A DNA stretch of 61,500 bases from an uncultured Acidimicrobiia bacterium. Lineage in GTDB: Bacteria; Actinomycetota; Acidimicrobiia; Spongiisociales; UBA4744. Numbering within the stretch: the stretch's first letter is position 1; each line of letters starts with the position of its first letter. The DNA lies in assembly GCA_964383535.1 (NCBI GenBank), contig CAYLHS010000003.1, positions 1 through 61,500 on the forward strand. The letters are read 5' to 3'. Under the pieces are notes generated by a model. The model had not been told where the DNA came from, did not search any database, and saw only the letters and a program-made list of their open reading frames with translations. Position numbers and translations under genes: made by a program. Positions 1-61,500 of this stretch are shown piece by piece.

Positions 1-620
1 CCGCGGGCATCGACCTCAACGACCTCGCCGGCTTCCCTGTCGGCACGGACGTCGCAGAACGGACTCGGCTCTACCAGGAGATCAAATGGCTCCAGGGTTC
101 GTTCTCGGCTCTCGCGGACACATCCCTTCCCGTCATTGCAGCGATCCACGGGCACTGCATCGGTGCGGGCGTCGATCTGATTACCGCCGCCGACATTCGT
201 CTCGCCTCGGCCGACGCCATCTTCTCTGTCAGAGAGACCCGCCTCGGGATGATTGCGGATGTCGGGACGATGCAGCGCCTCCCCAAGCTCATCGCCCCTG
301 GCCACGTCGCCGAGCTGACGCTCACGGGACGTGACATCACGGCCGACGACGCCGAACGAATCGCGCTCGTCAACCACGTCTACCCCGATCGGGCGGCACT
401 CTTGGAGGCCGCCAACGCCCTGGCCGACGAGATCGCAGCAAACTCACCTTTGACGACTCGGGGCATCAAACAGGTACTGCGGGCCGGGGCGAACAGGTCG
501 GTCGACGAGGCACTCGACTACATGGCGCTGTGGAACGCGGCGTTCCTCAACTCCAACGACTTCGCCGAGGGAATCGCGGCCACAGTGCAGCGCCGCCCGG
601 CCCGCTTCGACGGGACCTGA
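1..620 (+). CDS. Enoyl-CoA hydratase/isomerase (crotonase) family, 5'-truncated by the window edge
   Basis: Frame is open from base 3: AGIDL...PVIAAIHGHCIGAGVDLITAADIRLASADAIFSVRETRLGMIADVGT, the crotonase motifs. Confidence 0.9.
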   Translation, partial: AGIDLNDLAGFPVGTDVAERTRLYQEIKWLQGSFSALADTSLPVIAAIHGHCIGAGVDLITAADIRLASADAIFSVRETRLGMIADVGTMQRLPKLIAPGHVAELTLTGRDITADDAERIALVNHVYPDRAALLEAANALADEIAANSPLTTRGIKQVLRAGANRSVDEALDYMALWNAAFLNSNDFAEGIAATVQRRPARFDGT

Positions 621-621
621 C

Positions 622-1269
622 GTGGACTGGACCGTCTTCGGAGACGCCGGCCGGCTCCTCGTCGCTGCTCTGCTTGCGGGAGCGGTCGGCCTCGAGCGCG
701 AAGTCCACTTCAAGGCCGCCGGCTTTAGAACCCATATGTTGGTCGGCCTCGGATCGGCCCTGTTCACCGTGCTGTCGATCAATGCGTTCGGCCCATCGGG
801 CGACCCGGGACGCGTCGCCGCCCAGATCGTCACCGGCATCGGGTTTCTCGGCGCGGGAGCGATCTTCAAGGAAGGGGCGACCGTTCGCGGCCTCACCACG
901 GCCGCAGGACTCTGGACGGTAGCGGCAATCGGTATGGCGGCCGGAGCCGGCAGGCTCCTCCTTGCAGCAATGGCCACAGCCGTCGTTCTGCTGGTCATGT
1001 TTGGACTACGGATCATCGATGGTCTCCTCCGATCGAGACTCGGCCCCAACCAGGTCACGATCGAGGTGCTTCTCGACGATGCAGCAGGCTTCTCTAAGGT
1101 GTGGAAGACCGTGACCAGAATCGACCAGGCCGCCCAAGACGTGACCTTTCAACGACACGGAAGTGTCGGCGGCCTGATGAGAATCGAGACAGCAGCCAAC
1201 AAGGCCGAAACACTCGTCGAACTCCTCACGACCCAACAGGGAGTCATCGAGGCCGAGGTGATCTCATGA
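622..1269 (+). CDS. MgtC/SapB family membrane protein
   Basis: GLERE...AGFRTHMLVGLGSALF, DPGRVAAQIVTGIGFLGAGAIF, GLTTAAGLW motifs. Confidence 0.9.
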   Translation: MDWTVFGDAGRLLVAALLAGAVGLEREVHFKAAGFRTHMLVGLGSALFTVLSINAFGPSGDPGRVAAQIVTGIGFLGAGAIFKEGATVRGLTTAAGLWTVAAIGMAAGAGRLLLAAMATAVVLLVMFGLRIIDGLLRSRLGPNQVTIEVLLDDAAGFSKVWKTVTRIDQAAQDVTFQRHGSVGGLMRIETAANKAETLVELLTTQQGVIEAEVIS

Positions 1270-2324
1270 GCACGACGATTCTGCCCGTCATTCTTGCCGG
1301 TGGGCTGGGAACACGCCTCTGGCCGGTGTCCCGCAAATCCATACCCAAACAGTTCACGGCCCTCCACAGCGACAAGTCCATGTTGCAGGAGACGATCGAC
1401 CGACTCGCCGCACTCGACGACGTGCAAGACCCCATCATCGTGACCGGTTCATCGCAGGCCGCGACTGTGCGAGCGCAAGCACCGCGGTCAACACTCATCG
1501 TCGAGCCGGTGGGACGTAACACGGCGCCCGCCGCAGCGCTCGCCGCGTTGCACGCAACGACCCAAGGGGGCGACCCGATCCTGCTGGTCTGTCCGGCAGA
1601 CCACGTCATCAGAGACATCGCCGCCTTTCGCGACGCTGTTCAGGCGGCCGTGCCTCACGCGGAGTCAGGAAGGCTCGTCACGTTCGGGGTGGTGCCAACT
1701 GCCCCTGAAACCGGCTATGGCTACATCGAGAAGGGTCCCGCCATCGACGGAGCCTTTCGTGTCGGCCGATTCGTCGAAAAGCCCAACGCCGCCATCGCGG
1801 CCAACTACATCGCCTCAGGTCGGTATCTCTGGAACAGCGGCATGTTCGTCTTCAAGGCGTCGCGATTCCTCGAGGAACTCGACCAGTATCGGCCCGACTT
1901 GCTGGCCGATGTGCGCGAAGCCTCGTCGAGAAGCACCCGAGAGAACGGAACGATTCGAATCGACGAAGCGTCGTTCGCAGTGGTGCGAGGCGACTCGATC
2001 GACTACGCGGTCATGGAGCAGACAGCCGACGCCGTCGTTGTTCCACTCGACGCCGGCTGGAACGACATCGGCTCGTGGGCAGCCCTCTGGGACGTCGCCG
2101 ACACCGACGACGATGACAACGTCCTCATCGGCGATGTCGTCACAGTCGACACGTCGGGCTCCTACATCCGCTCGACCGGCCGACTCGTCACGGTCGTCGG
2201 CTTGGACGGCATCGTCGTTGTCGAGACCCCGGATGCGATCCTCGTCTCGTCCCGCGAACACGCTCAGCACGTGCGACGGATCGTCGAGCACCTCGAAACC
2301 TCCAAGCGGCCGGAAGTCGAATAG
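1266..2324 (+). CDS. manC: Mannose-1-phosphate guanylyltransferase (no C-terminal cupin/PMI domain)
   Basis: PVILAGGLGTRLWPVSRKSIPKQF, EPVGRNTAPA, FVEKP, WNSGMF, WNDIGSW; ATG 1266 overlaps the mgtC stop (ATGA). Confidence 0.88.
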   Translation: MSTTILPVILAGGLGTRLWPVSRKSIPKQFTALHSDKSMLQETIDRLAALDDVQDPIIVTGSSQAATVRAQAPRSTLIVEPVGRNTAPAAALAALHATTQGGDPILLVCPADHVIRDIAAFRDAVQAAVPHAESGRLVTFGVVPTAPETGYGYIEKGPAIDGAFRVGRFVEKPNAAIAANYIASGRYLWNSGMFVFKASRFLEELDQYRPDLLADVREASSRSTRENGTIRIDEASFAVVRGDSIDYAVMEQTADAVVVPLDAGWNDIGSWAALWDVADTDDDDNVLIGDVVTVDTSGSYIRSTGRLVTVVGLDGIVVVETPDAILVSSREHAQHVRRIVEHLETSKRPEVE

Positions 2325-2363
2325 CGTCACGGAATCGATTTGCCGACGTCCTAGTCTCGACAC

Positions 2364-4031
2364 ATGAGAGCCTCGCGATACCTCCCGGCCACATCGTGGC
2401 TTCCTCGCTATCGACGCGCGTGGCTCAGACCTGACCTGATCGCCGGTCTCACCCTGTGGGCGGTGCTCGTCCCCGAGGCCATGGCCTACGCCGGTATCGC
2501 AGGCGTCGACCCCGTCATCGGCCTCTACACGGTCCCCCTCCCCTTGCTCGCCTATGCCCTGTTCGGCAGCTCGCGCAGCATGGTGGTCGGCACCGACTCG
2601 GCCACCGCGCTCGTCTCGGCGGCAACGATCGGCGCCCTCGCCGCGAGAGGCACGGCCGACTACCTCGCGTTGACATCGGCGCTCGCCATTCTCGTCGGCC
2701 TCCTCTTCCTCCTCTTCGGTCTTCTTCGTCTCGGGTGGGTTGCAGACTTCATCTCGCGCCCTGTCATGCAGGGGTTCATCGCGGGGGTCGTGCTCGTCAC
2801 GATCATTGGCCAGGTCCCCACCCTCCTCGGTCTCACCATCCACAGAGGCCGGTTCTTCGGTGAGGTGTGGAACGTGATCCGTGCACTCGGCGGCGTCGAC
2901 CCGGCGACCGTCGCCGTCGGCCTCTTCAGCCTCGCACTCCTCGCAAGTCTCAGAAGGTACGCACCGAAGGTGCCTGCAGCATTGACCACTGTGGTCCTCG
3001 CGATCGCCGTGGTCGTGGCCTTCGACCTCGAACGCCACGGCGTCTCGACGGTCGGTCACATTCCCTCCGGGTTCCCCGATCTTGGGCTGCCCTCCGTGGA
3101 TGCCGGCACCTACGGAACGCTCCTGTCGGGAGCTCTCGCAGTCGTTCTGCTCGGCTACGCGGAGACGCTCGGGTGCGCCAAGACGGCGTCCGCGCAGACC
3201 GGTGAGACGTCGGATCCCAATCAGGAACTCCTCGCGCTCGGTGCCGCAAACATCGGCAGCGGTCTGAGTGGCGGCTTCGTCGCCGTCGGCAGCTTCTCGA
3301 AGACGGCTGTCGCGCTGGCTGCCGGAGTGAGGAGCCAGCTCGGGTATCTCATCAGCGCAGCGCTCGTCATCGGCACACTGCTCTTCCTGACACCGGCCTT
3401 CACCCACCTGCCCGATGCAGCTCTTGCAGCAGTCGTGATCGAAGCCATGCTGGCGCTCGCGAAGCCAAGCTACTTCACTCGACTCGCCCGAATCTCCACA
3501 CCGGAGCTTCTCCTCGCGCTCGTCGCGATGTTCGGCGTCCTCGTACTGGGTGTGCTACCCGGAATCGGTGCCGGCGTCGCCCTCGACATCCTCCTGTTGA
3601 TCCGAGGTGCCAGCCGGCCTCGCGTCGCCGTACTCGGCAAGACCGCCGGCCACGTCTACCAGGATGTCTCGCTGCATCCCGAAGGAGAGACGGTCCCCGG
3701 CCTCCTGGTGTTCCGGTTCGAGGCGCCCCTGATCTTCACCAACGCCGGGTATTTCGTCGAAGAGGTGGAACGGCTCGTGGTGGAGAGAAAGTCCAAAGCG
3801 GTCCTCGTCGACGCAGAAGGCATCAACGGACTCGACTCCACAGCGGCCGAACGTCTCCTCGACCTCCACCGACATCTCGAGCACCGCGGTATCGAGCTGA
3901 GTTTCGCCCGGGTGAGAGACCCGGTGCGGGAAGTGATGCACTCGAGCGGGGTCCTCTCGGCGGTTGGGAGCGACCACCTCTACGGATCGATCACGAGCGG
4001 TATCAAGGCCTACAAGCGCGAGCTCTCCTGA
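2364..4031 (+). CDS. SulP/SLC26 anion permease with STAS domain
   Basis: DLIAGLTLWAVLVPEAMAYA, LFGSSRSMVVG, NQELLALGAANI; STAS FRFEAPLIFTNA...LDST. Confidence 0.92.
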   Translation: MRASRYLPATSWLPRYRRAWLRPDLIAGLTLWAVLVPEAMAYAGIAGVDPVIGLYTVPLPLLAYALFGSSRSMVVGTDSATALVSAATIGALAARGTADYLALTSALAILVGLLFLLFGLLRLGWVADFISRPVMQGFIAGVVLVTIIGQVPTLLGLTIHRGRFFGEVWNVIRALGGVDPATVAVGLFSLALLASLRRYAPKVPAALTTVVLAIAVVVAFDLERHGVSTVGHIPSGFPDLGLPSVDAGTYGTLLSGALAVVLLGYAETLGCAKTASAQTGETSDPNQELLALGAANIGSGLSGGFVAVGSFSKTAVALAAGVRSQLGYLISAALVIGTLLFLTPAFTHLPDAALAAVVIEAMLALAKPSYFTRLARISTPELLLALVAMFGVLVLGVLPGIGAGVALDILLLIRGASRPRVAVLGKTAGHVYQDVSLHPEGETVPGLLVFRFEAPLIFTNAGYFVEEVERLVVERKSKAVLVDAEGINGLDSTAAERLLDLHRHLEHRGIELSFARVRDPVREVMHSSGVLSAVGSDHLYGSITSGIKAYKRELS

Positions 4032-4082
4032 GGGCCGGCACCGTACTGCCCTAGCCTTGAGAGAGAACGAAGGGAGCCGGTC

Positions 4083-5057
4083 ATGAAGACCAGGATCACC
4101 GAGCTGTTCGGAGTGGAGCATCCGATCGTCCAAGGGGGACTCATGTGGATCGCCACTGCCGAGTTGACGTCGGCCGTTGCGAACGCCGGGGCCATGGGGT
4201 TCATGACCGCCCTCACTCACGAGACACCGGACGGACTCCGAGACGAGATCCACAAGTGCCGCGACATGACCGACAAGCCGTTCGGTATCAACCTGACCTT
4301 CCTCCCGTCGCTCCGCCAACCTGACTACGCCGGCTACCTCCAGGTGTGTGCCGACGAGGGCATCGAGTTCATCGAGACGGCCGGCCGCAACCCGGAACCG
4401 TTCATGCCACACCTCAAGGCCGCAGGTATGAAGGTGATCCACAAGTGCACATCGCTACGTCACGCCAAGAAGGCCCGGACAATCGGCTGCGACGCCATCT
4501 CGATCGACGGCTTCGAGTGTGCCGGCCATCCCGGCGAGGATGATGTCACCTCACTCGTGCTGCTCCCGGCGACGGCTGACGCGCTCGACATCCCGATCGT
4601 CGCCTCCGGCGGCTTCGGTGACGGGCGCGGGCTGGTCGCCGCCCTGGCACTCGGTGCCGACGGCATGAACATGGGCACCCGGTTCGTTGCGACGCAAGAG
4701 ACACCGATACACCCCGCCATCAAGCAAGCCATCCTCGACCACGGCGAGACCGACACCACACTCATCATGCGAACGCTGCGCAACACCGAGCGGGTTCTCG
4801 ACAACGAAACGGCACGCACCGTCCTCGAGATCGAATCGACGGGCACAGCGACGATCGACGATCTCATCCCCTACGTTTCAGGACGCCGCGGACTGCAAGA
4901 GGTGATCCGGCACGGAAACGTCGATGGGGGCACGATGGCAGTGGGCCAAGTGATGGGCATCATCCACGACATCCCGACCGTCGCGGAGCTGATCGAGCGG
5001 ATCATGATGGAAGCCGATGATCTCATTTCACGAGCGCTACCGAACATGATGGGATAG
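4083..5057 (+). CDS. Nitronate monooxygenase / FabK-like flavin oxidoreductase
   Basis: MKTRITELFGVEHPIVQGGLMW, DGFECAGHPG, IVASGGFGDGRGLVAALALGADGMNMGTRF. Confidence 0.88.
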   Translation: MKTRITELFGVEHPIVQGGLMWIATAELTSAVANAGAMGFMTALTHETPDGLRDEIHKCRDMTDKPFGINLTFLPSLRQPDYAGYLQVCADEGIEFIETAGRNPEPFMPHLKAAGMKVIHKCTSLRHAKKARTIGCDAISIDGFECAGHPGEDDVTSLVLLPATADALDIPIVASGGFGDGRGLVAALALGADGMNMGTRFVATQETPIHPAIKQAILDHGETDTTLIMRTLRNTERVLDNETARTVLEIESTGTATIDDLIPYVSGRRGLQEVIRHGNVDGGTMAVGQVMGIIHDIPTVAELIERIMMEADDLISRALPNMMG

Positions 5058-5146
5058 TTCGATCGAGGTCGTCAGCCATCAGCCGCGACATGGCCGAGCC
5101 ACAAGAACGATCCTCCCCCCAGTGCGCCCCCGGGACAGACTGGGCT

Positions 5147-5926
5147 TCACGAACCCTGCCACACGGGTGGTCGCTTCTCCTTGAACGCGGCGACGCCCTC
5201 GGCCGCGTCCTGGGTGGTGCAGAGGGCGGCAAATGCTCCGTTCATGTACGACATCGCGCTGCCAAACGCGAGATCGGCGGCCGCGTAGAAGGATGTCTTC
5301 GCTGACCGCAGCGCGACCTGGCTCTTCTCGGCGAGCTTCCGCGCCCAAGCCCTTGTCTCTTCCTCGAGAGCATCGTCCGGGACGACACGGTTGATCAGTC
5401 CGATCTCGGCGGCGGTAGCAGCCGAAATCAGCTCACCGAAGTAGAGCAGCTCGAGCGCCTTCTTTCGTCCCACCGAGCGCGACACCGGAATGACCGGACC
5501 AACACAGTTGAGGCCAACGTTGATCGCCGTCAACCCGAACCTGGCGCTTTCGGCCGCGACGGCGAGGTCCGCAGCGGCAACGGTGCCCGCACCATTGGCG
5601 ACTGCGACCCCGTGAACCTGAGCGATGATGGGTTTGGAGATCGCCATCATCGTCGCCAGCGGACGCTCCATGAGATCGGTCCACGCGCGGTACTCCTGCT
5701 CCGACTTGCCGGGGAACTCGTCGAGGTCGATGCCAGCGCAGAAGACCCTTCCGGCACCACGCAGGATGATCGCGTGCACGAGCCGTTCTCCGTCAAGTTG
5801 CCTCAGCGCAGCATCGAACTGGGAGGCGAGCGGGGTGTTGAACGTATTGAGCTTGTCAGGACGGTTCAGGGTCAGGATCCCGACGGCATCCTCGCCGACC
5901 TCGACAGACACGACGTCGAACTCCAC
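5147..5926 (-). CDS. Enoyl-CoA hydratase/isomerase family
   Basis: [34 protein letters not shown] start placed after a GGGAGG SD. Confidence 0.88.
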
Positions 5927-6031
5927 GGCTTCCTCCCGACTCGACAATCGGCTCACCCTACCGCGCCCCAGCAGCCCCTCACCGGTGTCCCCCGAGCGCG
6001 AGTCATCTACCATCCCGGGAAGGAGGCCTGC

Positions 6032-6586
6032 GTGATCTTTTCAGACCGAACGATCAAGGAAGCGCTCACCGCTGGGCGCATCGTCATCGACCCATTCGAC
6101 GAGTCCTTCGTGCAACCGTCGAGCGTAGATCTTCGCGTCGATCGGTTCTTCAGAGTCTTCGAGAACCACCGGTACCCGCAGATCGACCCCAAGCAGCCGC
6201 AAGACGACCTGACCACCTTGGTGGAGACCTCGGACAACGATCCGTTCATTCTGCATCCAGGGGAGTTCGTGCTCGGATCCACGCTGGAACGAGTCGGTCT
6301 CGGCGATGACGTCGTCGCCCGTCTCGAAGGCAAGTCCAGCCTCGGCAGGTTAGGTCTGCTCATTCATTCGACCGCTGGGTTCGTCGACCCGGGTTTCGAC
6401 GGCTATCTCACGCTCGAGTTGTCCAACGTCGCCAAGCTCCCAATCGCCATCTATCCGGGCATGAAGATCGGACAGATCTCGTTCTACGAGCTCACGACAC
6501 CCGCAGAGCACCCCTACGGCGAGGCGGGCGGCAAATACCAAGGTCAGCGGGGGCCGACCCCGAGCAGAATTCATCAGGACTTCTAG
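6032..6586 (+). CDS. dcd: dCTP deaminase
   Basis: [48 protein letters not shown] 6032 after AGGAGG. Confidence 0.93.
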
Positions 6587-6590
6587 AGGG

Positions 6591-6680
6591 CGGTTTCCTC
6601 CCCAGCGAGGCGGTGAGGGCCGAGTGTTGGGGGAGGTGGCCGAAGCAAAGCCGAGGACGGAGGGGGCGGTGCCCACCAAC
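6591..6680 (+). repeat. REP-like palindromic element, copy A
   Basis: CGGTTTCCTCCCCAGCGA...GAGTGTTGGGGGAGGTGG...GCCGAGGACGGAGGGGGCGGTGCCCACCAAC; the last 31 nt match 13589-13619 at 30/31. Confidence 0.8.
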
Positions 6681-6727
6681 GTAGCCGGCCGAAGTTACAT
6701 CAAGTCCCGCCAGGCAAGTGCGCTACC

Positions 6728-6755
6728 GAGAACCGCGAACCAACGACCAGAACAG
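6728..6755. repeat. Heptamer-phased tract
   Basis: GAGAACC GCGAACC AACGACC AGAACAG, ending at the surE stop. Confidence 0.55.
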
Positions 6756-6756
6756 A

Positions 6757-7524
6757 TCACACATCCAGCTTCACTGCATGGGCCAGTCGTACCTGTGTGA
6801 TGGACACCAGTCCCTTGGCAACCGCCTCGACATCCGTACCCGCCAGATCACCCCGCACCCGCAGGCCGGTCGAGAAGTCATGGATGAACACGTCGGGTCG
6901 TATCTCGCGAAAGATCCGGTCGTAGCCCGTTTTCGCGAGGTCGGTGAATACCCGCGGTGTATCGACGGTGGCGTTCGTATCGAAGTTCACGTTCAGCAGG
7001 TCGACGCCCTCTGGGAACCCGTCGCGTCGCACCGTCGTGACGATATCGGCGCTCACGCCGGCAGCCCTCGGCCACAGATCGGCCTCCTCGCCTGCCCACA
7101 CACGCTCCGACCAGCCCCGATGGTCCCGGGTCACGCCCGTAGAGAACGCGAGTGCCGGAATTCCGGCGATCCAGCCCTCCGCTGCTGCACCAGCGGTTCC
7201 GCTCGATAGAAAGAAGGCGAGACTGTCGTTGAGTCCGACGTTGATCCCCGACACCACCATGTCGGGAGCCTCGCCGAAGAGAGAGTGCACGCCAAGTTGG
7301 GTGCAGTCGGCCGGAAACCCGTCGGCAACGGCTATCTCCATCCCCTCGCGCACGACCCGCGTCACCCTGATCTCACCGAAGCGGGTGATGGCCTTTCCGA
7401 TCCAGCTCCGCTCCCGATCCGGAACCACGACTCTCACATCGGTGATCTCACGCAACGCCCTCATGAACGGCAACAACGCAGGGGAGTCGACACCGTCATC
7501 ATTGGTCACCAGTAGGTATCCCAT
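6757..7524 (-). CDS. surE: 5'/3'-nucleotidase SurE
   Basis: LLVTNDDGVDS, PDRERSWIGKAIT, GFPADC, VVSGINVG, SSGTAGAA; start set at MGYLLV (7524), not the track start at 7770. Confidence 0.9.
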   Translation of the reverse strand: MGYLLVTNDDGVDSPALLPFMRALREITDVRVVVPDRERSWIGKAITRFGEIRVTRVVREGMEIAVADGFPADCTQLGVHSLFGEAPDMVVSGINVGLNDSLAFFLSSGTAGAAAEGWIAGIPALAFSTGVTRDHRGWSERVWAGEEADLWPRAAGVSADIVTTVRRDGFPEGVDLLNVNFDTNATVDTPRVFTDLAKTGYDRIFREIRPDVFIHDFSTGLRVRGDLAGTDVEAVAKGLVSITQVRLAHAVKLDV

Positions 7525-7548
7525 CGCCGGCACAGGGTACCCGGAACG

Positions 7549-7580
7549 CCAGGAACCCCCGGTATCCCGGGGGTTCCTGG
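7549..7580. terminator. Perfect 14-bp hairpin (U-tail-less terminator candidate)
   Basis: CCAGGAACCCCCGG-tatc-CCGGGGGTTCCTGG. Confidence 0.6.
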
Positions 7581-7754
7581 AGTCCTCGGCGAGTTGGAGG
7601 AAGGGGGGACTCCGTTGTGCTCTCTTCGAGGACGCTGCCGGAGTAGACATCGGCAGAACAGCCACGAGACTTGAGGCGTTCACGAAGCACCCCCAGCCGG
7701 GAGGGAGTGGCTGAGGGTGCTTGCGTTCGAACTCGCCAGGGTGCCCAGCGGAAT
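7549..7754 (-). ncRNA. Candidate structured RNA (Ms1/6S-like architecture) or long structured leader
   Basis: Own promoter, closing stem 7730-7740 with 7584-7595, internal hairpins, and a 14-bp terminal hairpin; see findings. Confidence 0.5.
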
Positions 7755-7760
7755 GGCCCA

Positions 7761-7789
7761 ATTCTATCATGAGGACGTTATTACCCCAA
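7761..7789 (-). promoter_or_regulatory. Sigma-A type promoter with extended -10
   Basis: Minus strand TTGGGG-17 bp-TAGAAT, with TG-n immediately before the -10. Confidence 0.6.
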
Positions 7790-7879
7790 TGCTCCTGGCC
7801 AGGCAGCTACTTATGCTGGAAGGCACGTCTCGTCAGAAGTGAGTAGCGAGATCAGACATCATTCTGATAGAGTTTGGTT

Positions 7880-8824
7880 ATGCTCAATCCGAGAGAACTC
7901 CAGATCTTCCTCGCAGCAGCCGAAACCGAGAACTTCTCTGAAGCCGCCCGCCGGCTGAACATCTCACAACCGGCCATCTCGATGCAGATCAGGTCGCTCG
8001 AAGAGAAACTGGACATGCCGCTCTTCACGCGGACGGGAAGGCAGGTGACCCTGACGGACTCGGGCCGGGTTCTGGTCCCCATGGCGCGAGACGTCATCGA
8101 TAACACCATCCGTCTCGAAGAGGCGATGGCTTCGCTTCAAGGTGACGTTGTCGGGGTTCTCAAGCTCGGTTGCAGTACCGCCGCCGGCAAGTACGTGGTC
8201 CCTCGGTTGATGGCTGGCTTCCACACTCGCTACCCAAAAGTCGGACTCGTGTGCGATGTCTCTGGCCGGCGCGAAGCACTCCAAAGGCTGCGTGATGGAG
8301 AAGTACTCCTCGCGATGACGAGTCTCCGTGAACCGTACAAGGGCATCGAGTACCGGCCATTCCTGACAGATCGAATCGTCCTGATCGTTCCGCCAGATCA
8401 TCCATGGGCGGCGCTGGAGAGACCGCTGAAGCCGAAGGAGTTGCTGTCGGGCCAGTTCATTCTTCGTGAGTCCATGTCCGGAACTCGATCCGCCGTTGCG
8501 GAAGGGCTTTCGTGGCACGACATGTCCCTCGACGATCTCGAACGCGTCATGGTGCTCGGCAACTCGGAAGCGATCTGTGCAGCCGTGCAGGAGAAGATCG
8601 GCGTTGCGTTCGTCTCGACGTCCGTCGCTTGCGAAGCCACCAAGGCCGGCACGGTGGTCCCCGTGTCCATCGACGGCATGGATCTGACGACCACCCTCTA
8701 TCTAGCTCGCGACACCGACCGGCCGGCGACGCGCTCGCAGGCCGCATTCTGGGAGTTCGCGTTCGCGCCGGAGAACGAACACATCCGCACCAGGCCGAGC
8801 CTGCCAGCAGATCGAATCTGCTGA
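7880..8824 (+). CDS. LysR family transcriptional regulator (CysL/CmpR-like)
   Basis: LQIFLAAAETENFSEAARRLNISQPAISMQIRSLEEKLDMPLFTR HTH plus substrate-binding domain. Confidence 0.92.
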   Translation: MLNPRELQIFLAAAETENFSEAARRLNISQPAISMQIRSLEEKLDMPLFTRTGRQVTLTDSGRVLVPMARDVIDNTIRLEEAMASLQGDVVGVLKLGCSTAAGKYVVPRLMAGFHTRYPKVGLVCDVSGRREALQRLRDGEVLLAMTSLREPYKGIEYRPFLTDRIVLIVPPDHPWAALERPLKPKELLSGQFILRESMSGTRSAVAEGLSWHDMSLDDLERVMVLGNSEAICAAVQEKIGVAFVSTSVACEATKAGTVVPVSIDGMDLTTTLYLARDTDRPATRSQAAFWEFAFAPENEHIRTRPSLPADRIC

Positions 8825-8828
8825 TCGG

Positions 8829-9680
8829 ATGAACCGATCCCGCCTTGTGCTGGTCGCTGTCATGGCGGCTCTCGCTGCCGCGTGGGGAACCATCCCCCTG
8901 ATCGTGCGATCGGTGCCCCTGTCTTCTCAGCAGCTCGCCGCGCTCAGGCTGTGGTTCGGTGCCTTGACAGTGCTGAGCATCTTGGCCGTCAGAGGGGATC
9001 TGCGGCTACGGCGCACCGACCCGATCGCGCGTATCGCCGGCCTTGGGGTACTCCTTGCGATCCACTGGGCGGCCTTCTTCTGGGCCATCGACACGACCAC
9101 CGTCGCCGTAGCCATCGTTGTCGTCTACCTGGGTCCGGTGGCGATCGCCGCGCTCTCCCCCAAGATCCTCGGGGAACCCCTCCGCGCTGGATCGGTCGTC
9201 GGTCTGGCCGTCGCGCTCGGCGGCGTGATTCTCGTTGCGCGTCCACACGGCGGGGCAACTGTCGAAGGAGTCGTCGCCGCGCTCATCGCAGCGGCGACAT
9301 TCGCTGCGATGGTCCTCATCGGCAAGCCCGCGGCCCAAGCAGTCGGCGGGTTGAAGCTGGCGGGACTGCAAATGACGGTCGCGGCGATCGCCTCGACCCC
9401 GTGGGCGGTGTCGGCACTCCCAGACATCCCATCACACTGGTGGCAGATCTCCGTCCTCGGGATCGGCCTCACCGGGGTAGGCCTGATGGTCTACTGGTCG
9501 CTGATCAGCATCCTGCCCGTCACGACCGTCGCGATCACCTCCTACATCGAACCGGCATCCGCAGTGATATGGGCAGCGGTTTTCCTCTCTGAGCCGGGTG
9601 ACCTCCTGTCATGGTTCGGAGTGGCATTGGTGATCGGCGCCGGCATCGCGACGGGAAGACCGGAAAGGCCCACGATCTAA
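8829..9680 (+). CDS. EamA/DMT family transporter
   Basis: About 10 hydrophobic segments in two EamA repeats; [13 protein letters not shown]. Confidence 0.85.
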
Positions 9681-9689
9681 GCCGATCCG

Positions 9690-9790
9690 GGTTCTCAGTT
9701 GTCGGTTCTCAATTGTCGGCAGGAGGCTCGCCCCACGACCCGCGCTGCCACAGCGATGCCACCAGAAGCGAGAACCGACGACCGACAACG
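9690..9790. repeat. Inverted heptamer-arm element
   Basis: Left arm GGTTCTC AGTTGTC GGTTCTC AATTGTC; right arm GAGAACC GACGACC GACAACG (reverse-complement type). Confidence 0.7.
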
Positions 9791-9797
9791 AGGGGTA

Positions 9798-10943
9798 TCA
9801 GCCCCTCCTGAAGATGGCTGCGGCCCCCATGCCTCCGCCGATGCACATGCTCACAATGCCGTACTCGACGTCCCGACGCCTCATCTCGTGCAGCAGCGTC
9901 GCAGTGAGCTTGGCGCCGGTGCACCCCAGCGGGTGGCCGAGTGCAATCGCCCCACCGTTGACGTTCACCTTCTCGGGGTCGATGCCGAGCTCGCGTACGC
10001 AGTAGACGGCCTGGCTGGCAAAGGCCTCGTTCAGCTCGATGAGGCCGATATCGTCGAGGGACATCCCGGCTGCCTTGAGTGCTTTCGGAATGGCGACCGA
10101 CGGTCCGATGCCCATGATCGCCGGGTCCACCCCCGCAACCTGGAACGTGATGAGCTCCCCGAGCGGTTCGAAGCCCAGCTCGCTCGCTCGCTCCTTCGTC
10201 ATGAGAAGCTCGATGGCCGCGCCGTCGGACATCTGCGACGAGTTGCCTGCCGTCGATGTCCCGTTGACCTTGAACGCAGGCCTCAGCTTCGCGAGCCCGT
10301 CCAAGGTGCTCTCACGGGGCCCGTCGTCCGTGTCATACGTGAATTCCCTCCCGTCTGCTCGAACGGTCACCGGAATGATCTCATCGACGAACCTGCCCGC
10401 CTGCTGCGCAGCGACGGCCCGTCGCTGCGACTCGAGCGCAAAGCGGTCCTGCTCTTCTCGGCTCACGCTGAAGCGCTCGGCGACGTTCTCGCTGGTCATC
10501 CCCATCGACTCGTAGGCAGTGGGCATGTGCTCGGCCAGCCACGGGTTCGGCGCCGGCTTGTTGCCGCCCATGGGGACCATGGTCATCGACTCGACTCCGC
10601 CCGTCAGCACGATGTCAGAGAAGCCGGCGGAGATGTGCGCTGCCCCGGTCGCGAGCGTCTGCAGTCCGGAGCTGCAGAAGCGGTTCATCGTCATGGCCGG
10701 CGTCTCGAACGGGATGCCTGCCCTGAGCGCCGCGATCCTGCCCACGTTCATCCCCTGCTCACCTTCCGGCATGGCACATCCGATGATCACATCGTCGATC
10801 GACGCTGGATCGAGCTCGGGGGTGCGCTCCAGGAAGCCTTGGATGAGCAAGGCAAGCAGCTCATCGGGTCGGGTCTCTCGTAGCGACCCTTTGTACGCTT
10901 TGCCGACCGCTGTCCGGTAGGCGTGGGTGACGACAACGCTCAT
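9798..10943 (-). CDS. fadA: Acetyl-CoA C-acyltransferase (thiolase)
   Basis: [43 protein letters not shown]. Confidence 0.93.
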
Positions 10944-10958
10944 GTGTTTCTCGCTTCC

Positions 10959-13346
10959 CTAGTTCCTCAGTGGTTTGCCGGTAGCCAGCATGTGCTGGAT
11001 TCGTTCGATCGTCTTCTCCTCGTGGCACAGCTCGAGGAACACCTCGCGCTCGAGGTCGAGCATCTCCTGTTCGGTGCGTTCGGTGCCCTGGGGAACGTCG
11101 CCTCCGCAGATCACGTATCCGAGCCGGCCGGCGAGGTGCTGGTCGTACTCGCTGATATACCCTCCGCCCCGCATACCGTGAGCCGCCACCTCGATCGCCG
11201 CTATCCCGTCCGTTCCCGGCACCTTCACGGTGCATGGCCGCGGCGGCCTGTAGCCACCGTCGACAAGAGCCAGTACGTCCTTCTTGGCGGCGGCGAGCAG
11301 CGTGTCCGGGTTCAAGTGGACTTTGTCCGTCGGCCGCAGGTAGCCGAGGTCCCTGGCTTCCTCCGCACTCGTTGACACCGTCCCCAAGCCGATCGTCCTG
11401 AAGATCTTCTCCATGAACGGGAAGAGGTTTGCGTTGACGCCGGAAGGTACGCTGCCGTAGTGGCGGAAGGCCATCTCTTTGCACCCTCCGCCTGCGGGGA
11501 TCACTCCGACGCCTAGTTCGACAAGTCCCAGGTACGTCTCTGCGGACGCTCGCACGAGGTCGCCGTGCATGACCGCTTCGCAACCACCCCCGAGCGCCAT
11601 TCCCCGTGGGGCGATGACCACAGGGCCCTTGCAGTATTTCACCCTCATGTAGGCGTTCTGGATGCCGGCGACAGCCCCTTCGAGTTCGTCCCACATGTTC
11701 GACATGGCCAACATGCCGACGAGTCCGATGTTGGCCCCGACCGAGAAGTTGGCGGCTTCACTCCCCACGACGAGACCGACCAGCTCGCCGCTGTCGACCT
11801 TGTCCAATGCCGTGTTGAGCATCTCGATGATCTGCGCGTCGATCGAATTCATCTTGGTGTGGAACTCGACGAGCCCGACGCCATCGCCCATGTCGTAGAG
11901 CGTCGCGCCGTCGTTGTGCTCCATGGCCACGAGATCGGCGATCGTGACGATGCCCTCCATCCCCGGGGCAGGCAGGTACCCACTGGCGTTGACGTCCCAG
12001 TAGTGGAGGACACCGTTGCGTCGCACGTACCAGGTGCCGTCCGACTCTGCGAGCATCGTGTCGACGACGGTTGGCACCGCCATGCCTTCGTCTCGCATGC
12101 GCTTGACGGATGCTTCGACGCCAATGGCGTCCCATGCCTCGAACGGGCCGAGGTCGTAGTTGAAACCCCATCGAATCGCTCGGTCGATGTTGACGAGGTC
12201 ATCCGCGATGACTCCGAGCAGGTCGGCCGAGTAGATGCAAGTTTCGGCGGTCGTCTTCCACGCGAGCTGGCCGGCGACATCGTCGTACCAGACCATTTCG
12301 CGCACTCGGTCCCTGACATCGTCGAGGTTGCGGGCAGCCCCGATCGAGTCGTAGCGCACCTTTGGCTGCGATTCATACTCCAACGTGTCGAAGTTCAGAA
12401 CAAGGATCTCGCTGCGTCCGTCGGCGCCACGGGTCTTCTTGTAGAAGCCGGCGCCGGTCTTCTGACCGAGGTCGCCCCGCTCCACGAGTGCTTCCAGGAC
12501 GGCCGGGGGGGCGAATCGTTCGCGCCACGGATCGTCGTCGGAGCCGTCAGCGATGGTACGCAGCACGTGAACCATCGTGTCGAGTCCAACCACATCTGAC
12601 GTGCGGAAGATGGCCGACTTGGGGCGGCCCATGGCAGGGCCGAGGATCTTGTCGACTTCGGTTACGCCCAGCCCGAGTTCCGACATCCAGTGGAATGCCG
12701 AGGTCATGGCGAACGTGCCGATGCGGTTGCCCACGAAATTGGGGGTGTCTTTGCCATAGACGATGCCCTTGCCGAGAACATCCGAGCCGAAGTCGGCCAT
12801 CGCTGCCAGGACATCGGGGTCGGTGTCGACGCTCGGCACCAGTTCGAGCAGGTGCAGGTAGCGGACCGGGTTGAAGAAGTGGGTGACGAGGAAGTTGCGC
12901 CGGAAGTCGTCGCTTCTCCCTTCTGCCATGGCCGCCACCGACAGACCCGAGGTGTTGGAGGAGACGATCGTCCCCGGTGTGCGGTGTTCGTCGACCATGG
13001 CGAACACCTTCTGTTTGATGTCTAGCCGCTCCACGACTACTTCGACGATCCAGTCGACTTCGCCCAGCTTGTCGATGTCGTCCTCGTAGTTGCAGGCGGT
13101 CACAAGGGGTGCGAGGTCCTTGCGGTACAGCAGCGCAGGCTTGGCTCGCTGCATCGACTCCAGCCCCGCGTTCGAGATGCGGTTTCGCACGTCGGCGAGT
13201 GTGAGACCCTTCGCCTTCTCGGCGTCGGTCAGCTCACCCGGTGCGATGTCGAACAGGTAGGAGGGGATGCCTGCGTTTGCGAGCTGGGCGGCGATGCCCT
13301 GCCCCATGACTCCCGATCCCAGTACTGCCACTCGGCTGATGCCCAT
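10959..13346 (-). CDS. 3-hydroxyacyl-CoA dehydrogenase / enoyl-CoA hydratase fusion (FadN type)
   Basis: VAVLGSGVMGQGIAA Rossmann motif, SSNTSGL, HFFNPVRY, NFVGNRIG; C-terminal crotonase domain (FSVGANI, GMALGGGCE). Confidence 0.92.
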   Translation of the reverse strand: MGISRVAVLGSGVMGQGIAAQLANAGIPSYLFDIAPGELTDAEKAKGLTLADVRNRISNAGLESMQRAKPALLYRKDLAPLVTACNYEDDIDKLGEVDWIVEVVVERLDIKQKVFAMVDEHRTPGTIVSSNTSGLSVAAMAEGRSDDFRRNFLVTHFFNPVRYLHLLELVPSVDTDPDVLAAMADFGSDVLGKGIVYGKDTPNFVGNRIGTFAMTSAFHWMSELGLGVTEVDKILGPAMGRPKSAIFRTSDVVGLDTMVHVLRTIADGSDDDPWRERFAPPAVLEALVERGDLGQKTGAGFYKKTRGADGRSEILVLNFDTLEYESQPKVRYDSIGAARNLDDVRDRVREMVWYDDVAGQLAWKTTAETCIYSADLLGVIADDLVNIDRAIRWGFNYDLGPFEAWDAIGVEASVKRMRDEGMAVPTVVDTMLAESDGTWYVRRNGVLHYWDVNASGYLPAPGMEGIVTIADLVAMEHNDGATLYDMGDGVGLVEFHTKMNSIDAQIIEMLNTALDKVDSGELVGLVVGSEAANFSVGANIGLVGMLAMSNMWDELEGAVAGIQNAYMRVKYCKGPVVIAPRGMALGGGCEAVMHGDLVRASAETYLGLVELGVGVIPAGGGCKEMAFRHYGSVPSGVNANLFPFMEKIFRTIGLGTVSTSAEEARDLGYLRPTDKVHLNPDTLLAAAKKDVLALVDGGYRPPRPCTVKVPGTDGIAAIEVAAHGMRGGGYISEYDQHLAGRLGYVICGGDVPQGTERTEQEMLDLEREVFLELCHEEKTIERIQHMLATGKPLRN

Positions 13347-13436
13347 CGGTCCTCCACGATCAGATGCCCCAACACTATCGAAGTTTTCGAGCACCACGTT
13401 CGCGACAGCAAGCAACGGCGGGCAAGGCCCGCCGCC

Positions 13437-13492
13437 AGACAGCTCACAGCTGTTCAGCTGTTCGGCTATACAGCAGTCGCCTCCAGCCTCCA
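13437..13492. repeat. Heptamer/octamer-phased tract
   Basis: AGACAGC TCACAGC TGTTCAGC TGTTCGGC TATACAGC, then GCCTCCA x2. Confidence 0.5.
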
Positions 13493-13531
13493 GGAAGACG
13501 CGACCATATCTCTCGCGAGACCGCTGGCCGA

Positions 13532-13619
13532 CGGTTTCCTCCCCCAGCGAACGACGTGAGCGTTGGGGGAGGTGGACTCGGCCGTCAGGCCGAGGACGGA
13601 GGGGGCGGTTCCCACCAAC
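13532..13619 (+). repeat. REP-like palindromic element, copy B
   Basis: CGGTTTCCTCCCCCAGCGA...GAGCGTTGGGGGAGGTGG...GCCGAGGACGGAGGGGGCGGTTCCCACCAAC. Confidence 0.8.
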
Positions 13620-13625
13620 CGGGAT

Positions 13626-14780
13626 CTACCTACAGGAAGGTTGGGCTTCCAGCCAGGCGAGTGCGGCATCGAGAACGCGGTCGCCACTGTCGGTCGGCAG
13701 GACGGCAACCAGCTGGTCCGGGACGATGGGACCGTCGTAGAGGCTACCGAGACGATCCTGCGCCTCACCGCCGGTGATCACGATCGTCGATCCGTCGGCG
13801 AGCAGGACCGGAGCATTGCCCGTGGGTACGCCGTAGCTGCTCGTGGAGCCGAACGTTCGGGTGCCGGGTCGCCCCAGAAACGCCACCAGGACACCCTCAC
13901 TGGCGCTGGCGGTGCCGTAGGAGATGAGCACCGCCACAGGGGCATCAGAGTCATGCACGACGTAGGGATCTGTAACCACCGACGCCTCCTTGGTCGCCTC
14001 GACCAGGGCGGAAGGGGAACCGGCCGGAGTCTCAATACCGACGAACGGCGCACCGTTGACATACAACAGGCCGTCCTCATAGCTGAACTCCCCGTGTGCA
14101 GCAGGCCCAACGTACGAGAGGAACGTCCCAGATCCGAGCAGGGGTGCAACGGCCAACAAGAACGGCTCGATGGTCTCCCCACCGGTGGTTCGCAGGTCGA
14201 CCACCCATCCACACACCGGGTCCGTCTCGTCGGCTGCACGCAACAAGCTTTGGACCTGGGTCGCGTAGGTGGTCCACTGATCCGACAGGACGCCAGGCAG
14301 GGGAGTGAGCACCACCTCCCCGATCGCAGCTCCCGTATCCAACTCGATGCGGCCGCCATACGGCGGGTCAGTGTGCACCACTGTCCCGAGCGAAGCCTCC
14401 TGGTACGGCCGAAGGAACGTGTGGTTGGCACCCGTTGCTCGCAGGGCCTCGCGGATCGCCGTATAGGCGCCGACCTGGGATGGATTCGCTTCCACCAGGC
14501 CCATGGCGTCAGAACGTATCGGACCCCAATCGACCTCGTCCGTCTTGTAGTAGTACTCCTCGGCCAAGTCGATCGCGTCGGCCACATACGCCACCCAGTC
14601 GATCCCAGACGTCGTCGAGGTGACCGCTGTGGTGCTGGTTGTCGCGGCCGACCCGGTCGTCGTAGGCGCCCTTGTGGACGAGGCTGGGTGGTTCACGCAT
14701 GCGGCGAGTATGCACACCAGCCAGCAGCACAGAAGAACTACACCACGCCTGGTCGACACTTCGGACCGAAGGCTACTCAC
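13626..14780 (-). CDS. S41 family peptidase, predicted lipoprotein
   Basis: LAAC lipobox, Thr-rich linker, VVDLRTTGG, VAVLISYGTASASE. Confidence 0.75.
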   Translation of the reverse strand: MSSLRSEVSTRRGVVLLCCWLVCILAACVNHPASSTRAPTTTGSAATTSTTAVTSTTSGIDWVAYVADAIDLAEEYYYKTDEVDWGPIRSDAMGLVEANPSQVGAYTAIREALRATGANHTFLRPYQEASLGTVVHTDPPYGGRIELDTGAAIGEVVLTPLPGVLSDQWTTYATQVQSLLRAADETDPVCGWVVDLRTTGGETIEPFLLAVAPLLGSGTFLSYVGPAAHGEFSYEDGLLYVNGAPFVGIETPAGSPSALVEATKEASVVTDPYVVHDSDAPVAVLISYGTASASEGVLVAFLGRPGTRTFGSTSSYGVPTGNAPVLLADGSTIVITGGEAQDRLGSLYDGPIVPDQLVAVLPTDSGDRVLDAALAWLEAQPSCR

Positions 14781-14815
14781 TGGAGAATCGACCTGGTGAC
14801 TTATGCCAGCCGAAA

Positions 14816-14844
14816 GCGGTACGCGGTACGAAGGTACCAGGTAC
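14816..14844. repeat. Heptamer-phased tract after dnaB
   Basis: GCGGTAC GCGGTAC GAAGGTAC CAGGTAC. Confidence 0.6.
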
Positions 14845-14867
14845 GGGCGCAGCCTTCGGGCTGCGCT

Positions 14868-16232
14868 CTACACCACATCCCGGCCGAGGTCGGAGAACAG
14901 CGTGAACTCGGGAAGGAACGTCATCTGCACCATGCCGGTCGATCCGCTTCGATGCTTCGCCACAATCACTTCCGCCAGCCCTTTCGCGTCCTGAGCCTCC
15001 GGGTGGTAGTACTCGTGGCGGTAGATGAACATGACGATGTCGGCATCCTGTTCGATAGCCCCCGATTCCCGCAAGTCGCCCAGGCGAGGGCGCTTGTCCT
15101 CTCGTGATTCCAGACTGCGGTTCAGCTGCGAAACGGCGAGGATCGGCACGTCGAGTTCTCGCGCGAGGTTCTTCAACGATCGTGATATCTCTGCGATCTC
15201 CTGTTGACGATTCTCTCTCGCCAAACCCTGCATGAGTTGGAGGTAGTCGATGATGATCAGCTGGAGGCCGTGAGCTCGTCGCAGACGTCGGCTCTTCGCA
15301 CGAATGTCGGTGACGGTGAGCTGCGGCGAGTCGTCGATGTACACCGGAATCTGATACATCTTGGACGCAGCATGAACGACCTTCTGCCACAGCTGCGGCC
15401 CGAGCTGCCCCGTGCGGAGCTTCATCGAGTCGACTCTGCCGGTGGAGCACAGCAGACGCTGCACGATCTCCTCTCTGCTCATCTCGAGTGAGAAGATCGC
15501 CACGGTGCCACCGGTCATGGCCACGTTCGTCGCGATGTTGGACACGAGCGTGCTCTTTCCCATTGACGGACGAGATGCCACGACGACGAGGTTGGCCGCC
15601 TGAAGGCCACCGAGCTTCTTGTCGAGGTCTCTGAAGCCGGTCGCCAACCCCGTCAGCTCCGACCCGCGGGCTTCCATCTCTTCGATGGTCTCGAGCGCGC
15701 CGTGCAGAAGCGGGCTCATCGGCACGAGACCATCACCGACACGACGCTCTGCAACACGGAGAACTGTCTGCTCGGCCTGATCCAGGACCACCGAGATCTC
15801 CTCGTCCGTCATGATGGCGAGGTCTCCGAGCACCCCACCCGCATGGATGAGTCTTCGGCGGAGGCCGTGTTCCTCAACGATTCCCGCGTAGTACTCGATG
15901 TTCGACGCCGTCGGGACGGCGTCCATCACATCGGAGAGGTAGCCGGCGCCTCCGATCCGATCGAGTTCACCTTTTCGATGCAATGCATCGGAAACCGTCA
16001 GAGCGTCGATCGGCTGGTTTGCGTTGTACAGATCGACGATCGCTTCGAAGATCGCCTGGTGCGCTGGCACGTAGAAGTCGTCAGGCTCCAGCTTGTCCAT
16101 GACGAGGTTTGCGGCCTCGGCGGACAGCATGATCGCTCCCAGCACCGACTCCTCCGCCTCCCGGTTGTGAGGGGCGACCCGCATTCTGCGGACTGATCCG
16201 CTTGGTGCGGGCGAGGTGAGACGATCGGTCAT
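14868..16232 (-). CDS. dnaB: Replicative DNA helicase
   Basis: PHNREAEESVLGA, ASRPSMGKST, FSLEMS, IIIDYLQLM, DLRESGAIEQDAD; no intein. Confidence 0.96.
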   Translation of the reverse strand: MTDRLTSPAPSGSVRRMRVAPHNREAEESVLGAIMLSAEAANLVMDKLEPDDFYVPAHQAIFEAIVDLYNANQPIDALTVSDALHRKGELDRIGGAGYLSDVMDAVPTASNIEYYAGIVEEHGLRRRLIHAGGVLGDLAIMTDEEISVVLDQAEQTVLRVAERRVGDGLVPMSPLLHGALETIEEMEARGSELTGLATGFRDLDKKLGGLQAANLVVVASRPSMGKSTLVSNIATNVAMTGGTVAIFSLEMSREEIVQRLLCSTGRVDSMKLRTGQLGPQLWQKVVHAASKMYQIPVYIDDSPQLTVTDIRAKSRRLRRAHGLQLIIIDYLQLMQGLARENRQQEIAEISRSLKNLARELDVPILAVSQLNRSLESREDKRPRLGDLRESGAIEQDADIVMFIYRHEYYHPEAQDAKGLAEVIVAKHRSGSTGMVQMTFLPEFTLFSDLGRDVV

Positions 16233-16233
16233 G

Positions 16234-16680
16234 CTATGCGGGGATCACATCCAGAGAAAGCGGGAACTCCACATCGGCGTGAAGCTTCACGCGAATCTCG
16301 TACAGGCCGATGCTCTTGATCGGCTCGGTCAGGTGAATCTGGCCCTTGTCCAACTCGACGCCTGTGAACTTCTGGACACCTTCGACGATATCGGTCTGGG
16401 TCACGGAGCCGAACAGCCGGCCTTCGTCACCGGCGCGTGCTGCGACCACCACTCGCGTGCCCACGAGCGTCTTGGCAACCGATTCGGCCTCCTCGAACGC
16501 ACGACGATCCGCCTCCCTACGGGTCCGCTGCAACGCCTCGGCGCTCTTGAGCGCGCCAGCACTCGCTTTGACGGCGAGGTGCTTCGGAAGCAGGTAGTTG
16601 CGGCCGTAGCCTTCGGAGACCTCGACGACATCTCCTTTCACGCCCAGCTGGGGCACATCGGAAATGAGTATGAGCTTCAT
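16234..16680 (-). CDS. rplI: 50S ribosomal protein L9
   Basis: MKLIL...[29 protein letters not shown]. Confidence 0.96.
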
Positions 16681-16940
16681 CGCTTGATGTAGGGCAGGAT
16701 GGCCATCTCACGGGCGTTGCGGATCGCCCGAGCAACCTTGCGCTGATGCTGCGCGCAGTTCCCCGTCACCCGCCGAGCCCTGATCTTGGCGCGGTCGGAC
16801 ATGTAGTTGCGGAGCAGCGCCACATCCTTGTAGTCGATGTAGTCAATCTTCTCCTTGCAGAAGTAGCAGGGCTTCGGCTTGCGCTGTCGCAGGTTCGCCT
16901 GCTGCGTCCTCCGGCGCGAGCCTTTCGGTTTCTGTGCCAT
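16677..16940 (-). CDS. rpsR: 30S ribosomal protein S18
   Basis: CYFC...[28 protein letters not shown]...[19 protein letters not shown] (Zn-binding C+ form). Confidence 0.96.
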
Positions 16941-16951
16941 GTGTGTCCTCT

Positions 16952-17395
16952 CTAGAAAGGCGCCTCGTCGGGGCCGTAGCTCTCCCGAGCGACCGGCGCG
17001 GCCGGCGCCGGCTTCGAGCTGCCCCAGTCTCCGCCGTCCCGTGCGGTCTTGGTGACCGATGCAGTCGCCCAGCGGAGGGATGGACCGATCTCGTCGATAC
17101 GAAGCTCGACGACTGAGCGTTTGTCACCCTCCTGGGTCTCCCACTGCCGCTGCTCGAGGCTGCCGGCAACGATGACCCGCGTGCCCTTCTGCAATGATTC
17201 GGCGGCGTTCTCGGCAGCTTCACGCCACAGCGTGCCGCCGAAGAAGCTCGTCTGCTCCTGCCACTCGCCGCTCTGGTCACGCCATCTCCTGTTGACCGCG
17301 ACCCGAATCTTGGCCATCGCGACGCCGGATGGGGTGAAGCGAAGCTCGGGGTCCTCGACGAGGTTGCCGATGAGGGTCACGTTGTTGGTCGCCAT
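16952..17395 (-). CDS. ssb: Single-stranded DNA-binding protein
   Basis: [22 protein letters not shown]-terminal DEAPF. Confidence 0.96.
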
Positions 17396-17462
17396 TGGAA
17401 TCTCTCTCCTTGCCGCTCGTTCCACCTGCATCGTGACGTGCGGGTGGGACAGAAAACGGCGG

Positions 17463-17750
17463 TCACTCGTCCGGTCGGATGATCTTGTGGCGTACCACCA
17501 GGTCAGCCAGCGACAGAACCCGATCGAGATCGTCGACCACGTCGGGTTCGGCCTTGAAGTTCAGCACCGAGTAGTAGCCCTCGTGGAGATGGTTGATCTC
17601 GTAGGCGAAGCGACGCTTGCCCCACAAGTCCCGCTTCTCGACCGTCCCGCCTCGGCTGCGAAGGAACTCCTCCGTCTGCTCGACGAGCTTCTGGTAATCG
17701 GTCTCGGCCAGTTCAGGCCGATGAATGGTCATCAACTCATAGCTTCGCAT
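17463..17750 (-). CDS. rpsF: 30S ribosomal protein S6
   Basis: MRSYELMTIHRPE, WGKRRFAYEI, EGYYSV; AAAGGAGGTG SD upstream. Confidence 0.95.
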   Translation of the reverse strand: MRSYELMTIHRPELAETDYQKLVEQTEEFLRSRGGTVEKRDLWGKRRFAYEINHLHEGYYSVLNFKAEPDVVDDLDRVLSLADLVVRHKIIRPDE

Positions 17751-17835
17751 TCCACCTCCTTTGGACATCCGCTTCTCGCGGAAGGCCCCGCCGTTCGACG
17801 GAGCAGGGTTCGGCGATACGCCGTGGGAAGCGGTT
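17751..17835 (-). promoter_or_regulatory. rpsF leader RNA (S6:S18 autoregulatory element candidate)
   Basis: Minus strand CCCUGCUCCGUC-GAAC-GGCGGGGCC hairpin inside a CCGCUUC/GAAGCGG stem just before the SD; TACACT -10 at 17838-17843. Confidence 0.55.
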
Positions 17836-17898
17836 GGAGTGTAACCGCCGCGGCGGGGTCTCGGAAAGCGAGAGCCCGACCTGGTTTTCCCGATCTGG

Positions 17899-18324
17899 TC
17901 ACGGAACCAGGACTGCGCCGGCCGGAAGTGCCGACAAGAGGCCGCCCCTCGGTGCTTCCACCGCCCACCGGTACGGGTCGGATGGTCCGTAAGTGGGGCA
18001 CGGATCTGACGCACAGATCGGCATGGTGAGTACGTCGATGAGCGTGCCATCACTCCTGAAGAATGCGATGTCCAGGGGCAGCAGCGTGTCCTTCATCCAG
18101 AAGCGGGTGGTCGTGATGTCGGAGAACTCGAACAGCATCCCGTCGACCCCGTCGATGGACGTGACGCCACCGAGGCCCTTCGCCTGCTGGGCGGAGGTCG
18201 ACGCGACCGCCACGGACAATGCCTGACCGTCGATGTCGATCTGTCGAACGGGGAACCCTTGCCAGTCGGTCGCCGACGGCGCGCAGCCAACGGCGATCAG
18301 CACCGCTATGAGAAGTGCCTTCAT
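17899..18324 (-). CDS. DUF192 domain protein
   Basis: GMLFEF...FWMKDTLLPLDIAF...CPTYGP...AVEAPRG. Confidence 0.85.
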   Translation of the reverse strand: MKALLIAVLIAVGCAPSATDWQGFPVRQIDIDGQALSVAVASTSAQQAKGLGGVTSIDGVDGMLFEFSDITTTRFWMKDTLLPLDIAFFRSDGTLIDVLTMPICASDPCPTYGPSDPYRWAVEAPRGGLLSALPAGAVLVP

Positions 18325-19157
18325 CCTCCGAGAAGCTCGGCTGCTGCGTCGCCGCTCATGTGGTAGCTCTCCTCTTCACTCGGGAACGCACCTCTGCGTA
18401 CATCATCTACGTAGTGCCGCATCGCCTCGACCGCTCCTCCGTAGAGGTCTGCGTACTGGCGGACGAACTTGGCGACGTGACCCGTGGTGAGACCGAGGAT
18501 GTCGTGAAAGACGAGTACCTGTCCATCCGTGTCGATCCCTGCACCGATGCCGATCGTCGGCACCGGCACCTCTTTCGTAACGGTCCTCGCGAGCAGATCT
18601 GGAATGCCCTCGAGAACGATGGAGAACACGCCTGCCTCTGCGAGGGCGATGGCGTCCGCTATCAGGTCCTTGGCTGCCGGACCGAGCTTGCCTTGTACCT
18701 TGTAGCCCCCCATCGCATGAACCGACTGCGGGGTGAGTCCGAGGTGCCCCATCACGGGTATCTCCGCGTCGATGATCGCGCCTATGACCGGGATTCGCTT
18801 GCGGCCACCTTCGAGCTTGACCGCCTCCGCTCCTCCGTCGCGGACCAGCCGACCGGCGTTGATCACGGCGGCCTCTCTCGATACGTGGTAGCTCATCCAG
18901 GGCATGTCCCCTACCAGCAAGGCATCGGGTTTGGCTCTGCTGACCGCGGCGGTGTGATGGACCATGATGTCGATATCGACCCGTAGCGTGTCGTCGAACC
19001 CGAGGACGGTGTTCGCGACGGAATCTCCAACGAGGATGATGTCGACGCCGGCGGCATCGGCGATCCGGGCGCCAGGCGTGTCGTAGGCGGTGACCATCGC
19101 GAGGCGCTCGCCGCCCTTTCTCTCACGAACGATGGGAACGGTGATCTTTCCGGCCAT
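18321..19157 (-). CDS. panB: 3-methyl-2-oxobutanoate hydroxymethyltransferase
   Basis: MVTAYD, ILVGDSVA, DMPWMSY, AVKLEGG, GHLGLTPQS, IGIGAG..DGQVLV. Confidence 0.95.
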   Translation of the reverse strand: MAGKITVPIVRERKGGERLAMVTAYDTPGARIADAAGVDIILVGDSVANTVLGFDDTLRVDIDIMVHHTAAVSRAKPDALLVGDMPWMSYHVSREAAVINAGRLVRDGGAEAVKLEGGRKRIPVIGAIIDAEIPVMGHLGLTPQSVHAMGGYKVQGKLGPAAKDLIADAIALAEAGVFSIVLEGIPDLLARTVTKEVPVPTIGIGAGIDTDGQVLVFHDILGLTTGHVAKFVRQYADLYGGAVEAMRHYVDDVRRGAFPSEEESYHMSGDAAAELLGG

Positions 19158-19262
19158 GAGTTACTCCTCTCTCTCCCCACCGCGAAGGGTTGGGGGACGC
19201 TCGGTGGCCACACACAGACTACCGCCGGGTCGCGAGGCGGTAGGGTTGCGCTGGGGAGAAGG

Positions 19263-19784
19263 ATGTTCGAGTCGGCGCTCATCGTTGAGGTTCCCGAGGT
19301 CGATGCTGTCGTCGGGCGATGGCGATCGATGCTCGATCCGGTGTCCGGAGTCGGCATCCCTTCGCACGTCACCGTGTTGTACCCCTTTCTCGAACGGATC
19401 TCTGACAAGGCTCTCGAAGGAATCAGGGAGATCGCGGCGTCGGTTCATGCATTCCCCTTCACCTTCGCGTCGGTGGCCCGCTGGCCAAACGTCGTATACC
19501 TGCCACCCACTCCACCAGAACCGTTCCTAGAACTCACCGAACGCTGTGTGAAGCGATGGCCGCATCTCCGACCGTATGAGGGCGACTTCGAGGAGGTCGT
19601 TCCCCATCTGACCGTTGCCCACAAGAAGGACGGTCCACTCGATGATCAGCTCGCTGCCACCATCATCGACGACGTCGCGACACACCTGCCGATCGATTCG
19701 ATGGCAACGACTGTCTCGGTGTGGGTCACCGACGGCGGGGCGTGGACCGCTCACACGACCTTCCCGTTGGGAATCGGCTCGTAG
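19263..19784 (+). CDS. 2H phosphoesterase (2'-5' RNA ligase family)
   Basis: Two HxT motifs: SHVTVLYPF and PHLTVA. Confidence 0.85.
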   Translation: MFESALIVEVPEVDAVVGRWRSMLDPVSGVGIPSHVTVLYPFLERISDKALEGIREIAASVHAFPFTFASVARWPNVVYLPPTPPEPFLELTERCVKRWPHLRPYEGDFEEVVPHLTVAHKKDGPLDDQLAATIIDDVATHLPIDSMATTVSVWVTDGGAWTAHTTFPLGIGS

Positions 19785-19911
19785 GGCACTTCAGGGACCG
19801 CAGTTCAGGTCGGGCCTCACATGCAGTAGCGCTCTCCGCGCCATCAGTCACCCTGGATCACCCCGGTGAAGGGCCGGCTGATCGAAGACGAGGTCTTCCC
19901 GAGGGCTCCGC

Positions 19912-20577
19912 CTACGCTCCGGTCAGCGCTGTCACCACCCTGGCGTACATACCCTGCTTGATCGCCGCCAGCGTCGGCGCGTCCTTGTCGGCGAGTGACG
20001 CCGCCAGCTCGATCGCAGTAGGAAGCACCTGATCCTCAGCCATCGCCTGGTCGACGATCCCAGCGTCGGCGGCGTCAGTTCCCCCGAACCGGTGGGCCGT
20101 TGTCATGACCCTGTGGGCGGTCTGAGGCGTCAAACGCGCCTGGATCAATGACGCCATGCCATCCGTGAACGGAATCCTGATGTCCACCTCTGGCATCGAA
20201 AAGAAGCCTCGATCGGAGCGCATCACCCTGAAGTCGTGGGAGAGCGCCCACATCGCCCCGGCAGCGAAGCAGTGGCCGTTGATCGCCGCGACCGTAGGCC
20301 TCGGGAACGTCAGTGTCCGGGCGAAGAGTCGCTGGGCAGCCATGGCGAGCTCGACGAAACTCATGTCGGCCTCGACACTCATCGCCCAGTCGAGGTCGAG
20401 TCCGTTCGAGTAGAACTTGCCTGCTCCGGTCGTCACGAGCGCCGATGGGGACCCGGCAGCAGCTACCTCGTCCAGCAGCTCGCCGATCCTCTCGAGAGAA
20501 CCGCTGTTGAATCGGTTGTCGCCGGAGTCCATCGTCAGAACGAACACCGCGCCGTCGCGGGTCAGGTCAAACCCCAT
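19912..20577 (-). CDS. Enoyl-CoA hydratase/isomerase (delta3,delta2-isomerase-like)
   Basis: DNRFN, KFYSNGLDL, TVAAINGHCFAAG, MPEVDI. Confidence 0.85.
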   Translation of the reverse strand: MGFDLTRDGAVFVLTMDSGDNRFNSGSLERIGELLDEVAAAGSPSALVTTGAGKFYSNGLDLDWAMSVEADMSFVELAMAAQRLFARTLTFPRPTVAAINGHCFAAGAMWALSHDFRVMRSDRGFFSMPEVDIRIPFTDGMASLIQARLTPQTAHRVMTTAHRFGGTDAADAGIVDQAMAEDQVLPTAIELAASLADKDAPTLAAIKQGMYARVVTALTGA

Positions 20578-20589
20578 CTCTCCTCCCCA

Positions 20590-21009
20590 TCATCGTTGGC
20601 ACGGGATCTCCGCCCTGGGCCATCGCTCCGTCAGCCCACCATCGTGGACGATGTATAGGTAGTTCTCGACGTCGGCGTCTCCCTGCCAGATCTCCTCATC
20701 CTGGTGACGTACCCCGGTCGGATCGATCCCTCCAGGCGGGGAATCCAACTCCGCATAGGTCAATGCGGTCCCGTCATCTGCGGTCAGCGTACCAAGCTGC
20801 CCTTCGGGATCGTACGCGTACTGCCTGCCGAGGAATCTGATGAACACAACCTTGTCCGTATTGCACTCTTTGAACCCCCGGAACTCGACGATGATGTTGT
20901 TCGAGACGAGGTTGCCGGCCGGCGTATACCAAGGGCCGTACTCATTCGTGGAGCAGCCCGCGAGAACCAGCACAAGCGCCACGAGCAGGAGGCGACGGCT
21001 CAGAACCAC
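20590..21009 (-). CDS. Hypothetical lipoprotein
   Basis: RRLLLVALVLVLAGC lipobox; GTG start inferred. Confidence 0.6.
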   Translation of the reverse strand: MVLSRRLLLVALVLVLAGCSTNEYGPWYTPAGNLVSNNIIVEFRGFKECNTDKVVFIRFLGRQYAYDPEGQLGTLTADDGTALTYAELDSPPGGIDPTGVRHQDEEIWQGDADVENYLYIVHDGGLTERWPRAEIPCQR

Positions 21010-21386
21010 GCTCCACGAGGTACCAAGAGCACCACGATCGCCAGCGATCCAAACAGTGCGGCGGTCGGAGCGAACGCCGCTGCCGGCCGCTTCTTCAGCC
21101 TGGCAGCAGCGACATGGGCGACCACGGCCGCGGCGATCATTCCCAGAGGATGCAGGTAGGCCAGGAAGAAGCCCAGGTTCCACCCCTTGTTCGTCACCCA
21201 CACGAGGACGCCGAGCAGCACCTGAAGGTCGAACAGACCCACGGCGACCGCAACGACCCGGGAATACCCCATCGACCAGGCTTCCTTGCGTGCCCAGAGG
21301 GTGGCACCGGCTACGACCGTCGCGAGCAGGCCGGCGATCACGAACCAGCGGACAATGGAATGTGCGGTGACCAGCGCCTCAGCCAT
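21000..21386 (-). CDS. Hypothetical 4-TM membrane protein
   Basis: AHSIVRW, DLQVLLG, HPLGM; GAGGAGG SD upstream. Confidence 0.65.
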   Translation of the reverse strand: MAEALVTAHSIVRWFVIAGLLATVVAGATLWARKEAWSMGYSRVVAVAVGLFDLQVLLGVLVWVTNKGWNLGFFLAYLHPLGMIAAAVVAHVAAARLKKRPAAAFAPTAALFGSLAIVVLLVPRGAWF

Positions 21387-21468
21387 GGAGGACCTCCTCA
21401 CATCATTGTGTGCGGGTTTGTGGATCAGGTCAAACCCGTGTGGACGCAATCGGCCGCCCGTGGCAGAA

Positions 21469-21485
21469 TGTATCGAATCGATATA
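21469..21485. promoter_or_regulatory. Palindromic operator candidate for PadR
   Basis: TGTATCG-AAT-CGATATA, overlapping a TATAAC -10 just upstream of the padR ATG. Confidence 0.5.
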
Positions 21486-21495
21486 ACGACGTCTC

Positions 21496-22041
21496 ATGTT
21501 GGATCTCGCCATCCTCGGACTCCTGAAGGAGCAGCCTCGCCACGGCTATGACTTGCGGCACAGACTCAGTGAACTGGGTTTGCGCTCGGTCTCGTTCGGG
21601 TCGCTCTACCCGGCATTGAGAAGACTCGATCGCAATCACTTCATCGAGACGGTCGACGGCGCGCGCCGCAAGAAGGTGTACCGAATCACCACCACCGGCG
21701 AGGCGAGGTTCAAGGAACTCATCGAGCCCCGGACGACCGAAGATGAGGACGACCGATCGTTCAATCTTCGTGTCGCGTTCTTCAAGTACCTGGACCCCGA
21801 GCTTCGGCTTCGGCTCCTCGAGCGACGCAAGATGATCCTGTCGGATCGGGCCGACCAGGATCTGGCCCGTCTCCGCAGGACCAGGGAACGTATTGACCGA
21901 TACACGCTCTCGCTCATCGAGCGAGAAGCGAATCACACCGCGGCGGACATCGACTGGATCGACGAGCTGATCGCCACCGAGCAGGCCGCACTCCGTAGGC
22001 GCAAACCCACAATCGGACGACTGAAAAGGACGATCACATGA
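21496..22041 (+). CDS. PadR family regulator (Rv0047c-like, upstream of ino1)
   Basis: [37 protein letters not shown]. Confidence 0.9.
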
Positions 22042-23141
22042 GCACCATACGCGTTGCCATCGCCGGGCTCGGCAATTGCGCGAACTCCCTGATACAAGGA
22101 GTCGAGTACTACCGAGACGCCGACCCCTCCCAGTCGGTGCCAGGGCTCATGCATGTGGAGATGGACGGCTACCACGTTCGCGACCTGGAGTTCGTTGCAG
22201 CATTCGATGTCGACGCAACCAAGGTCGGCGTGGACATCTCGAAGGCGATGTGGAGCGGCCAGAACGACACCTACCGATTCGCCGATGTCGGCGCCACGGG
22301 AGTCGAGGTGCTCCGCGGGCCCACACTCGACGGGCTGGGCATCTACTACCACAAGACGATCGAGGAGTCGCCCGCCGAACCGATCGACGTCGCGGCGGCA
22401 CTCCGAGACTCTGAAGCAGACGTGCTCGTCAACTACCTTCCCGTTGGTTCCGAGCAGGCGGCCAGAGCCTATGCAGAAGCGGCTCTGGATGCCGGAGTTG
22501 CGCTCGTCAACTGCATTCCCGTGTTCATCGCATCCGACCGGACGTGGGCGCGGCGCTTCCGGGACGCGGGTCTACCCATCCTGGGTGACGACATCAAATC
22601 CCAGGTGGGTTCGACGATCGTTCACCGCCAACTCGCTCGCCTCTTCGAGGATCGCGGCCTCACGCTCGATCGCACCTACCAGCTGAATGTCGGCGGCAAC
22701 ATGGACTTCATGAACATGCTCGAGCGAGAGCGGCTCGAGTCCAAGAAGCTCTCCAAGACCAGGGCGGTCACGTCGCAGGTCGACCACGGGCTCTCGGACC
22801 GCAACGTTCACATCGGACCTTCCGACCATGTGCCGTGGCTCACCGACCGAAAGTGGGCATATATCCGTCTCGAGGGCACCGGCTTCGGCGATGTGCCCTT
22901 GAACGTCGAACTCAAGATGGAGGTCTGGGATTCACCGAACTCGGCCGGGGTCGTCATCGATGCGATCCGAGCGGCGAAGCTCGCCAAGGATCGCGGCATC
23001 TCGGGACCACTCCTCGGTCCTTCGGCCTACTTCATGAAGAGTCCGCCGGTCCAGTACAGAGACGAGCAGGCCAGGGGTTTCGTCGAGGAGTTCATTGCCG
23101 ACGGCGCAACCGAGCGCCTGCGCATCGACGGCTACCTGTAG
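22038..23141 (+). CDS. ino1: myo-Inositol-1-phosphate synthase
   Basis: [43 protein letters not shown]. Confidence 0.95.
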
Positions 23142-23159
23142 AGGCTCACTTCGTGAGCT

Positions 23160-23246
23160 GGGTTTTCGGTCATCGGTACCCGGGAATGGGCTCACTCCCC
23201 GGTGTGGCAGTACGTCCGGCCGCCATTTCGACTGAGGACTGAAGAC
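23160..23246. repeat. Heptamer-phased tracts between convergent ino1 and nfo
   Basis: GGGTTTT CGGTCAT CGGTACC CGGGAAT GGGCTCA and GACTGAG GACTGAA GAC. Confidence 0.45.
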
Positions 23247-23265
23247 GTGTGAGCGAAGGGAGCTC

Positions 23266-24024
23266 CTACAGATGCTCCCGGATCCATGCGATGTCCGCGG
23301 CCTGAGCTTCCGCCCCTTCGGGTGTCTCTACGACGACTGGCGCCCCGGCACCACGAATCACGTGGATCAGCAACTCGGCGGGAATCCGACCGTTCCCGAG
23401 ATTGGCGTGGCGATCTCTTCGGCTCCCGAAGCCGTCCTTCGAATCGTTGGCATGTACGAGATCGATACGACCCGTCGCAGACACCACACGCGAGACGAGG
23501 TCCTCGAGATCCTCGCCTGCGGCCCACGCATGGCACGTATCGAGGCAGAACCCGACTCCGAGATCCCCGATCGTCTGCCACAGCTTCGCCAGGTCGTCGA
23601 CCGACCTCGCAATTGCGCTCTCGCCACCCGCCGTGTTTTCGACGAGGATCGGAACCGGGGACTCGATGAGTTTCAGTGCTCTTTCCCAACGCATCAGCCC
23701 CTCGGCGACCGTTGCCTCGCCGGTCGCATGGCCACCATGCACGATCACACCCGCGGCGCCTACCCACTCGGCGGCGCGAACGGTCACTTCGAGGAGTCTC
23801 CTGCTGGACTCTCGAACCCTGGGACTCGCCGACACCAGGTTGATCAGGTAGGGCGAGTGCACATACACCGGAACCTCCGCAGCCCTCAACACTCCGGCGT
23901 CGGCACGTGGCAGTGGCGGACCCCATCGGTGGGGACTCGACAGGAAGATCTGTATGACATCGGCGTCTCGCCGCAATGCCTCATCGAGGGGACGGCTGCT
24001 CGGGACGTGCGCGCCGATCCTCAC
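23266..24024 (-). CDS. nfo: Endonuclease IV (AP endonuclease family 2)
   Basis: IGAHV, HSPYLINL, ENTAG, CLDTCH, HANDSK, DRHAN, VETP metal ligands. Confidence 0.88.
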   Translation of the reverse strand: MRIGAHVPSSRPLDEALRRDADVIQIFLSSPHRWGPPLPRADAGVLRAAEVPVYVHSPYLINLVSASPRVRESSRRLLEVTVRAAEWVGAAGVIVHGGHATGEATVAEGLMRWERALKLIESPVPILVENTAGGESAIARSVDDLAKLWQTIGDLGVGFCLDTCHAWAAGEDLEDLVSRVVSATGRIDLVHANDSKDGFGSRRDRHANLGNGRIPAELLIHVIRGAGAPVVVETPEGAEAQAADIAWIREHL

Positions 24025-24593
24025 TCCCACGGCATGGTCTCGTCCTGCACCGTCGCAGCCTCCCGAAGTGCAAGGAGATCGGTTGCGACCTCCTCCACGG
24101 GGCGTGACCAGTTGATGGCCTCGATCATCAATGTGTGAGAACCGACCCAACGCGCCGACCACGGGTCGGACGGGAGGCGAGCAGGATCCTCGAACTGGAC
24201 GAGGAGTGCTCGAAGCTGCTGACCGTCGTCGTCGACGACTTCCGGGGAGATGTCACCGACTTCCGACCAAGGGACGAGCGTCGCTTTGGTCAGCGGGCCA
24301 CCGACGGCCAGCCGCAATCCTTCCTCGCCTGCCGAGACGAGCTTCCTGGGTGCGACGAGATCGCGTAGGCCCCACACGATCAACACCAGACCACCCACCA
24401 CGGCGAGAAGTGCAAAGATGCGGTCCCTCGGCTCGAACGCAGGAACCTGCTCGGTTCCATAGATGAGTTCGCCGAACACCGACACGAACTTGCCTGATGA
24501 GAGCACGTCGAGTCCTATGAGGGCGAACACGATGCCGACCAAGGACAGCAGCCACACCCGAAGGGCAGAGCGAATGACTTCCACTCGTTTCAT
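24021..24593 (-). CDS. Hypothetical membrane protein (2 TM plus cytoplasmic domain)
   Basis: Two hydrophobic helices; coupled to pyrE and nfo by 4-nt overlaps. Confidence 0.6.
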   Translation of the reverse strand: MKRVEVIRSALRVWLLSLVGIVFALIGLDVLSSGKFVSVFGELIYGTEQVPAFEPRDRIFALLAVVGGLVLIVWGLRDLVAPRKLVSAGEEGLRLAVGGPLTKATLVPWSEVGDISPEVVDDDGQQLRALLVQFEDPARLPSDPWSARWVGSHTLMIEAINWSRPVEEVATDLLALREAATVQDETMPWE

Positions 24594-25177
24594 TCGTCGA
24601 CTCCCAAATCGCCAGGTTGCACCAGTGCGACGTACGGTACTCCCCGCCGCGCCATGCGCGCGCCGGCGCGGGTACCGCTGCGATCGACCAGCGTGATCGC
24701 CTGCACCACCTGGAGACCGTGCTCAACGGCCACATCGACGGCCTCGACCAGCGCACCGCCCGTGGTCGTGGTGTCCTCGAGGATGGCGACTCTGTCTCCT
24801 CGATCGACTGCTCCGACCAGACGGCCCCCGACTCCGTGGGCTTTGGTCTGCTTGCGGATCGAGAACGCCGCGAGCGCCCTACCAAGACCGGTTCCGATGA
24901 CGGCCGTCGACACGGCGATCGGATCGGCACCCATCGTCATTCCACCGACGGCGACGACGCTCTCGTCGAGCACGGCGAGAACGGCATGAGCGACGATCAC
25001 TGCGCCCTCTCCGTCGAACGTCGTTCTCCGAGCGTCCAGATACCAGGAGCTCACGACGCCCGACCGAAGCGTGAACGGACCGTCGGTACGAAGCGACGCT
25101 CGCCTCAGAAACTCGTGCAAATCGCTCAAGGTTTCATCCCTCTCGACCGATACAGGGTCTGTTAGCCAACCTCCCAA
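24590..25177 (-). CDS. pyrE: Orotate phosphoribosyltransferase (start uncertain)
   Basis: FTLRSGVVSSWYLD, VGGMTMGADP, IRKQTKAHG, ILEDTTTTGG. Confidence 0.88.
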   Translation of the reverse strand: MGGWLTDPVSVERDETLSDLHEFLRRASLRTDGPFTLRSGVVSSWYLDARRTTFDGEGAVIVAHAVLAVLDESVVAVGGMTMGADPIAVSTAVIGTGLGRALAAFSIRKQTKAHGVGGRLVGAVDRGDRVAILEDTTTTGGALVEAVDVAVEHGLQVVQAITLVDRSGTRAGARMARRGVPYVALVQPGDLGVDE

Positions 25178-25250
25178 GTTAGCCCGACCATAGCGACCGT
25201 CTCTCCCCGAGAGACGGTCGTGCCGGTGTGGAAGGTGTAGCCTCTACCCA

Positions 25251-25406
25251 ATGGCCGACCTCCCGAACCCCGGCGACTTCTTCACCAACTGGAGCACCTC
25301 TCCACTCCCCTTCCGTGAGAAGCTACGCGTCGCGATGCGCAACACGCTCATCAAGGTCCGCACGGGTTCTCCATGCTGCGGTCATCCCGGCGAACCCGGT
25401 TGTTGA
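25251..25406 (+). CDS. Small 51-aa Cys-rich protein absent from the ORF track
   Basis: MADLPNPGDFFTNWSTSPLPFREKLRVAMRNTLIKVRTGSPCCGHPGEPGC; TAGCCT -10 7 nt before the ATG; hairpin after the stop. Confidence 0.65.
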   Translation: MADLPNPGDFFTNWSTSPLPFREKLRVAMRNTLIKVRTGSPCCGHPGEPGC

Positions 25407-25417
25407 ATGGGTGCCGA

Positions 25418-25436
25418 TGAGCCCGGTTCGGGCTCA
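25418..25436. terminator. Hairpin between the small ORF and the convergent prenyltransferase
   Basis: TGAGCCCG-gtt-CGGGCTCA. Confidence 0.4.
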
Positions 25437-25471
25437 CACCACCATCATGGTGACCACGACCACTGAGCCGG

Positions 25472-26251
25472 TTACCTCCCGAATCGCCGCTCTCGCCTCG
25501 AGAAGTCACGCAGCGCACGAAGGAAGTCCACTCTGCGGAACGCCGGCCAGTAGACATCCACGAACGCATATTCGGCGTACGCCGACTGCCACAGAAGGAA
25601 CCCCGACAGGCGTGACTCCCCGCTCGTCCGGATGACGAGATCCGGATCGGGGAGATCGGCCGTGTACAGGTGGGTCGCGATCCCATCGGCGTCGATCTGA
25701 TCCGCGATCCGGTCCGCAGGAACTCCCTCGTCGGCCAGCTGAGCCACGAGATCTCTGCACGCGTCGACGATCTCCTGGCGTCCTCCATACCCCATCGCGA
25801 TCGTCAGACGCCGATTGCCCATGGACGCAGCCTCCTCAAGCGCCTTCGCCGCCTGCGTGAGTGGATCGGGCAGCAGCGACAGCGAACCGATGAACCGCAC
25901 CTGGAAGTCGTACTTGCTTGCCAGTACAGGAACTCGGTTGAAGAGATCGATCAGCACCTCGAAGTAGGGCTCGAGCTCCTCGCTTGGTCGAGAGAGGTTC
26001 TCCTTGGAGAGCAGCCATCCGGTGATAGCAGGGATCTGGATCTGCTCGGACCAGCCGATGAATTCCTCGAACTTGCGCATCCCGGCCCGGTAGCTGACCG
26101 CGTAGTCGGAGAGCCGCTCGGCTCGAGCATATCGACGGTGGCCGTCCAGGATGATGCCGATGTGCCTGGGAAGTCGATCGGGTGGAAGCGCTCGAAGCAG
26201 CTTGTCTTCGTAGAGGCGGTAGAGGGGGCGCAGGGCGCGCTCTGATTTCAC
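25472..26251 (-). CDS. cis-Isoprenyl diphosphate synthase (UppS family, Rv1086-like)
   Basis: HIGIILDGHRR, WLLSKENLSR, YGGRQEI, PDLVIRTSGESRLSGFLLWQS. Confidence 0.92.
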   Translation of the reverse strand: MKSERALRPLYRLYEDKLLRALPPDRLPRHIGIILDGHRRYARAERLSDYAVSYRAGMRKFEEFIGWSEQIQIPAITGWLLSKENLSRPSEELEPYFEVLIDLFNRVPVLASKYDFQVRFIGSLSLLPDPLTQAAKALEEAASMGNRRLTIAMGYGGRQEIVDACRDLVAQLADEGVPADRIADQIDADGIATHLYTADLPDPDLVIRTSGESRLSGFLLWQSAYAEYAFVDVYWPAFRRVDFLRALRDFSRRERRFGR

Positions 26252-26292
26252 GGGCCAATGGTAACTATGGGGTCCCCGGTAGGCTGGGGATC

Positions 26293-26958
26293 GTGGACCG
26301 ACTAGTGCTCGGGAAGATGCAAAACCCGGTCCGGGGGTTCCTCCATGGCACGGCGGCACTGCTGTCGATCGGGGCGCTGATGACTCTCGTCGCGCGCACC
26401 TCGTGGGACGCTCCCCGCATGATCTCGATGATCGTGTTCGGGACGAGCGCCTTCGCCCTGTACACCACCAGTTCGCTATATCACTCGGTGCCGTGGAGAA
26501 GCCTGTGGAAACAGCGGATGCAGCGGCTCGACCACTCGATGATCTTCCTGCTGATCGCTGGCACGTACACTCCGATCGCGTACAACGTGCTCGATGGAAC
26601 GATGCGATGGTCGACCCTCGGCATCGTGTGGGGCGTGGCCATTGGTGGCATCGTGCAGAAGGTGTTCTTCCCACAGATTCGAAACTGGCTGAGTATCACC
26701 CTCTCGATGGTGATGGGTTGGATGGCAGTGATCCCGCTCCCCCGTCTCGTCGACCGCCTCGGACTCCGAGCTGTCGCCCTCCTGCTCCTCGGCGGGCTCT
26801 TCTACAGCATCGGGATGGTGCTGCTCGTCACGCGGCGGCCTCGAGTCTGGCCGGGAGTCTTCTCCTACCACGAGGTGTTCCACGTGTTCGTCGTGTCGGG
26901 GACGCTGGTTCACTTCCTGTTCATCGCCCGGTATGTTGCACCGATCGCTCGGCTGTGA
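26293..26958 (+). CDS. Hemolysin III / TrhA (PAQR) membrane protein
   Basis: SSLYHS, RLDHSMIFLLIAGTYTP, YHEVFHVFV; divergent from the prenyltransferase as in Rv1085c/Rv1086. Confidence 0.9.
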   Translation: MDRLVLGKMQNPVRGFLHGTAALLSIGALMTLVARTSWDAPRMISMIVFGTSAFALYTTSSLYHSVPWRSLWKQRMQRLDHSMIFLLIAGTYTPIAYNVLDGTMRWSTLGIVWGVAIGGIVQKVFFPQIRNWLSITLSMVMGWMAVIPLPRLVDRLGLRAVALLLLGGLFYSIGMVLLVTRRPRVWPGVFSYHEVFHVFVVSGTLVHFLFIARYVAPIARL

Positions 26959-27557
26959 ACGAGTCTGATCCCTTCATCGTTGCGCGGACTGTCGACCTGG
27001 AGCTCGACGACGGCACTCCCGTGAGAATCCGCCCCATCGTTCCCGCCGACGGTGAACGTATCGAGGAGGGCCTTCGGGAACTGTCGCCGGAGTCCCGCTA
27101 CCTGCGATTCCTGCGCTCGATCGACCATCTCACGGGCGACGAGCTCTCCTACCTCACAAACGTTGACTACTCAGGCCACTTTGCCTGGGTTGCACTTGAC
27201 ACGTCCGAAGATCGCGGGATGGGAGTGGCGCGGTATGCCCGCTTGGAGGGCGAGACGGCGGAGGCGGCCGTCGTCGTGCTGGATCGCTACCAGCGCCGGG
27301 GTTTGGGTGGCATCCTGCTCCGTCTCGTAGCGGAGACCGCCTATGCGCACGGCATTCGGAGATTCCGCGTATGGGTTGCGCCAGGGAACACCGTCGTCAT
27401 GCGGTTGGCGAAGAACTGGCATCTCGACCGCCGCGCCGAAGATGGCACCGTGGTCATCGACATCCCCCTCCCGCTTCCAGAGACGCCACTCACCGAGTCG
27501 TCCCTGTACGAATCGCTCAGAGAAGTCGCGGCCGGGAGAATCGAACCCTATCTCTGA
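26955..27557 (+). CDS. GNAT N-acetyltransferase (acyl-CoA synthetase-associated type)
   Basis: DGTPVRIRPI, LSPESRYLRF, VDYSGH, AEAAVVVLDRYQRRGLG. Confidence 0.85.
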   Translation: MNESDPFIVARTVDLELDDGTPVRIRPIVPADGERIEEGLRELSPESRYLRFLRSIDHLTGDELSYLTNVDYSGHFAWVALDTSEDRGMGVARYARLEGETAEAAVVVLDRYQRRGLGGILLRLVAETAYAHGIRRFRVWVAPGNTVVMRLAKNWHLDRRAEDGTVVIDIPLPLPETPLTESSLYESLREVAAGRIEPYL

Positions 27558-27604
27558 CAAGTGACGCTTCAAGCGGCCAGAATGGGGCTGACCCAAGGAG
27601 CACC

Positions 27605-27946
27605 ATGGAACCCACCGCCGAGTCGAAGAACTGGGCCACCATCGCCCACTTCTCCGCCTTCGTCATGTTCATCGGCATCCCGTCGTTCATCGGACCTCTC
27701 GTCGTGTGGCTGATGAAGAAGGATCAGGACGAGTTCGTGGCGATGAACGCGAAGGAAGCCCTCAACTTCAACATCTCGTTCTTCCTCTACGGCATCATCT
27801 CGGGCATCCTGATCATCATTGGTATCGGACTTCTCCTGCTTCTCGTTGTTGGGATCACCTGGTTCGTGCTCGTGATCGTCGCGGCGGTGAGGTCGAGCTC
27901 CGGCGAGCCGTACGTGTATCCATTCACCCTGAGGCTGGTCAACTGA
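27605..27946 (+). CDS. DUF4870 membrane protein
   Basis: WATIAH, GPLVVWLMKK, AKEALNF, YVYPFTLR; AAGGAG SD. Confidence 0.85.
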   Translation: MEPTAESKNWATIAHFSAFVMFIGIPSFIGPLVVWLMKKDQDEFVAMNAKEALNFNISFFLYGIISGILIIIGIGLLLLLVVGITWFVLVIVAAVRSSSGEPYVYPFTLRLVN

Positions 27947-28006
27947 GGCACCTGCGCCGCGCCCATCGCTAGGCTCCTCGCAGACCCTTCGGTTGGGAGG
28001 ACCCTT

Positions 28007-29413
28007 GTGCGGCAGTCAGACTGGCGGAAGGTCATCGAGGTCGCCGCTGAGGCAGCCGGCCGGTACCTTGCTTCGCTGCCGGAGCGATCGGTGTATCGAC
28101 CCACAGATCCCGACGAGATCAGGTCCCTCGTGGACATGCCACTTCCGGATGAGAGCACTCCTCCTGAGACAATTGTGGCCACTCTCGCCGAGCAACTCGA
28201 GCCCTATGTCGCCGCTCACTCCTCGGGCCGCTACTACGGGTTCGTGATCGGCGGCCTGCATCCGGCCGCGTACGGAGCCGAACTCCTTGCGGCTGCGTGG
28301 GATCAGAACGCAGGCCTCTATGCCGCGGCGCCCGGAGTCACGATCGCGGAGGAAGTAGCCGCGAAGTGGATCCTCGATCTCCTCGATCTTCCCGCTGACG
28401 CTTCGGTGGGTTTCGTCACCGGTGGACAGATGGCCACGTTCACATGTCTCGCGGCCGCACGCCACAGCGTCCTCCGTGAGGCAGGGTGGGATGTCGAAGG
28501 GAACGGACTTCAGGGCGCTCCGAAGATTCATGTTGTCATCAAGACTGAGCGACACTCCACCGTTCCCCGGGCGCTGCGATACCTCGGGCTGGGCGACTCG
28601 GCAGCCGTGGAGGTCCCCTCTGATGGCCAATCGAGGATGGTTCCAGAGGCACTCGCCCGCACGCTCGAGCAGCTGAATGGGCCAACGATCGTCTGCGTCG
28701 AATCGGGCAACGTCAATACCGGTTCGTTCGACCACTTCGGAGTTGTGGCCGACATCGCCGATCAGCATCGTGCACGAGGGAATCCCACATGGGTGCACGT
28801 TGATGGCGCAGTCGGATTGTGGGCAAGGGCCTCCTCGGATCGACGGCATCTCGTCGAGGATCTCGACCGGCTCGACTCCTGGTCGACAGACGCGCACAAA
28901 CTCCTCAATGTCACCCAGGATTCCGGCGTCGCGATCTGTCGGGATCCGGCCGCTCACCGGGCGGCGATGAGTGTCCATGCCGCCTACCTGATTCAGGCCG
29001 ACGGCGGCGTCAGAGACCCTATGGACTGGAATCCCGAATTCTCCAGGAGAGCTCGCGGTCTGGCCGTGTACGCAACACTCCGCTCCCTCGGTCGAAGTGG
29101 CGTCGAGGAGCTGGTCGACCGAACCCACGCCCTCGCCAAGCGCTTCGCCGAGAGGCTTTCCGCTACCGGGCGAGCCGAGGTCATGAACGACGTGGTCTTC
29201 AATCAGGTACTCATCCGATGGCTCTCTCCCGACGGGGATCATGACGCTCTGGCAGACCGGGTGATCAGCCGCATTCAAGCGGACGGGACCGCCTTCTTCA
29301 GCGGCACCACCTGGGAGGGGATGCGGCTCATGCGGATATCCGTCTCGGATTGGGCTACCGACGAGCGTGACGTCGATCGCTCAATCGAGGCGTTGTTGCG
29401 CTGTGCCGACTGA
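28007..29413 (+). CDS. Group II PLP-dependent decarboxylase (aromatic amino acid decarboxylase-like)
   Basis: GFVTGGQMA, HVDGAVG, STDAHKLL (PLP lysine), EFSRRARG. Confidence 0.88.
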   Translation: MRQSDWRKVIEVAAEAAGRYLASLPERSVYRPTDPDEIRSLVDMPLPDESTPPETIVATLAEQLEPYVAAHSSGRYYGFVIGGLHPAAYGAELLAAAWDQNAGLYAAAPGVTIAEEVAAKWILDLLDLPADASVGFVTGGQMATFTCLAAARHSVLREAGWDVEGNGLQGAPKIHVVIKTERHSTVPRALRYLGLGDSAAVEVPSDGQSRMVPEALARTLEQLNGPTIVCVESGNVNTGSFDHFGVVADIADQHRARGNPTWVHVDGAVGLWARASSDRRHLVEDLDRLDSWSTDAHKLLNVTQDSGVAICRDPAAHRAAMSVHAAYLIQADGGVRDPMDWNPEFSRRARGLAVYATLRSLGRSGVEELVDRTHALAKRFAERLSATGRAEVMNDVVFNQVLIRWLSPDGDHDALADRVISRIQADGTAFFSGTTWEGMRLMRISVSDWATDERDVDRSIEALLRCAD

Positions 29414-29930
29414 CCTTCCTTCGTACATTCGGACGCAGAGGCTCGTGATCCTCCAGTGGACCGAGGCCGACGCACCCGCACTGAACGCAGCTATCACCGA
29501 CAGCCTGGATCACCTTCGCCCGTGGATGTCGTGGGCCGCGGACGGGATTCCAACCGTCGATGAACAGGCGGCTCACGGAGAAGGTGAGAAAGGGGCAGGG
29601 CGGCGACAGTGTCCTTGGGATCTTCAGAGGTGACGACATCGTCGGCAGCACAGGGCTCCACCGTCGAGCATGCCCGGCCGCCCTCGAAATCGGATACTGG
29701 ATCGCCGTCGGCCACCTCCGGCAGGGATACGCGACCGGGGCGAGCGGGGCTGACCATCGCCGCCTTCTCGATGACCGGCATCTAGCGGATCGAAATCCAC
29801 CTCGACTGGGCGAACGTTGCGAGCGCCGGCATTCCAAGACGCCTCGGATTCACCCTGGCCGAGAGCACTCAGAGACAAGCGGGCGCCGGCCGAGGTAGGC
29901 GTCGAGTGTCGCTGGATCATGACCAGACAC
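29403..29930 (+). pseudogene. RimJ/RimL-type GNAT acetyltransferase, disrupted
   Basis: SLDHLRPWMSWA (frame A), GLHRR..LEIGYW..QGYAT (frame B), RIEIH..NVASAGIPRRLGF (frame C, internal TAG 29783-29785), ECRWIM (further shift). Confidence 0.8.
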
Positions 29931-29937
29931 GGGTCGG

Positions 29938-39716: not shown

Positions 39717-40921
39717 TCGCCCTCCCCGAGACGGCGCTCGGCGAGCGTGCGAAGCCGTAGGCCCTGGAGTCGAATGAAACCGGCGGCGTCGGCCTGGTCG
39801 TAGACGTCGTCCTCCTCGAATGTCACGGTTGCCTGGTCATAGAGCGCGTGCCTTCCGTCGGACCGCCTCCCCTCGACGATCACCTGTCCCTTGTAGATTT
39901 TCAGACGCGCGTCGCCCGAGACCCTGTCCTGGACGTTGTCCATGAACGCCTGGAGCGCCTCCCGTTCCGGGGCGAACCAGAAGCCGTTGTAGACCATCTC
40001 TGCGTAGCGGGGCACGAGCTCGTCGCGCAGGTGGGCAACCTCCCGATCGAGCGTGATGGACTCGACCGCCTTGTGGGCGTGCTGGAGAATCGTTCCACCC
40101 GGCGTCTCATAGACACCCCGGCTCTTCATGCCGACGAAACGGTTTTCGACGATGTCCACCCTTCCCACCCCGTGCCTGCCCCCGAGTTCGTTCATCCTCA
40201 CGAGGATCTCGGTGGGCGCCATCTCGACTCCATCGACAGCGACAGGATCGCCGTTGCGATAGGTGATCGTCACCCACTCCGGCTCGTCCGGTGCGTCCTC
40301 GGGTGCCACCGTCATTCGGAACATGTTCTTCGGTGGTGCCTCCCACGGATCCTCGAGGACACCCCCTTCATAGGAGATGTGGAGCATGTTCGCGTCCATC
40401 GAGTACGGCTTCTCAGGGGTCACCGGTATCGGGATCCCCCGATCTCGTGCATAGGCAACCAGATCGCTCCTGCCCTTCATGTGCCACTCCCTCCAGGGAG
40501 CGATGACCCTGATATCCGGTTTGAGCGCGTAGGCGGAAAGCTCGAACCGCACCTGGTCATTGCCCTTGCCGGTAGCGCCGTGCGCGATGGCATCGGCCCC
40601 CACTTCCTCAGCGACCCGCACCATCCCCTTTGCGATCACAGGACGAGCGAGCGCCGTGCCAAGCAGGTAGTACCACTCGTAGATCGCGTTGGCCCTGAGC
40701 GCAGGGAACACATAGTCCGCAACGAAGGGAACCCGAAGGTCCTCCGCGATTGCCTCCACGGCTCCCGTCTTCAACGCCTTCACTCGCGCCTCTTCGACCT
40801 CCTCGCCCTGGCCTATGTCGGCCGTGTACGCGATCACCTCCGCGTCGTACTGCTCGATCAACCACTTCAGGATGATCGAGGTATCCAACCCTCCCGAGTA
40901 CGCCAGCACCACTTTCATCAT
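39713..40921 (-). CDS. argG: Argininosuccinate synthase
   Basis: [33 protein letters not shown]. Confidence 0.96.
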
Positions 40922-41364
40922 CCGGCTCCGATCCGTTCGAGCAGCTTCGCCAACCGATCTCCCCCCGCTCCGTCCGCCACCACCAGCACGGTGTCGTCGC
41001 CCGCAACGGTTCCCAGCACGAGGTCGAGCGATGCCCGGTCGATCGCTCCGGCAACCACCTGGGCGGCCCCCGGGGGCGTCTTGATCACCACGAGGTTCCC
41101 ACTCGGCCTGATCTCGCCGGCGAATTCGGCAAGCGTTCGTGCCAGATCCACGTCCTCTCCCGAGTCCATTCCGAGCCTGTAGTAAGAGACGCCATCCATG
41201 CCGCGCACCTTGCTCGCGCCAAGCGCCTTCAGATCGCGAGACACGGTCGCCTGGGTCACCTCGAACCCTTCTCCCACGAGCACACTCACCAGCTCCGTCT
41301 GACTGGACATCATCCCGGAGCTCAGGATTTTCCGGATCGCCCTTCGTCTGGCCGCAGTGTTCAT
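40918..41364 (-). CDS. argR: Arginine repressor
   Basis: [35 protein letters not shown]. Confidence 0.95.
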
Positions 41365-41373
41365 GTCGGCAAG

Positions 41374-41402
41374 ATCATACGCATGACTGCATAGTCATGC
41401 AA
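41374..41402 (-). promoter_or_regulatory. ARG-box promoter of argRGH
   Basis: Minus strand TTGCAT-17-TATGAT; contains TTGCATGACTATGCAG. Confidence 0.75.
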
Positions 41403-41517
41403 GATCGATGGACCAATACCCTCCAACACTCCCCCACGCCACACACACAAATGGACCGATCACCCCGTTGTCAGATCGTCGACCTGTGTACGCTCAGAAC
41501 CCTCTGGAAGGGAGACG

Positions 41518-43461
41518 ATGGCTGAACCAACCATCGCGCCATACGGGAGCTGGACCTCACCGTTCTCCGCGGACATGGCAGCGGCAGGCTCGGTACGGCT
41601 CGAGGCGCCGAGGATCGTCGGTGATCGTATCTACTGGCTGGAAGCGCGCCCGGAAGAGGACGGACGAGTCGTCCTCGTCCTCTACGAAGATGGCGCCACT
41701 CGCGACGTGACGCCGCAGCAGTTCTCCGTGCGGTCCAGCGTCCACGAATACGGCGGTGGCAGCTACCTGGTCTCGGGTGACACGGTCTACTTCTCGAACT
41801 GGAGCGACCAGCGGCTGTACCGCCAGGACCTCTACGGTGACCCGGCTCCCATCACTCCCGAACCTCCGGCTCCAAGCTCTTGGCGGTACGCCGACGGGAC
41901 ACTGTTCCAGGGAGGAATCGTGTGCGTCCGGGAGCGACACGAGGCAGAAGGCGTGGTCAACGAATTGGTGCTCATCGACGGCACCTCCGATCCCGTGATC
42001 CTCGTAGGCGGCCACGATTTCTTCTCTTCACCCCGCATGAGCCCTGACGGGACATCCCTCATCTGGCTGACATGGGACCATCCGAACATGCCGTGGGACG
42101 GATGTGAGCTGTGGAGCGCCGAGTACCGGGGCAGGGGCGAACTCGGACCCCGGCGCAGAATCGCAGGCAACCCCAACGAATCGATCGTCCAGCCAGAGTG
42201 GGGTCCCGGCGGATCCCTGTACTGGTTCTCCGATCGTTCCGGCTACTGGAACCTCTACAGAGACAACCGGCCTATCGCGCCGATGGATGCGGACTGTGCC
42301 GGGCCGGCATGGAGGTTCGGCGGCACCTACTTCGGTCCGCTCTCCAACGGTCGAGTACTCCTCACGGTGACAAGCGAGGGGTTCGATCGGCTCATGGTCG
42401 TCGACTCCGACGGGGATCAGTCTGCCGTGCCGACTCCTGCGGGGACCCACAGAGGCAACCTCGTCACCGACGGAGACAACACCGCGGTCATGATCTCGGG
42501 CTCCGGCTCGACGCGAGCTGCGGTGCTGAAGATCGATATCCCTACAGGCATCATCGAGACCCTTCGGAGTGCCGGCAGCTTCGACTCCGCATACGTTTCC
42601 CAGGCGCAACCCATCACGTTCGCGTCGGATGACGGGCCGACGCACGCGTTCTTCTACCCACCGCACAATCCCGACTTCGAAGGTCCCACCGGCGAGCTGC
42701 CCCCGCTCGTCGTCTTCAGCCACGGGGGCCCTACGAGCGCGTCACGGCCGGACCTCAACCCTGAAATACAGTTCTTCACGAGTCGCGGCCTGGCCGTTGT
42801 CGACGTGAACTACGGCGGAAGCACAGGGTACGGCCGCCGGTATCGGCAGAGGCTGCGAGAAACGTGGGGCATCGTGGATGCTCGAGACTGCATCGCTGCC
42901 GCCAAATACCTCGCCTCCCGCAAGCTCGTCGATGGACAACGCATGGCGATCCGAGGTGGCAGCGCCGGTGGATTCACGACCCTCACGGCCCTCATGTTCC
43001 ATGATGTCTTCCAGGTGGGCGCCTCGTACTACGGCGTAGCGGATCTCGAGGCGATGGTGAGAGACACGCACAAGTTCGAGTCGCGCTACTTCGACTCCCT
43101 CATCGGACCGTATCCTGAAATGGCGGGGCTCTACCACCGCCGATCCCCCATCAACTTCGCCGACCGGCTGTCACGTCCGATCATTCTCTTTCAAGGTCTG
43201 GACGATCGGGTCGTGCCACCCAGCCAGACCCTCGCACTCGTCCAGGCACTCAAGGATCACGGAATCCCGTACGTGTATGTGCCGTTCATGGGTGAGCAGC
43301 ATGGTTTCAGACAGGCGAAGAACATCTCCTCGGCGTTGACCCAGGAACTCTCCTTCTATGGCCAGGCACTCGGTTTCATTCCAAAGGACGTTCCGCTCCT
43401 CCTCCGCCAAAACGTCACGACGCTCGACCCCAAGCGGCGAGGGCCGAGATCACATTCGTGA
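41518..43461 (+). CDS. S9 prolyl oligopeptidase / acylaminoacyl peptidase family
   Basis: APYGSWTSP, HGGPTS, NYGGSTGYGR, GGSAGG (Ser), FQGLDDRVVPP (Asp), GEQHGFR (His). Confidence 0.92.
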   Translation: MAEPTIAPYGSWTSPFSADMAAAGSVRLEAPRIVGDRIYWLEARPEEDGRVVLVLYEDGATRDVTPQQFSVRSSVHEYGGGSYLVSGDTVYFSNWSDQRLYRQDLYGDPAPITPEPPAPSSWRYADGTLFQGGIVCVRERHEAEGVVNELVLIDGTSDPVILVGGHDFFSSPRMSPDGTSLIWLTWDHPNMPWDGCELWSAEYRGRGELGPRRRIAGNPNESIVQPEWGPGGSLYWFSDRSGYWNLYRDNRPIAPMDADCAGPAWRFGGTYFGPLSNGRVLLTVTSEGFDRLMVVDSDGDQSAVPTPAGTHRGNLVTDGDNTAVMISGSGSTRAAVLKIDIPTGIIETLRSAGSFDSAYVSQAQPITFASDDGPTHAFFYPPHNPDFEGPTGELPPLVVFSHGGPTSASRPDLNPEIQFFTSRGLAVVDVNYGGSTGYGRRYRQRLRETWGIVDARDCIAAAKYLASRKLVDGQRMAIRGGSAGGFTTLTALMFHDVFQVGASYYGVADLEAMVRDTHKFESRYFDSLIGPYPEMAGLYHRRSPINFADRLSRPIILFQGLDDRVVPPSQTLALVQALKDHGIPYVYVPFMGEQHGFRQAKNISSALTQELSFYGQALGFIPKDVPLLLRQNVTTLDPKRRGPRSHS

Positions 43462-43624
43462 GCCGATGCTCTGTTCGGCGATGTCGGTGATGACCTAGGT
43501 GAGTCTCTGCCGATAGCAGGAACGCAGACGCACCCACGCACCCCTGGCGCTTCGAGGACGAGGACCGATCAGCGGCGGGTTCTCGCCGTTCTCATAGGGG
43601 TGCCGGCCGTGGCACCGGCGACCC

Positions 43625-43831
43625 TCATCCCTCCATCCGCTGGATGATGCGAGTGACCGTATCTCTGTCGCTCGAGTGAACGAGGAGACGGTGGTGCTGG
43701 ACGACTCCCCACCACGGGAAACTGCCATCGTCATCACCTGCGAGGAGCTCCACCTCGACCCCCTCTGCCCTGCACGCCTCTGCCAGCAGCAACGCACGGA
43801 ATCGATCCGGTCCAGCGTCGACGTACTCCAC
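43625..43831 (-). CDS. Small DUF2007-like (putative signal-transducing) protein
   Basis: ALLLAEACRAEGVEV...LLVHSSD pattern; TAGTGT -10 6 nt before the GTG. Confidence 0.6.
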   Translation of the reverse strand: MEYVDAGPDRFRALLLAEACRAEGVEVELLAGDDDGSFPWWGVVQHHRLLVHSSDRDTVTRIIQRMEG

Positions 43832-43856
43832 ATCCTGACACTACCTGCGGAGACGG

Positions 43857-45032
43857 CTACCGGGCCGTGTCGACAGCCATCCGGAATCGCTCGACGGCGA
43901 GGTCGACATGTCCGGCCGTAATCGTCAGAGGGGGTGTGAACCGAACGGCGTCGTGGAGTGCGTTCAGGATCAGCCCCTCCTCCAGCGCCGCATCAACGAC
44001 CGCGCCCGGCGCGTCGACGGCGGCGGCTGCAAGCAGTCCGCGTCCTCGGACTTCATGCACCCCGTCGATCCTCCTGAGGCCGGCCATGAGTTGCTCCGAC
44101 CTCTCCGACGTGTTCCTCAGCAGACTACGAGACTCGATCTCATCCAATACGGCCAGCGCAGCACCACACACCACGGGTCCTCCGCCGAATGTCGTTGCGT
44201 GGTCGCCACGCTCGAACGCGTCGGCGACGTCTTCTCGAGCCATGCACGCACCGATCGGCAGGCCGTTGGCGAGACCTTTGGCGACCGTGGCAATGTCCGG
44301 CTCGAACCCCAGTGACTGCCACGAGAACCAGGTACCCGTCCGTCCCATCCCTGCCTGTACATCGTCGACGATGAGCAACACGTCCGACAGTTCGCATAGC
44401 TCGCGTACGTCACGGAGATAGCGCTCATCCAGGGGTCGCACCCCTCCCTCTCCCTGGGTTGTCTCGAGCATCACTGCGGCCGTTGCCGGGCCGATCTCGG
44501 ATCGCAACGCGCCGATATCGCCGGGAGGAACTTGCCGAAAGCCTGCAGGCAGTGGTTCAAAGACCGCCTGTTTGGCCGGCTGTCCGGTCGCGGCGAGCGT
44601 CGCGAGTGTTCTCCCGTGAAACGAACCCTCGAGTGAGATGACCTCGAATGCGCCGGGTCCTCTCCGCCGCTGTGACCATCGCCGCGCCAGCTTGATCGCG
44701 CACTCGTTCGCGGTTGCCCCGTCGTTGGCGAAGAACAACCGGTCGAGACCCGACAACCCGGAGAGCCGCTCGGCGAGTCGCACCTGAGGCTCCGTGTAGA
44801 AGAGGTTGGACACGTGCACCAGCTCACCCATCTGCGCGGCTACCGCATCCCGCACCCGAGGGTTCGCGTGCCCGACTCCGACGACGGCGATTCCCGACAG
44901 AAAGTCCAGGTATCGCCGACCTTCGTGATCGAATAGCCAGACGTCCTCGCCGCGAACGAACTCGACCGGATGCCTCTGGTACGTCTGCATGATGACGTGG
45001 TGCTCGCGATCGGCGATGGTCTCAGACATCAT
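43857..45032 (-). CDS. argD: Acetylornithine aminotransferase
   Basis: YLDFLSGIAV, GSFHGRT, ETTQGEGG, DDVQAGMGRTG, AKGLANG. Confidence 0.93.
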   Translation of the reverse strand: MMSETIADREHHVIMQTYQRHPVEFVRGEDVWLFDHEGRRYLDFLSGIAVVGVGHANPRVRDAVAAQMGELVHVSNLFYTEPQVRLAERLSGLSGLDRLFFANDGATANECAIKLARRWSQRRRGPGAFEVISLEGSFHGRTLATLAATGQPAKQAVFEPLPAGFRQVPPGDIGALRSEIGPATAAVMLETTQGEGGVRPLDERYLRDVRELCELSDVLLIVDDVQAGMGRTGTWFSWQSLGFEPDIATVAKGLANGLPIGACMAREDVADAFERGDHATTFGGGPVVCGAALAVLDEIESRSLLRNTSERSEQLMAGLRRIDGVHEVRGRGLLAAAAVDAPGAVVDAALEEGLILNALHDAVRFTPPLTITAGHVDLAVERFRMAVDTAR

Positions 45033-45930
45033 CGAACCGGTGGATCATCGTGCCGATGCCTTCCGGCGTGAAGATCTCCAGCAGGATGGCATGCTGAATT
45101 CTCCCATCGAGAATGTGTGCGCGGTGGACGCCTGCCTCCATCGCCGCAATGCACGATGCCAGCTTTGGAAGCATCCCTCCTTGCACCTTCCCCGATCCGA
45201 GCAGCTCTCTGAGCTCACGCAGGGTCAAGCGCTCCAGCAGCCCCGACTGGCCTTCATGATCGTCGTACACCCCCTCGACGTCGGTCAGGTAGACGAGCTT
45301 CTCCGCCCGAAGTGCAGCGGCGATGGCGCCGGCTGCCGTGTCCGCATTGATGTTGTACACCTTGCCGTCGTGGGAGCCTCGACCGATTGGCGCGATGACG
45401 GGCACGAACCCCACGTCCAGGATGCGATCGATGACACCCGTATCGACCTCCTCGATCTCTCCCACGAACCCGAGCCGTTCATCCTTCTGTCGCACCGACA
45501 AGAGCCCCCCGTCTATCCCCGTCACCCCGACCGCGTTCGCGTCGTGCCCGATGAGCAGACGCACGATGTCAGGGTTCACCACTCCCGCAAGCACCGACTG
45601 CACGACCTCGGCGACGGACTCGTCGGTGACCCGGAGCCCGTCGACCCACGTCGACTCGATCCCCATCTTGCGGAGCGTCGACGTGATCTTCGGCCCTCCC
45701 CCATGGACGACCACTGGACGGATTCCCACCAGCGAGAGGAGCGTGACGTCTCCGGCAAAGCTGGACCTGAGATGCTCGTCGCTCATGGCCGAACCGCCAT
45801 ACTTGATGACCACGGTCTTTCCTCGATACTCCTGGAGATAGGGCATCGCCTCCATCAGGATCCTGGCCTTCGCCATCGTGACGGCGATCTTCGGCCGTAC
45901 GGGATCGGGTGCAACGTGTCCGGTAGCCAT
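45022..45930 (-). CDS. argB: Acetylglutamate kinase
   Basis: VIKYGGSAM, VHGGGP, GLRVTD, NINADTAA, LTDVEG, GGMLPKL. Confidence 0.95.
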   Translation of the reverse strand: MATGHVAPDPVRPKIAVTMAKARILMEAMPYLQEYRGKTVVIKYGGSAMSDEHLRSSFAGDVTLLSLVGIRPVVVHGGGPKITSTLRKMGIESTWVDGLRVTDESVAEVVQSVLAGVVNPDIVRLLIGHDANAVGVTGIDGGLLSVRQKDERLGFVGEIEEVDTGVIDRILDVGFVPVIAPIGRGSHDGKVYNINADTAAGAIAAALRAEKLVYLTDVEGVYDDHEGQSGLLERLTLRELRELLGSGKVQGGMLPKLASCIAAMEAGVHRAHILDGRIQHAILLEIFTPEGIGTMIHRFDDV

Positions 45931-47069
45931 CAGGACGGCGCCCCGTTGAACAAGACGTACTCCGGAGTGAGGTCGGTGGTGACGATCCGCGCGGCTCCAG
46001 ACCCTCGGCCGATGGAGACCTCCACCTCGAAGTCGCCCACGATCGGGTCGAGCCGGCCGACTCCGACACCTCCGGAGGCCATCTGCGTGCCGTCGTACCG
46101 TATCTGCACCTCGTTGGGGTCGAAGACCACACCGGATGCACCGAGCGCGGCGATGATCCTTCCCCAATTCGGGTCGCCGCCATAGAACGACGATCGGACG
46201 AGTGCACTATCGGCGATCGCCTTGCCCGCCACTCGAGCGGTCGCGTTGTCGGCGGCGCCGGCGGCAACCCCAGGGACCACCCCCGCCCCCCCCGCCCCGG
46301 CCGGGGCCATCCGGAGCGCCAAATCGATGCACACCTCTGTGAGGAGCCGCTCGAAGGAGTCGCCGGACGGACGGATGCCGGACGCGCCCGAGGCAAGCGC
46401 CACAACGGTGTCGTTGGTGGACATGCATCCGTCCACATTCAACGAGTTGAACGACACATCGACAGCGTGCTGCAGCACGTCGGCCAGGACGTCGGGCTCG
46501 ACCACTGCGTCGGTCGTGATGACCGAGAGCATGGTGGCCATATCAGGCCTGAGCATTCCCGCACCCTTGGCCATGCCGCCGACGATGAACCCGTCAACGG
46601 CGAGATGCGCCTGCTTGGGCACCGTGTCGGTGGTCATGATTGCCATGGCCGCCGCATCACCTCCTTGGTCCGTGGTCGACGCGACCAACCTGTCGAGAGA
46701 CGCCAGGATGGTCTCGACGGGCAATCTGGTGCCGATTGGCCCCGTCGAGCACGGCAGGACATCGTCCGGTTCACATCCGAGCCGAGCCGCCAGCTTCTCG
46801 GTGATCGCTCTCGTTGCAGCGATTCCTTCGTCGCCCGTGGCGGCATTGGCGCATCCCGAGTTCAAGAGAACGGCGCGCAGCATGCCCCGTCTGGCCCGCT
46901 GGCGAGCGACGATGACCGGCGCCGCAGGAGCCCGCGATGTCGTGAAGACGGCTGCAGATACGACCGAAGCCCCGGCGTCGACCAGCGCGAGATCGAGTGC
47001 CCCTCCATCTTTGATGCCCGAAGCGACGCCACCGGCGACGAACCCTCGGGCAGCAGTCACTCCTCTCAT
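45930..47069 (-). CDS. argJ: Ornithine acetyltransferase (bifunctional ArgJ type) with an anomalous G-rich segment
   Basis: NSGCANAATG, STGPIG, AIMTTDT, KGAGMLRPDMATML, DGCMSTND, GDPNWGRI. Confidence 0.92.
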   Translation of the reverse strand: MRGVTAARGFVAGGVASGIKDGGALDLALVDAGASVVSAAVFTTSRAPAAPVIVARQRARRGMLRAVLLNSGCANAATGDEGIAATRAITEKLAARLGCEPDDVLPCSTGPIGTRLPVETILASLDRLVASTTDQGGDAAAMAIMTTDTVPKQAHLAVDGFIVGGMAKGAGMLRPDMATMLSVITTDAVVEPDVLADVLQHAVDVSFNSLNVDGCMSTNDTVVALASGASGIRPSGDSFERLLTEVCIDLALRMAPAGAGGAGVVPGVAAGAADNATARVAGKAIADSALVRSSFYGGDPNWGRIIAALGASGVVFDPNEVQIRYDGTQMASGGVGVGRLDPIVGDFEVEVSIGRGSGAARIVTTDLTPEYVLFNGAPS

Positions 47070-48091
47070 GGCATCAACCCTGCGGCAGACAGGCCCACGG
47101 TCTCCGGCAGTCCGAGCATCAGGTTCGCCGCCTGAATGGCCTGGCCGGCGGCCCCCTTGAGCAGGTTGTCGATCGCACAGATGATGATCGCGTTCCCGGA
47201 GGGCTGGTCGACGAACGCCGTCACGATGGCCCTGTTGGATCCAACGACCCAGCGCGTCTGCGGTGACTCACCGACGACGTCCACGAACGGGGCCCCCGCG
47301 TACGCGTCGGCCAAAATGTCGAGTAGCTCCGCACGCGACGCCGAACGCAGCAGCGGAACGGTCGTTGTCGCCAGCATGCCCCGAAGCATCGGTACGAGGT
47401 GCGGGGTGAACACGACCGTTGCGTCGACGCCGGTCGCCCTCTCGATGCCCATCTCCATCTCCGGCCGGTGTCGGTGCGACGCGACCCCGTAGGCTCGAAC
47501 ACCCTCGGCGACCGAGCCAAAGAGAAGATCCGCCTTCAGTGACCTGCCGGCTCCTGAAAGCCCGGACATCGCGTCGACCACGATTCGTCCAGCGTCGACG
47601 AACCCCGCCCTCACGAGAGGTACCAGACCCAGCAACGCGGCCGTGGGATAGCAGCCAGGCGAGGCAACGAGGCGAGCGTTCGCCACCTCGAAGAGCTCCG
47701 GGAGGCCGTACGCCCATTGGGAGAGCGCCTCCGGGGCCGGATGGATCACCCCATACGCATCGAGATATCGGTCGGGTGTGTCCAACCGGAAATCGCTCCC
47801 GAGATCGATGACCCGAACTCCTCTGTCGGCAAAGGCGATCCCTGGCTCAGTAGACGCACCGTGCGGGAGTGCCATCAGAACCAGATCGACATCGGGAACC
47901 GATGGCGGATCGATCCCACCGAGCACGCGATCGCCTCGTGTGAGTTGGGGGTGCACCTCGTCCAGGCGGCTCCCCGCCGCCGAGTGTGCCCCGAGATACA
48001 CCGCATCGAATGAAGGGTGAGCATCGATCAGTCGAACGAGCTCACCACCCGCGTAGCCAGACGCGCCCAGGATCGCAACAGACACAGCCAT
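47066..48091 (-). CDS. argC: N-acetyl-gamma-glutamyl-phosphate reductase
   Basis: ILGASGYAGGEL, ALPHG, SPGCYPT, SGLSGAGR, HRHRPEM, IDNLLKGAAGQA. Confidence 0.95.
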   Translation of the reverse strand: MAVSVAILGASGYAGGELVRLIDAHPSFDAVYLGAHSAAGSRLDEVHPQLTRGDRVLGGIDPPSVPDVDLVLMALPHGASTEPGIAFADRGVRVIDLGSDFRLDTPDRYLDAYGVIHPAPEALSQWAYGLPELFEVANARLVASPGCYPTAALLGLVPLVRAGFVDAGRIVVDAMSGLSGAGRSLKADLLFGSVAEGVRAYGVASHRHRPEMEMGIERATGVDATVVFTPHLVPMLRGMLATTTVPLLRSASRAELLDILADAYAGAPFVDVVGESPQTRWVVGSNRAIVTAFVDQPSGNAIIICAIDNLLKGAAGQAIQAANLMLGLPETVGLSAAGLMP

Positions 48092-48100
48092 GAACACGTG

Positions 48101-48129
48101 ACTATACGCATGGTTGCATGACTATGCAA
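48101..48129 (-). promoter_or_regulatory. ARG-box promoter of argCJBD
   Basis: Minus strand TTGCAT-17-TATAGT; palindrome TTGCAT-GACT-ATGCAA at 48114-48129. Confidence 0.78.
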
Positions 48130-48213
48130 AGCTGACGCTCGTGGTGTCCCCGACTGCCGGGAACGGGGTACGACCGGCGCAGCCCGGGTTCCGAAGTACG
48201 GACCGAGCTTCAC

Positions 48214-49596
48214 TCAGTCCTCTCTCCTCTCCCACCACTGTCGGAGCAGCTCATATGCCTCTTCCTCGGTGTAGGGACCGTGGTCGATGCGATGCTCGGT
48301 CAGCATCCTCATCGCCTCGCCGACGACAGGACCTGGCTGGACTCCCAGGAACGCCATGACGCCGTTTCCGTCGATCGGCGGCCTGAGCGCATCGATGGCT
48401 TCCTTTGCGCGTAGCTCGGCGATTCGCACTTCGAGTTCGTCGATTCTCTGTTGGATGGCCCGTGCTCTCGCCTCGTTCCTCGTCGTGACGTCACATCGCA
48501 CCAGTTGATTCAGGTCGTCGAGCAGCGGCCCGGCGTCCCTGACGTACCGCCGGACGGCGGAATCGGTCCATCCCATCTTGAACGTATGTGGCCGCAGGTG
48601 GAGAAAGACCAGGCGGGACACGCTCTCGATCTCGCTCTTCGGGAAGCGCAGAACACGGAGACGTTCTCGCGCCAATCGGGCGCCGACCACCTCGTGGTGA
48701 TGGAACGACACACCACCGTCGGCGAACTGCCTCGTCTCCGGCTTGCCGATGTCGTGCAGAAGTGCGGCGAGGCGCAGCCGAAGGTTCGGTTCGCACTTGT
48801 CGACCACCGCGAGTGTGTGCGCAAGGACATCCTTGTGTCGCTGCAGCGGGTCTCTCGCGTCTTCGAGTGCAGCCACCTCCGGAAGGAACTCGGCCGCCAG
48901 CCCGCTGTCAACCATCGCTGCCAACGCCTCTCCGGGCGCCGGAGCGACGAGGAGTCGTGACAGCTCGTCGCGGATTCGCTCTGCTGAAACCACGCGCAGC
49001 CGGTCGTGCATGACCCCCACGGCGTGGAGTGCCTCGGTTGACGCGTCGAATTCGAGTGTCGCCATGAACCGGAAGAGTCGCAGCATCCTCAGTGGGTCGT
49101 CGGAGAAGGAGATCTCTGCACCGATCGGTGTCCGGAGGATCCGCTTGTGGAGATCTGCGAGGGCGCCATACGGATCGATCATTTGCGGCTCGGGCAGGAG
49201 CTCGAGTGCGGCAGAGTTCACCGTGAAATCCCGTCGCGAGAGGTCGGTAACCAAGTCGTCGGAGAACCGAACGGTCGGTTTGCGGCTCTCATCCCGGTAG
49301 ACCTCCTGACGGAATGTGGTGATCTCGTGCACGACACCGCCTTTCAGCACGCCGATCGTGCCGAACTGGGCGCCCACCGTGAATGTGTCGTCCGCCCATC
49401 CGTCCACGGTCTCGAGTATCTGCTCGGGCCGGGCCTCAGTGGTGAAGTCCAGATCGGCGTGCACCCGTCCGAGCAACAGATCGCGCACTGATCCCCCGAC
49501 GAGATAGAGGTGGAACCCGGCATCGAGAAACAGCCGAGATACCTGGAGTGGAGTGCGAGCAGGATCGAGAAGCCACCCGAGCCGTTCAGGAATCAT
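48214..49596 (-). CDS. pcnA: CCA tRNA nucleotidyltransferase with HD domain
   Basis: VGGSVRDLLL..HADLDFTT, DLSRRDFTVNS, FSDDPLRMLR, SAERIRDEL, LLHDIGKP. Confidence 0.93.
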   Translation of the reverse strand: MIPERLGWLLDPARTPLQVSRLFLDAGFHLYLVGGSVRDLLLGRVHADLDFTTEARPEQILETVDGWADDTFTVGAQFGTIGVLKGGVVHEITTFRQEVYRDESRKPTVRFSDDLVTDLSRRDFTVNSAALELLPEPQMIDPYGALADLHKRILRTPIGAEISFSDDPLRMLRLFRFMATLEFDASTEALHAVGVMHDRLRVVSAERIRDELSRLLVAPAPGEALAAMVDSGLAAEFLPEVAALEDARDPLQRHKDVLAHTLAVVDKCEPNLRLRLAALLHDIGKPETRQFADGGVSFHHHEVVGARLARERLRVLRFPKSEIESVSRLVFLHLRPHTFKMGWTDSAVRRYVRDAGPLLDDLNQLVRCDVTTRNEARARAIQQRIDELEVRIAELRAKEAIDALRPPIDGNGVMAFLGVQPGPVVGEAMRMLTEHRIDHGPYTEEEAYELLRQWWERRED

Positions 49597-49657
49597 CGGC
49601 GTCAGGATAGGCCGGGGACGCCTGGCGCCCGTCCCCGGCCAGTTGCCCCACTCCACC

Positions 49658-50746
49658 TCAGGTCTTCACGAGACCAAGCTGTTCGATCTTGACCTTGAAA
49701 TCGTGGGGGTTGCTCGCAGCGCCGAGCGCAGCCTCATAGCTGATCGTTCCCTTCTTGAAGAGCCCGAGGATCGCTTGATCGAAGGACTGCATTCCGTAGA
49801 ACTCGCCCTCTTTGATCACGTCTGTGAGTGTATGGGTGTTCTTCTCGTCTACGATCCGGTCGAAGACCCTTGCGTTCATGGTCAGCACCTCTACGGCGGG
49901 CACTCGTCCGTGGCCGTCGAACCTGTCCACCAGCCGCATGCTGACGACACCTCTCAACATGCCGGCGAGCAAGAGTCGAACCTGCTTCTGCTGGTACGGC
50001 GGAAAGAAGTCGACGATTCGGCTGATCGTCTCGGTGGCGTCGATCGTGTGGAGCGACGAGAGAACGAGGTGTCCCGTCTCGGCCGCCTTGAGCGCCGCTC
50101 TGACCGTCTCGGCGTCTCGCATCTCGCCGATCATGATGACGTCGGGATCCTGACGAAGAACGCGCTTCAGCGCTTCTGCGAAGTTCTCGGTATCGACACC
50201 GATCTCCCGCTGCGAGACAATTCCGAGCTTGTCCGTGTGCAGCACCTCGATGGGATCTTCGATGGTGAGGATGTTGACCTTCCGCGTGCTGTTGATGTGA
50301 TCGATCATCGCTGCGAGGGTGGTCGTCTTTCCCGATCCGGTTGGACCGGTGACCAGCACCAGGCCCCTGGGCTCCAGTGCCAGCTTCTCGAGGACTGGTG
50401 GAAGTCCGAGCTCGACATAGCCGGGGCTCTCCGACAGGACACGCCTGATGACGATCGACACCGACCCGCGCTGTCGATACACATTCACCCGAAATCTCCC
50501 CAACTGGGATCGCCCGTAGGCGAAGTCCGCCTCACCCTTGGTGCGGAACTCCGCTGCTGCCATCTCCGAGAAGAGCGAGTTCGCGAATGCCTCGGTGTCG
50601 GCCGGTGTGAGATCGGGCAGACTGGTTGGGTGTAGCTCGCCATCGATGCGCATCACGGGTGGTGACCCGACCTTCAGGTGGAGGTCGGACGCGTCCACTT
50701 CTCGCATCTTTGCGAGGAGTTCGTCAATGGGAACGGCCATGCTCAC
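49658..50746 (-). CDS. PilT/PilU family type IV pilus ATPase
   Basis: ASDLHL, GPTGSGKTTTLAAMID, TIEDPIE, RQDPDVIMIGEMRD, TGHLVLSSLH, GMQSFDQ. Confidence 0.92.
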   Translation of the reverse strand: MSMAVPIDELLAKMREVDASDLHLKVGSPPVMRIDGELHPTSLPDLTPADTEAFANSLFSEMAAAEFRTKGEADFAYGRSQLGRFRVNVYRQRGSVSIVIRRVLSESPGYVELGLPPVLEKLALEPRGLVLVTGPTGSGKTTTLAAMIDHINSTRKVNILTIEDPIEVLHTDKLGIVSQREIGVDTENFAEALKRVLRQDPDVIMIGEMRDAETVRAALKAAETGHLVLSSLHTIDATETISRIVDFFPPYQQKQVRLLLAGMLRGVVSMRLVDRFDGHGRVPAVEVLTMNARVFDRIVDEKNTHTLTDVIKEGEFYGMQSFDQAILGLFKKGTISYEAALGAASNPHDFKVKIEQLGLVKT

Positions 50747-50793
50747 TTCCTCTCAGCACAAGGTGTATCGGCTCCGCGAGCGACTTCTTGACT

Positions 50794-51801
50794 TCAGAGT
50801 TTCCAGTATCGAGCGTGCGCTTCGATGAGCAGATCCAGAATCCGCCACGCCCCTTTGGGAGAAGTCCCCGGCACCTGCGTGGGTTCCTCGCCGCCGATCC
50901 CGGCAAGCGTCGCCGTGATGGACCGCTCCATCGCTCCCAGGTTGTAGCCGCCCTCCAGGAACAGGATCAGGTGGTGATCAGGTGCGGCCGCCCGCACCGC
51001 AGCCCCCATCATCTGATAGTCGGTCTCCACAAGCGATGCGTCCGCCAACGGATCCTTGGCGTGCCCATCGTATCCGGCGCTCACCAGCACCCAGTCGGGG
51101 TCGAACTGCGAGAGGATCGGACTGACGGCCCGGTCGAATGCCTCCACATAGACGTCGCCGGCCGTGTGCACGGGGACGGACAGATTCACCGTGAGGCCCG
51201 CACCGGGCCCTACGCCGACCTCCTCCACCCACCCCGACCCTGGGTAGAAGGGAAACTGATGCAGCGACACGTACAGGACGTCGGCATCCATCAGGAACGT
51301 GTCCTGTGTCGCATTCCCATGATGGACGTCCCAGTCCACGATTGCGACCCTCGCGCCCTCGTCGGCGAGCAGGCGGGCCGTGATCGCGATGTTGTTGAAC
51401 AGACAGAATCCCATCGCCCGATCTGCCAGCGCGTGATGGCCGGGAGGCCGGATGGCCAGAAAGGCCACATCGGCGCGCCCTTCTCTCAGATGCTCGACAG
51501 CCGCTATCCCTGCACCGGCGGCACGGAGCGCTGCCTCCCAGCTTCCCGGACCTGCAGGCGTGTCAGGATCGAGATCGACACGGCGGTCCCTCACCCGCCG
51601 CTTGACCATTTCGACGTAGTCGGGCTGGTGCACGGTCATCAAGAACGTCGGGTCGATCATCGGCGCCTCGACGTCGACCACGTCACCCTTCGCAGCTCGC
51701 ACACCTCTGATCGCAGCCCCCAACCGCTCGGAGCGCTCAGGATGCCAAGGACCGGTGTCGTGATGGAGCATCGCCTCATGAGTGACCAGCAGCACGCGCA
51801 T
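50794..51801 (-). CDS. Zn-dependent histone deacetylase / AcuC family
   Basis: HPERSER, RPPGHHA, GFCLFNN, DWDVHHGN, SAGYDGH, LEGGY. Confidence 0.92.
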   Translation of the reverse strand: MRVLLVTHEAMLHHDTGPWHPERSERLGAAIRGVRAAKGDVVDVEAPMIDPTFLMTVHQPDYVEMVKRRVRDRRVDLDPDTPAGPGSWEAALRAAGAGIAAVEHLREGRADVAFLAIRPPGHHALADRAMGFCLFNNIAITARLLADEGARVAIVDWDVHHGNATQDTFLMDADVLYVSLHQFPFYPGSGWVEEVGVGPGAGLTVNLSVPVHTAGDVYVEAFDRAVSPILSQFDPDWVLVSAGYDGHAKDPLADASLVETDYQMMGAAVRAAAPDHHLILFLEGGYNLGAMERSITATLAGIGGEEPTQVPGTSPKGAWRILDLLIEAHARYWKL

Positions 51802-51847
51802 GTCTCTACTTTGGCAGACGGGATAGAGGCCAGGGTACGATTGGGCG

Positions 51848-52573
51848 GTGGCGAGGGGGACCGTTGTGCGATACACAGGCGACTGGCCAGGCACGGTCGT
51901 GCTCCGGCACGGGCTTTCGAAGGCGGTGGCTCGGCCGTGGAACGCAGACGTCTCCGACGCGCACCTCACGATGGTTCGTGGTTCCTCAGCGTTCTTGGAG
52001 ATGTGTGTCTTCGAGTTGCTGGACCTTGGTGCCCCGTCTGTGATGTCGCCTCCACTCCCCTCTTCATCGGTGCGGCTGTGGAGTGCCGCAGGCTTCGAGA
52101 CGTTCGAGTGGCTCGATGTGTTCGCTCGAGATCTCGGCCTCGATGTTCCTGACCCAGACATGCCCGTAGACACAGAGTGGCAGGTCGACTGGGCAGAGGT
52201 TCAGGCGGTCGACAGCCAGGCATTCGACCCCTTTTGGCGTCTCGACAGTCGTGGATTGAGTGAAGCGACGACGGCAACTCCCTCGTCGGTCGTACTGACC
52301 GTTCGCGATGACGATCTGCTCGGCTTCTCCATCGTCGGTGCAGGTGCGAGTACCGGCTACCTACAGCGAATCGCAGTGGCGCCGAGCGCGCAAGGTCGGG
52401 GTATCGGGCGAGCACTGGTCCGAGCCTCAATTCGGTGGGGCCGGCGTCAGGGCGCCGGCCAGATGCTGCTCAATACGCTGGGCAACAACGACGTCGCGTC
52501 CAACCTCTATCTCACCGAGGGATTCGCCCACCTCGATGAGCGGCTCGCCATACTGCGCAGCAGCGGCACATGA
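51848..52573 (+). CDS. GNAT N-acetyltransferase
   Basis: C-terminal GYLQRIAVAPSAQGRGIGRALV...NDVASNLYLTEGF. Confidence 0.8.
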   Translation: MARGTVVRYTGDWPGTVVLRHGLSKAVARPWNADVSDAHLTMVRGSSAFLEMCVFELLDLGAPSVMSPPLPSSSVRLWSAAGFETFEWLDVFARDLGLDVPDPDMPVDTEWQVDWAEVQAVDSQAFDPFWRLDSRGLSEATTATPSSVVLTVRDDDLLGFSIVGAGASTGYLQRIAVAPSAQGRGIGRALVRASIRWGRRQGAGQMLLNTLGNNDVASNLYLTEGFAHLDERLAILRSSGT

Positions 52574-52611
52574 CGCTTGTAGTGTTCTGAGATCCGTCGA
52601 GAGGAGGCGAC

Positions 52612-53904
52612 CTGCCGCCGCCCCTTCCAACCCGCTACCGCCTCGAACAACGGCTCGGTCGCGATGGCGACATCGAGCAGTGGCTCGCGACGGATACTTC
52701 GCTCGACCGGCCCGTGCTCATCCGGGTGCTGGGTCCAGAAACGGACGCCGATCGCCGCGTGCAGTTCCTCGACGCCATGCGGGCGGTCGCCAACGTATCC
52801 CATATCCACCTGGCGAGCGTCTACGCCGCCGCCGAGGTGCCGGACGGCGCCTACTCGGTGACAGAGTGGGCAGGCGGTGTCACGATGCAGGATCGGCTCG
52901 ACGCGGGTGAGCCGATGACGGCGACCGAGTTCATCACCAACGCAGCGGGTCTCGCAGGAGCGCTCGACGCCCTCCACGAGTCGTCGGTCCTTCACGGAGC
53001 GATCGATCCATCGGCGATCTTCTTCTCAGCCGCTCATCCCGCCAAACTCGGAAGCTTCGGGCGCAGACCCACAGCGACCACGTCACTCGAGGATGTTGCG
53101 GATCTCGCAGAGACGCTGGATGCTTGTCTCACGGGAAGAACGACGCTCTCGGCCCCACCGTCGCAGATCGTCGACGGTGTGTCGCCGGCCGTCGACAGGG
53201 CGTTGCTCGACGCACGAGCCGGCCTGCTCGACGCTCGAAGACTCGCCGCAGCTCTTCAGGGCGCTCCGAGCATCACCGAGTCGGAACCCCGCCAGGGCTG
53301 GTCCTGGAGATGGCTAACGCCTGCCATCATCCTGCTCCTGCTCGCCGGCGGCATCATCGCCCTCGGCGCCCTCCTGACGGCCGGCTCGGAGTCGCCTGCT
53401 CTCTTCCCGGCACGCCCGCCAACTTCCACGACCCTGCAAGTGCTGAATTCGACCTCCACGACAACGACGACGCAACCCTCAGACTTCTCCCTGCTCGATG
53501 TGCGGGTTTTCGACCCATACGGCGACGGTGCTGAACACGACAGCGACCTCCACTACCTCACCGACGGTGATCTCTCGACGCCTTGGCGGACGGAGCACTA
53601 TTCGGCGCCCCTTCCCCTGATCAAGAAGGGCGTCGGCCTTGTGTTCGCCGTCGCGGGTACTCCGAACACGTTCGAGGCTCGGGCCGTCTTGGACGGCACG
53701 ACGTACAGCCTGATGTGGTCTCCAGCGTTCCATCAAGACATCGAAGGCTGGACCCGAATCTCCGGAGGTACCGTCTCTGGAGGGAGCATCACACTCCAGC
53801 TGCCTGCACGAGACGGTGGCTACTGGCTCCTGTGGCTCACCGAACTCCCCCAACAGCAAGACAGCTACTACACATCCATCGGAGAGGTGCGCTTTGCCCA
53901 GTGA
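52612..53904 (+). CDS. Membrane-anchored pseudokinase with extracellular domain (resembles the MviN/MurJ C-terminal part); CTG start inferred
   Basis: RYRLEQRLG...WLATDTSLDRPVLIR N-lobe lies upstream of the track start; HGAIDPS and SFG replace HRD and DFG; one TM, S/T linker, beta-rich tail. Confidence 0.75.
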   Translation: MPPPLPTRYRLEQRLGRDGDIEQWLATDTSLDRPVLIRVLGPETDADRRVQFLDAMRAVANVSHIHLASVYAAAEVPDGAYSVTEWAGGVTMQDRLDAGEPMTATEFITNAAGLAGALDALHESSVLHGAIDPSAIFFSAAHPAKLGSFGRRPTATTSLEDVADLAETLDACLTGRTTLSAPPSQIVDGVSPAVDRALLDARAGLLDARRLAAALQGAPSITESEPRQGWSWRWLTPAIILLLLAGGIIALGALLTAGSESPALFPARPPTSTTLQVLNSTSTTTTTQPSDFSLLDVRVFDPYGDGAEHDSDLHYLTDGDLSTPWRTEHYSAPLPLIKKGVGLVFAVAGTPNTFEARAVLDGTTYSLMWSPAFHQDIEGWTRISGGTVSGGSITLQLPARDGGYWLLWLTELPQQQDSYYTSIGEVRFAQ

Positions 53905-54463
53905 CGAAGAACTCCTCTCCGGTTTCCTCGAAGGCGATCATGCAGCATTCGACGAGTTGATGACACGCCATGAAGACCGGATCTTCGGACTCTGCCTTCG
54001 GATGCTCGGCAGTCGTGAGGATGCGCTCGATGCCACTCAGGACACATTCCTGACGGTCTACCGGAAAGGTCGCCAGTACTCCGGTCGGTCGAGATTCTCC
54101 ACGTGGCTCTACAGGGTGGCGATCAACACGTGCCACGATCACCTCAGGAAGCGCAAACGCCACCAAGCAGTCCCCATACCGGAGGGATCCGACGTGCCCG
54201 ATCCCTCCGTCGGCGACCAGTTCACTTCGGTGGAACTGCGCCCCGATATTCTCACCGCACTCTCGTCGATACCCGAGGAGTTCAGAAGCGCGGTCGTATT
54301 CGTCGACATCGATGGTCTCGCCCTGGATGAGGTTGCAGACATCATGGGGGTACCGGTCGGAACCGTGAAGTCGCGCACCTACCGTGGTCGACGCCTCCTC
54401 GCCGAATTCCTCGGGAACTTCCGGGGCGTGTCGGAGCATCAAAGGGATGAAGACCATGCATGA
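53894..54463 (+). CDS. ECF RNA polymerase sigma factor (SigM-like position)
   Basis: DALDATQDTFL, FSTWLYRVAINTC, region 4 DEVADIMGVPVGTVKSRTYRGR; TTG start after GGAGAGG. Confidence 0.9.
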   Translation: MPSDEELLSGFLEGDHAAFDELMTRHEDRIFGLCLRMLGSREDALDATQDTFLTVYRKGRQYSGRSRFSTWLYRVAINTCHDHLRKRKRHQAVPIPEGSDVPDPSVGDQFTSVELRPDILTALSSIPEEFRSAVVFVDIDGLALDEVADIMGVPVGTVKSRTYRGRRLLAEFLGNFRGVSEHQRDEDHA

Positions 54464-55157
54464 CCATGACATCGACCGCATCGCCGCCGTGGCAGAAGAC
54501 CGCCTGTCGGGACAGGATCTCGCCGCTGCCCGAGTGGAGATCGACGCATGTGAGGAGTGCAGTCGCGAGCTGGAGGCACAGCGGACGGCGATCGCCTTCC
54601 TCGGGCAGGCTCAACCGGCCACCCTGACGTCCATCGAGCGTGCGCGGCTTCACCGGGCGATCCGTCCTGCCCCCACCCGGTCGCGGTGGGTGCGACTCGT
54701 GCCGGTCTTCGCGGCGGCCGCCGCCCTCGTCGTGGTTGCCGGCGTACTGCTGCCCAGGGGGACCGGCACTCCGGAAACGTTCCTGAACGCGGGCAAGGGC
54801 TTGGAGTACTCTCAGGAGTCCGATTCGGCCGGGGCTGCCCCACGAGCACCCGTCATGGGCTCTTCAACCACGGCCGCACGCGCGACCACCACGATGCCTG
54901 CGTCCGACGCGATGCTGGCCTCACCAACCCCGCTCTTCGCCACAGAAGCGGACGAGCTCAGAAAGAACCCACCCGCCGAGACAACCACCCTCTGCCAGGA
55001 CGAGGCTCGCGACCGCATGGACGAGGAACCGATCGCTGCACGTGAGATCGACTACAGCGGCACTCCGGCCGTCTTGTATGTGTACCCAAAGACGGCGCTC
55101 ATCTTCGAACAAGCAACCTGTGACTTCCTCGAGGAGATTCCCGCGGACAATCCCTGA
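54456..55157 (+). CDS. Anti-sigma factor-like membrane protein
   Basis: CEEC motif, single TM helix, extracytoplasmic tail; overlaps the sigma stop. Confidence 0.7.
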   Translation: MHDHDIDRIAAVAEDRLSGQDLAAARVEIDACEECSRELEAQRTAIAFLGQAQPATLTSIERARLHRAIRPAPTRSRWVRLVPVFAAAAALVVVAGVLLPRGTGTPETFLNAGKGLEYSQESDSAGAAPRAPVMGSSTTAARATTTMPASDAMLASPTPLFATEADELRKNPPAETTTLCQDEARDRMDEEPIAAREIDYSGTPAVLYVYPKTALIFEQATCDFLEEIPADNP

Positions 55158-55184
55158 GTCTTGTTCGCTATCCTCAGGAACTCA

Positions 55185-55469
55185 ATGGACGACATGCCTA
55201 CACGCTTCGCGGATTTCCTTGAGAACATCGCTACCAAGATCCGCTCGCTCACAATCGATCGCTTCGCCCGCGGGATGCGCCTTGCGCTCGCCGGGACCGT
55301 GGCAGCAACGCTTGCCCTGATCGCTCTCATCTTCCTGATCGTCTCGGTGTTCAGAGCCGTCTCGGTTCCCCTGACCGTGGAGGGCGCGTACGCGGCGTTC
55401 GGGGGACTATTCATCCTTGCCGGCGTGTTGGTCTGGTTGAAGCGGAAGCCCAAGGACGGCAATGACTGA
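55185..55469 (+). CDS. Small 2-TM membrane protein
   Basis: Two hydrophobic helices and a basic C-terminus; overlaps the trxB start. Confidence 0.55.
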
Positions 55470-56382
55470 AGACATCATCATCATCGGATCGGGCCCTGCC
55501 GGTCTGACTGCGGCGCTGTATGCCGCGCGTGGTGGCAACGATCCTCTCGTTCTGGAGGGAAGCCAGGCAGGCGGGCAGCTCATGCTCACCACCGAGGTCG
55601 AGAACTTCCCCGGGTTCCCGGACGGGCTTCTCGGTCCCGAACTCATGGACCGGATGCGCAAGCAGGCCGAGCGCTTCGGCGCTCGGATGCTCACTGTTGA
55701 TGTTTCAAAGGTCGAGCTGGACGCACACCCGTTCACGGTGTGGACGGGAGCAGATTCCTACACCGCCCGCTCAATCATCATCTCCACGGGTGCCTCCGCT
55801 ATGTGGCTCGGCATCCCTGGCGAGGAACGCCTTCGGGGCCGGGGTGTCTCGTCGTGCGCGACCTGCGACGGCTTCTTCTTTCGCAATCAGGAGATCGTCG
55901 TCGTTGGCGGCGGTGATACGGCAATGGAAGAGGCTCTCTTCCTCACCAGGTTCGCGTCGAAGGTGCACATCGTCCATCGCCGGGACGAGTTCAGGGCGTC
56001 GGCGATCATGGCCAAGCGTGCTGTCGAGCACCCAAACATCAACGTCATCTGGGACACCGTCCTCGAGGAGGTCCTCGGCGGCGACGAGGTCACGGCCGTC
56101 CGCATGCGCAACGTCAAGACGAACGAGGTATCCGAGATGCCGATCGGTGGCGTCTTCGTCGCTATCGGGCACAAGCCCAACACCGAGCTCTTTGCAGGAT
56201 CGCTCGACATGAATGACGTCGGTTACCTGATCTTGGAAGATGGGTCGACCGCTGCATCGATCGACGGTGTGTTCGCTGCCGGCGACGTCGCCGATCCCGT
56301 GTACCGACAGGCCATCACCGCCGCGGGCACAGGCGCCCGTGCCGCGATCGATGCTCGCCGGTGGCTGGAAACACACGAGTAG
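55462..56382 (+). CDS. trxB: Thioredoxin-disulfide reductase
   Basis: [46 protein letters not shown]. Confidence 0.96.
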
Positions 56383-56393
56383 GAGGCAGGCAG

Positions 56394-56711
56394 TTGGCCA
56401 ACATCACCGTCACCACCGACAACTTCGCCGAGGTCACAAACGGCGACGTCCCTATCCTCGTCGACTTCTGGGCCGAGTGGTGCGGGCCATGTCGCATGGT
56501 CGCTCCGATTCTCGATGACATCGCGAGTGAGCATCCCGACAAGATCCGAATCGGCAAGCTCAACGTCGACGAGCAACCGGCGCTTGCGGCGCAGCACGAC
56601 GTCATGAGCATTCCGACGATGATCCTGTTCCACGAAGGCAAGGAGCAGCGACGAATCGTCGGCGCCCGCCCGAAGCACGCGATGGAAGCCGAGCTCTCCC
56701 AGTTTCTCTAG
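56394..56711 (+). CDS. trxA: Thioredoxin
   Basis: DFWAEWCGPC, SIPT; TTG after AGGAGG. Confidence 0.95.
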   Translation: MANITVTTDNFAEVTNGDVPILVDFWAEWCGPCRMVAPILDDIASEHPDKIRIGKLNVDEQPALAAQHDVMSIPTMILFHEGKEQRRIVGARPKHAMEAELSQFL

Positions 56712-56732
56712 GCGAGCTTGGCCGGCAAGAAG

Positions 56733-56923
56733 GGTTCTCGCTCCTTGGTTCTCGGTGGGGTCTCGACCATCATCGCTTAGATTCCCTCCAGCCAGAGGCC
56801 ACCCAACCCCGGCCAGGGCCGCGTCCTGCATCGTCCGCTCCTTCATGGCCCGGGCCCCCGACCTCCAACCCCGCACCCGAGAACCGATCACGGAGGAGCC
56901 TCTCCTGCCGAGAACCGAGACCC
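56733..56923. repeat. Inverted heptamer-arm element between convergent trxA and parB
   Basis: Left GGTTCTC GCTCCTT GGTTCTC; right GAGAACC GATCACG GAGGAGC ... GAGAACC GAGACCC. Confidence 0.6.
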
Positions 56924-56991
56924 AACAGGGGGACGGCCTCGGTCGCTCGCTTTTCGTCAAGTGACAATAGTCACCGTGGCCCGGCAGTCCT

Positions 56992-57834
56992 CTACAGCAG
57001 CTCGTTGAAGATGCGCTCCAGATCGTCGAGCGAGGAGAACGCGATCGAGATCTTGCCCGAGTGCTTCGGCCCGTAGCGGATATGAACGTTCGTTTCCAAC
57101 GACTCCTGAAGTCGTTCTTCAAGTGCAATGATCGCAGCGGGCCGCGCCCCCGGTCGAGGACGCCCGGTCGATCGACCAACCCCACTTCGGGCTCGGGCCG
57201 CCTCCTCCACCTGACGAACGGACCATCCTTCCTCCGCAGCCTTCTTGGCGAGATGCTCTGCATAGGCCCTGTCTTCCACGCCGAGAAGCGCGCGGGCATG
57301 CCCTTCCCTGAGCGCCCCCCTCTCGAGGAGTCCCTGGATCGCTGCAGGCAGTTGCAGGAGTCGCAGCACATTCGTGACTGCTGATCTCGACTTGCCGACC
57401 CGAGCACCAATCTCCTCGTGCGTCAGGTTGAAGTCGTCCATCAATTGCTGGTAGGCCGCGGCCTCCTCGAGGACGCCGAGATCTTCACGCTGCAGATTCT
57501 CGATGAGCGCTTCCGTGAGGAGACGGTCGTCCTGACCTTCTCTGACGATCACCGGCACTTCGGAGAGTCCCACCATCCGCGCAGCGCGCAAACGCCGCTC
57601 GCCGGCGACGAGAACATAGGCGCCGTCCTCGGCTTCGTTCACGATTACGGGTTGCAGAAGCCCGACCTCTCGAATCGATGCCGCCAGCGATTCCAGCGAC
57701 TCCTCGTCGAAACGCTCTCGCGGTTGCCGAGGGTTCGGATGGATACGGTCGATCGCGACCAGCTGGAACGTTCGATCGGTCTTAGGAATCAGCGCGTCCA
57801 GGCCCCTTCCGAGGCCCGACTTCCTAGTTGACAT
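56992..57834 (-). CDS. parB: Chromosome partitioning protein ParB
   Basis: GLGRGLDALI, PNPRQPR, LVAGERRLRAA, ENLQREDL, HTH GKSRSAVTNVLRLL. Confidence 0.96.
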   Translation of the reverse strand: MSTRKSGLGRGLDALIPKTDRTFQLVAIDRIHPNPRQPRERFDEESLESLAASIREVGLLQPVIVNEAEDGAYVLVAGERRLRAARMVGLSEVPVIVREGQDDRLLTEALIENLQREDLGVLEEAAAYQQLMDDFNLTHEEIGARVGKSRSAVTNVLRLLQLPAAIQGLLERGALREGHARALLGVEDRAYAEHLAKKAAEEGWSVRQVEEAARARSGVGRSTGRPRPGARPAAIIALEERLQESLETNVHIRYGPKHSGKISIAFSSLDDLERIFNELL

Positions 57835-58618
57835 TCGCACCTCCATGCCGCTGAATGAACTCCCGGCCGAGCTGTCTGTATGCGATGGCACCTCGGCTCA
57901 TCGGATCGAACGCCTCGATCGGTTGCCCAAAGGACGGTGCTTCGGAGAGCCGTACCGAGCGCGGGATCACTGTTCGATAGGCGACGTCGCCGAAGAAGTC
58001 CCGTACCTGCGACACGACATCGGCGGCGAGATTCGTTCGTCCGTCGAACATCGTCAGCACGACTCCACCGATGCGCAGGCTGGGATTCAAGTTTCCGCTC
58101 ACCAGCTCGATGTTCTGCATCAGTTGGCTGAGACCCTCGAGCGCGTAGTACTCGCACTGGATGGGAATGAGCACCTCATCGGCAGCGGCGAGCGCATTTA
58201 CCGTCAGGAGACCGAGCGACGGGGGGCAGTCGATCAGCACGACGTCGTACTCGCCCCTCAGGTCGCCCAGCGCCTTCCTCAGCCGCATCTCCCGAGAGAA
58301 CATCGATACCAGCTCGATCTCAGCGCCGGCGAGGTCGATGGTCGCCGGCACCAGGAACAGGTCCCGAAAGCTCGTTGCCTCGACTGCGTCCTCGATTGGC
58401 GTGTCCCCGAGGAGGACATCGTAGATCGATACTGCGACTCCCCCTCGGTCGATACCAAACCCCGACGTCGCGTTTCCTTGCGGATCGAGGTCCACGACGA
58501 GTGTACGTTTTCCCTGGTAGGAGAGCGTCGCGGCGAGGTTGATGGCCGTTGTCGACTTGCCGACTCCGCCCTTCTGATTGGTCACCGCGACGATGACGGT
58601 GTGTCGATCAGTGTCCAC
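57824..58618 (-). CDS. parA: Chromosome partitioning ATPase ParA/Soj
   Basis: NQKGGVGKSTTA, DLDPQGNAT, IDCPPSLG, PIQCEYYALEG, IPRSVRLSEAPS. Confidence 0.96.
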   Translation of the reverse strand: MDTDRHTVIVAVTNQKGGVGKSTTAINLAATLSYQGKRTLVVDLDPQGNATSGFGIDRGGVAVSIYDVLLGDTPIEDAVEATSFRDLFLVPATIDLAGAEIELVSMFSREMRLRKALGDLRGEYDVVLIDCPPSLGLLTVNALAAADEVLIPIQCEYYALEGLSQLMQNIELVSGNLNPSLRIGGVVLTMFDGRTNLAADVVSQVRDFFGDVAYRTVIPRSVRLSEAPSFGQPIEAFDPMSRGAIAYRQLGREFIQRHGGANVN

Positions 58619-59240
58619 GCTGTCGTATGATAAGCAACCAGGCTGGCGGGTCAAGCACCGACACTTTCACGACCGTTCCGCTCGACGGGCGCTGTTCCAA
58701 ATCATCACGTCGCGACAAGCCAATCACGCCTACCCCTGCGGGCTTGAGCGCGCGCCGCATCCAGGCTGCGCCCTGCTCAGGTGGAAGTACCCCGCGCATG
58801 GTGATCGCCTCACAGTCCCGAAGGGTCTCCAGGTCCCCGGCCAGAACCTCGATGTTCCCCGGTTCGAGGATGCGAATCGCTCGCTTCAGGAGACGAGCCC
58901 GCCGCTCCGAGCGCTCGACCAACACAACGCGCGTGTCCGGCAGCACGATCCCCAGTGGGATCCCCGGCAATCCTCCCCCGGAACCGACGTCATGCAGCGT
59001 TTCGGGGGGCGCATCGGGCCATCCGACGAGGAAACTGAGGCTGTCCTCGATGTGTCGAGTCTCTATGCGGTCTGCCTCGGTGGGGGAGAGGAGCCCTGCG
59101 GGGATACCTTCCTCCAGGATCCACTCTCCGTACGCCTGCAACAGAGCGCCTCGGGCGCCGTCGAGGACCTGCCCTATCGCGTTGCCGGTACCGCCTGAAC
59201 CACCGAGTGCGCAGATCCAAGCCCGCACCTCAGGTTTCAC
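58608..59240 (-). CDS. rsmG: 16S rRNA m7G527 methyltransferase (GidB); start uncertain
   Basis: RHIEDSL, DVGSGGGLPGIPL, LVERSERRARLL; conserved position. Confidence 0.85.
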   Translation of the reverse strand: MKPEVRAWICALGGSGGTGNAIGQVLDGARGALLQAYGEWILEEGIPAGLLSPTEADRIETRHIEDSLSFLVGWPDAPPETLHDVGSGGGLPGIPLGIVLPDTRVVLVERSERRARLLKRAIRILEPGNIEVLAGDLETLRDCEAITMRGVLPPEQGAAWMRRALKPAGVGVIGLSRRDDLEQRPSSGTVVKVSVLDPPAWLLIIRQRGH

Positions 59241-59249
59241 GTGAAACCT
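59232..59249. promoter_or_regulatory. parS centromere site
   Basis: Perfect palindrome AGGTTTCACGTGAAACCT containing the actinobacterial GTTTCACGTGAAAC consensus, about 1.4 kb from parB. Confidence 0.92.
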
Positions 59250-60034
59250 CAATCTTCGGGTGAGAGTACGACCGATCTGTGTGGTTCCTCGCCTTCGGAG
59301 TACGTGCGTACGCCCTCGACGGTCGCTACCGCGTCGTGGATGACCTTCCGGTCGGCGGCGTTCATGGGCTCTAGCATGATCTCGGTTTGCTCTTCGAGGA
59401 CCTGTTCTGCAAGGCGCTCGGCATAGATCCGAAGGGCTTCCCTGCGACGTTCTCGATATCCCCCGATGTCGAGGCGGATCCGTGCAGATTCCCTGGTGCG
59501 GCGCTGGATGACGGTCTTGCACAACTCCAGGATCGATTCCAGAACGGCGCCGTGCTTACCGATCAGAGCCTCGGTCTGGCCACCCGTGACGTCTGCATAG
59601 ATGATGTCGTCGTCGACGCGCGTCTCCACGTTGCCTTCGAGACCGAACGCTTCCAGTAGTCCGCGCAAGAAGGCTCCTATGATCTCGGCTTGCTCTTCTT
59701 GCACGGCACTGTCCTCCTCGCGTGGTTTCTGCGGCTCTCGTTCTCGCTTCTGCTCGCGCTTCTGATCCTTGGCCTTACTCTGCTGTTGACGTTTGCTCTG
59801 GCGCGGTGCAGGGTTGCCAGATTCTGGCTGGCTCTTCTTCTTGGGACGGCGGCGTCGTTTGGGCTTCGGTTGAACGCGAACCAGCGCATCCTTGCGGCCC
59901 AGGCCGAGAAACCCCTTCTCGGGTTCTTGGAGTACTTCGACGCGCACCTGGTCCGCCGATCCGAGCCCTAATTCCTCAACGGCCGCCTGCACAGCAAGCT
60001 CAACCGTAGGTCCTCTCACTTCCACCCACTCCAC
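59249..60034 (-). CDS. jag: Jag/KhpB (EloR) KH-R3H RNA-binding protein
   Basis: EPEKGFLGLG, LIGKHG, LDIGGYRERR, LEPMNAADRKVIH, SEGEEPHRSV. Confidence 0.93.
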   Translation of the reverse strand: MEWVEVRGPTVELAVQAAVEELGLGSADQVRVEVLQEPEKGFLGLGRKDALVRVQPKPKRRRRPKKKSQPESGNPAPRQSKRQQQSKAKDQKREQKREREPQKPREEDSAVQEEQAEIIGAFLRGLLEAFGLEGNVETRVDDDIIYADVTGGQTEALIGKHGAVLESILELCKTVIQRRTRESARIRLDIGGYRERRREALRIYAERLAEQVLEEQTEIMLEPMNAADRKVIHDAVATVEGVRTYSEGEEPHRSVVLSPED

Positions 60035-60036
60035 GA

Positions 60037-60834
60037 CTACTTCCTCCTCCGACGCTTCCTCTTCTTCGCGGAGCCCTGCGGGTTCTTAGGTGCCGAGGGA
60101 GGCCCATCCTCCTTCTTCTGCACCGGCGGTGGCTCCGGACGGCCGTCCATCCTGAAGATCATGCCCTGCTGTCCCACCCTGAACAGGTTCGAGGTCACGA
60201 AGTACAGGTTGAGTCCCGCGGGGAAGCTGAACGAGAACACCCCAAACAGAAGCGGCATGATCCTGGTCATGAGCTGTGCCTGCTGCCCAGTTCCGTCGCT
60301 GCTTTGTGGGGTCACCTGTTTGGACTGGATCCACCCGGACGCGATCACGAGGACCACGACGATCAGATAGGGGATCGCACCCACCCAGCCGGCGCTGAGC
60401 GCGTCCTTCGGAGTCACACCCAGATCCATCCCAAGGAAATTGGGCAGACCCTTCTGAAACGCGGCCAGTATGTTCGAACCCACCGGCATGAATTGGTCAG
60501 GACTCCTGAGCAACCTGAACAGGCCGAACCACACGGGCATCTGGACCAACATCGGGAGGAGACACCCCGCCGGATTCACGCCCTTCTGCTTGTACAGGGC
60601 CATCATCTCCTTGTTGAGCGTCTCCGGATCTTCCTTGTACTCCTTCTGGAGCTTCTTGACCTCGGGCTGTATCTCCTGCATGGCTCTCGTCGATCGCGTC
60701 TGCTTCAGGGTCAGCGGGAAGAGCAGAAGGTTGATGAGCAGTGTCAGCAGGATGATCGACAGGCCGTAGTTGGGGATGAGGTCGTAGAACACGCTCATCG
60801 GGACGGCGATGATGCGCGCGAGTGAGTCCAGCAC
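60037..60834 (-). CDS. yidC: Membrane protein insertase YidC
   Basis: YGLSIILLT, MQEIQPEVKKLQ, NPAGCLLPMLVQMPV, PAGLNLY. Confidence 0.94.
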   Translation of the reverse strand: MLDSLARIIAVPMSVFYDLIPNYGLSIILLTLLINLLLFPLTLKQTRSTRAMQEIQPEVKKLQKEYKEDPETLNKEMMALYKQKGVNPAGCLLPMLVQMPVWFGLFRLLRSPDQFMPVGSNILAAFQKGLPNFLGMDLGVTPKDALSAGWVGAIPYLIVVVLVIASGWIQSKQVTPQSSDGTGQQAQLMTRIMPLLFGVFSFSFPAGLNLYFVTSNLFRVGQQGMIFRMDGRPEPPPVQKKEDGPPSAPKNPQGSAKKRKRRRRK

Positions 60835-61082
60835 TACCGGTCTCCCCTCGAAGGTACCGGGTCGTAGCCGCCTTCACTCAGCGGATGGCACCGCGAGATA
60901 CGCCGGACGGCCATCGCGCCTCCCTTCAGGACCCCGAAGCGACCGATCGCCTCATAGGCATACTGTGAACAGGTCGGCATGTAGCGGCAGTTCTTGCCCA
61001 GGGAAGGGGAGAGGAGCCGCTGATACGCACGAATCATCGCCCGCACAACGAGTGCTCCCGGCCCTCGTACCTGGTCAGTCAC
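60834..61082 (-). CDS. yidD: Membrane protein insertion efficiency factor
   Basis: YQRLLSP...[10 protein letters not shown]...RISRCHP...GGYDPVP. Confidence 0.94.
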
Positions 61083-61494
61083 GTCTTTCCTCCATCGCGG
61101 TCTCCAACCATCCCACCATCTCCTCGAACGATGCTGTCAGCACCGCCCGTGAGGCAACCACAATGTAGCTGCCTTCGGACAACGTCACCTGGCCGAGTGC
61201 CGCACGAATCCGCCTTTTCGCCCGGTTGCGGTCGACGGCGGGACCCACGCGCTTCTTGCTCGCCACGATACCCACCTCGGCATCGCGCCCACCTCGTACG
61301 GCGATCACCGTGATTCCTCCCTGTCGGCGCCGGGTCCCCGTCGCGAAGACCTCCGAGAACCGACGCCTACCGGTCAGTGACCTAGGCGGAGAGCCGCTTG
61401 CGGCCCTTCCGGCGCCGCCGTTCGATGACCGCGCGACCTCCTCGGGTTCGGAGACGTGCGCGGAATCCATGCTTGCGTTTTCTGCGTCGAACAT
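61075..61494 (-). CDS. rnpA: Ribonuclease P protein component (start uncertain)
   Basis: [27 protein letters not shown] motif; conserved position. Confidence 0.88.
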
Positions 61495-61500
61495 TCGGCT
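61382..61500 (-). CDS. rpmH: 50S ribosomal protein L34, 5'-truncated (not in the ORF track)
   Basis: [38 protein letters not shown], stop TAG at 61382-61384. Confidence 0.95.

Follow-up and report, generated by a model that had tools for sequence, protein, structure and literature searches.

Heptamer-phased arrays behind gene ends and a dispersed palindromic module in a salt-marsh clade of Acidimicrobiia

Results

The window, a 61.5 kb stretch of DNA from an uncultured Acidimicrobiia bacterium from salt marsh, is about 10% intergenic. Its spacers carry short tracts with a period of 7 nt, and the best of these tracts are copies of a palindromic module. The tracts, and a gene segment lying between two of them, are as follows.

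5071-5084, + strand: two units, GTCAGCC ATCAGCC, chance-like (spacer z = -0.07)
6721-6755, - strand: left module arm alone, directly behind the surE stop; reads CTGTTCT GGTCGTT GGTTCGC GGTTCTC, then junction-like GGTAGCG
9688-9792, unstranded: Module A, complete, between convergent EamA-like (+) and thiolase (-) genes; left arm 9690-9717 (GGTTCTC AGTTGTC GGTTCTC AATTGTC), junction GGCAGGA 9718-9724, core 9725-9769, right arm 9770-9790 (GAGAACC GACGACC GACAACG)
13437-13492, unstranded: mixed short-period tract between the S41-like gene and a fadB-like gene start
13451-14821, - strand: S41-peptidase-like gene segment with a Pfam S41 match, flanked by the tracts at 13437-13492 and 14816-14844
14816-14844, - strand: heptamer array of GTAC type that follows the dnaB stop (14868) and then a hairpin of 8 bp (about 14846-14867); reads CGTACCT GGTACCT TCGTACC GCGTACC
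19788-19808, + strand: ACTTCAG N7 AGTTCAG, units non-adjacent, no tandem array (spacer z = -1.9)
23158-23258, + strand: full-length but diverged module behind the stop of the gene at 22038-23141, preceded by a small hairpin GCTCAC-TTC-GTGAGC (23144-23158); left arm GGTTTTC GGTCATC GGTACCC from 23161, right arm GACTGAG GACTGAA (23230-23243)
32436-32477, + strand: right-arm-type array upstream of the amidase gene start; units GGAGACC GGGGACT AGCGACT GGACACT CACGACC
34035-34069, + strand: array GGCTGTC GGTTGTC CGCCGTC AGCTGTT between convergent amidase (+) and DUF4388 (-) genes
43578-43593, + strand: weak tract GGTTCTC GCCGTTC TC, a family unit but only about two units (spacer lag-7 z = 0.09)
56732-56925, unstranded: Composite B, between trxA (+) and parB (-); outer arms GGTTCTC N7 GGTTCTC (56733-56753) and GAGAACC GAGACCC (56910-56923), a further GAGAACC at 56879, a C-rich heptamer run at 56853-56894, and a module-like junction on the - strand, GGCAGGAGAGGCTCC

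Eleven tracts had been listed in a sequence-only reading, and the sequence at their positions does carry the 7-nt runs described. Most are real, but taken singly those at 5071-5084, 19788-19808 and 43578-43593, with just two units or with units that do not adjoin, are at chance level. When 35-nt windows were ranked by lag-7 identity over the entire sequence, the top six (at 56853, 14804, 34028, 9686, 32423 and 6724) were all intergenic and all on that list. Tandem Repeats Finder picked up almost none of the tracts in the window, since they are degenerate. The units GGTTCTC and GGTTGTC and their complements, which had been reported as common, are indeed dominant, and GGTAC-type and GACTGAR-type units also occur.

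The lag-7 excess over shuffled controls that the same reading proposed to look for was found in the spacers of the window (z = 2.6-2.9) and, far more strongly, when the window was pooled with its close relatives (126 spacers, 21 kb; z = 10.9 at lag 7, 7.6 at lag 14 and 6.3 at lag 21). No lags other than 7 and its multiples stood out. Within the pooled set, the lag-7 signal was highest in convergent spacers (z = 14.2), intermediate in tandem spacers (z = 6.8), and missing from divergent ones (z = -0.3). At a threshold of at least 14/21 at lag 7, 30 of the 118 gene 3' regions of the window and its close relatives held a tract, as opposed to 0.7 in shuffles; other lags from 4 to 12 gave 0-3 tracts in the same regions, and only 2 of 54 divergent 5' regions held a lag-7 tract. 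The arrays are confined to spacers containing a gene 3' end. The claim that most lie between convergent genes or just after stops is correct: eight of the eleven are in spacers called convergent, and the spacer of 6728-6755 is also convergent once dcd is called on the + strand.

The module is 100-130 nt long and has the order (GGTTNTC)x3-5, GGTAAGAC, variable core, TCYYACC, (GANNACY)x3-4. Both of its arms are built from the main unit family, GGTTNTC on one side and the complementary GANNACY on the other, in inverted orientation. A dispersed process had been proposed, and the module is indeed dispersed: about ten spacers that are not orthologous to one another hold a copy, a few bases at most from a stop codon, and the copies have homologous junctions and cores. 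Arm order is almost always GGTTNTC then GANNACY; some copies are tandem, one has an inverted core, and some are fused to another repeat. Matches to the module profile (nhmmer) lie in the surE, polyA-polymerase and dnaB spacers, at the sampled loci L094, L101, L102 (three copies) and L104/L109, and at 9690-9788 and 23158-23246 of the window. L001 and L004 carry a module in the polyA-polymerase spacer, which has none in the window. Neither target-site duplications nor sharp element ends were found; the outer units fade and their number varies. The pattern GGTNNTNGGTTNTCGGTAAGAC gave 12 matches in three sister MAGs, or a low 3-5 exact copies per genome, and 9 single matches in other phyla, where about 17 were expected by chance.

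Module A covers nearly the full model (E = 2.5e-7), its spacer has a lag-7 z of 3.9, and its folding energy is -46 to -51 kcal/mol (z about -2). The copy at 23158-23246 matches model positions 12-99 (E = 0.0012) and folds at -55 kcal/mol on the + strand, with G.U pairs between the arms (z = -2.5), and at -41.9 on the - strand. Weak matches were obtained for the arm at 6721-6755 (E = 0.76), which is followed by an unrelated high-copy repeat in a layout also seen in L102 (5743-5877), and for Composite B (E about 3), which holds the best lag-7 window of the entire sequence and whose orthologous spacer in relatives has a terminator-like hairpin and GTAC-type arms instead. GTAC-type arrays behind hairpins recur in relatives, in the parB and thiolase spacers. 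The array at 34035-34069 scores 21/35 at lag 7 (spacer z = 2.8); that at 32436-32477 scores 20/35, lies about 420 nt past the previous stop, and no partner arm was found for it. The tract at 13437-13492, at least 134 nt downstream of the S41-like stop and just upstream of the fadB-like start, combines two copies of CAGCTGTT (period 8) with two of GCCTCCA (period 7).

The S41-like segment is missing from four sister genomes and from some salt-marsh contigs. In contigs from runs X3 and X4, position 13450 is joined to 14822 with 40 other letters between, and both break points fall inside tracts (13437-13492 and 14816-14844, respectively).

Arrays differ by 7, 14 or 21 nt between sister genomes, that is, by whole heptamers gained or lost. 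Spacer indels of 7 nt (5 events), 14 nt (5) and 21 nt (1) were counted in pairwise comparisons, some events in more than one pair, and none of 13 or 15 nt was seen. Among sequences of the salt-marsh population at least 92% alike, no length variation in heptamer steps was observed. Orthologous spacers in sister genomes hold arrays of quite different units, which bears out the suggestion that the period is conserved more than the sequence, and the clade has several unrelated families of units side by side (GTACNNN, CAGCAAA, GCTGGCY). One orthologous module copy, c2, differs by only 2-5%, when third codon positions differ by 23-33% and average spacers by 11-17%; its conservation exceeds that of synonymous sites five- to tenfold, beside sequence that drifts, which is either constraint or recent spread. 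The tracts are characteristic of a single clade of salt-marsh Acidimicrobiia, at genus level. Among three Acidimicrobiia loci with DnaB 85, 75 and 69% identical, no convincing lag-7 tracts were found: two had none and the third had a single G-rich tract.

A structural signal at gene 3' ends, as had also been suggested, found no clear support. Metatranscriptome cover was sparse, below what would reveal transcript 3' ends. The arms can pair, but folding z-scores of the modules range only from +1.6 to -2.5, and arm complementarity at the variable positions 4-5 (42/78) did not exceed that of permuted partners (46.4 expected). RNAalifold predicted 13 arm pairs, none backed by a compensatory change, and a core without structure. 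Canonical terminators of hairpin plus U-tract were also sought; terminator-like sites were fewer than in shuffles, and none lay at gene ends.

The suggestion that heptamer arms flank four-helix-bundle genes is correct for other lineages, but such a gene was not found in the sampled part of this one. A profile search of the window and about 0.3 Mb of its relatives revealed no PF05635-like reading frame. Elsewhere, 18 independent loci from at least seven phyla have a small PF05635/TIGR02436 gene with adjoining heptamer arrays, on both sides in 16 of them (lag-7 tracts of at least 15/21 within 130 nt); the two arrays of a pair are inverted in 14 cases, direct in 3 and ambiguous in 1. Beside the gene there are 36 tracts in 5.6 kb, against 12 in 54 kb elsewhere, and within 50 kb of the Nostoc plasmid pNPUN02 no array is strong apart from the two adjoining this gene. 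In L143, one array unit occurs in gene-bearing and gene-less form. The high-G+C units NNGAACT, AGAACTT and GGTTCAT have the GGTTC/GAACC core in common with GGTTCTC of the window. Among the members of the family are the S23p protein, from 23S rRNA intervening sequences, and the Avd protein of diversity-generating retroelements.

Discussion

We consider it somewhat more probable than its negation, at roughly 0.55, that the tracts are gene-less copies of an element class with a four-helix-bundle gene, growing by slippage. The modules would be the gene-less form of a class whose heptamer arms enclose a small PF05635/TIGR02436 gene in many other phyla; since no such reading frame was found in the sampled part of the lineage, the link relies on architecture and on the likeness of the unit cores. 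The modules may spread by copying, as the homology of junction and core between loci suggests, and the arrays may lengthen and shorten via replication slippage. Arrays of other units can refill an orthologous spacer. From the side of the host, a module would be a long imperfect hairpin at transcript 3' ends, tolerated there and excluded from promoter spacers. It is possible that this hairpin protects or ends transcripts, although such a role is unneeded to explain its presence. The coexisting unit families fit a general heptamer-making process as well as they fit several element families.

If the arrays were a mere mutational by-product, replication in this clade would slip preferentially by 7 nt, an idea put forward for heptanucleotide repeats by Mrazek et al. 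2007 (through PMC4692102 and PMC4679880), and arrays would arise in place in unconstrained DNA, mostly behind genes, with no element and no function. Many unrelated unit sequences with one period in one clade, indels in whole units, fast turnover of orthologous spacers and the abrupt beginning of the signal within Acidimicrobiia would all follow, and in many bacteria no other long simple repeats are as over-represented as heptamers, according to the same two papers. We nonetheless regard slippage alone as unlikely, as it predicts neither homologous junctions and core ends at about ten non-orthologous spacers, nor the near-constant arm order, nor the conservation of copy c2 beside drifting sequence, and it leaves a particular gene family between such arrays in 18 loci unexplained. 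The chance reading, in which pattern-seeking in G+C-rich spacers is all there is, could point to the three chance-level tracts and to the failure of Tandem Repeats Finder; it is next to impossible given z-scores of up to 14, 30 tracts where 0.7 are expected and the prominence of lag 7 and its multiples alone, and the shuffled controls have already refuted it.

A selected 3'-end signal evolved in place (a terminator without a U-tract, an exonuclease block, or a row of binding sites for, say, a cold-shock protein, S1, Rho or another single-strand binder) would account for arrays behind stop codons and for their absence from divergent spacers. Many arrays lie 0-25 nt past stops, often after a small G+C hairpin, copy c2 is conserved, and the region has no canonical terminators to do the job otherwise. 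Small hairpins and arrays are not significantly associated, however (both in 10 regions, 7.4 expected), and the excess of G.U-compatible over C.A mismatches on the G/U-rich strand (54 vs 28) is mostly due to related copies. Moreover, units that are not U-rich (GTACNNN, CAGCAAA, GCTGGCY) fill the same positions, and a sequence-specific binder would not tolerate the swapping of unit families in orthologous spacers; with covariation absent and folding modest, such a signal seems rather doubtful. Finally, an ordinary miniature inverted-repeat element (MITE) or REP/REPIN-type repeat, mobilised by a transposase or RAYT whose gene lies at another place in the genome, would reduce the phasing to the make-up of its terminal repeats. 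Small size, extragenic placement, inverted arms, tandem copies, mosaic fusion with a second high-copy repeat and presence or absence between relatives, as in the polyA-polymerase spacer, would suit it. We judge it quite improbable, as there are no target-site duplications or defined termini, copy number is low, the sampled DNA showed neither a transposase nor a RAYT, and to our knowledge no described REP or MITE has arms of tandem 7-mers.

Comparison with known repeat systems

Like intrinsic terminators, the arrays lie directly behind stop codons, often adjoined by G+C-rich stem-loops, but no U-run follows them. REPs are single palindromes of 20-40 nt in hundreds of copies, with a RAYT gene and no 7-nt phasing; our tracts differ in their phasing and in the lack of a RAYT in the sampled DNA. 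REP, BIME and REPIN sequences of proteobacteria (Bertels and Rainey 2011, PMC3116915) share with our tracts an extragenic palindromic nature, placement behind genes and between convergent genes, mosaics with other motifs, and hairpin potential.

Coxiella and Leptospira have 23S rRNA intervening sequences with the S23p four-helix-bundle gene, and among bacteria such sequences are found with and without the gene. In Coxiella, 2-3 GACAGAT heptamers adjoin the S23p gene within an inverted-repeat stem of 28 bp, and their number varies between strains (PMC4990558). Our elements resemble these hairpins with a terminal inverted-repeat stem of 28 bp (4 x 7); intervening sequences, however, lie in rRNA helices and are cut out by RNase III (PMC4990558), whereas the elements here lie in protein-gene spacers, without a reading frame. 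TAACTGA direct repeats occur in Beggiatoaceae, cyanobacteria and Bacteroidetes, with a patchy distribution that suggests transfer (MacGregor 2015, PMC4679880). Their ACTGA core resembles our GACTGAR units, but they lie just upstream of start codons as direct repeats with a single inverted case, whereas our tracts lie behind stops, mostly as inverted pairs.

The GGGAATC repeats of Xanthomonas and GGGGAYT repeats of Nostoc are about 90% intergenic, at a mean of 28 nt from the upstream gene's end, and mostly of four units. A genome has 70-75 of their inverted pairs in convergent arrangement, few of the repeats lie between divergent genes, and orthologous sites vary in length and sequence (Rehm et al. 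2015, PMC4692102). In intergenic placement near the upstream gene end, unit number, inverted pairing, rarity in divergent spacers and variable orthologous sites, our tracts are alike. However, those units are G-rich and quadruplex-forming, which GGTTNTC cannot be; they number about 185 per genome, and numbers here look lower; and no conserved junction or core is described for them (PMC4692102).

Heptanucleotide repeats, including cyanobacterial STRR, are sporadically spread among phylogenetic groups (Mazel 1990 and Mrazek 2007, through PMC4692102 and PMC4679880), and the genomes richest in them in 2007 included those of three Actinobacteria. The likeness to STRR pointed out in the sequence-only reading holds in that both are tandem 7-nt units in non-coding DNA and, as far as those papers describe the class, length variation is attributed to slippage. 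Compared with the repeats so described, ours are short (3-5 units), degenerate, missed by standard finders and of several unit families, the main one tied to a conserved junction and core in a composite module. The tracts match the heptanucleotide repeats that are known from cyanobacteria, Xanthomonas and Beggiatoaceae and still lack an explanation, and the gene-enclosing arms found elsewhere make this old puzzle of bacterial heptamer repeats testable.

Results

The window has a G+C content of 63%, is about 90% coding, and is contained in salt-marsh metagenomes, with uncultured Acidimicrobiia as the source of the closest named proteins for its genes. At its right end, trxB-trxA faces parB-parA-rsmG-jag-yidC-rnpA, and the window therefore adjoins the replication origin; a parS-like palindrome (GTTTCACGTGAAAC) lies at about 59236, within the rsmG/jag region adjoining parAB. 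Syntenic DNA of sister genomes at parB and dnaB was added to the window, together with loci found by DNA pattern.

Reality and placement of the heptamer tracts

The sequence-only reading had listed eleven degenerate 7-nt periodic tracts, most of them near gene 3' ends, and the sequences read as it gave them. Tandem Repeats Finder and an exact-seed repeat search of the window recovered almost no tracts because the units are degenerate, and we therefore used lag statistics (self-match at a given offset), with mononucleotide shuffles as controls for the lag spectra. The best six 35-nt stretches at lag 7 in the 61.5 kb were all intergenic (6/6, in 10% of the DNA) and all on that list. The spacers of the window alone gave z = 2.6-2.9 at lag 7 against shuffles. 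In 126 spacers from the window and its relatives, z was 10.9 for lag 7, with 7.6 and 6.3 for lags 14 and 21. The excess over shuffled controls, whose absence would have spoken against the earlier claim, is thus present. Most of the eleven tracts held; those at 5071, 19788, and 43578 are individually at the level of chance, and the tract at 13437 mixes periods of 8 and 7.

Placement is strongly biased, with lag-7 z values of 14.2 in convergent, 6.8 in tandem, and -0.3 in divergent spacers. A tract (at least 14/21 at lag 7) was found in 30 of 118 3' regions, against 0.7 in shuffles and 0-3 for each other lag from 4 to 12, and in 2 of 54 divergent 5' regions. Many arrays start 0-25 nt from stop codons. 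Both head-to-tail 7-nt units beyond chance and a non-coding, 3'-end placement, as in STRR repeats, are therefore traits of this DNA. Among Acidimicrobiia loci with DnaB 85, 75, or 69% identical, two had no lag-7 tract and the third had a single G-rich one; the heptamer trait is confined to a narrow clade. The heptamer tracts of the window are real, they are specific to this clade, and their positions are tied to the 3' ends of genes.

The best lag-7 stretch, at 56853-56894 (minus strand GGGTGCG GGGTTGG AGGTCGG GGGCCCG), is a G-run tract in the composite between trxA and parB and is similar to the G-rich Xanthomonas heptamers that are prone to form quadruplexes. In L088, a locus of a close relative, a right-hand array (GGCTGTC AGCTGTC x2, 15343-15377) overlaps the called 3' end of an EamA-like gene and appears to have been absorbed into its coding region.

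A dispersed palindromic module

Most window tracts are copies of a dispersed palindromic module or look like one, and their changes come in whole units. The module reads (GGTTNTC)x3-5, GGTAAGAC, a core (35-50 nt, its ends conserved as ACTCGCC... and ...GCGTTCYY), ACC, and (GANNACY)x3-4. Between the two arms the units are reverse complements, and the transitions by which they differ permit G.U pairs on the G/U-rich strand. The module copies and associated features are as follows.

Window 9690-9788: module profile match, E=2.5e-7
Window 23158-23246: module profile match, E=0.0012
Window 6711-6748 and the ends of 56733-56927: weak module fragments by profile
Window 6590-6700 and 13500-13600 (minus strand reading), and 5743-5877 of L102, a related locus: second dispersed repeat, about 90 nt
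Window 13451-14821: S41-peptidase-like gene, between dnaB and a fadB-like gene

Elsewhere, the profile matches polyA-polymerase and dnaB spacers and the related loci L094, L101, L102 (three copies), and L104/L109. Three sister MAGs together hold 12 occurrences of the junction pattern GGTNNTNGGTTNTCGGTAAGAC; the rest of the 185,579 species genomes give only 9 single matches, below the approximately 17 expected by chance. The module behind the polyA-polymerase gene is present in the relatives L001 and L004 and missing from the window. The core of the L004 module is inverted relative to the other copies, and the core is thus seen in both orientations. How GGTTNTC is oriented relative to the upstream gene carried no information: with a palindromic layout, which reads alike on both strands, any such test is trivially passed. 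An orthologous copy of the module differs by 2-5% between genomes, against 23-33% at codon position 3 and 11-17% in average spacers, and its flanks are by eye far more diverged; the module is therefore either constrained or recently homogenised.

The surE/dcd spacer of the relatives holds the module as two tandem copies. Modules are also found fused with a second, unrelated repeat. This repeat of about 90 nt reads CCGCCCCCTCCGTCCTCGGC ... CCACCTCCCCCAACRCTC ... GCTGGGGGAGGAAACCG, contains a strong hairpin (CCTCCCCCA/TGGGGGAGG), and is joined to the module at its left heptamer arm. Its depth in salt-marsh DNA runs is 30-40x that of its flanks, and it is therefore high-copy.

Period, unit sequence, and copy number

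That the period is conserved more than the sequence, as had been proposed, is borne out by orthologous spacers that keep the period and differ in units. In the thiolase/EamA spacer, the window carries GGTTCTC-type arms, the relatives L087 and L089 carry GTACNNN arrays, L088 has CAGCAAA x4 facing RGCTGTC x4, and L090 has CAGTCYC and GCTGGCY x4. At the parB/trxA spacer, relatives carry GTAC-type arms where the window has GGTTCTC ones, and the L004 spacer is 14 nt (two units) longer than that of L001. Over the approximately 0.3 Mb sampled, GGTTNTC/GANNACY is the dominant unit, and GTACNNN, CAGCAAA, and GCTGGCY also occur.

Unit number varies among close relatives as well, again as in STRR repeats. 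A GGCTGTG array has 4, 5, and 2 units across three sisters, and among spacer indels of 5-25 nt, those of 7 nt (5 events), 14 nt (5), and 21 nt (1) stand out, all of them whole units, in counts from pairwise comparisons where some events fall in more than one pair. No heptamer-sized length variants of arrays were seen in salt-marsh metagenome DNA runs at a likeness of at least 92%. It is likely that slippage drives the unit changes and that copying spreads the module.

Gene turnover at array sites

Heptamer arrays mark spots of fast turnover, as exemplified by the S41-like gene of the window and a lipoprotein gene of a relative. The S41-like gene is missing from four sister genomes, and in contigs from two salt-marsh runs, position 13450 is followed, after 40 other letters, by 14822; the gene is therefore a presence/absence variant with break points inside two of the listed tracts. 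The segment takes the place of a 414-nt dnaB/fadB-like spacer (11318-11731 in L087, L088, and L089), which differs by 4-5%, against 20-34% at synonymous sites, and contains a module-like start, a GGCTGTG array, GACTGAA x2, and a hairpin.

In L087 (18427-19262), a 197-aa lipoprotein-like gene without a Pfam match has terminal inverted repeats of about 30 bp (TTYGGCRGCAAGGTGAGATRGMATGTGTATGA) and is bordered by a 14-bp duplication (CTCACCGATGACTG). Its insertion site is a GATGACT array flanked by two copies of the module, and L088 and L089 lack it. The segment looks like a transposase-less insertion cassette; the gene itself as transposase was ruled out by its lipoprotein-like protein.

Heptamer arrays beside four-helix-bundle genes

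The sequence-only reading had also mentioned heptamer arms flanking four-helix-bundle genes, as an association in need of testing. A DnaB-based metagenome search returned mostly distant phyla, which were used as controls, and among them L045 was a chance find. In this locus (67% G+C, unrelated phylum), a 139-aa gene lies between inverted arrays, (NNGAACT)x7 and (AGTTCNN)x4. The gene matches both TIGR02436 "four helix bundle protein" (E=1.5e-19) and PF05635 (E=7e-15). We aligned 39 homologues for a profile and compiled 18 independent loci: L045, seven distinct viral-collection contigs, two metagenome contigs, and eight plasmids (Nostoc, Anabaena, Planktothrix, Treponema, Bernardetia, Chondrinema, Chlorohelix, and Monoglobus). 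The association was found in all 18, with a lag-7 tract (at least 15/21 within 130 nt) on both sides in 16 and on one side in the other 2. Tracts number 36 per 5.6 kb beside the gene versus 12 per 54 kb elsewhere, and lag 7 alone is raised. The array pairs are inverted in 14 loci, direct in 3, and ambiguous in 1; their units differ among loci, and the arrays fill the spacer up to the neighbouring gene ends. A tblastn search of four-helix-bundle proteins against plasmids gave no actinobacterial example.

Over 50 kb of the Nostoc plasmid pNPUN02, the sole strong heptamer arrays are the two beside its four-helix-bundle gene; the arrays therefore move together with the gene and were not a target already in place. 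In L143 (Vicinamibacterales), a gene-bearing pair occurs along with a gene-less inverted array of identical unit. Gene-less arrays were also seen in DnaB controls: in L035, an unrelated bacterium, at 9866-9960, 15780-15890, and 18105-18159, and in L027, which looks to be a heterocystous cyanobacterium carrying classic STRR units, nine times in 21 kb. These control arrays include inverted pairs at stop codons, such as TAA (GGTCCAG)x3 ... (CTGGACC)x3 and (GGTTCAT)x3 ... (ATGAACC)x3.

Several four-helix-bundle genes are wedged in operons (L125, L129, L130, L131, and L133), at the positions cas2/cas1, helicase/N6-methylase, hsdS/hsdR, RND adaptor/permease, and RhuM-like/hsdR. The family has been reported as CRISPR-Cas-associated (PMC3936711), and such wedging may be the cause of that association. 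Coxiella has a gene of this family in its 23S rRNA intervening sequence, together with 2-3 GACAGAT heptamers, in strain-variable number, within a 28-bp inverted-repeat stem (PMC4990558). We found no statement of a general association between heptamer arrays and four-helix-bundle genes in the literature searched, and it may be recorded elsewhere.

Discussion

The palindromic layout of the module invites a reading as structured RNA. An Rfam scan gave no match at gathering scores, the module alignment holds no consensus fold beyond the arms and 0 compensatory pairs, and folding energies are only 0-2.5 sd below those of shuffles. Nor do the arms behave as a selected stem: complementarity at variable positions is 42/78 versus 46.4 expected with permuted partners, and unit position 5 is as a rule mismatched between paired arms. 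The position behind genes might instead suggest intrinsic termination, which calls for a stem-loop and a U-tract; the array units contain 2-4 T each and form no T run, and hairpin-plus-U-tract patterns in window 5000-24900 numbered 5 versus 8.3 in shuffles, all inside genes. Several stop codons are followed by short perfect G+C hairpins with loops of 3-4 nt. Such small hairpins often precede arrays, without significance (10 versus 7.4 expected), and other unit types are not U-rich, so that arrays as U-tract substitutes were rejected. Salt-marsh metatranscriptomes cover trxA sparsely, in contigs too thin to show 3' ends. As to a MITE, the module has inverted arms and fuzzy ends, no target-site duplication was visible in comparisons of filled with other spacers, and no cognate transposase was found in the sampled DNA. 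As for REP/REPIN elements, exact-pattern copies number 3-5 per genome, and the module copy at 9688-9792 shows no depth excess in metagenome DNA runs.

The window modules connect with the four-helix-bundle elements indirectly. The elements resemble the modules in their heptamer arms, mostly inverted, that fill the spacer to the neighbouring genes, and their high-G+C units share a GGTTC/GAACC core with the GGTTCTC of the window. An hmmsearch with the 39-sequence profile, over all frames of at least 30 aa in the window and approximately 0.3 Mb of lineage loci, found no PF05635 gene. The window modules may be gene-less relatives of four-helix-bundle elements, a reading to which we give about one chance in three. 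A wider proposal, which we consider doubtful, is that STRR, Xanthomonas GGGAATC, TAACTGA, and window arrays could all be arms and gene-less relics of one widespread, undescribed class of small selfish elements. A full element would consist of a heptamer array, a PF05635 four-helix-bundle gene, and an inverted heptamer array, and it would wedge into spacers, operons, and rRNA helices; the PF05635 family includes S23p of rRNA intervening sequences and Avd of diversity-generating retroelements. The structure of a Xanthomonas four-helix-bundle protein is a pentameric ring, as cited in PMC4990558. We speculate that a pentameric protein reads approximately five 7-nt units per arm, which would explain both the 7-nt period and the typical array length.

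To our knowledge, no accepted explanation exists for the period of seven or for how the arrays are made, and the four-helix-bundle proteins encoded in rRNA intervening sequences are likewise a puzzle, except for a single relative, which assists a reverse transcriptase. The near-perfect co-occurrence of arrays and gene, together with a clade that has only gene-less, module-like arrays, makes these two puzzles one testable question. For annotation, lag-7 scans detect short degenerate arrays that repeat finders miss.

Heptanucleotide repeats have been known since 1990. As summarised in PMC4679880, no long simple repeat is as over-represented as the heptanucleotides in many bacteria, among them some Actinobacteria, and polymerase slippage is given as the proposed cause (Mrazek 2007). 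The GGGAATC repeats of Xanthomonas and GGGGAYT repeats of Nostoc are intergenic, lie approximately 28 nt behind the upstream gene, mostly in four units, form 70-75 convergent inverted pairs, are rare between divergent genes, and vary at orthologous sites, with a function given as unknown (PMC4692102); TAACTGA repeats are a third heptamer case (PMC4679880). Nearly all positional traits of the window arrays recur in the Xanthomonas and Nostoc repeats. The arrays of the window belong to these known, unexplained heptamer repeats, and what is new here is their conserved junction and core.

What the first reader, a model, noticed from the sequence alone, without database searches (positions are those of the whole stretch)
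7549..7789. Unannotated ~205-nt structured RNA with its own promoter and terminator (Ms1/6S-like candidate)
Seen on the minus strand: TTGGGG-17bp-TAGAAT with an extended TGn, so the predicted TSS is near 7754. The 5' segment CCUGGCGAGUU (7740-7730) pairs with AACUCGCCGAGG (7595-7584) as a closing stem. Inside is a 14-bp hairpin with a C-rich loop ACUCCCUCCC (7685-7722) and an irregular stem capped by CUGCCG/CGGCAG (7635-7656). A pyrimidine-rich strand CCCCCCUUCCUCC sits in the bubble, and a perfect 14-bp hairpin (7549-7580) ends the unit 24 nt before surE. Known: actinobacterial Ms1 RNA and 6S RNA are about 200-300 nt with a closing stem and a central bubble, and both bind RNA polymerase. Inference: this is an Ms1/6S-like RNA in an unusual surE/LysR context. 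It could instead be an sRNA using its anti-SD-like loop, or an attenuating leader for surE. The ORF track hides it inside a spurious SurE extension.
Basis: partly seen in the sequence, partly recalled or inferred. Interest (0 to 1): 0.78.

Follow-up and report, generated by a model that had tools for sequence, protein, structure and literature searches.

The report
New C-rich-loop small RNA beside LysR
The stretch between a LysR regulator gene and surE in this uncultured salt-marsh Acidimicrobiia contig holds a real, conserved gene for a structured RNA of about 200 nt that is in no RNA database; it is not 6S- or Ms1-like, and most likely it is a regulator-controlled small RNA that pairs with mRNAs through cytosine-rich loops.

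Summary
The unit recurs in 14 distinct versions from related uncultured Acidimicrobiia, always between a divergent LysR-type regulator gene and surE.

**What is conserved across the 14 versions:**
- an extended -10 promoter (TGnTAnnnT);
- a 5' hairpin that starts at the predicted transcription start;
- hairpin P1, with covariation and many G.U pairs, which presents an invariant CUCCCUCCC loop;
- a second hairpin, P4, which presents an invariant CCCCCUUC loop;
- a GC-rich 3' hairpin, P5, in which 10 of 14 pairs covary.

**What fails:**
They are lost without compensation elsewhere.
- Rfam gives no 6S, Ms1 or raiA match. Hairpin P1 alone gives a 6C match of 27.7 bits, below the threshold of 47.
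- There are no other copies, so this is not a REP element.

**surE does not need it.** surE has its own -10 box 6-9 nt before its start codon and no Shine-Dalgarno sequence. This holds in 20 loci, including those that lack the RNA.

**Best reading (inferred, not shown):** an independent small RNA controlled by the LysR-type regulator. It would work like 6C or "cuckoo"/CcsR RNAs, through anti-Shine-Dalgarno-like loops. No transcript data could be found. I rate it a new member of a known kind, of moderate interest.

The parts
7880..8824 (+). LysR-type regulator (LTTR) gene, 314 aa, followed 4 nt later by an EamA-family transporter gene (8829-9680); probably one operon
   Evidence: ORF list. NCBIfam: generic LTTR; the best match, LysR_Sec_metab, scores 217.8 bits, below its cut-off of 250. 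Orthologues at 68-96% identity are adjacent in every locus that has the RNA, and only there.
7865..7873 (+). Extended -10 (TGATAGAGT) of lysR, 6 nt before its ATG at 7880, which implies a leaderless lysR mRNA
   Evidence: Read from the sequence. This stretch is largely invariant across the 14 loci. The promoter function is inferred.
7809..7815 (-). Conserved upstream box 1, CATAAGT, at about -61 to -55 from the RNA start; candidate LTTR recognition site
   Evidence: ATAA is invariant and ATAAG(T) nearly so in the 14 loci. An ATAAGT box also lies upstream of more distant LysR orthologues. Binding is inferred.
7777..7783 (-). Conserved upstream box 2, TAATAAC, at about -29 to -23 and 32 bp from box 1; candidate LTTR activation site
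   Evidence: (A/G)ATAA(C/G) is conserved in the 14 loci. Binding is inferred.
7761..7789 (-). Promoter of the RNA: -35 TTGGGG (7789-7784), TG (7769-7768), -10 TAGAAT (7766-7761)
   Evidence: TGnTAnnnT is present in 14 of 14 relatives at a constant distance from P1. The -35 is weak and variable.
7545..7754 (-). Predicted RNA of about 205-210 nt, from the predicted start at A7754 to just past the 3' hairpin
   Evidence: The predicted length is 206-214 nt in 11 of 14 relatives. The covariance model scores family members at 109-195 bits. Both ends are predicted, not mapped.
7734..7750 (-). P0, the 5'-proximal hairpin
   Evidence: A hairpin of 5-10 bp starts at nt 1-5 of the predicted start in 13 of 14 relatives, with unrelated sequences in different clades.
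7685..7722 (-). P1 hairpin with C-rich loop 1 (ACUCCCUCCC, 7708-7699)
   Evidence: 97.6% of cells are paired; 3 pairs change on both sides and 5 on one side. 25 G.U cells make it 97.6% paired on this strand against 83.9% on the other. The loop is almost invariant. Sub-threshold 6C match of 27.7 bits.
7670..7675 (-). Invariant CUCAAG in the linker; role unknown
   Evidence: Invariant in 14 of 14 relatives.
7635..7656 (-). P2 hairpin, which holds the invariant CCGAU (7653-7649)
   Evidence: The sequence motif is invariant, but the helix is only weakly supported (75.7% of cells paired, no change on both sides).
7582..7633 (-). P3 (GUCCUCG 7633-7627 with CGAGGAC 7588-7582), which encloses P4
   Evidence: Predicted independently by RNAalifold. 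97.4% of cells are paired but the sequence hardly varies. Both arms are missing together in the L088/L005/L075 clade.
7596..7613 (-). P4 hairpin (GGAG/CUCC) with C-rich loop 2 (UCCCCCCUUC, 7609-7600)
   Evidence: The sequence is invariant in 14 of 14 relatives, so there is no covariation. The stem lengthens to 5-9 bp in other clades. L006, L090 and L094 add a third hairpin with a C/U-rich loop.
7549..7580 (-). P5, a GC-rich 3' hairpin (14 bp, loop GAUA); terminator-like but without a U-tract
   Evidence: 10 of 14 pairs change on both sides and 93.6% of cells are paired. Stems are 10-15 bp in all 14 relatives. The terminator scanner did not call it because there is no run of T.
7534..7539 (-). 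surE's own -10-like box (TACCCT), 9 nt before the ATG at 7524; no Shine-Dalgarno sequence
   Evidence: G(G)TAnCCT lies at -12 to -15 in 20 of 20 surE loci, with or without the RNA. It stays next to surE when insertions separate it from P5 (L075, L094).
6757..7524 (-). surE (5'/3'-nucleotidase), true start ATG 7524; the 337-aa ORF that starts at 7770 is an artefact
   Evidence: TIGR00087 scores 163.5 bits, above its cut-off of 135.1. Homologues begin at MGYLL....

Best explanation
This is a separate gene for a structured small RNA of about 205 nt, transcribed on the minus strand from roughly 7754 to roughly 7545. It belongs with the divergent lysR-eamA operon rather than with surE.

**Proposed mechanism (inferred).**
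- The LysR-type regulator binds two conserved ATAAG/ATAAC boxes, at about -58 and -26, in the shared control region.
- When its unknown ligand is present, it switches on the RNA's extended -10 promoter. The ligand may be the metabolite handled by the co-transcribed EamA transporter.
- The RNA folds into a row of hairpins: P0 at the 5' end, then P1, P2 and P3 (which encloses P4).
- It ends at a very stable GC-rich hairpin (P5), which stops or stabilises the transcript.
- Two invariant cytosine-rich loops both contain the anti-Shine-Dalgarno core CCUCC. These are CUCCCUCCC on P1 and the P4 loop with its 3' arm, CCCCCUUC-CUCC.
- The loops pair with G-rich ribosome-binding regions of target mRNAs in trans and repress their translation, as the actinobacterial 6C RNA and the alphaproteobacterial 'cuckoo'/CcsR RNAs are thought to do.

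**Shown here:** conservation, the promoter motif, RNA-level structure on this strand, and the independence of the surE promoter.

**Inferred:** transcription itself, termination at P5, control by the LysR-type regulator, and the pairing mechanism and targets.
For: **Distribution**
- 14 distinct versions, all between lysR and surE.
- The RNA and lysR occur together. surE loci with SurE at 68% identity or less have neither; LysR orthologues at 65% or less have no RNA.

**Promoter and 5' end**
- The extended -10 TGnTAnnnT is present in 14 of 14 versions.
- The 5' hairpin starts at the predicted start in 13 of 14.

**Structure and covariation**
- RNAalifold on a plain MAFFT alignment finds P1, P3, P4 and the core of P5.
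- 92.4% of cells are paired against 85.9% in shuffles.
- 13 pairs change on both sides; 0 of 500 shuffles reach that.
- The covariation score is 0.247, against 0.015-0.109 for slid controls.
- 25 G.U cells in P1 favour this strand.

**Non-coding**
- The loops are invariant while the stems vary.
- A 1-nt indel inside the most conserved block, and other indels not divisible by 3, rule out coding.

**Independence from surE**
- surE has its own -10 box 6-9 nt from its start codon and no Shine-Dalgarno sequence in 20 of 20 loci, including those without the RNA.
- Insertions of about 40-85 nt can separate P5 from surE.
- The only two metatranscriptome fragments on this locus end at 7511 and 7515, next to the surE start, and none covers the RNA.

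**Regulator sites**
- Conserved boxes lie 32 bp apart at typical LTTR positions.

**Resemblance to known C-rich-loop RNAs**
- Hairpin P1 gives sub-threshold matches to 6C (27.7 bits) and CcsR1 (16.6 bits), both hairpin families with C-rich loops.
- 6C acts through C-rich loops on G-rich mRNA stretches (PMC7142372, citing Mai 2019).
- Cuckoo RNAs carry an anti-SD-like CCUCCUCCC motif in their hairpin loops (PMC4615179).
- gcvB is transcribed divergently from the LysR-type gcvA gene (PMC1557403).
Against: - There is no transcript evidence at all. No RNA run holds the stretch.
- P5 has no U-tract. From my own knowledge, such hairpins terminate poorly with mycobacterial RNA polymerase in vitro, so read-through into surE is possible.
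- Conservation goes well beyond the two loops: CUCAAG, CCGAU, GCGUCCUCG and ACGGAGU are invariant. That is more than a simple seed-pairing sRNA usually needs, and it hints at a protein or ligand partner.
- Target-site scans in the window are at chance level, and no target could be named.
- The RNA never occurs away from surE, so linkage to surE cannot be fully separated from linkage to lysR.
- The alignment holds only 14 sequences in about 4 clades, and the covariation alignment was fitted to the model.
Confidence: 0.45

Rival explanations
1. It is a cis-acting 5' leader or attenuator of surE. The LysR-type regulator drives a second, upstream surE promoter, and the structured leader decides at P5 whether transcription runs on into surE. 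The switch could be a riboswitch-like or a protein-dependent one.
For: - The RNA is always directly upstream of surE on the same strand.
- P5 lacks a U-tract, so it may be a conditional rather than a constitutive stop.
- Many invariant segments outside the loops would suit a ligand or protein binding site.
Against: - surE keeps its own -10 box 6-9 nt from the start codon in 20 of 20 loci, with or without the RNA. It has no Shine-Dalgarno sequence to sequester.
- Insertions of variable length separate P5 from surE.
- No conserved anti-terminator pairing was found; only generic C5/G5 tracts could pair.
- The RNA's presence tracks lysR, not surE.
Confidence: 0.2
2. It is a structured RNA that works by binding a protein or a small molecule rather than by pairing with mRNAs. 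One possibility is a sponge that presents several C/U-rich loops to an RNA-binding protein, or to the Shine-Dalgarno regions of many mRNAs at once.
For: - Two to three hairpins present C/U-rich loops.
- More than 50 invariant positions are spread over the whole RNA, including CUCAAG and CCGAU outside any supported helix.
Against: - No partner can be named, and there is no match to any known protein-binding RNA family.
- There are only two or three loops, far fewer than in CsrB-type sponges (my own knowledge).
- The RNA is not visibly abundant in the two metatranscriptomes.
Confidence: 0.15
3. It is a 6S- or Ms1-like RNA that binds RNA polymerase.
For: - The length of about 200 nt fits.
- In the window sequence alone, an 11-bp closing stem with an internal multiloop can form.
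Against: - Rfam gives no 6S or Ms1 match at E<=10 in the window or in two divergent relatives.
- The closing stem is not conserved and not compensated.
- The conserved fold is a set of separate hairpins.
- The narrow clade distribution and the link to a LysR-type regulator are unlike a housekeeping RNA.
- It was not detected where surE mRNA was.
Confidence: 0.03
4. It is not an RNA gene at all: DNA-level palindromes, a REP-type repeat, or only regulator binding sites.
For: Both large hairpins are near-palindromes, so the plus strand folds about as well (z -5.34).
Against: - There are no other copies in the window or in 54 sources.
- The G.U pairs of P1 would be A.C mismatches on the other strand or in DNA cruciforms.
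- The promoter orientation, the 5' hairpin and the covarying stems all point to an RNA on the minus strand.
Confidence: 0.03

Closest known systems
6C RNA (Rfam RF01066; B11/ncRv13660c of mycobacteria and other Actinobacteria)
   Same: - Same phylum.
- Hairpins whose loops hold six or more cytosines.
- Hairpin P1 aligns to the second 6C hairpin (27.7 bits in the window, 23.1 bits in L088).
- Same proposed mode of action: C-rich loops pair with G-rich mRNA stretches (PMC7142372, citing Mai 2019).
   Different: - The score is below the gathering threshold of 47, and only one of the two 6C hairpins is matched.
- This RNA is about 205 nt, against about 80 nt for 6C.
- The two C-rich hairpins lie about 70 nt apart, with further conserved elements between them (CUCAAG, CCGAU, P3).
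- The gene neighbourhood differs (lysR/surE).
- It is found only in one Acidimicrobiia clade.
Cuckoo / CcsR RNAs of Alphaproteobacteria (RF02791 CcsR1; loop motif CCUCCUCCC)
   Same: - Modular hairpins with variable, covarying stems and an invariant anti-SD-like C/U-rich loop.
- Here the loop is CUCCCUCCC; in cuckoo RNAs it is CCUCCUCCC (PMC4615179).
- Weak CcsR1 match to hairpin P1 (16.6 bits).
   Different: - Far below the threshold of 65.3 bits.
- Different phylum.
- The two loops here differ from each other.
- The hairpins are not adjacent repeats of one module.
- Extra invariant single-stranded motifs are present.
- A single copy sits beside a LysR-type regulator gene.
Small RNA genes divergent from a LysR-type regulator gene: gcvA/gcvB, oxyR/oxyS, vtlR(lsrB)/abcR
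   Same: - The small RNA gene lies head to head with a LysR-type regulator gene.
- Conserved boxes lie in the shared control region at typical LTTR positions.
- gcvB is transcribed divergently from gcvA and needs it (PMC1557403). The oxyS and abcR cases are from my own knowledge.
   Different: - There is no sequence or structural relation to GcvB, OxyS or AbcR.
- Dependence on the regulator is untested here.
- The host is an Hfq-poor phylum (my own knowledge).
- The regulator is co-transcribed with an EamA transporter.
6S RNA and Ms1 RNA
   Same: Similar length, and the window sequence alone can draw a closing stem around a multiloop.
   Different: - No covariance-model match.
- The closing stem is not conserved.
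- There is no rod with a central bubble in the consensus fold.

Membership tests
6S RNA (RF00013) | Match to the Rfam covariance model at or above the gathering score | tested here: not met
   No 6S match at the gathering score in the whole window. None at E<=10 on the locus or on two divergent relatives.
6S RNA (RF00013) | A conserved long closing stem and terminal stem flanking a large central bubble (a rod that mimics an open promoter) | tested here: not met
   The closing stem scores 11 of 11 pairs only in the window and 0-6 of 11 in the more distant clades, with no compensating changes. The consensus is a set of separate hairpins.
6S RNA / Ms1 | Binds RNA polymerase holoenzyme (6S) or core (Ms1), and is abundant in stationary phase | not testable with these tools
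   Needs co-immunoprecipitation. The only hint is negative: the RNA is absent from two metatranscriptomes that hold surE reads.
Ms1 RNA | Match to the Rfam Ms1 model; about 300 nt; found in mycobacteria and close relatives | tested here: not met
   No Rfam match. The predicted length is about 205 nt. The hosts are Acidimicrobiia.
6C RNA (RF01066) | Match to the Rfam covariance model at or above the gathering score (47 bits) | tested here: not met
   Best scores are 27.7 bits (window 7682-7735) and 23.1 bits (L088). Only the second model hairpin aligns convincingly.
6C RNA (RF01066) | Two hairpins, each with a loop of six or more cytosines | tested here: met
   Loop 1 (ACUCCCUCCC) and loop 2 (UCCCCCCUUC) each hold 7 C in the window. 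Loop 1 is invariant in 13 of 14 versions (one C fewer in L085). Loop 2 is invariant except its second base, which is C, A or absent, so some relatives have 6 C. The two hairpins are about 70 nt apart, not adjacent.
6C RNA (RF01066) | Size of about 60-100 nt and the conserved 6C gene neighbourhood | tested here: not met
   The predicted length is 189-258 nt. The neighbourhood is lysR/surE in all 14 versions. The usual 6C neighbourhood is recalled from my own knowledge.
Cuckoo / CcsR RNAs (RF02791) | 2-4 adjacent hairpins, each with the loop motif CCUCCUCCC; covariance-model match | tested here: not met
   CcsR1 scores 16.6 bits against a threshold of 65.3. The loops are CUCCCUCCC and CCCCCUUC, not the exact motif, and the hairpins are not adjacent.
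raiA motif RNA (RF03072) | Match to the Rfam covariance model | tested here: not met
   Considered because it is about 200 nt and occurs in Actinobacteria (PMC10861870 surfaced). No match at E<=10.
Small RNA modules divergent from a LysR-type regulator gene (gcvA/gcvB type) | The small RNA gene lies head to head with the regulator gene and shares its control region | tested here: met
   The lysR -10 (7865-7873, + strand) and the RNA -10 (7761-7769, - strand) are about 96 bp apart. The arrangement is kept in all 14 loci.
Small RNA modules divergent from a LysR-type regulator gene (gcvA/gcvB type) | Regulator binding sites (recognition site near -65, activation site near -35) upstream of the small RNA promoter | tested here: inconclusive
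   Conserved ATAAG(T) at -61 to -55 and ATAA(C/G) at -29 to -23, 32 bp apart. No clear T-N11-A dyad was identified, and binding is untested.
Small RNA modules divergent from a LysR-type regulator gene (gcvA/gcvB type) | Transcription of the small RNA depends on the regulator | not testable with these tools
   Needs genetics or in-vitro transcription.
REP-type repeats | Many dispersed copies in the genome | tested here: not met
   No other copy of either hairpin arm occurs in the window above chance. The covariance model finds one copy per locus. Only 61.5 kb of this genome could be examined.

The most novel reading that the evidence does not exclude
The RNA may not be an ordinary seed-pairing sRNA. 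It could be a new class of structured regulatory RNA in Acidimicrobiia whose conserved core (CUCAAG, CCGAU, the P3/P4 junction) binds a protein or metabolite. Its anti-SD-mimicking loops could then act broadly on Shine-Dalgarno-led mRNAs. It sits between two genes that both appear to be leaderless, so an RNA of this kind would not touch its own regulator or surE. That would tie a metabolite-sensing LysR/EamA module to a global shift between Shine-Dalgarno-dependent and leaderless translation.
Probability: 0.08. Interest if true: 0.75.

Novelty: new member of a known kind. Interest (0 to 1): 0.4.

Why it matters
Acidimicrobiia are abundant in marine and marsh sediments, almost all are uncultured, and my literature searches found no small RNA described for them.

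- **A concrete candidate.** This is a well-delimited regulatory RNA for the class, with a promoter, a covarying structure and a linked regulator. It can be moved as a cassette (lysR, intergenic region, reporter) into a tractable actinobacterium.
- **A broader pattern.** If the C-rich-loop mechanism holds, the 6C/cuckoo principle of anti-SD-like loops on variable hairpins extends to a deep actinobacterial lineage. It would also add a case of a small RNA paired with a LysR-type regulator outside Proteobacteria.
- **Annotation.** The surE call on this contig is 82 codons too long, and both surE and lysR look leaderless.

Tried and rejected
**Known RNA families**
- 6S, Ms1 and raiA: rejected by Rfam searches at gathering and E<=10 thresholds on the window and two divergent relatives.
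- 6C and CcsR1 match only hairpin P1, below threshold.
- tRNA or tmRNA: none.

**Repeat element**
- REP or repeat family: rejected. The hairpin arms and the GGAAGGGGGG tail occur at chance frequency, and the covariance model finds one copy per locus.

- Counted on the alignment and rejected as a family feature.
- It also competes with P0 plus P3 in the window itself.

**Coding potential**
- A small protein inside the RNA is rejected. A 1-nt indel lies inside the most conserved block, and the other indels are not multiples of three.

**Transcript evidence**
- Only two low-depth metatranscriptomes hold this organism. Each has one fragment in surE and none on the RNA, even at 80% likeness.

**Targets**
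- Scans for GGGAGGGAG and GGAGGAAGGGGG in the window are at chance level. The one perfect site lies inside an ORF.

**Wider distribution**
- The metagenome pattern scan gave 43 hits. Only 9 were real, and all lay in the same gene context.
- LysR orthologues at 61-65% identity, and SurE homologues at 68% or less, lack the RNA.

**Anti-terminator**
- An alternative pairing for P5 was looked for by eye in the alignment and the single-sequence folds. Only non-specific C5/G5 tracts were found.
Full report
**1. What is in the sequence**

- TTGGGG (7789-7784), a 17-nt spacer, TG (7769-7768) and TAGAAT (7766-7761), with a likely start at A7754;
- a 14-bp hairpin at 7722-7685 with loop ACUCCCUCCC;
- CUGCCG/CGGCAG at 7656-7635;
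- CCCCCCUUCCUCC at 7608-7596;
- a perfect 14-bp hairpin at 7580-7549, ending 24 nt before surE;
- the complementarity of 7740-7730 with 7595-7584.

The 210-nt stretch folds far better than shuffles (-105.7 kcal/mol, z -5.55). The opposite strand does too (z -5.34), because the two large hairpins are near-palindromes. The 7549-7580 hairpin is the best inverted repeat in the whole window. The simple scanners called neither promoter nor terminator: the -35 matches the consensus at only 3 of 6 positions, and no run of T follows the hairpin.

The ORF that swallows the region (6757-7770, 337 aa) is what the gene caller produced for this contig (P0001). Nearly all listed SurE homologues are 252-299 aa and start at MGYLL.... 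The 'spurious extension' remark is therefore correct.

**2. Source and relatives**

The contig comes from salt-marsh metagenomes, and its relatives are uncultured Acidimicrobiia. I collected relatives in three ways:
- a genome scan with a SurE alignment;
- one metagenome scan with a two-motif DNA pattern (43 hits, of which only 9 were real);
- look-ups of SurE and LysR homologues.

Together these gave 14 distinct versions of the intergenic region. All have the same neighbourhood: thiolase, EamA, LysR, then the RNA, surE and dcd.

The RNA and lysR occur together:
- surE loci with SurE at 68% identity or less have neither;
- LysR orthologues at 61-65% identity, from other organisms, have no such RNA;
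- a covariance model of the element scores family members at 109-195 bits, and nothing else in 54 sources above the weak palindrome echo of P5 on the other strand.

It is single-copy, so it is not a REP element.

**3. Anatomy from comparison**

*Promoter and length.* An extended -10, TGnTAnnnT, is present in 14 of 14 versions at a near-constant distance from P1. The predicted length from the start to the 3' hairpin plus 8 nt is 206-214 nt in 11 of 14.

On the model-fitted alignment:
- 92.4% of cells are paired, against 85.9 +/- 0.7% in shuffles;
- 13 pairs change on both sides (0 of 500 shuffles reach that);
- the covariation score is 0.247, against 0.015-0.109 for partners slid by 1-3 columns.

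| Helix | Support (unless stated) |
|---|---|
| P0 (5' hairpin) | 5-10 bp, starts at nt 1-5 of the predicted start in 13 of 14 versions, with unrelated sequences between clades. Typical of a protected sRNA 5' end; also supports the start assignment. |
| P1 | 97.6% paired; 3 pairs change on both sides, 5 on one side |
| P2 | Weak: 75.7% paired, no change on both sides |
| P3 | 97.4% paired but almost invariant; both arms are missing together in the L088/L005/L075 clade |
| P4 | Four invariant pairs, so uninformative |
| P5 | 93.6% paired; 10 of 14 pairs change on both sides |

*Strand.* P1 holds 25 G.U cells. It is 97.6% paired on the minus strand and 83.9% on the other.

*Non-coding.* A 1-nt indel inside the most conserved block, and indels of 13 and 25 nt, exclude a coding explanation.

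*The closing stem.* This was the basis of the 6S/Ms1 analogy, and it fails:
- It scores 11 of 11 pairs in the window, 9-10 in four near-identical relatives, 5 in L004 and 0-6 elsewhere. The relatives that score 9-10 carry mismatching rather than compensating changes.
- Its 5' half is absent in L085, and its 3' half is deleted in one clade.
- In the window, folding 4 more nucleotides switches the optimum to P0 plus P3.

*Invariant sequence.* These segments do not vary:
- loop 1, CUCCCUCCC;
- the P4 hairpin CGGAGU(N)CCCCCUUCCUCC, whose loop is U(C/A)CCCCCUUC;
- CUCAAG;
- CCGAU.

Both C-rich elements contain CCUCC, the core of the 16S anti-Shine-Dalgarno sequence (my own knowledge). Three relatives add a third hairpin with a C/U-rich loop.

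**4. Relation to the neighbours**

*surE.*
- It has a -10-like box, G(G)TAnCCT, ending 6-9 nt before its start codon, and no Shine-Dalgarno sequence. This holds in 20 of 20 loci, including the 14 that lack the RNA.
- The box stays with surE when insertions of about 85 nt (L075) or about 40 nt (L094) separate it from P5.
- This is the signature of a leaderless gene with its own promoter, which is common in Actinobacteria (my own knowledge).
- The only two metatranscriptome fragments on the locus lie in surE and end at 7511 and 7515, just inside the start codon. None covers the RNA. This agrees with a leaderless surE but is anecdotal.

*lysR.*
- It also looks leaderless: TGATAGAGT at 7865-7873, then 6 nt, then the ATG at 7880. 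The sequence is largely invariant across the family.
- It is followed 4 nt later by an EamA-family transporter gene.

*Control region.* Between the two divergent -10 elements lie two conserved boxes, 32 bp apart. ATAAG(T) sits at about -61 to -55, and ATAA(C/G) at about -29 to -23 relative to the RNA start. These are the usual positions of LTTR recognition and activation sites (my own knowledge). An ATAAGT box also recurs upstream of more distant LysR orthologues. I infer, but cannot show, that the regulator controls the RNA promoter. The arrangement mirrors gcvA/gcvB (PMC1557403), and oxyR/oxyS and vtlR/abcR (my own knowledge).

**5. Mechanism**

*Best reading (confidence about 0.45).* This is an independent small RNA controlled by the LysR-type regulator. 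It ends at, or is stabilised by, P5. It uses its two invariant C-rich loops to pair with G-rich ribosome-binding regions of target mRNAs.
- This is how 6C RNA is reported to act (PMC7142372, citing Mai et al. 2019).
- It is also what is proposed for the cuckoo/CcsR RNAs with their CCUCCUCCC loops (PMC4615179).
- In keeping with this, hairpin P1 alone gives sub-threshold matches to 6C (27.7 bits in the window, 23.1 in L088; threshold 47) and to CcsR1 (16.6 bits; threshold 65.3).

*Weak points.*
- There is no transcript evidence.
- P5 has no U-tract.
- No targets could be identified; the scans are at chance level.
- Conservation beyond the loops is more than a seed-pairing sRNA needs.

*Rivals.*

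| Reading | Confidence | Main point |
|---|---|---|
| surE leader or attenuator | 0.20 | Weakened by the autonomous surE promoter and by the RNA tracking lysR |
| Protein- or ligand-binding RNA, or sponge | 0.15 | Suggested by the many invariant positions outside the loops |
| 6S/Ms1-like | 0.03 | No model match; closing stem not conserved |
| No RNA at all, or a DNA repeat | 0.03 | Single copy; G.U pairs favour an RNA on the minus strand |

**6. Comparison and novelty**

The element fails membership of 6S, Ms1, raiA, 6C and CcsR by covariance model. It shares the working principle of 6C and cuckoo RNAs (C-rich loops) and the gene arrangement of small RNAs paired with a LysR-type regulator. 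My literature searches found no Acidimicrobiia sRNA of this kind. I file it as a new family of a known kind, a bacterial regulatory small RNA.

Interest is moderate, at 0.4. It is a clean, testable candidate in an uncultured lineage, but it is neither mechanistically surprising nor supported by expression data. The most novel reading still open is a structured RNA with a protein or ligand partner whose anti-SD-like loops act broadly, sitting between leaderless genes. I give that about 0.08.

Noticed in passing
window 7534-7539 and 7522-7524; L001-L020 about 2986-3003: surE appears to be leaderless. A G(G)TAnCCT box ends 6-9 nt before the start codon and there is no Shine-Dalgarno sequence. This is conserved in 20 of 20 Acidimicrobiia surE loci down to 62% protein identity.
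   Followed up: yes
window 7865-7882: lysR also appears to be leaderless. An extended -10 (TGATAGAGT) lies 6 nt before the ATG, and the sequence is largely invariant across the family. It is almost identical to the RNA's own -10 (TGATAGAAT).
   Followed up: partly
L096:2277-2510, L097:2191-2510, L098:2400-2510, L100:700-920 (minus strand of each): LysR orthologues at 61-64% identity, from lower-GC organisms and in unrelated gene contexts, share a different conserved upstream element: TTGTGAACATTGTAAC(A/G)AA, followed by TATAAGTGTAAAG in three of the four (L098 has TATGAGTAAAG). It includes the same ATAAGT box and is probably the regulator's operator.
   Followed up: no
L075:1040-1125; L094:965-1010 (minus strand) and the 25-nt insertion after P1: Lineage-specific insertions carry their own small hairpins. 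L075 has about 85 nt between P5 and surE (GGACAG...CUGUCC). L094 has two extra hairpins after P5 and an insertion after P1.
   Followed up: partly
L006, L090, L094, between P4 and the 3' arm of P3: A third small hairpin, CCGG-CCUUU(U)CCCA-CCGG, with a C/U-rich loop is present only in these three relatives.
   Followed up: partly
window 5612-6586 (+): The longest ORF for the dCTP deaminase gene (324 aa) is also over-extended. Called homologues are 174-186 aa, and the conserved start is near 6017 (...[11 protein letters not shown]).
   Followed up: no
window 7202-7515: Two salt-marsh metatranscriptome runs each hold one read pair of this organism's surE mRNA. The upstream ends, at 7511 and 7515, lie just inside the start codon.
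   Followed up: partly
window 25194-25220, 10407-10429, 49610-49640: Other perfect short GC-rich hairpins (11-12 bp) occur elsewhere in the window. They may be terminators and were not examined.
   Followed up: no
window 7880-8821: The regulator's best NCBIfam match is the 'selenium metabolism-associated LysR' model, at 217.8 bits against a cut-off of 250. One database names an 84%-identical orthologue CmpR. Neither assignment is reliable.
   Followed up: no
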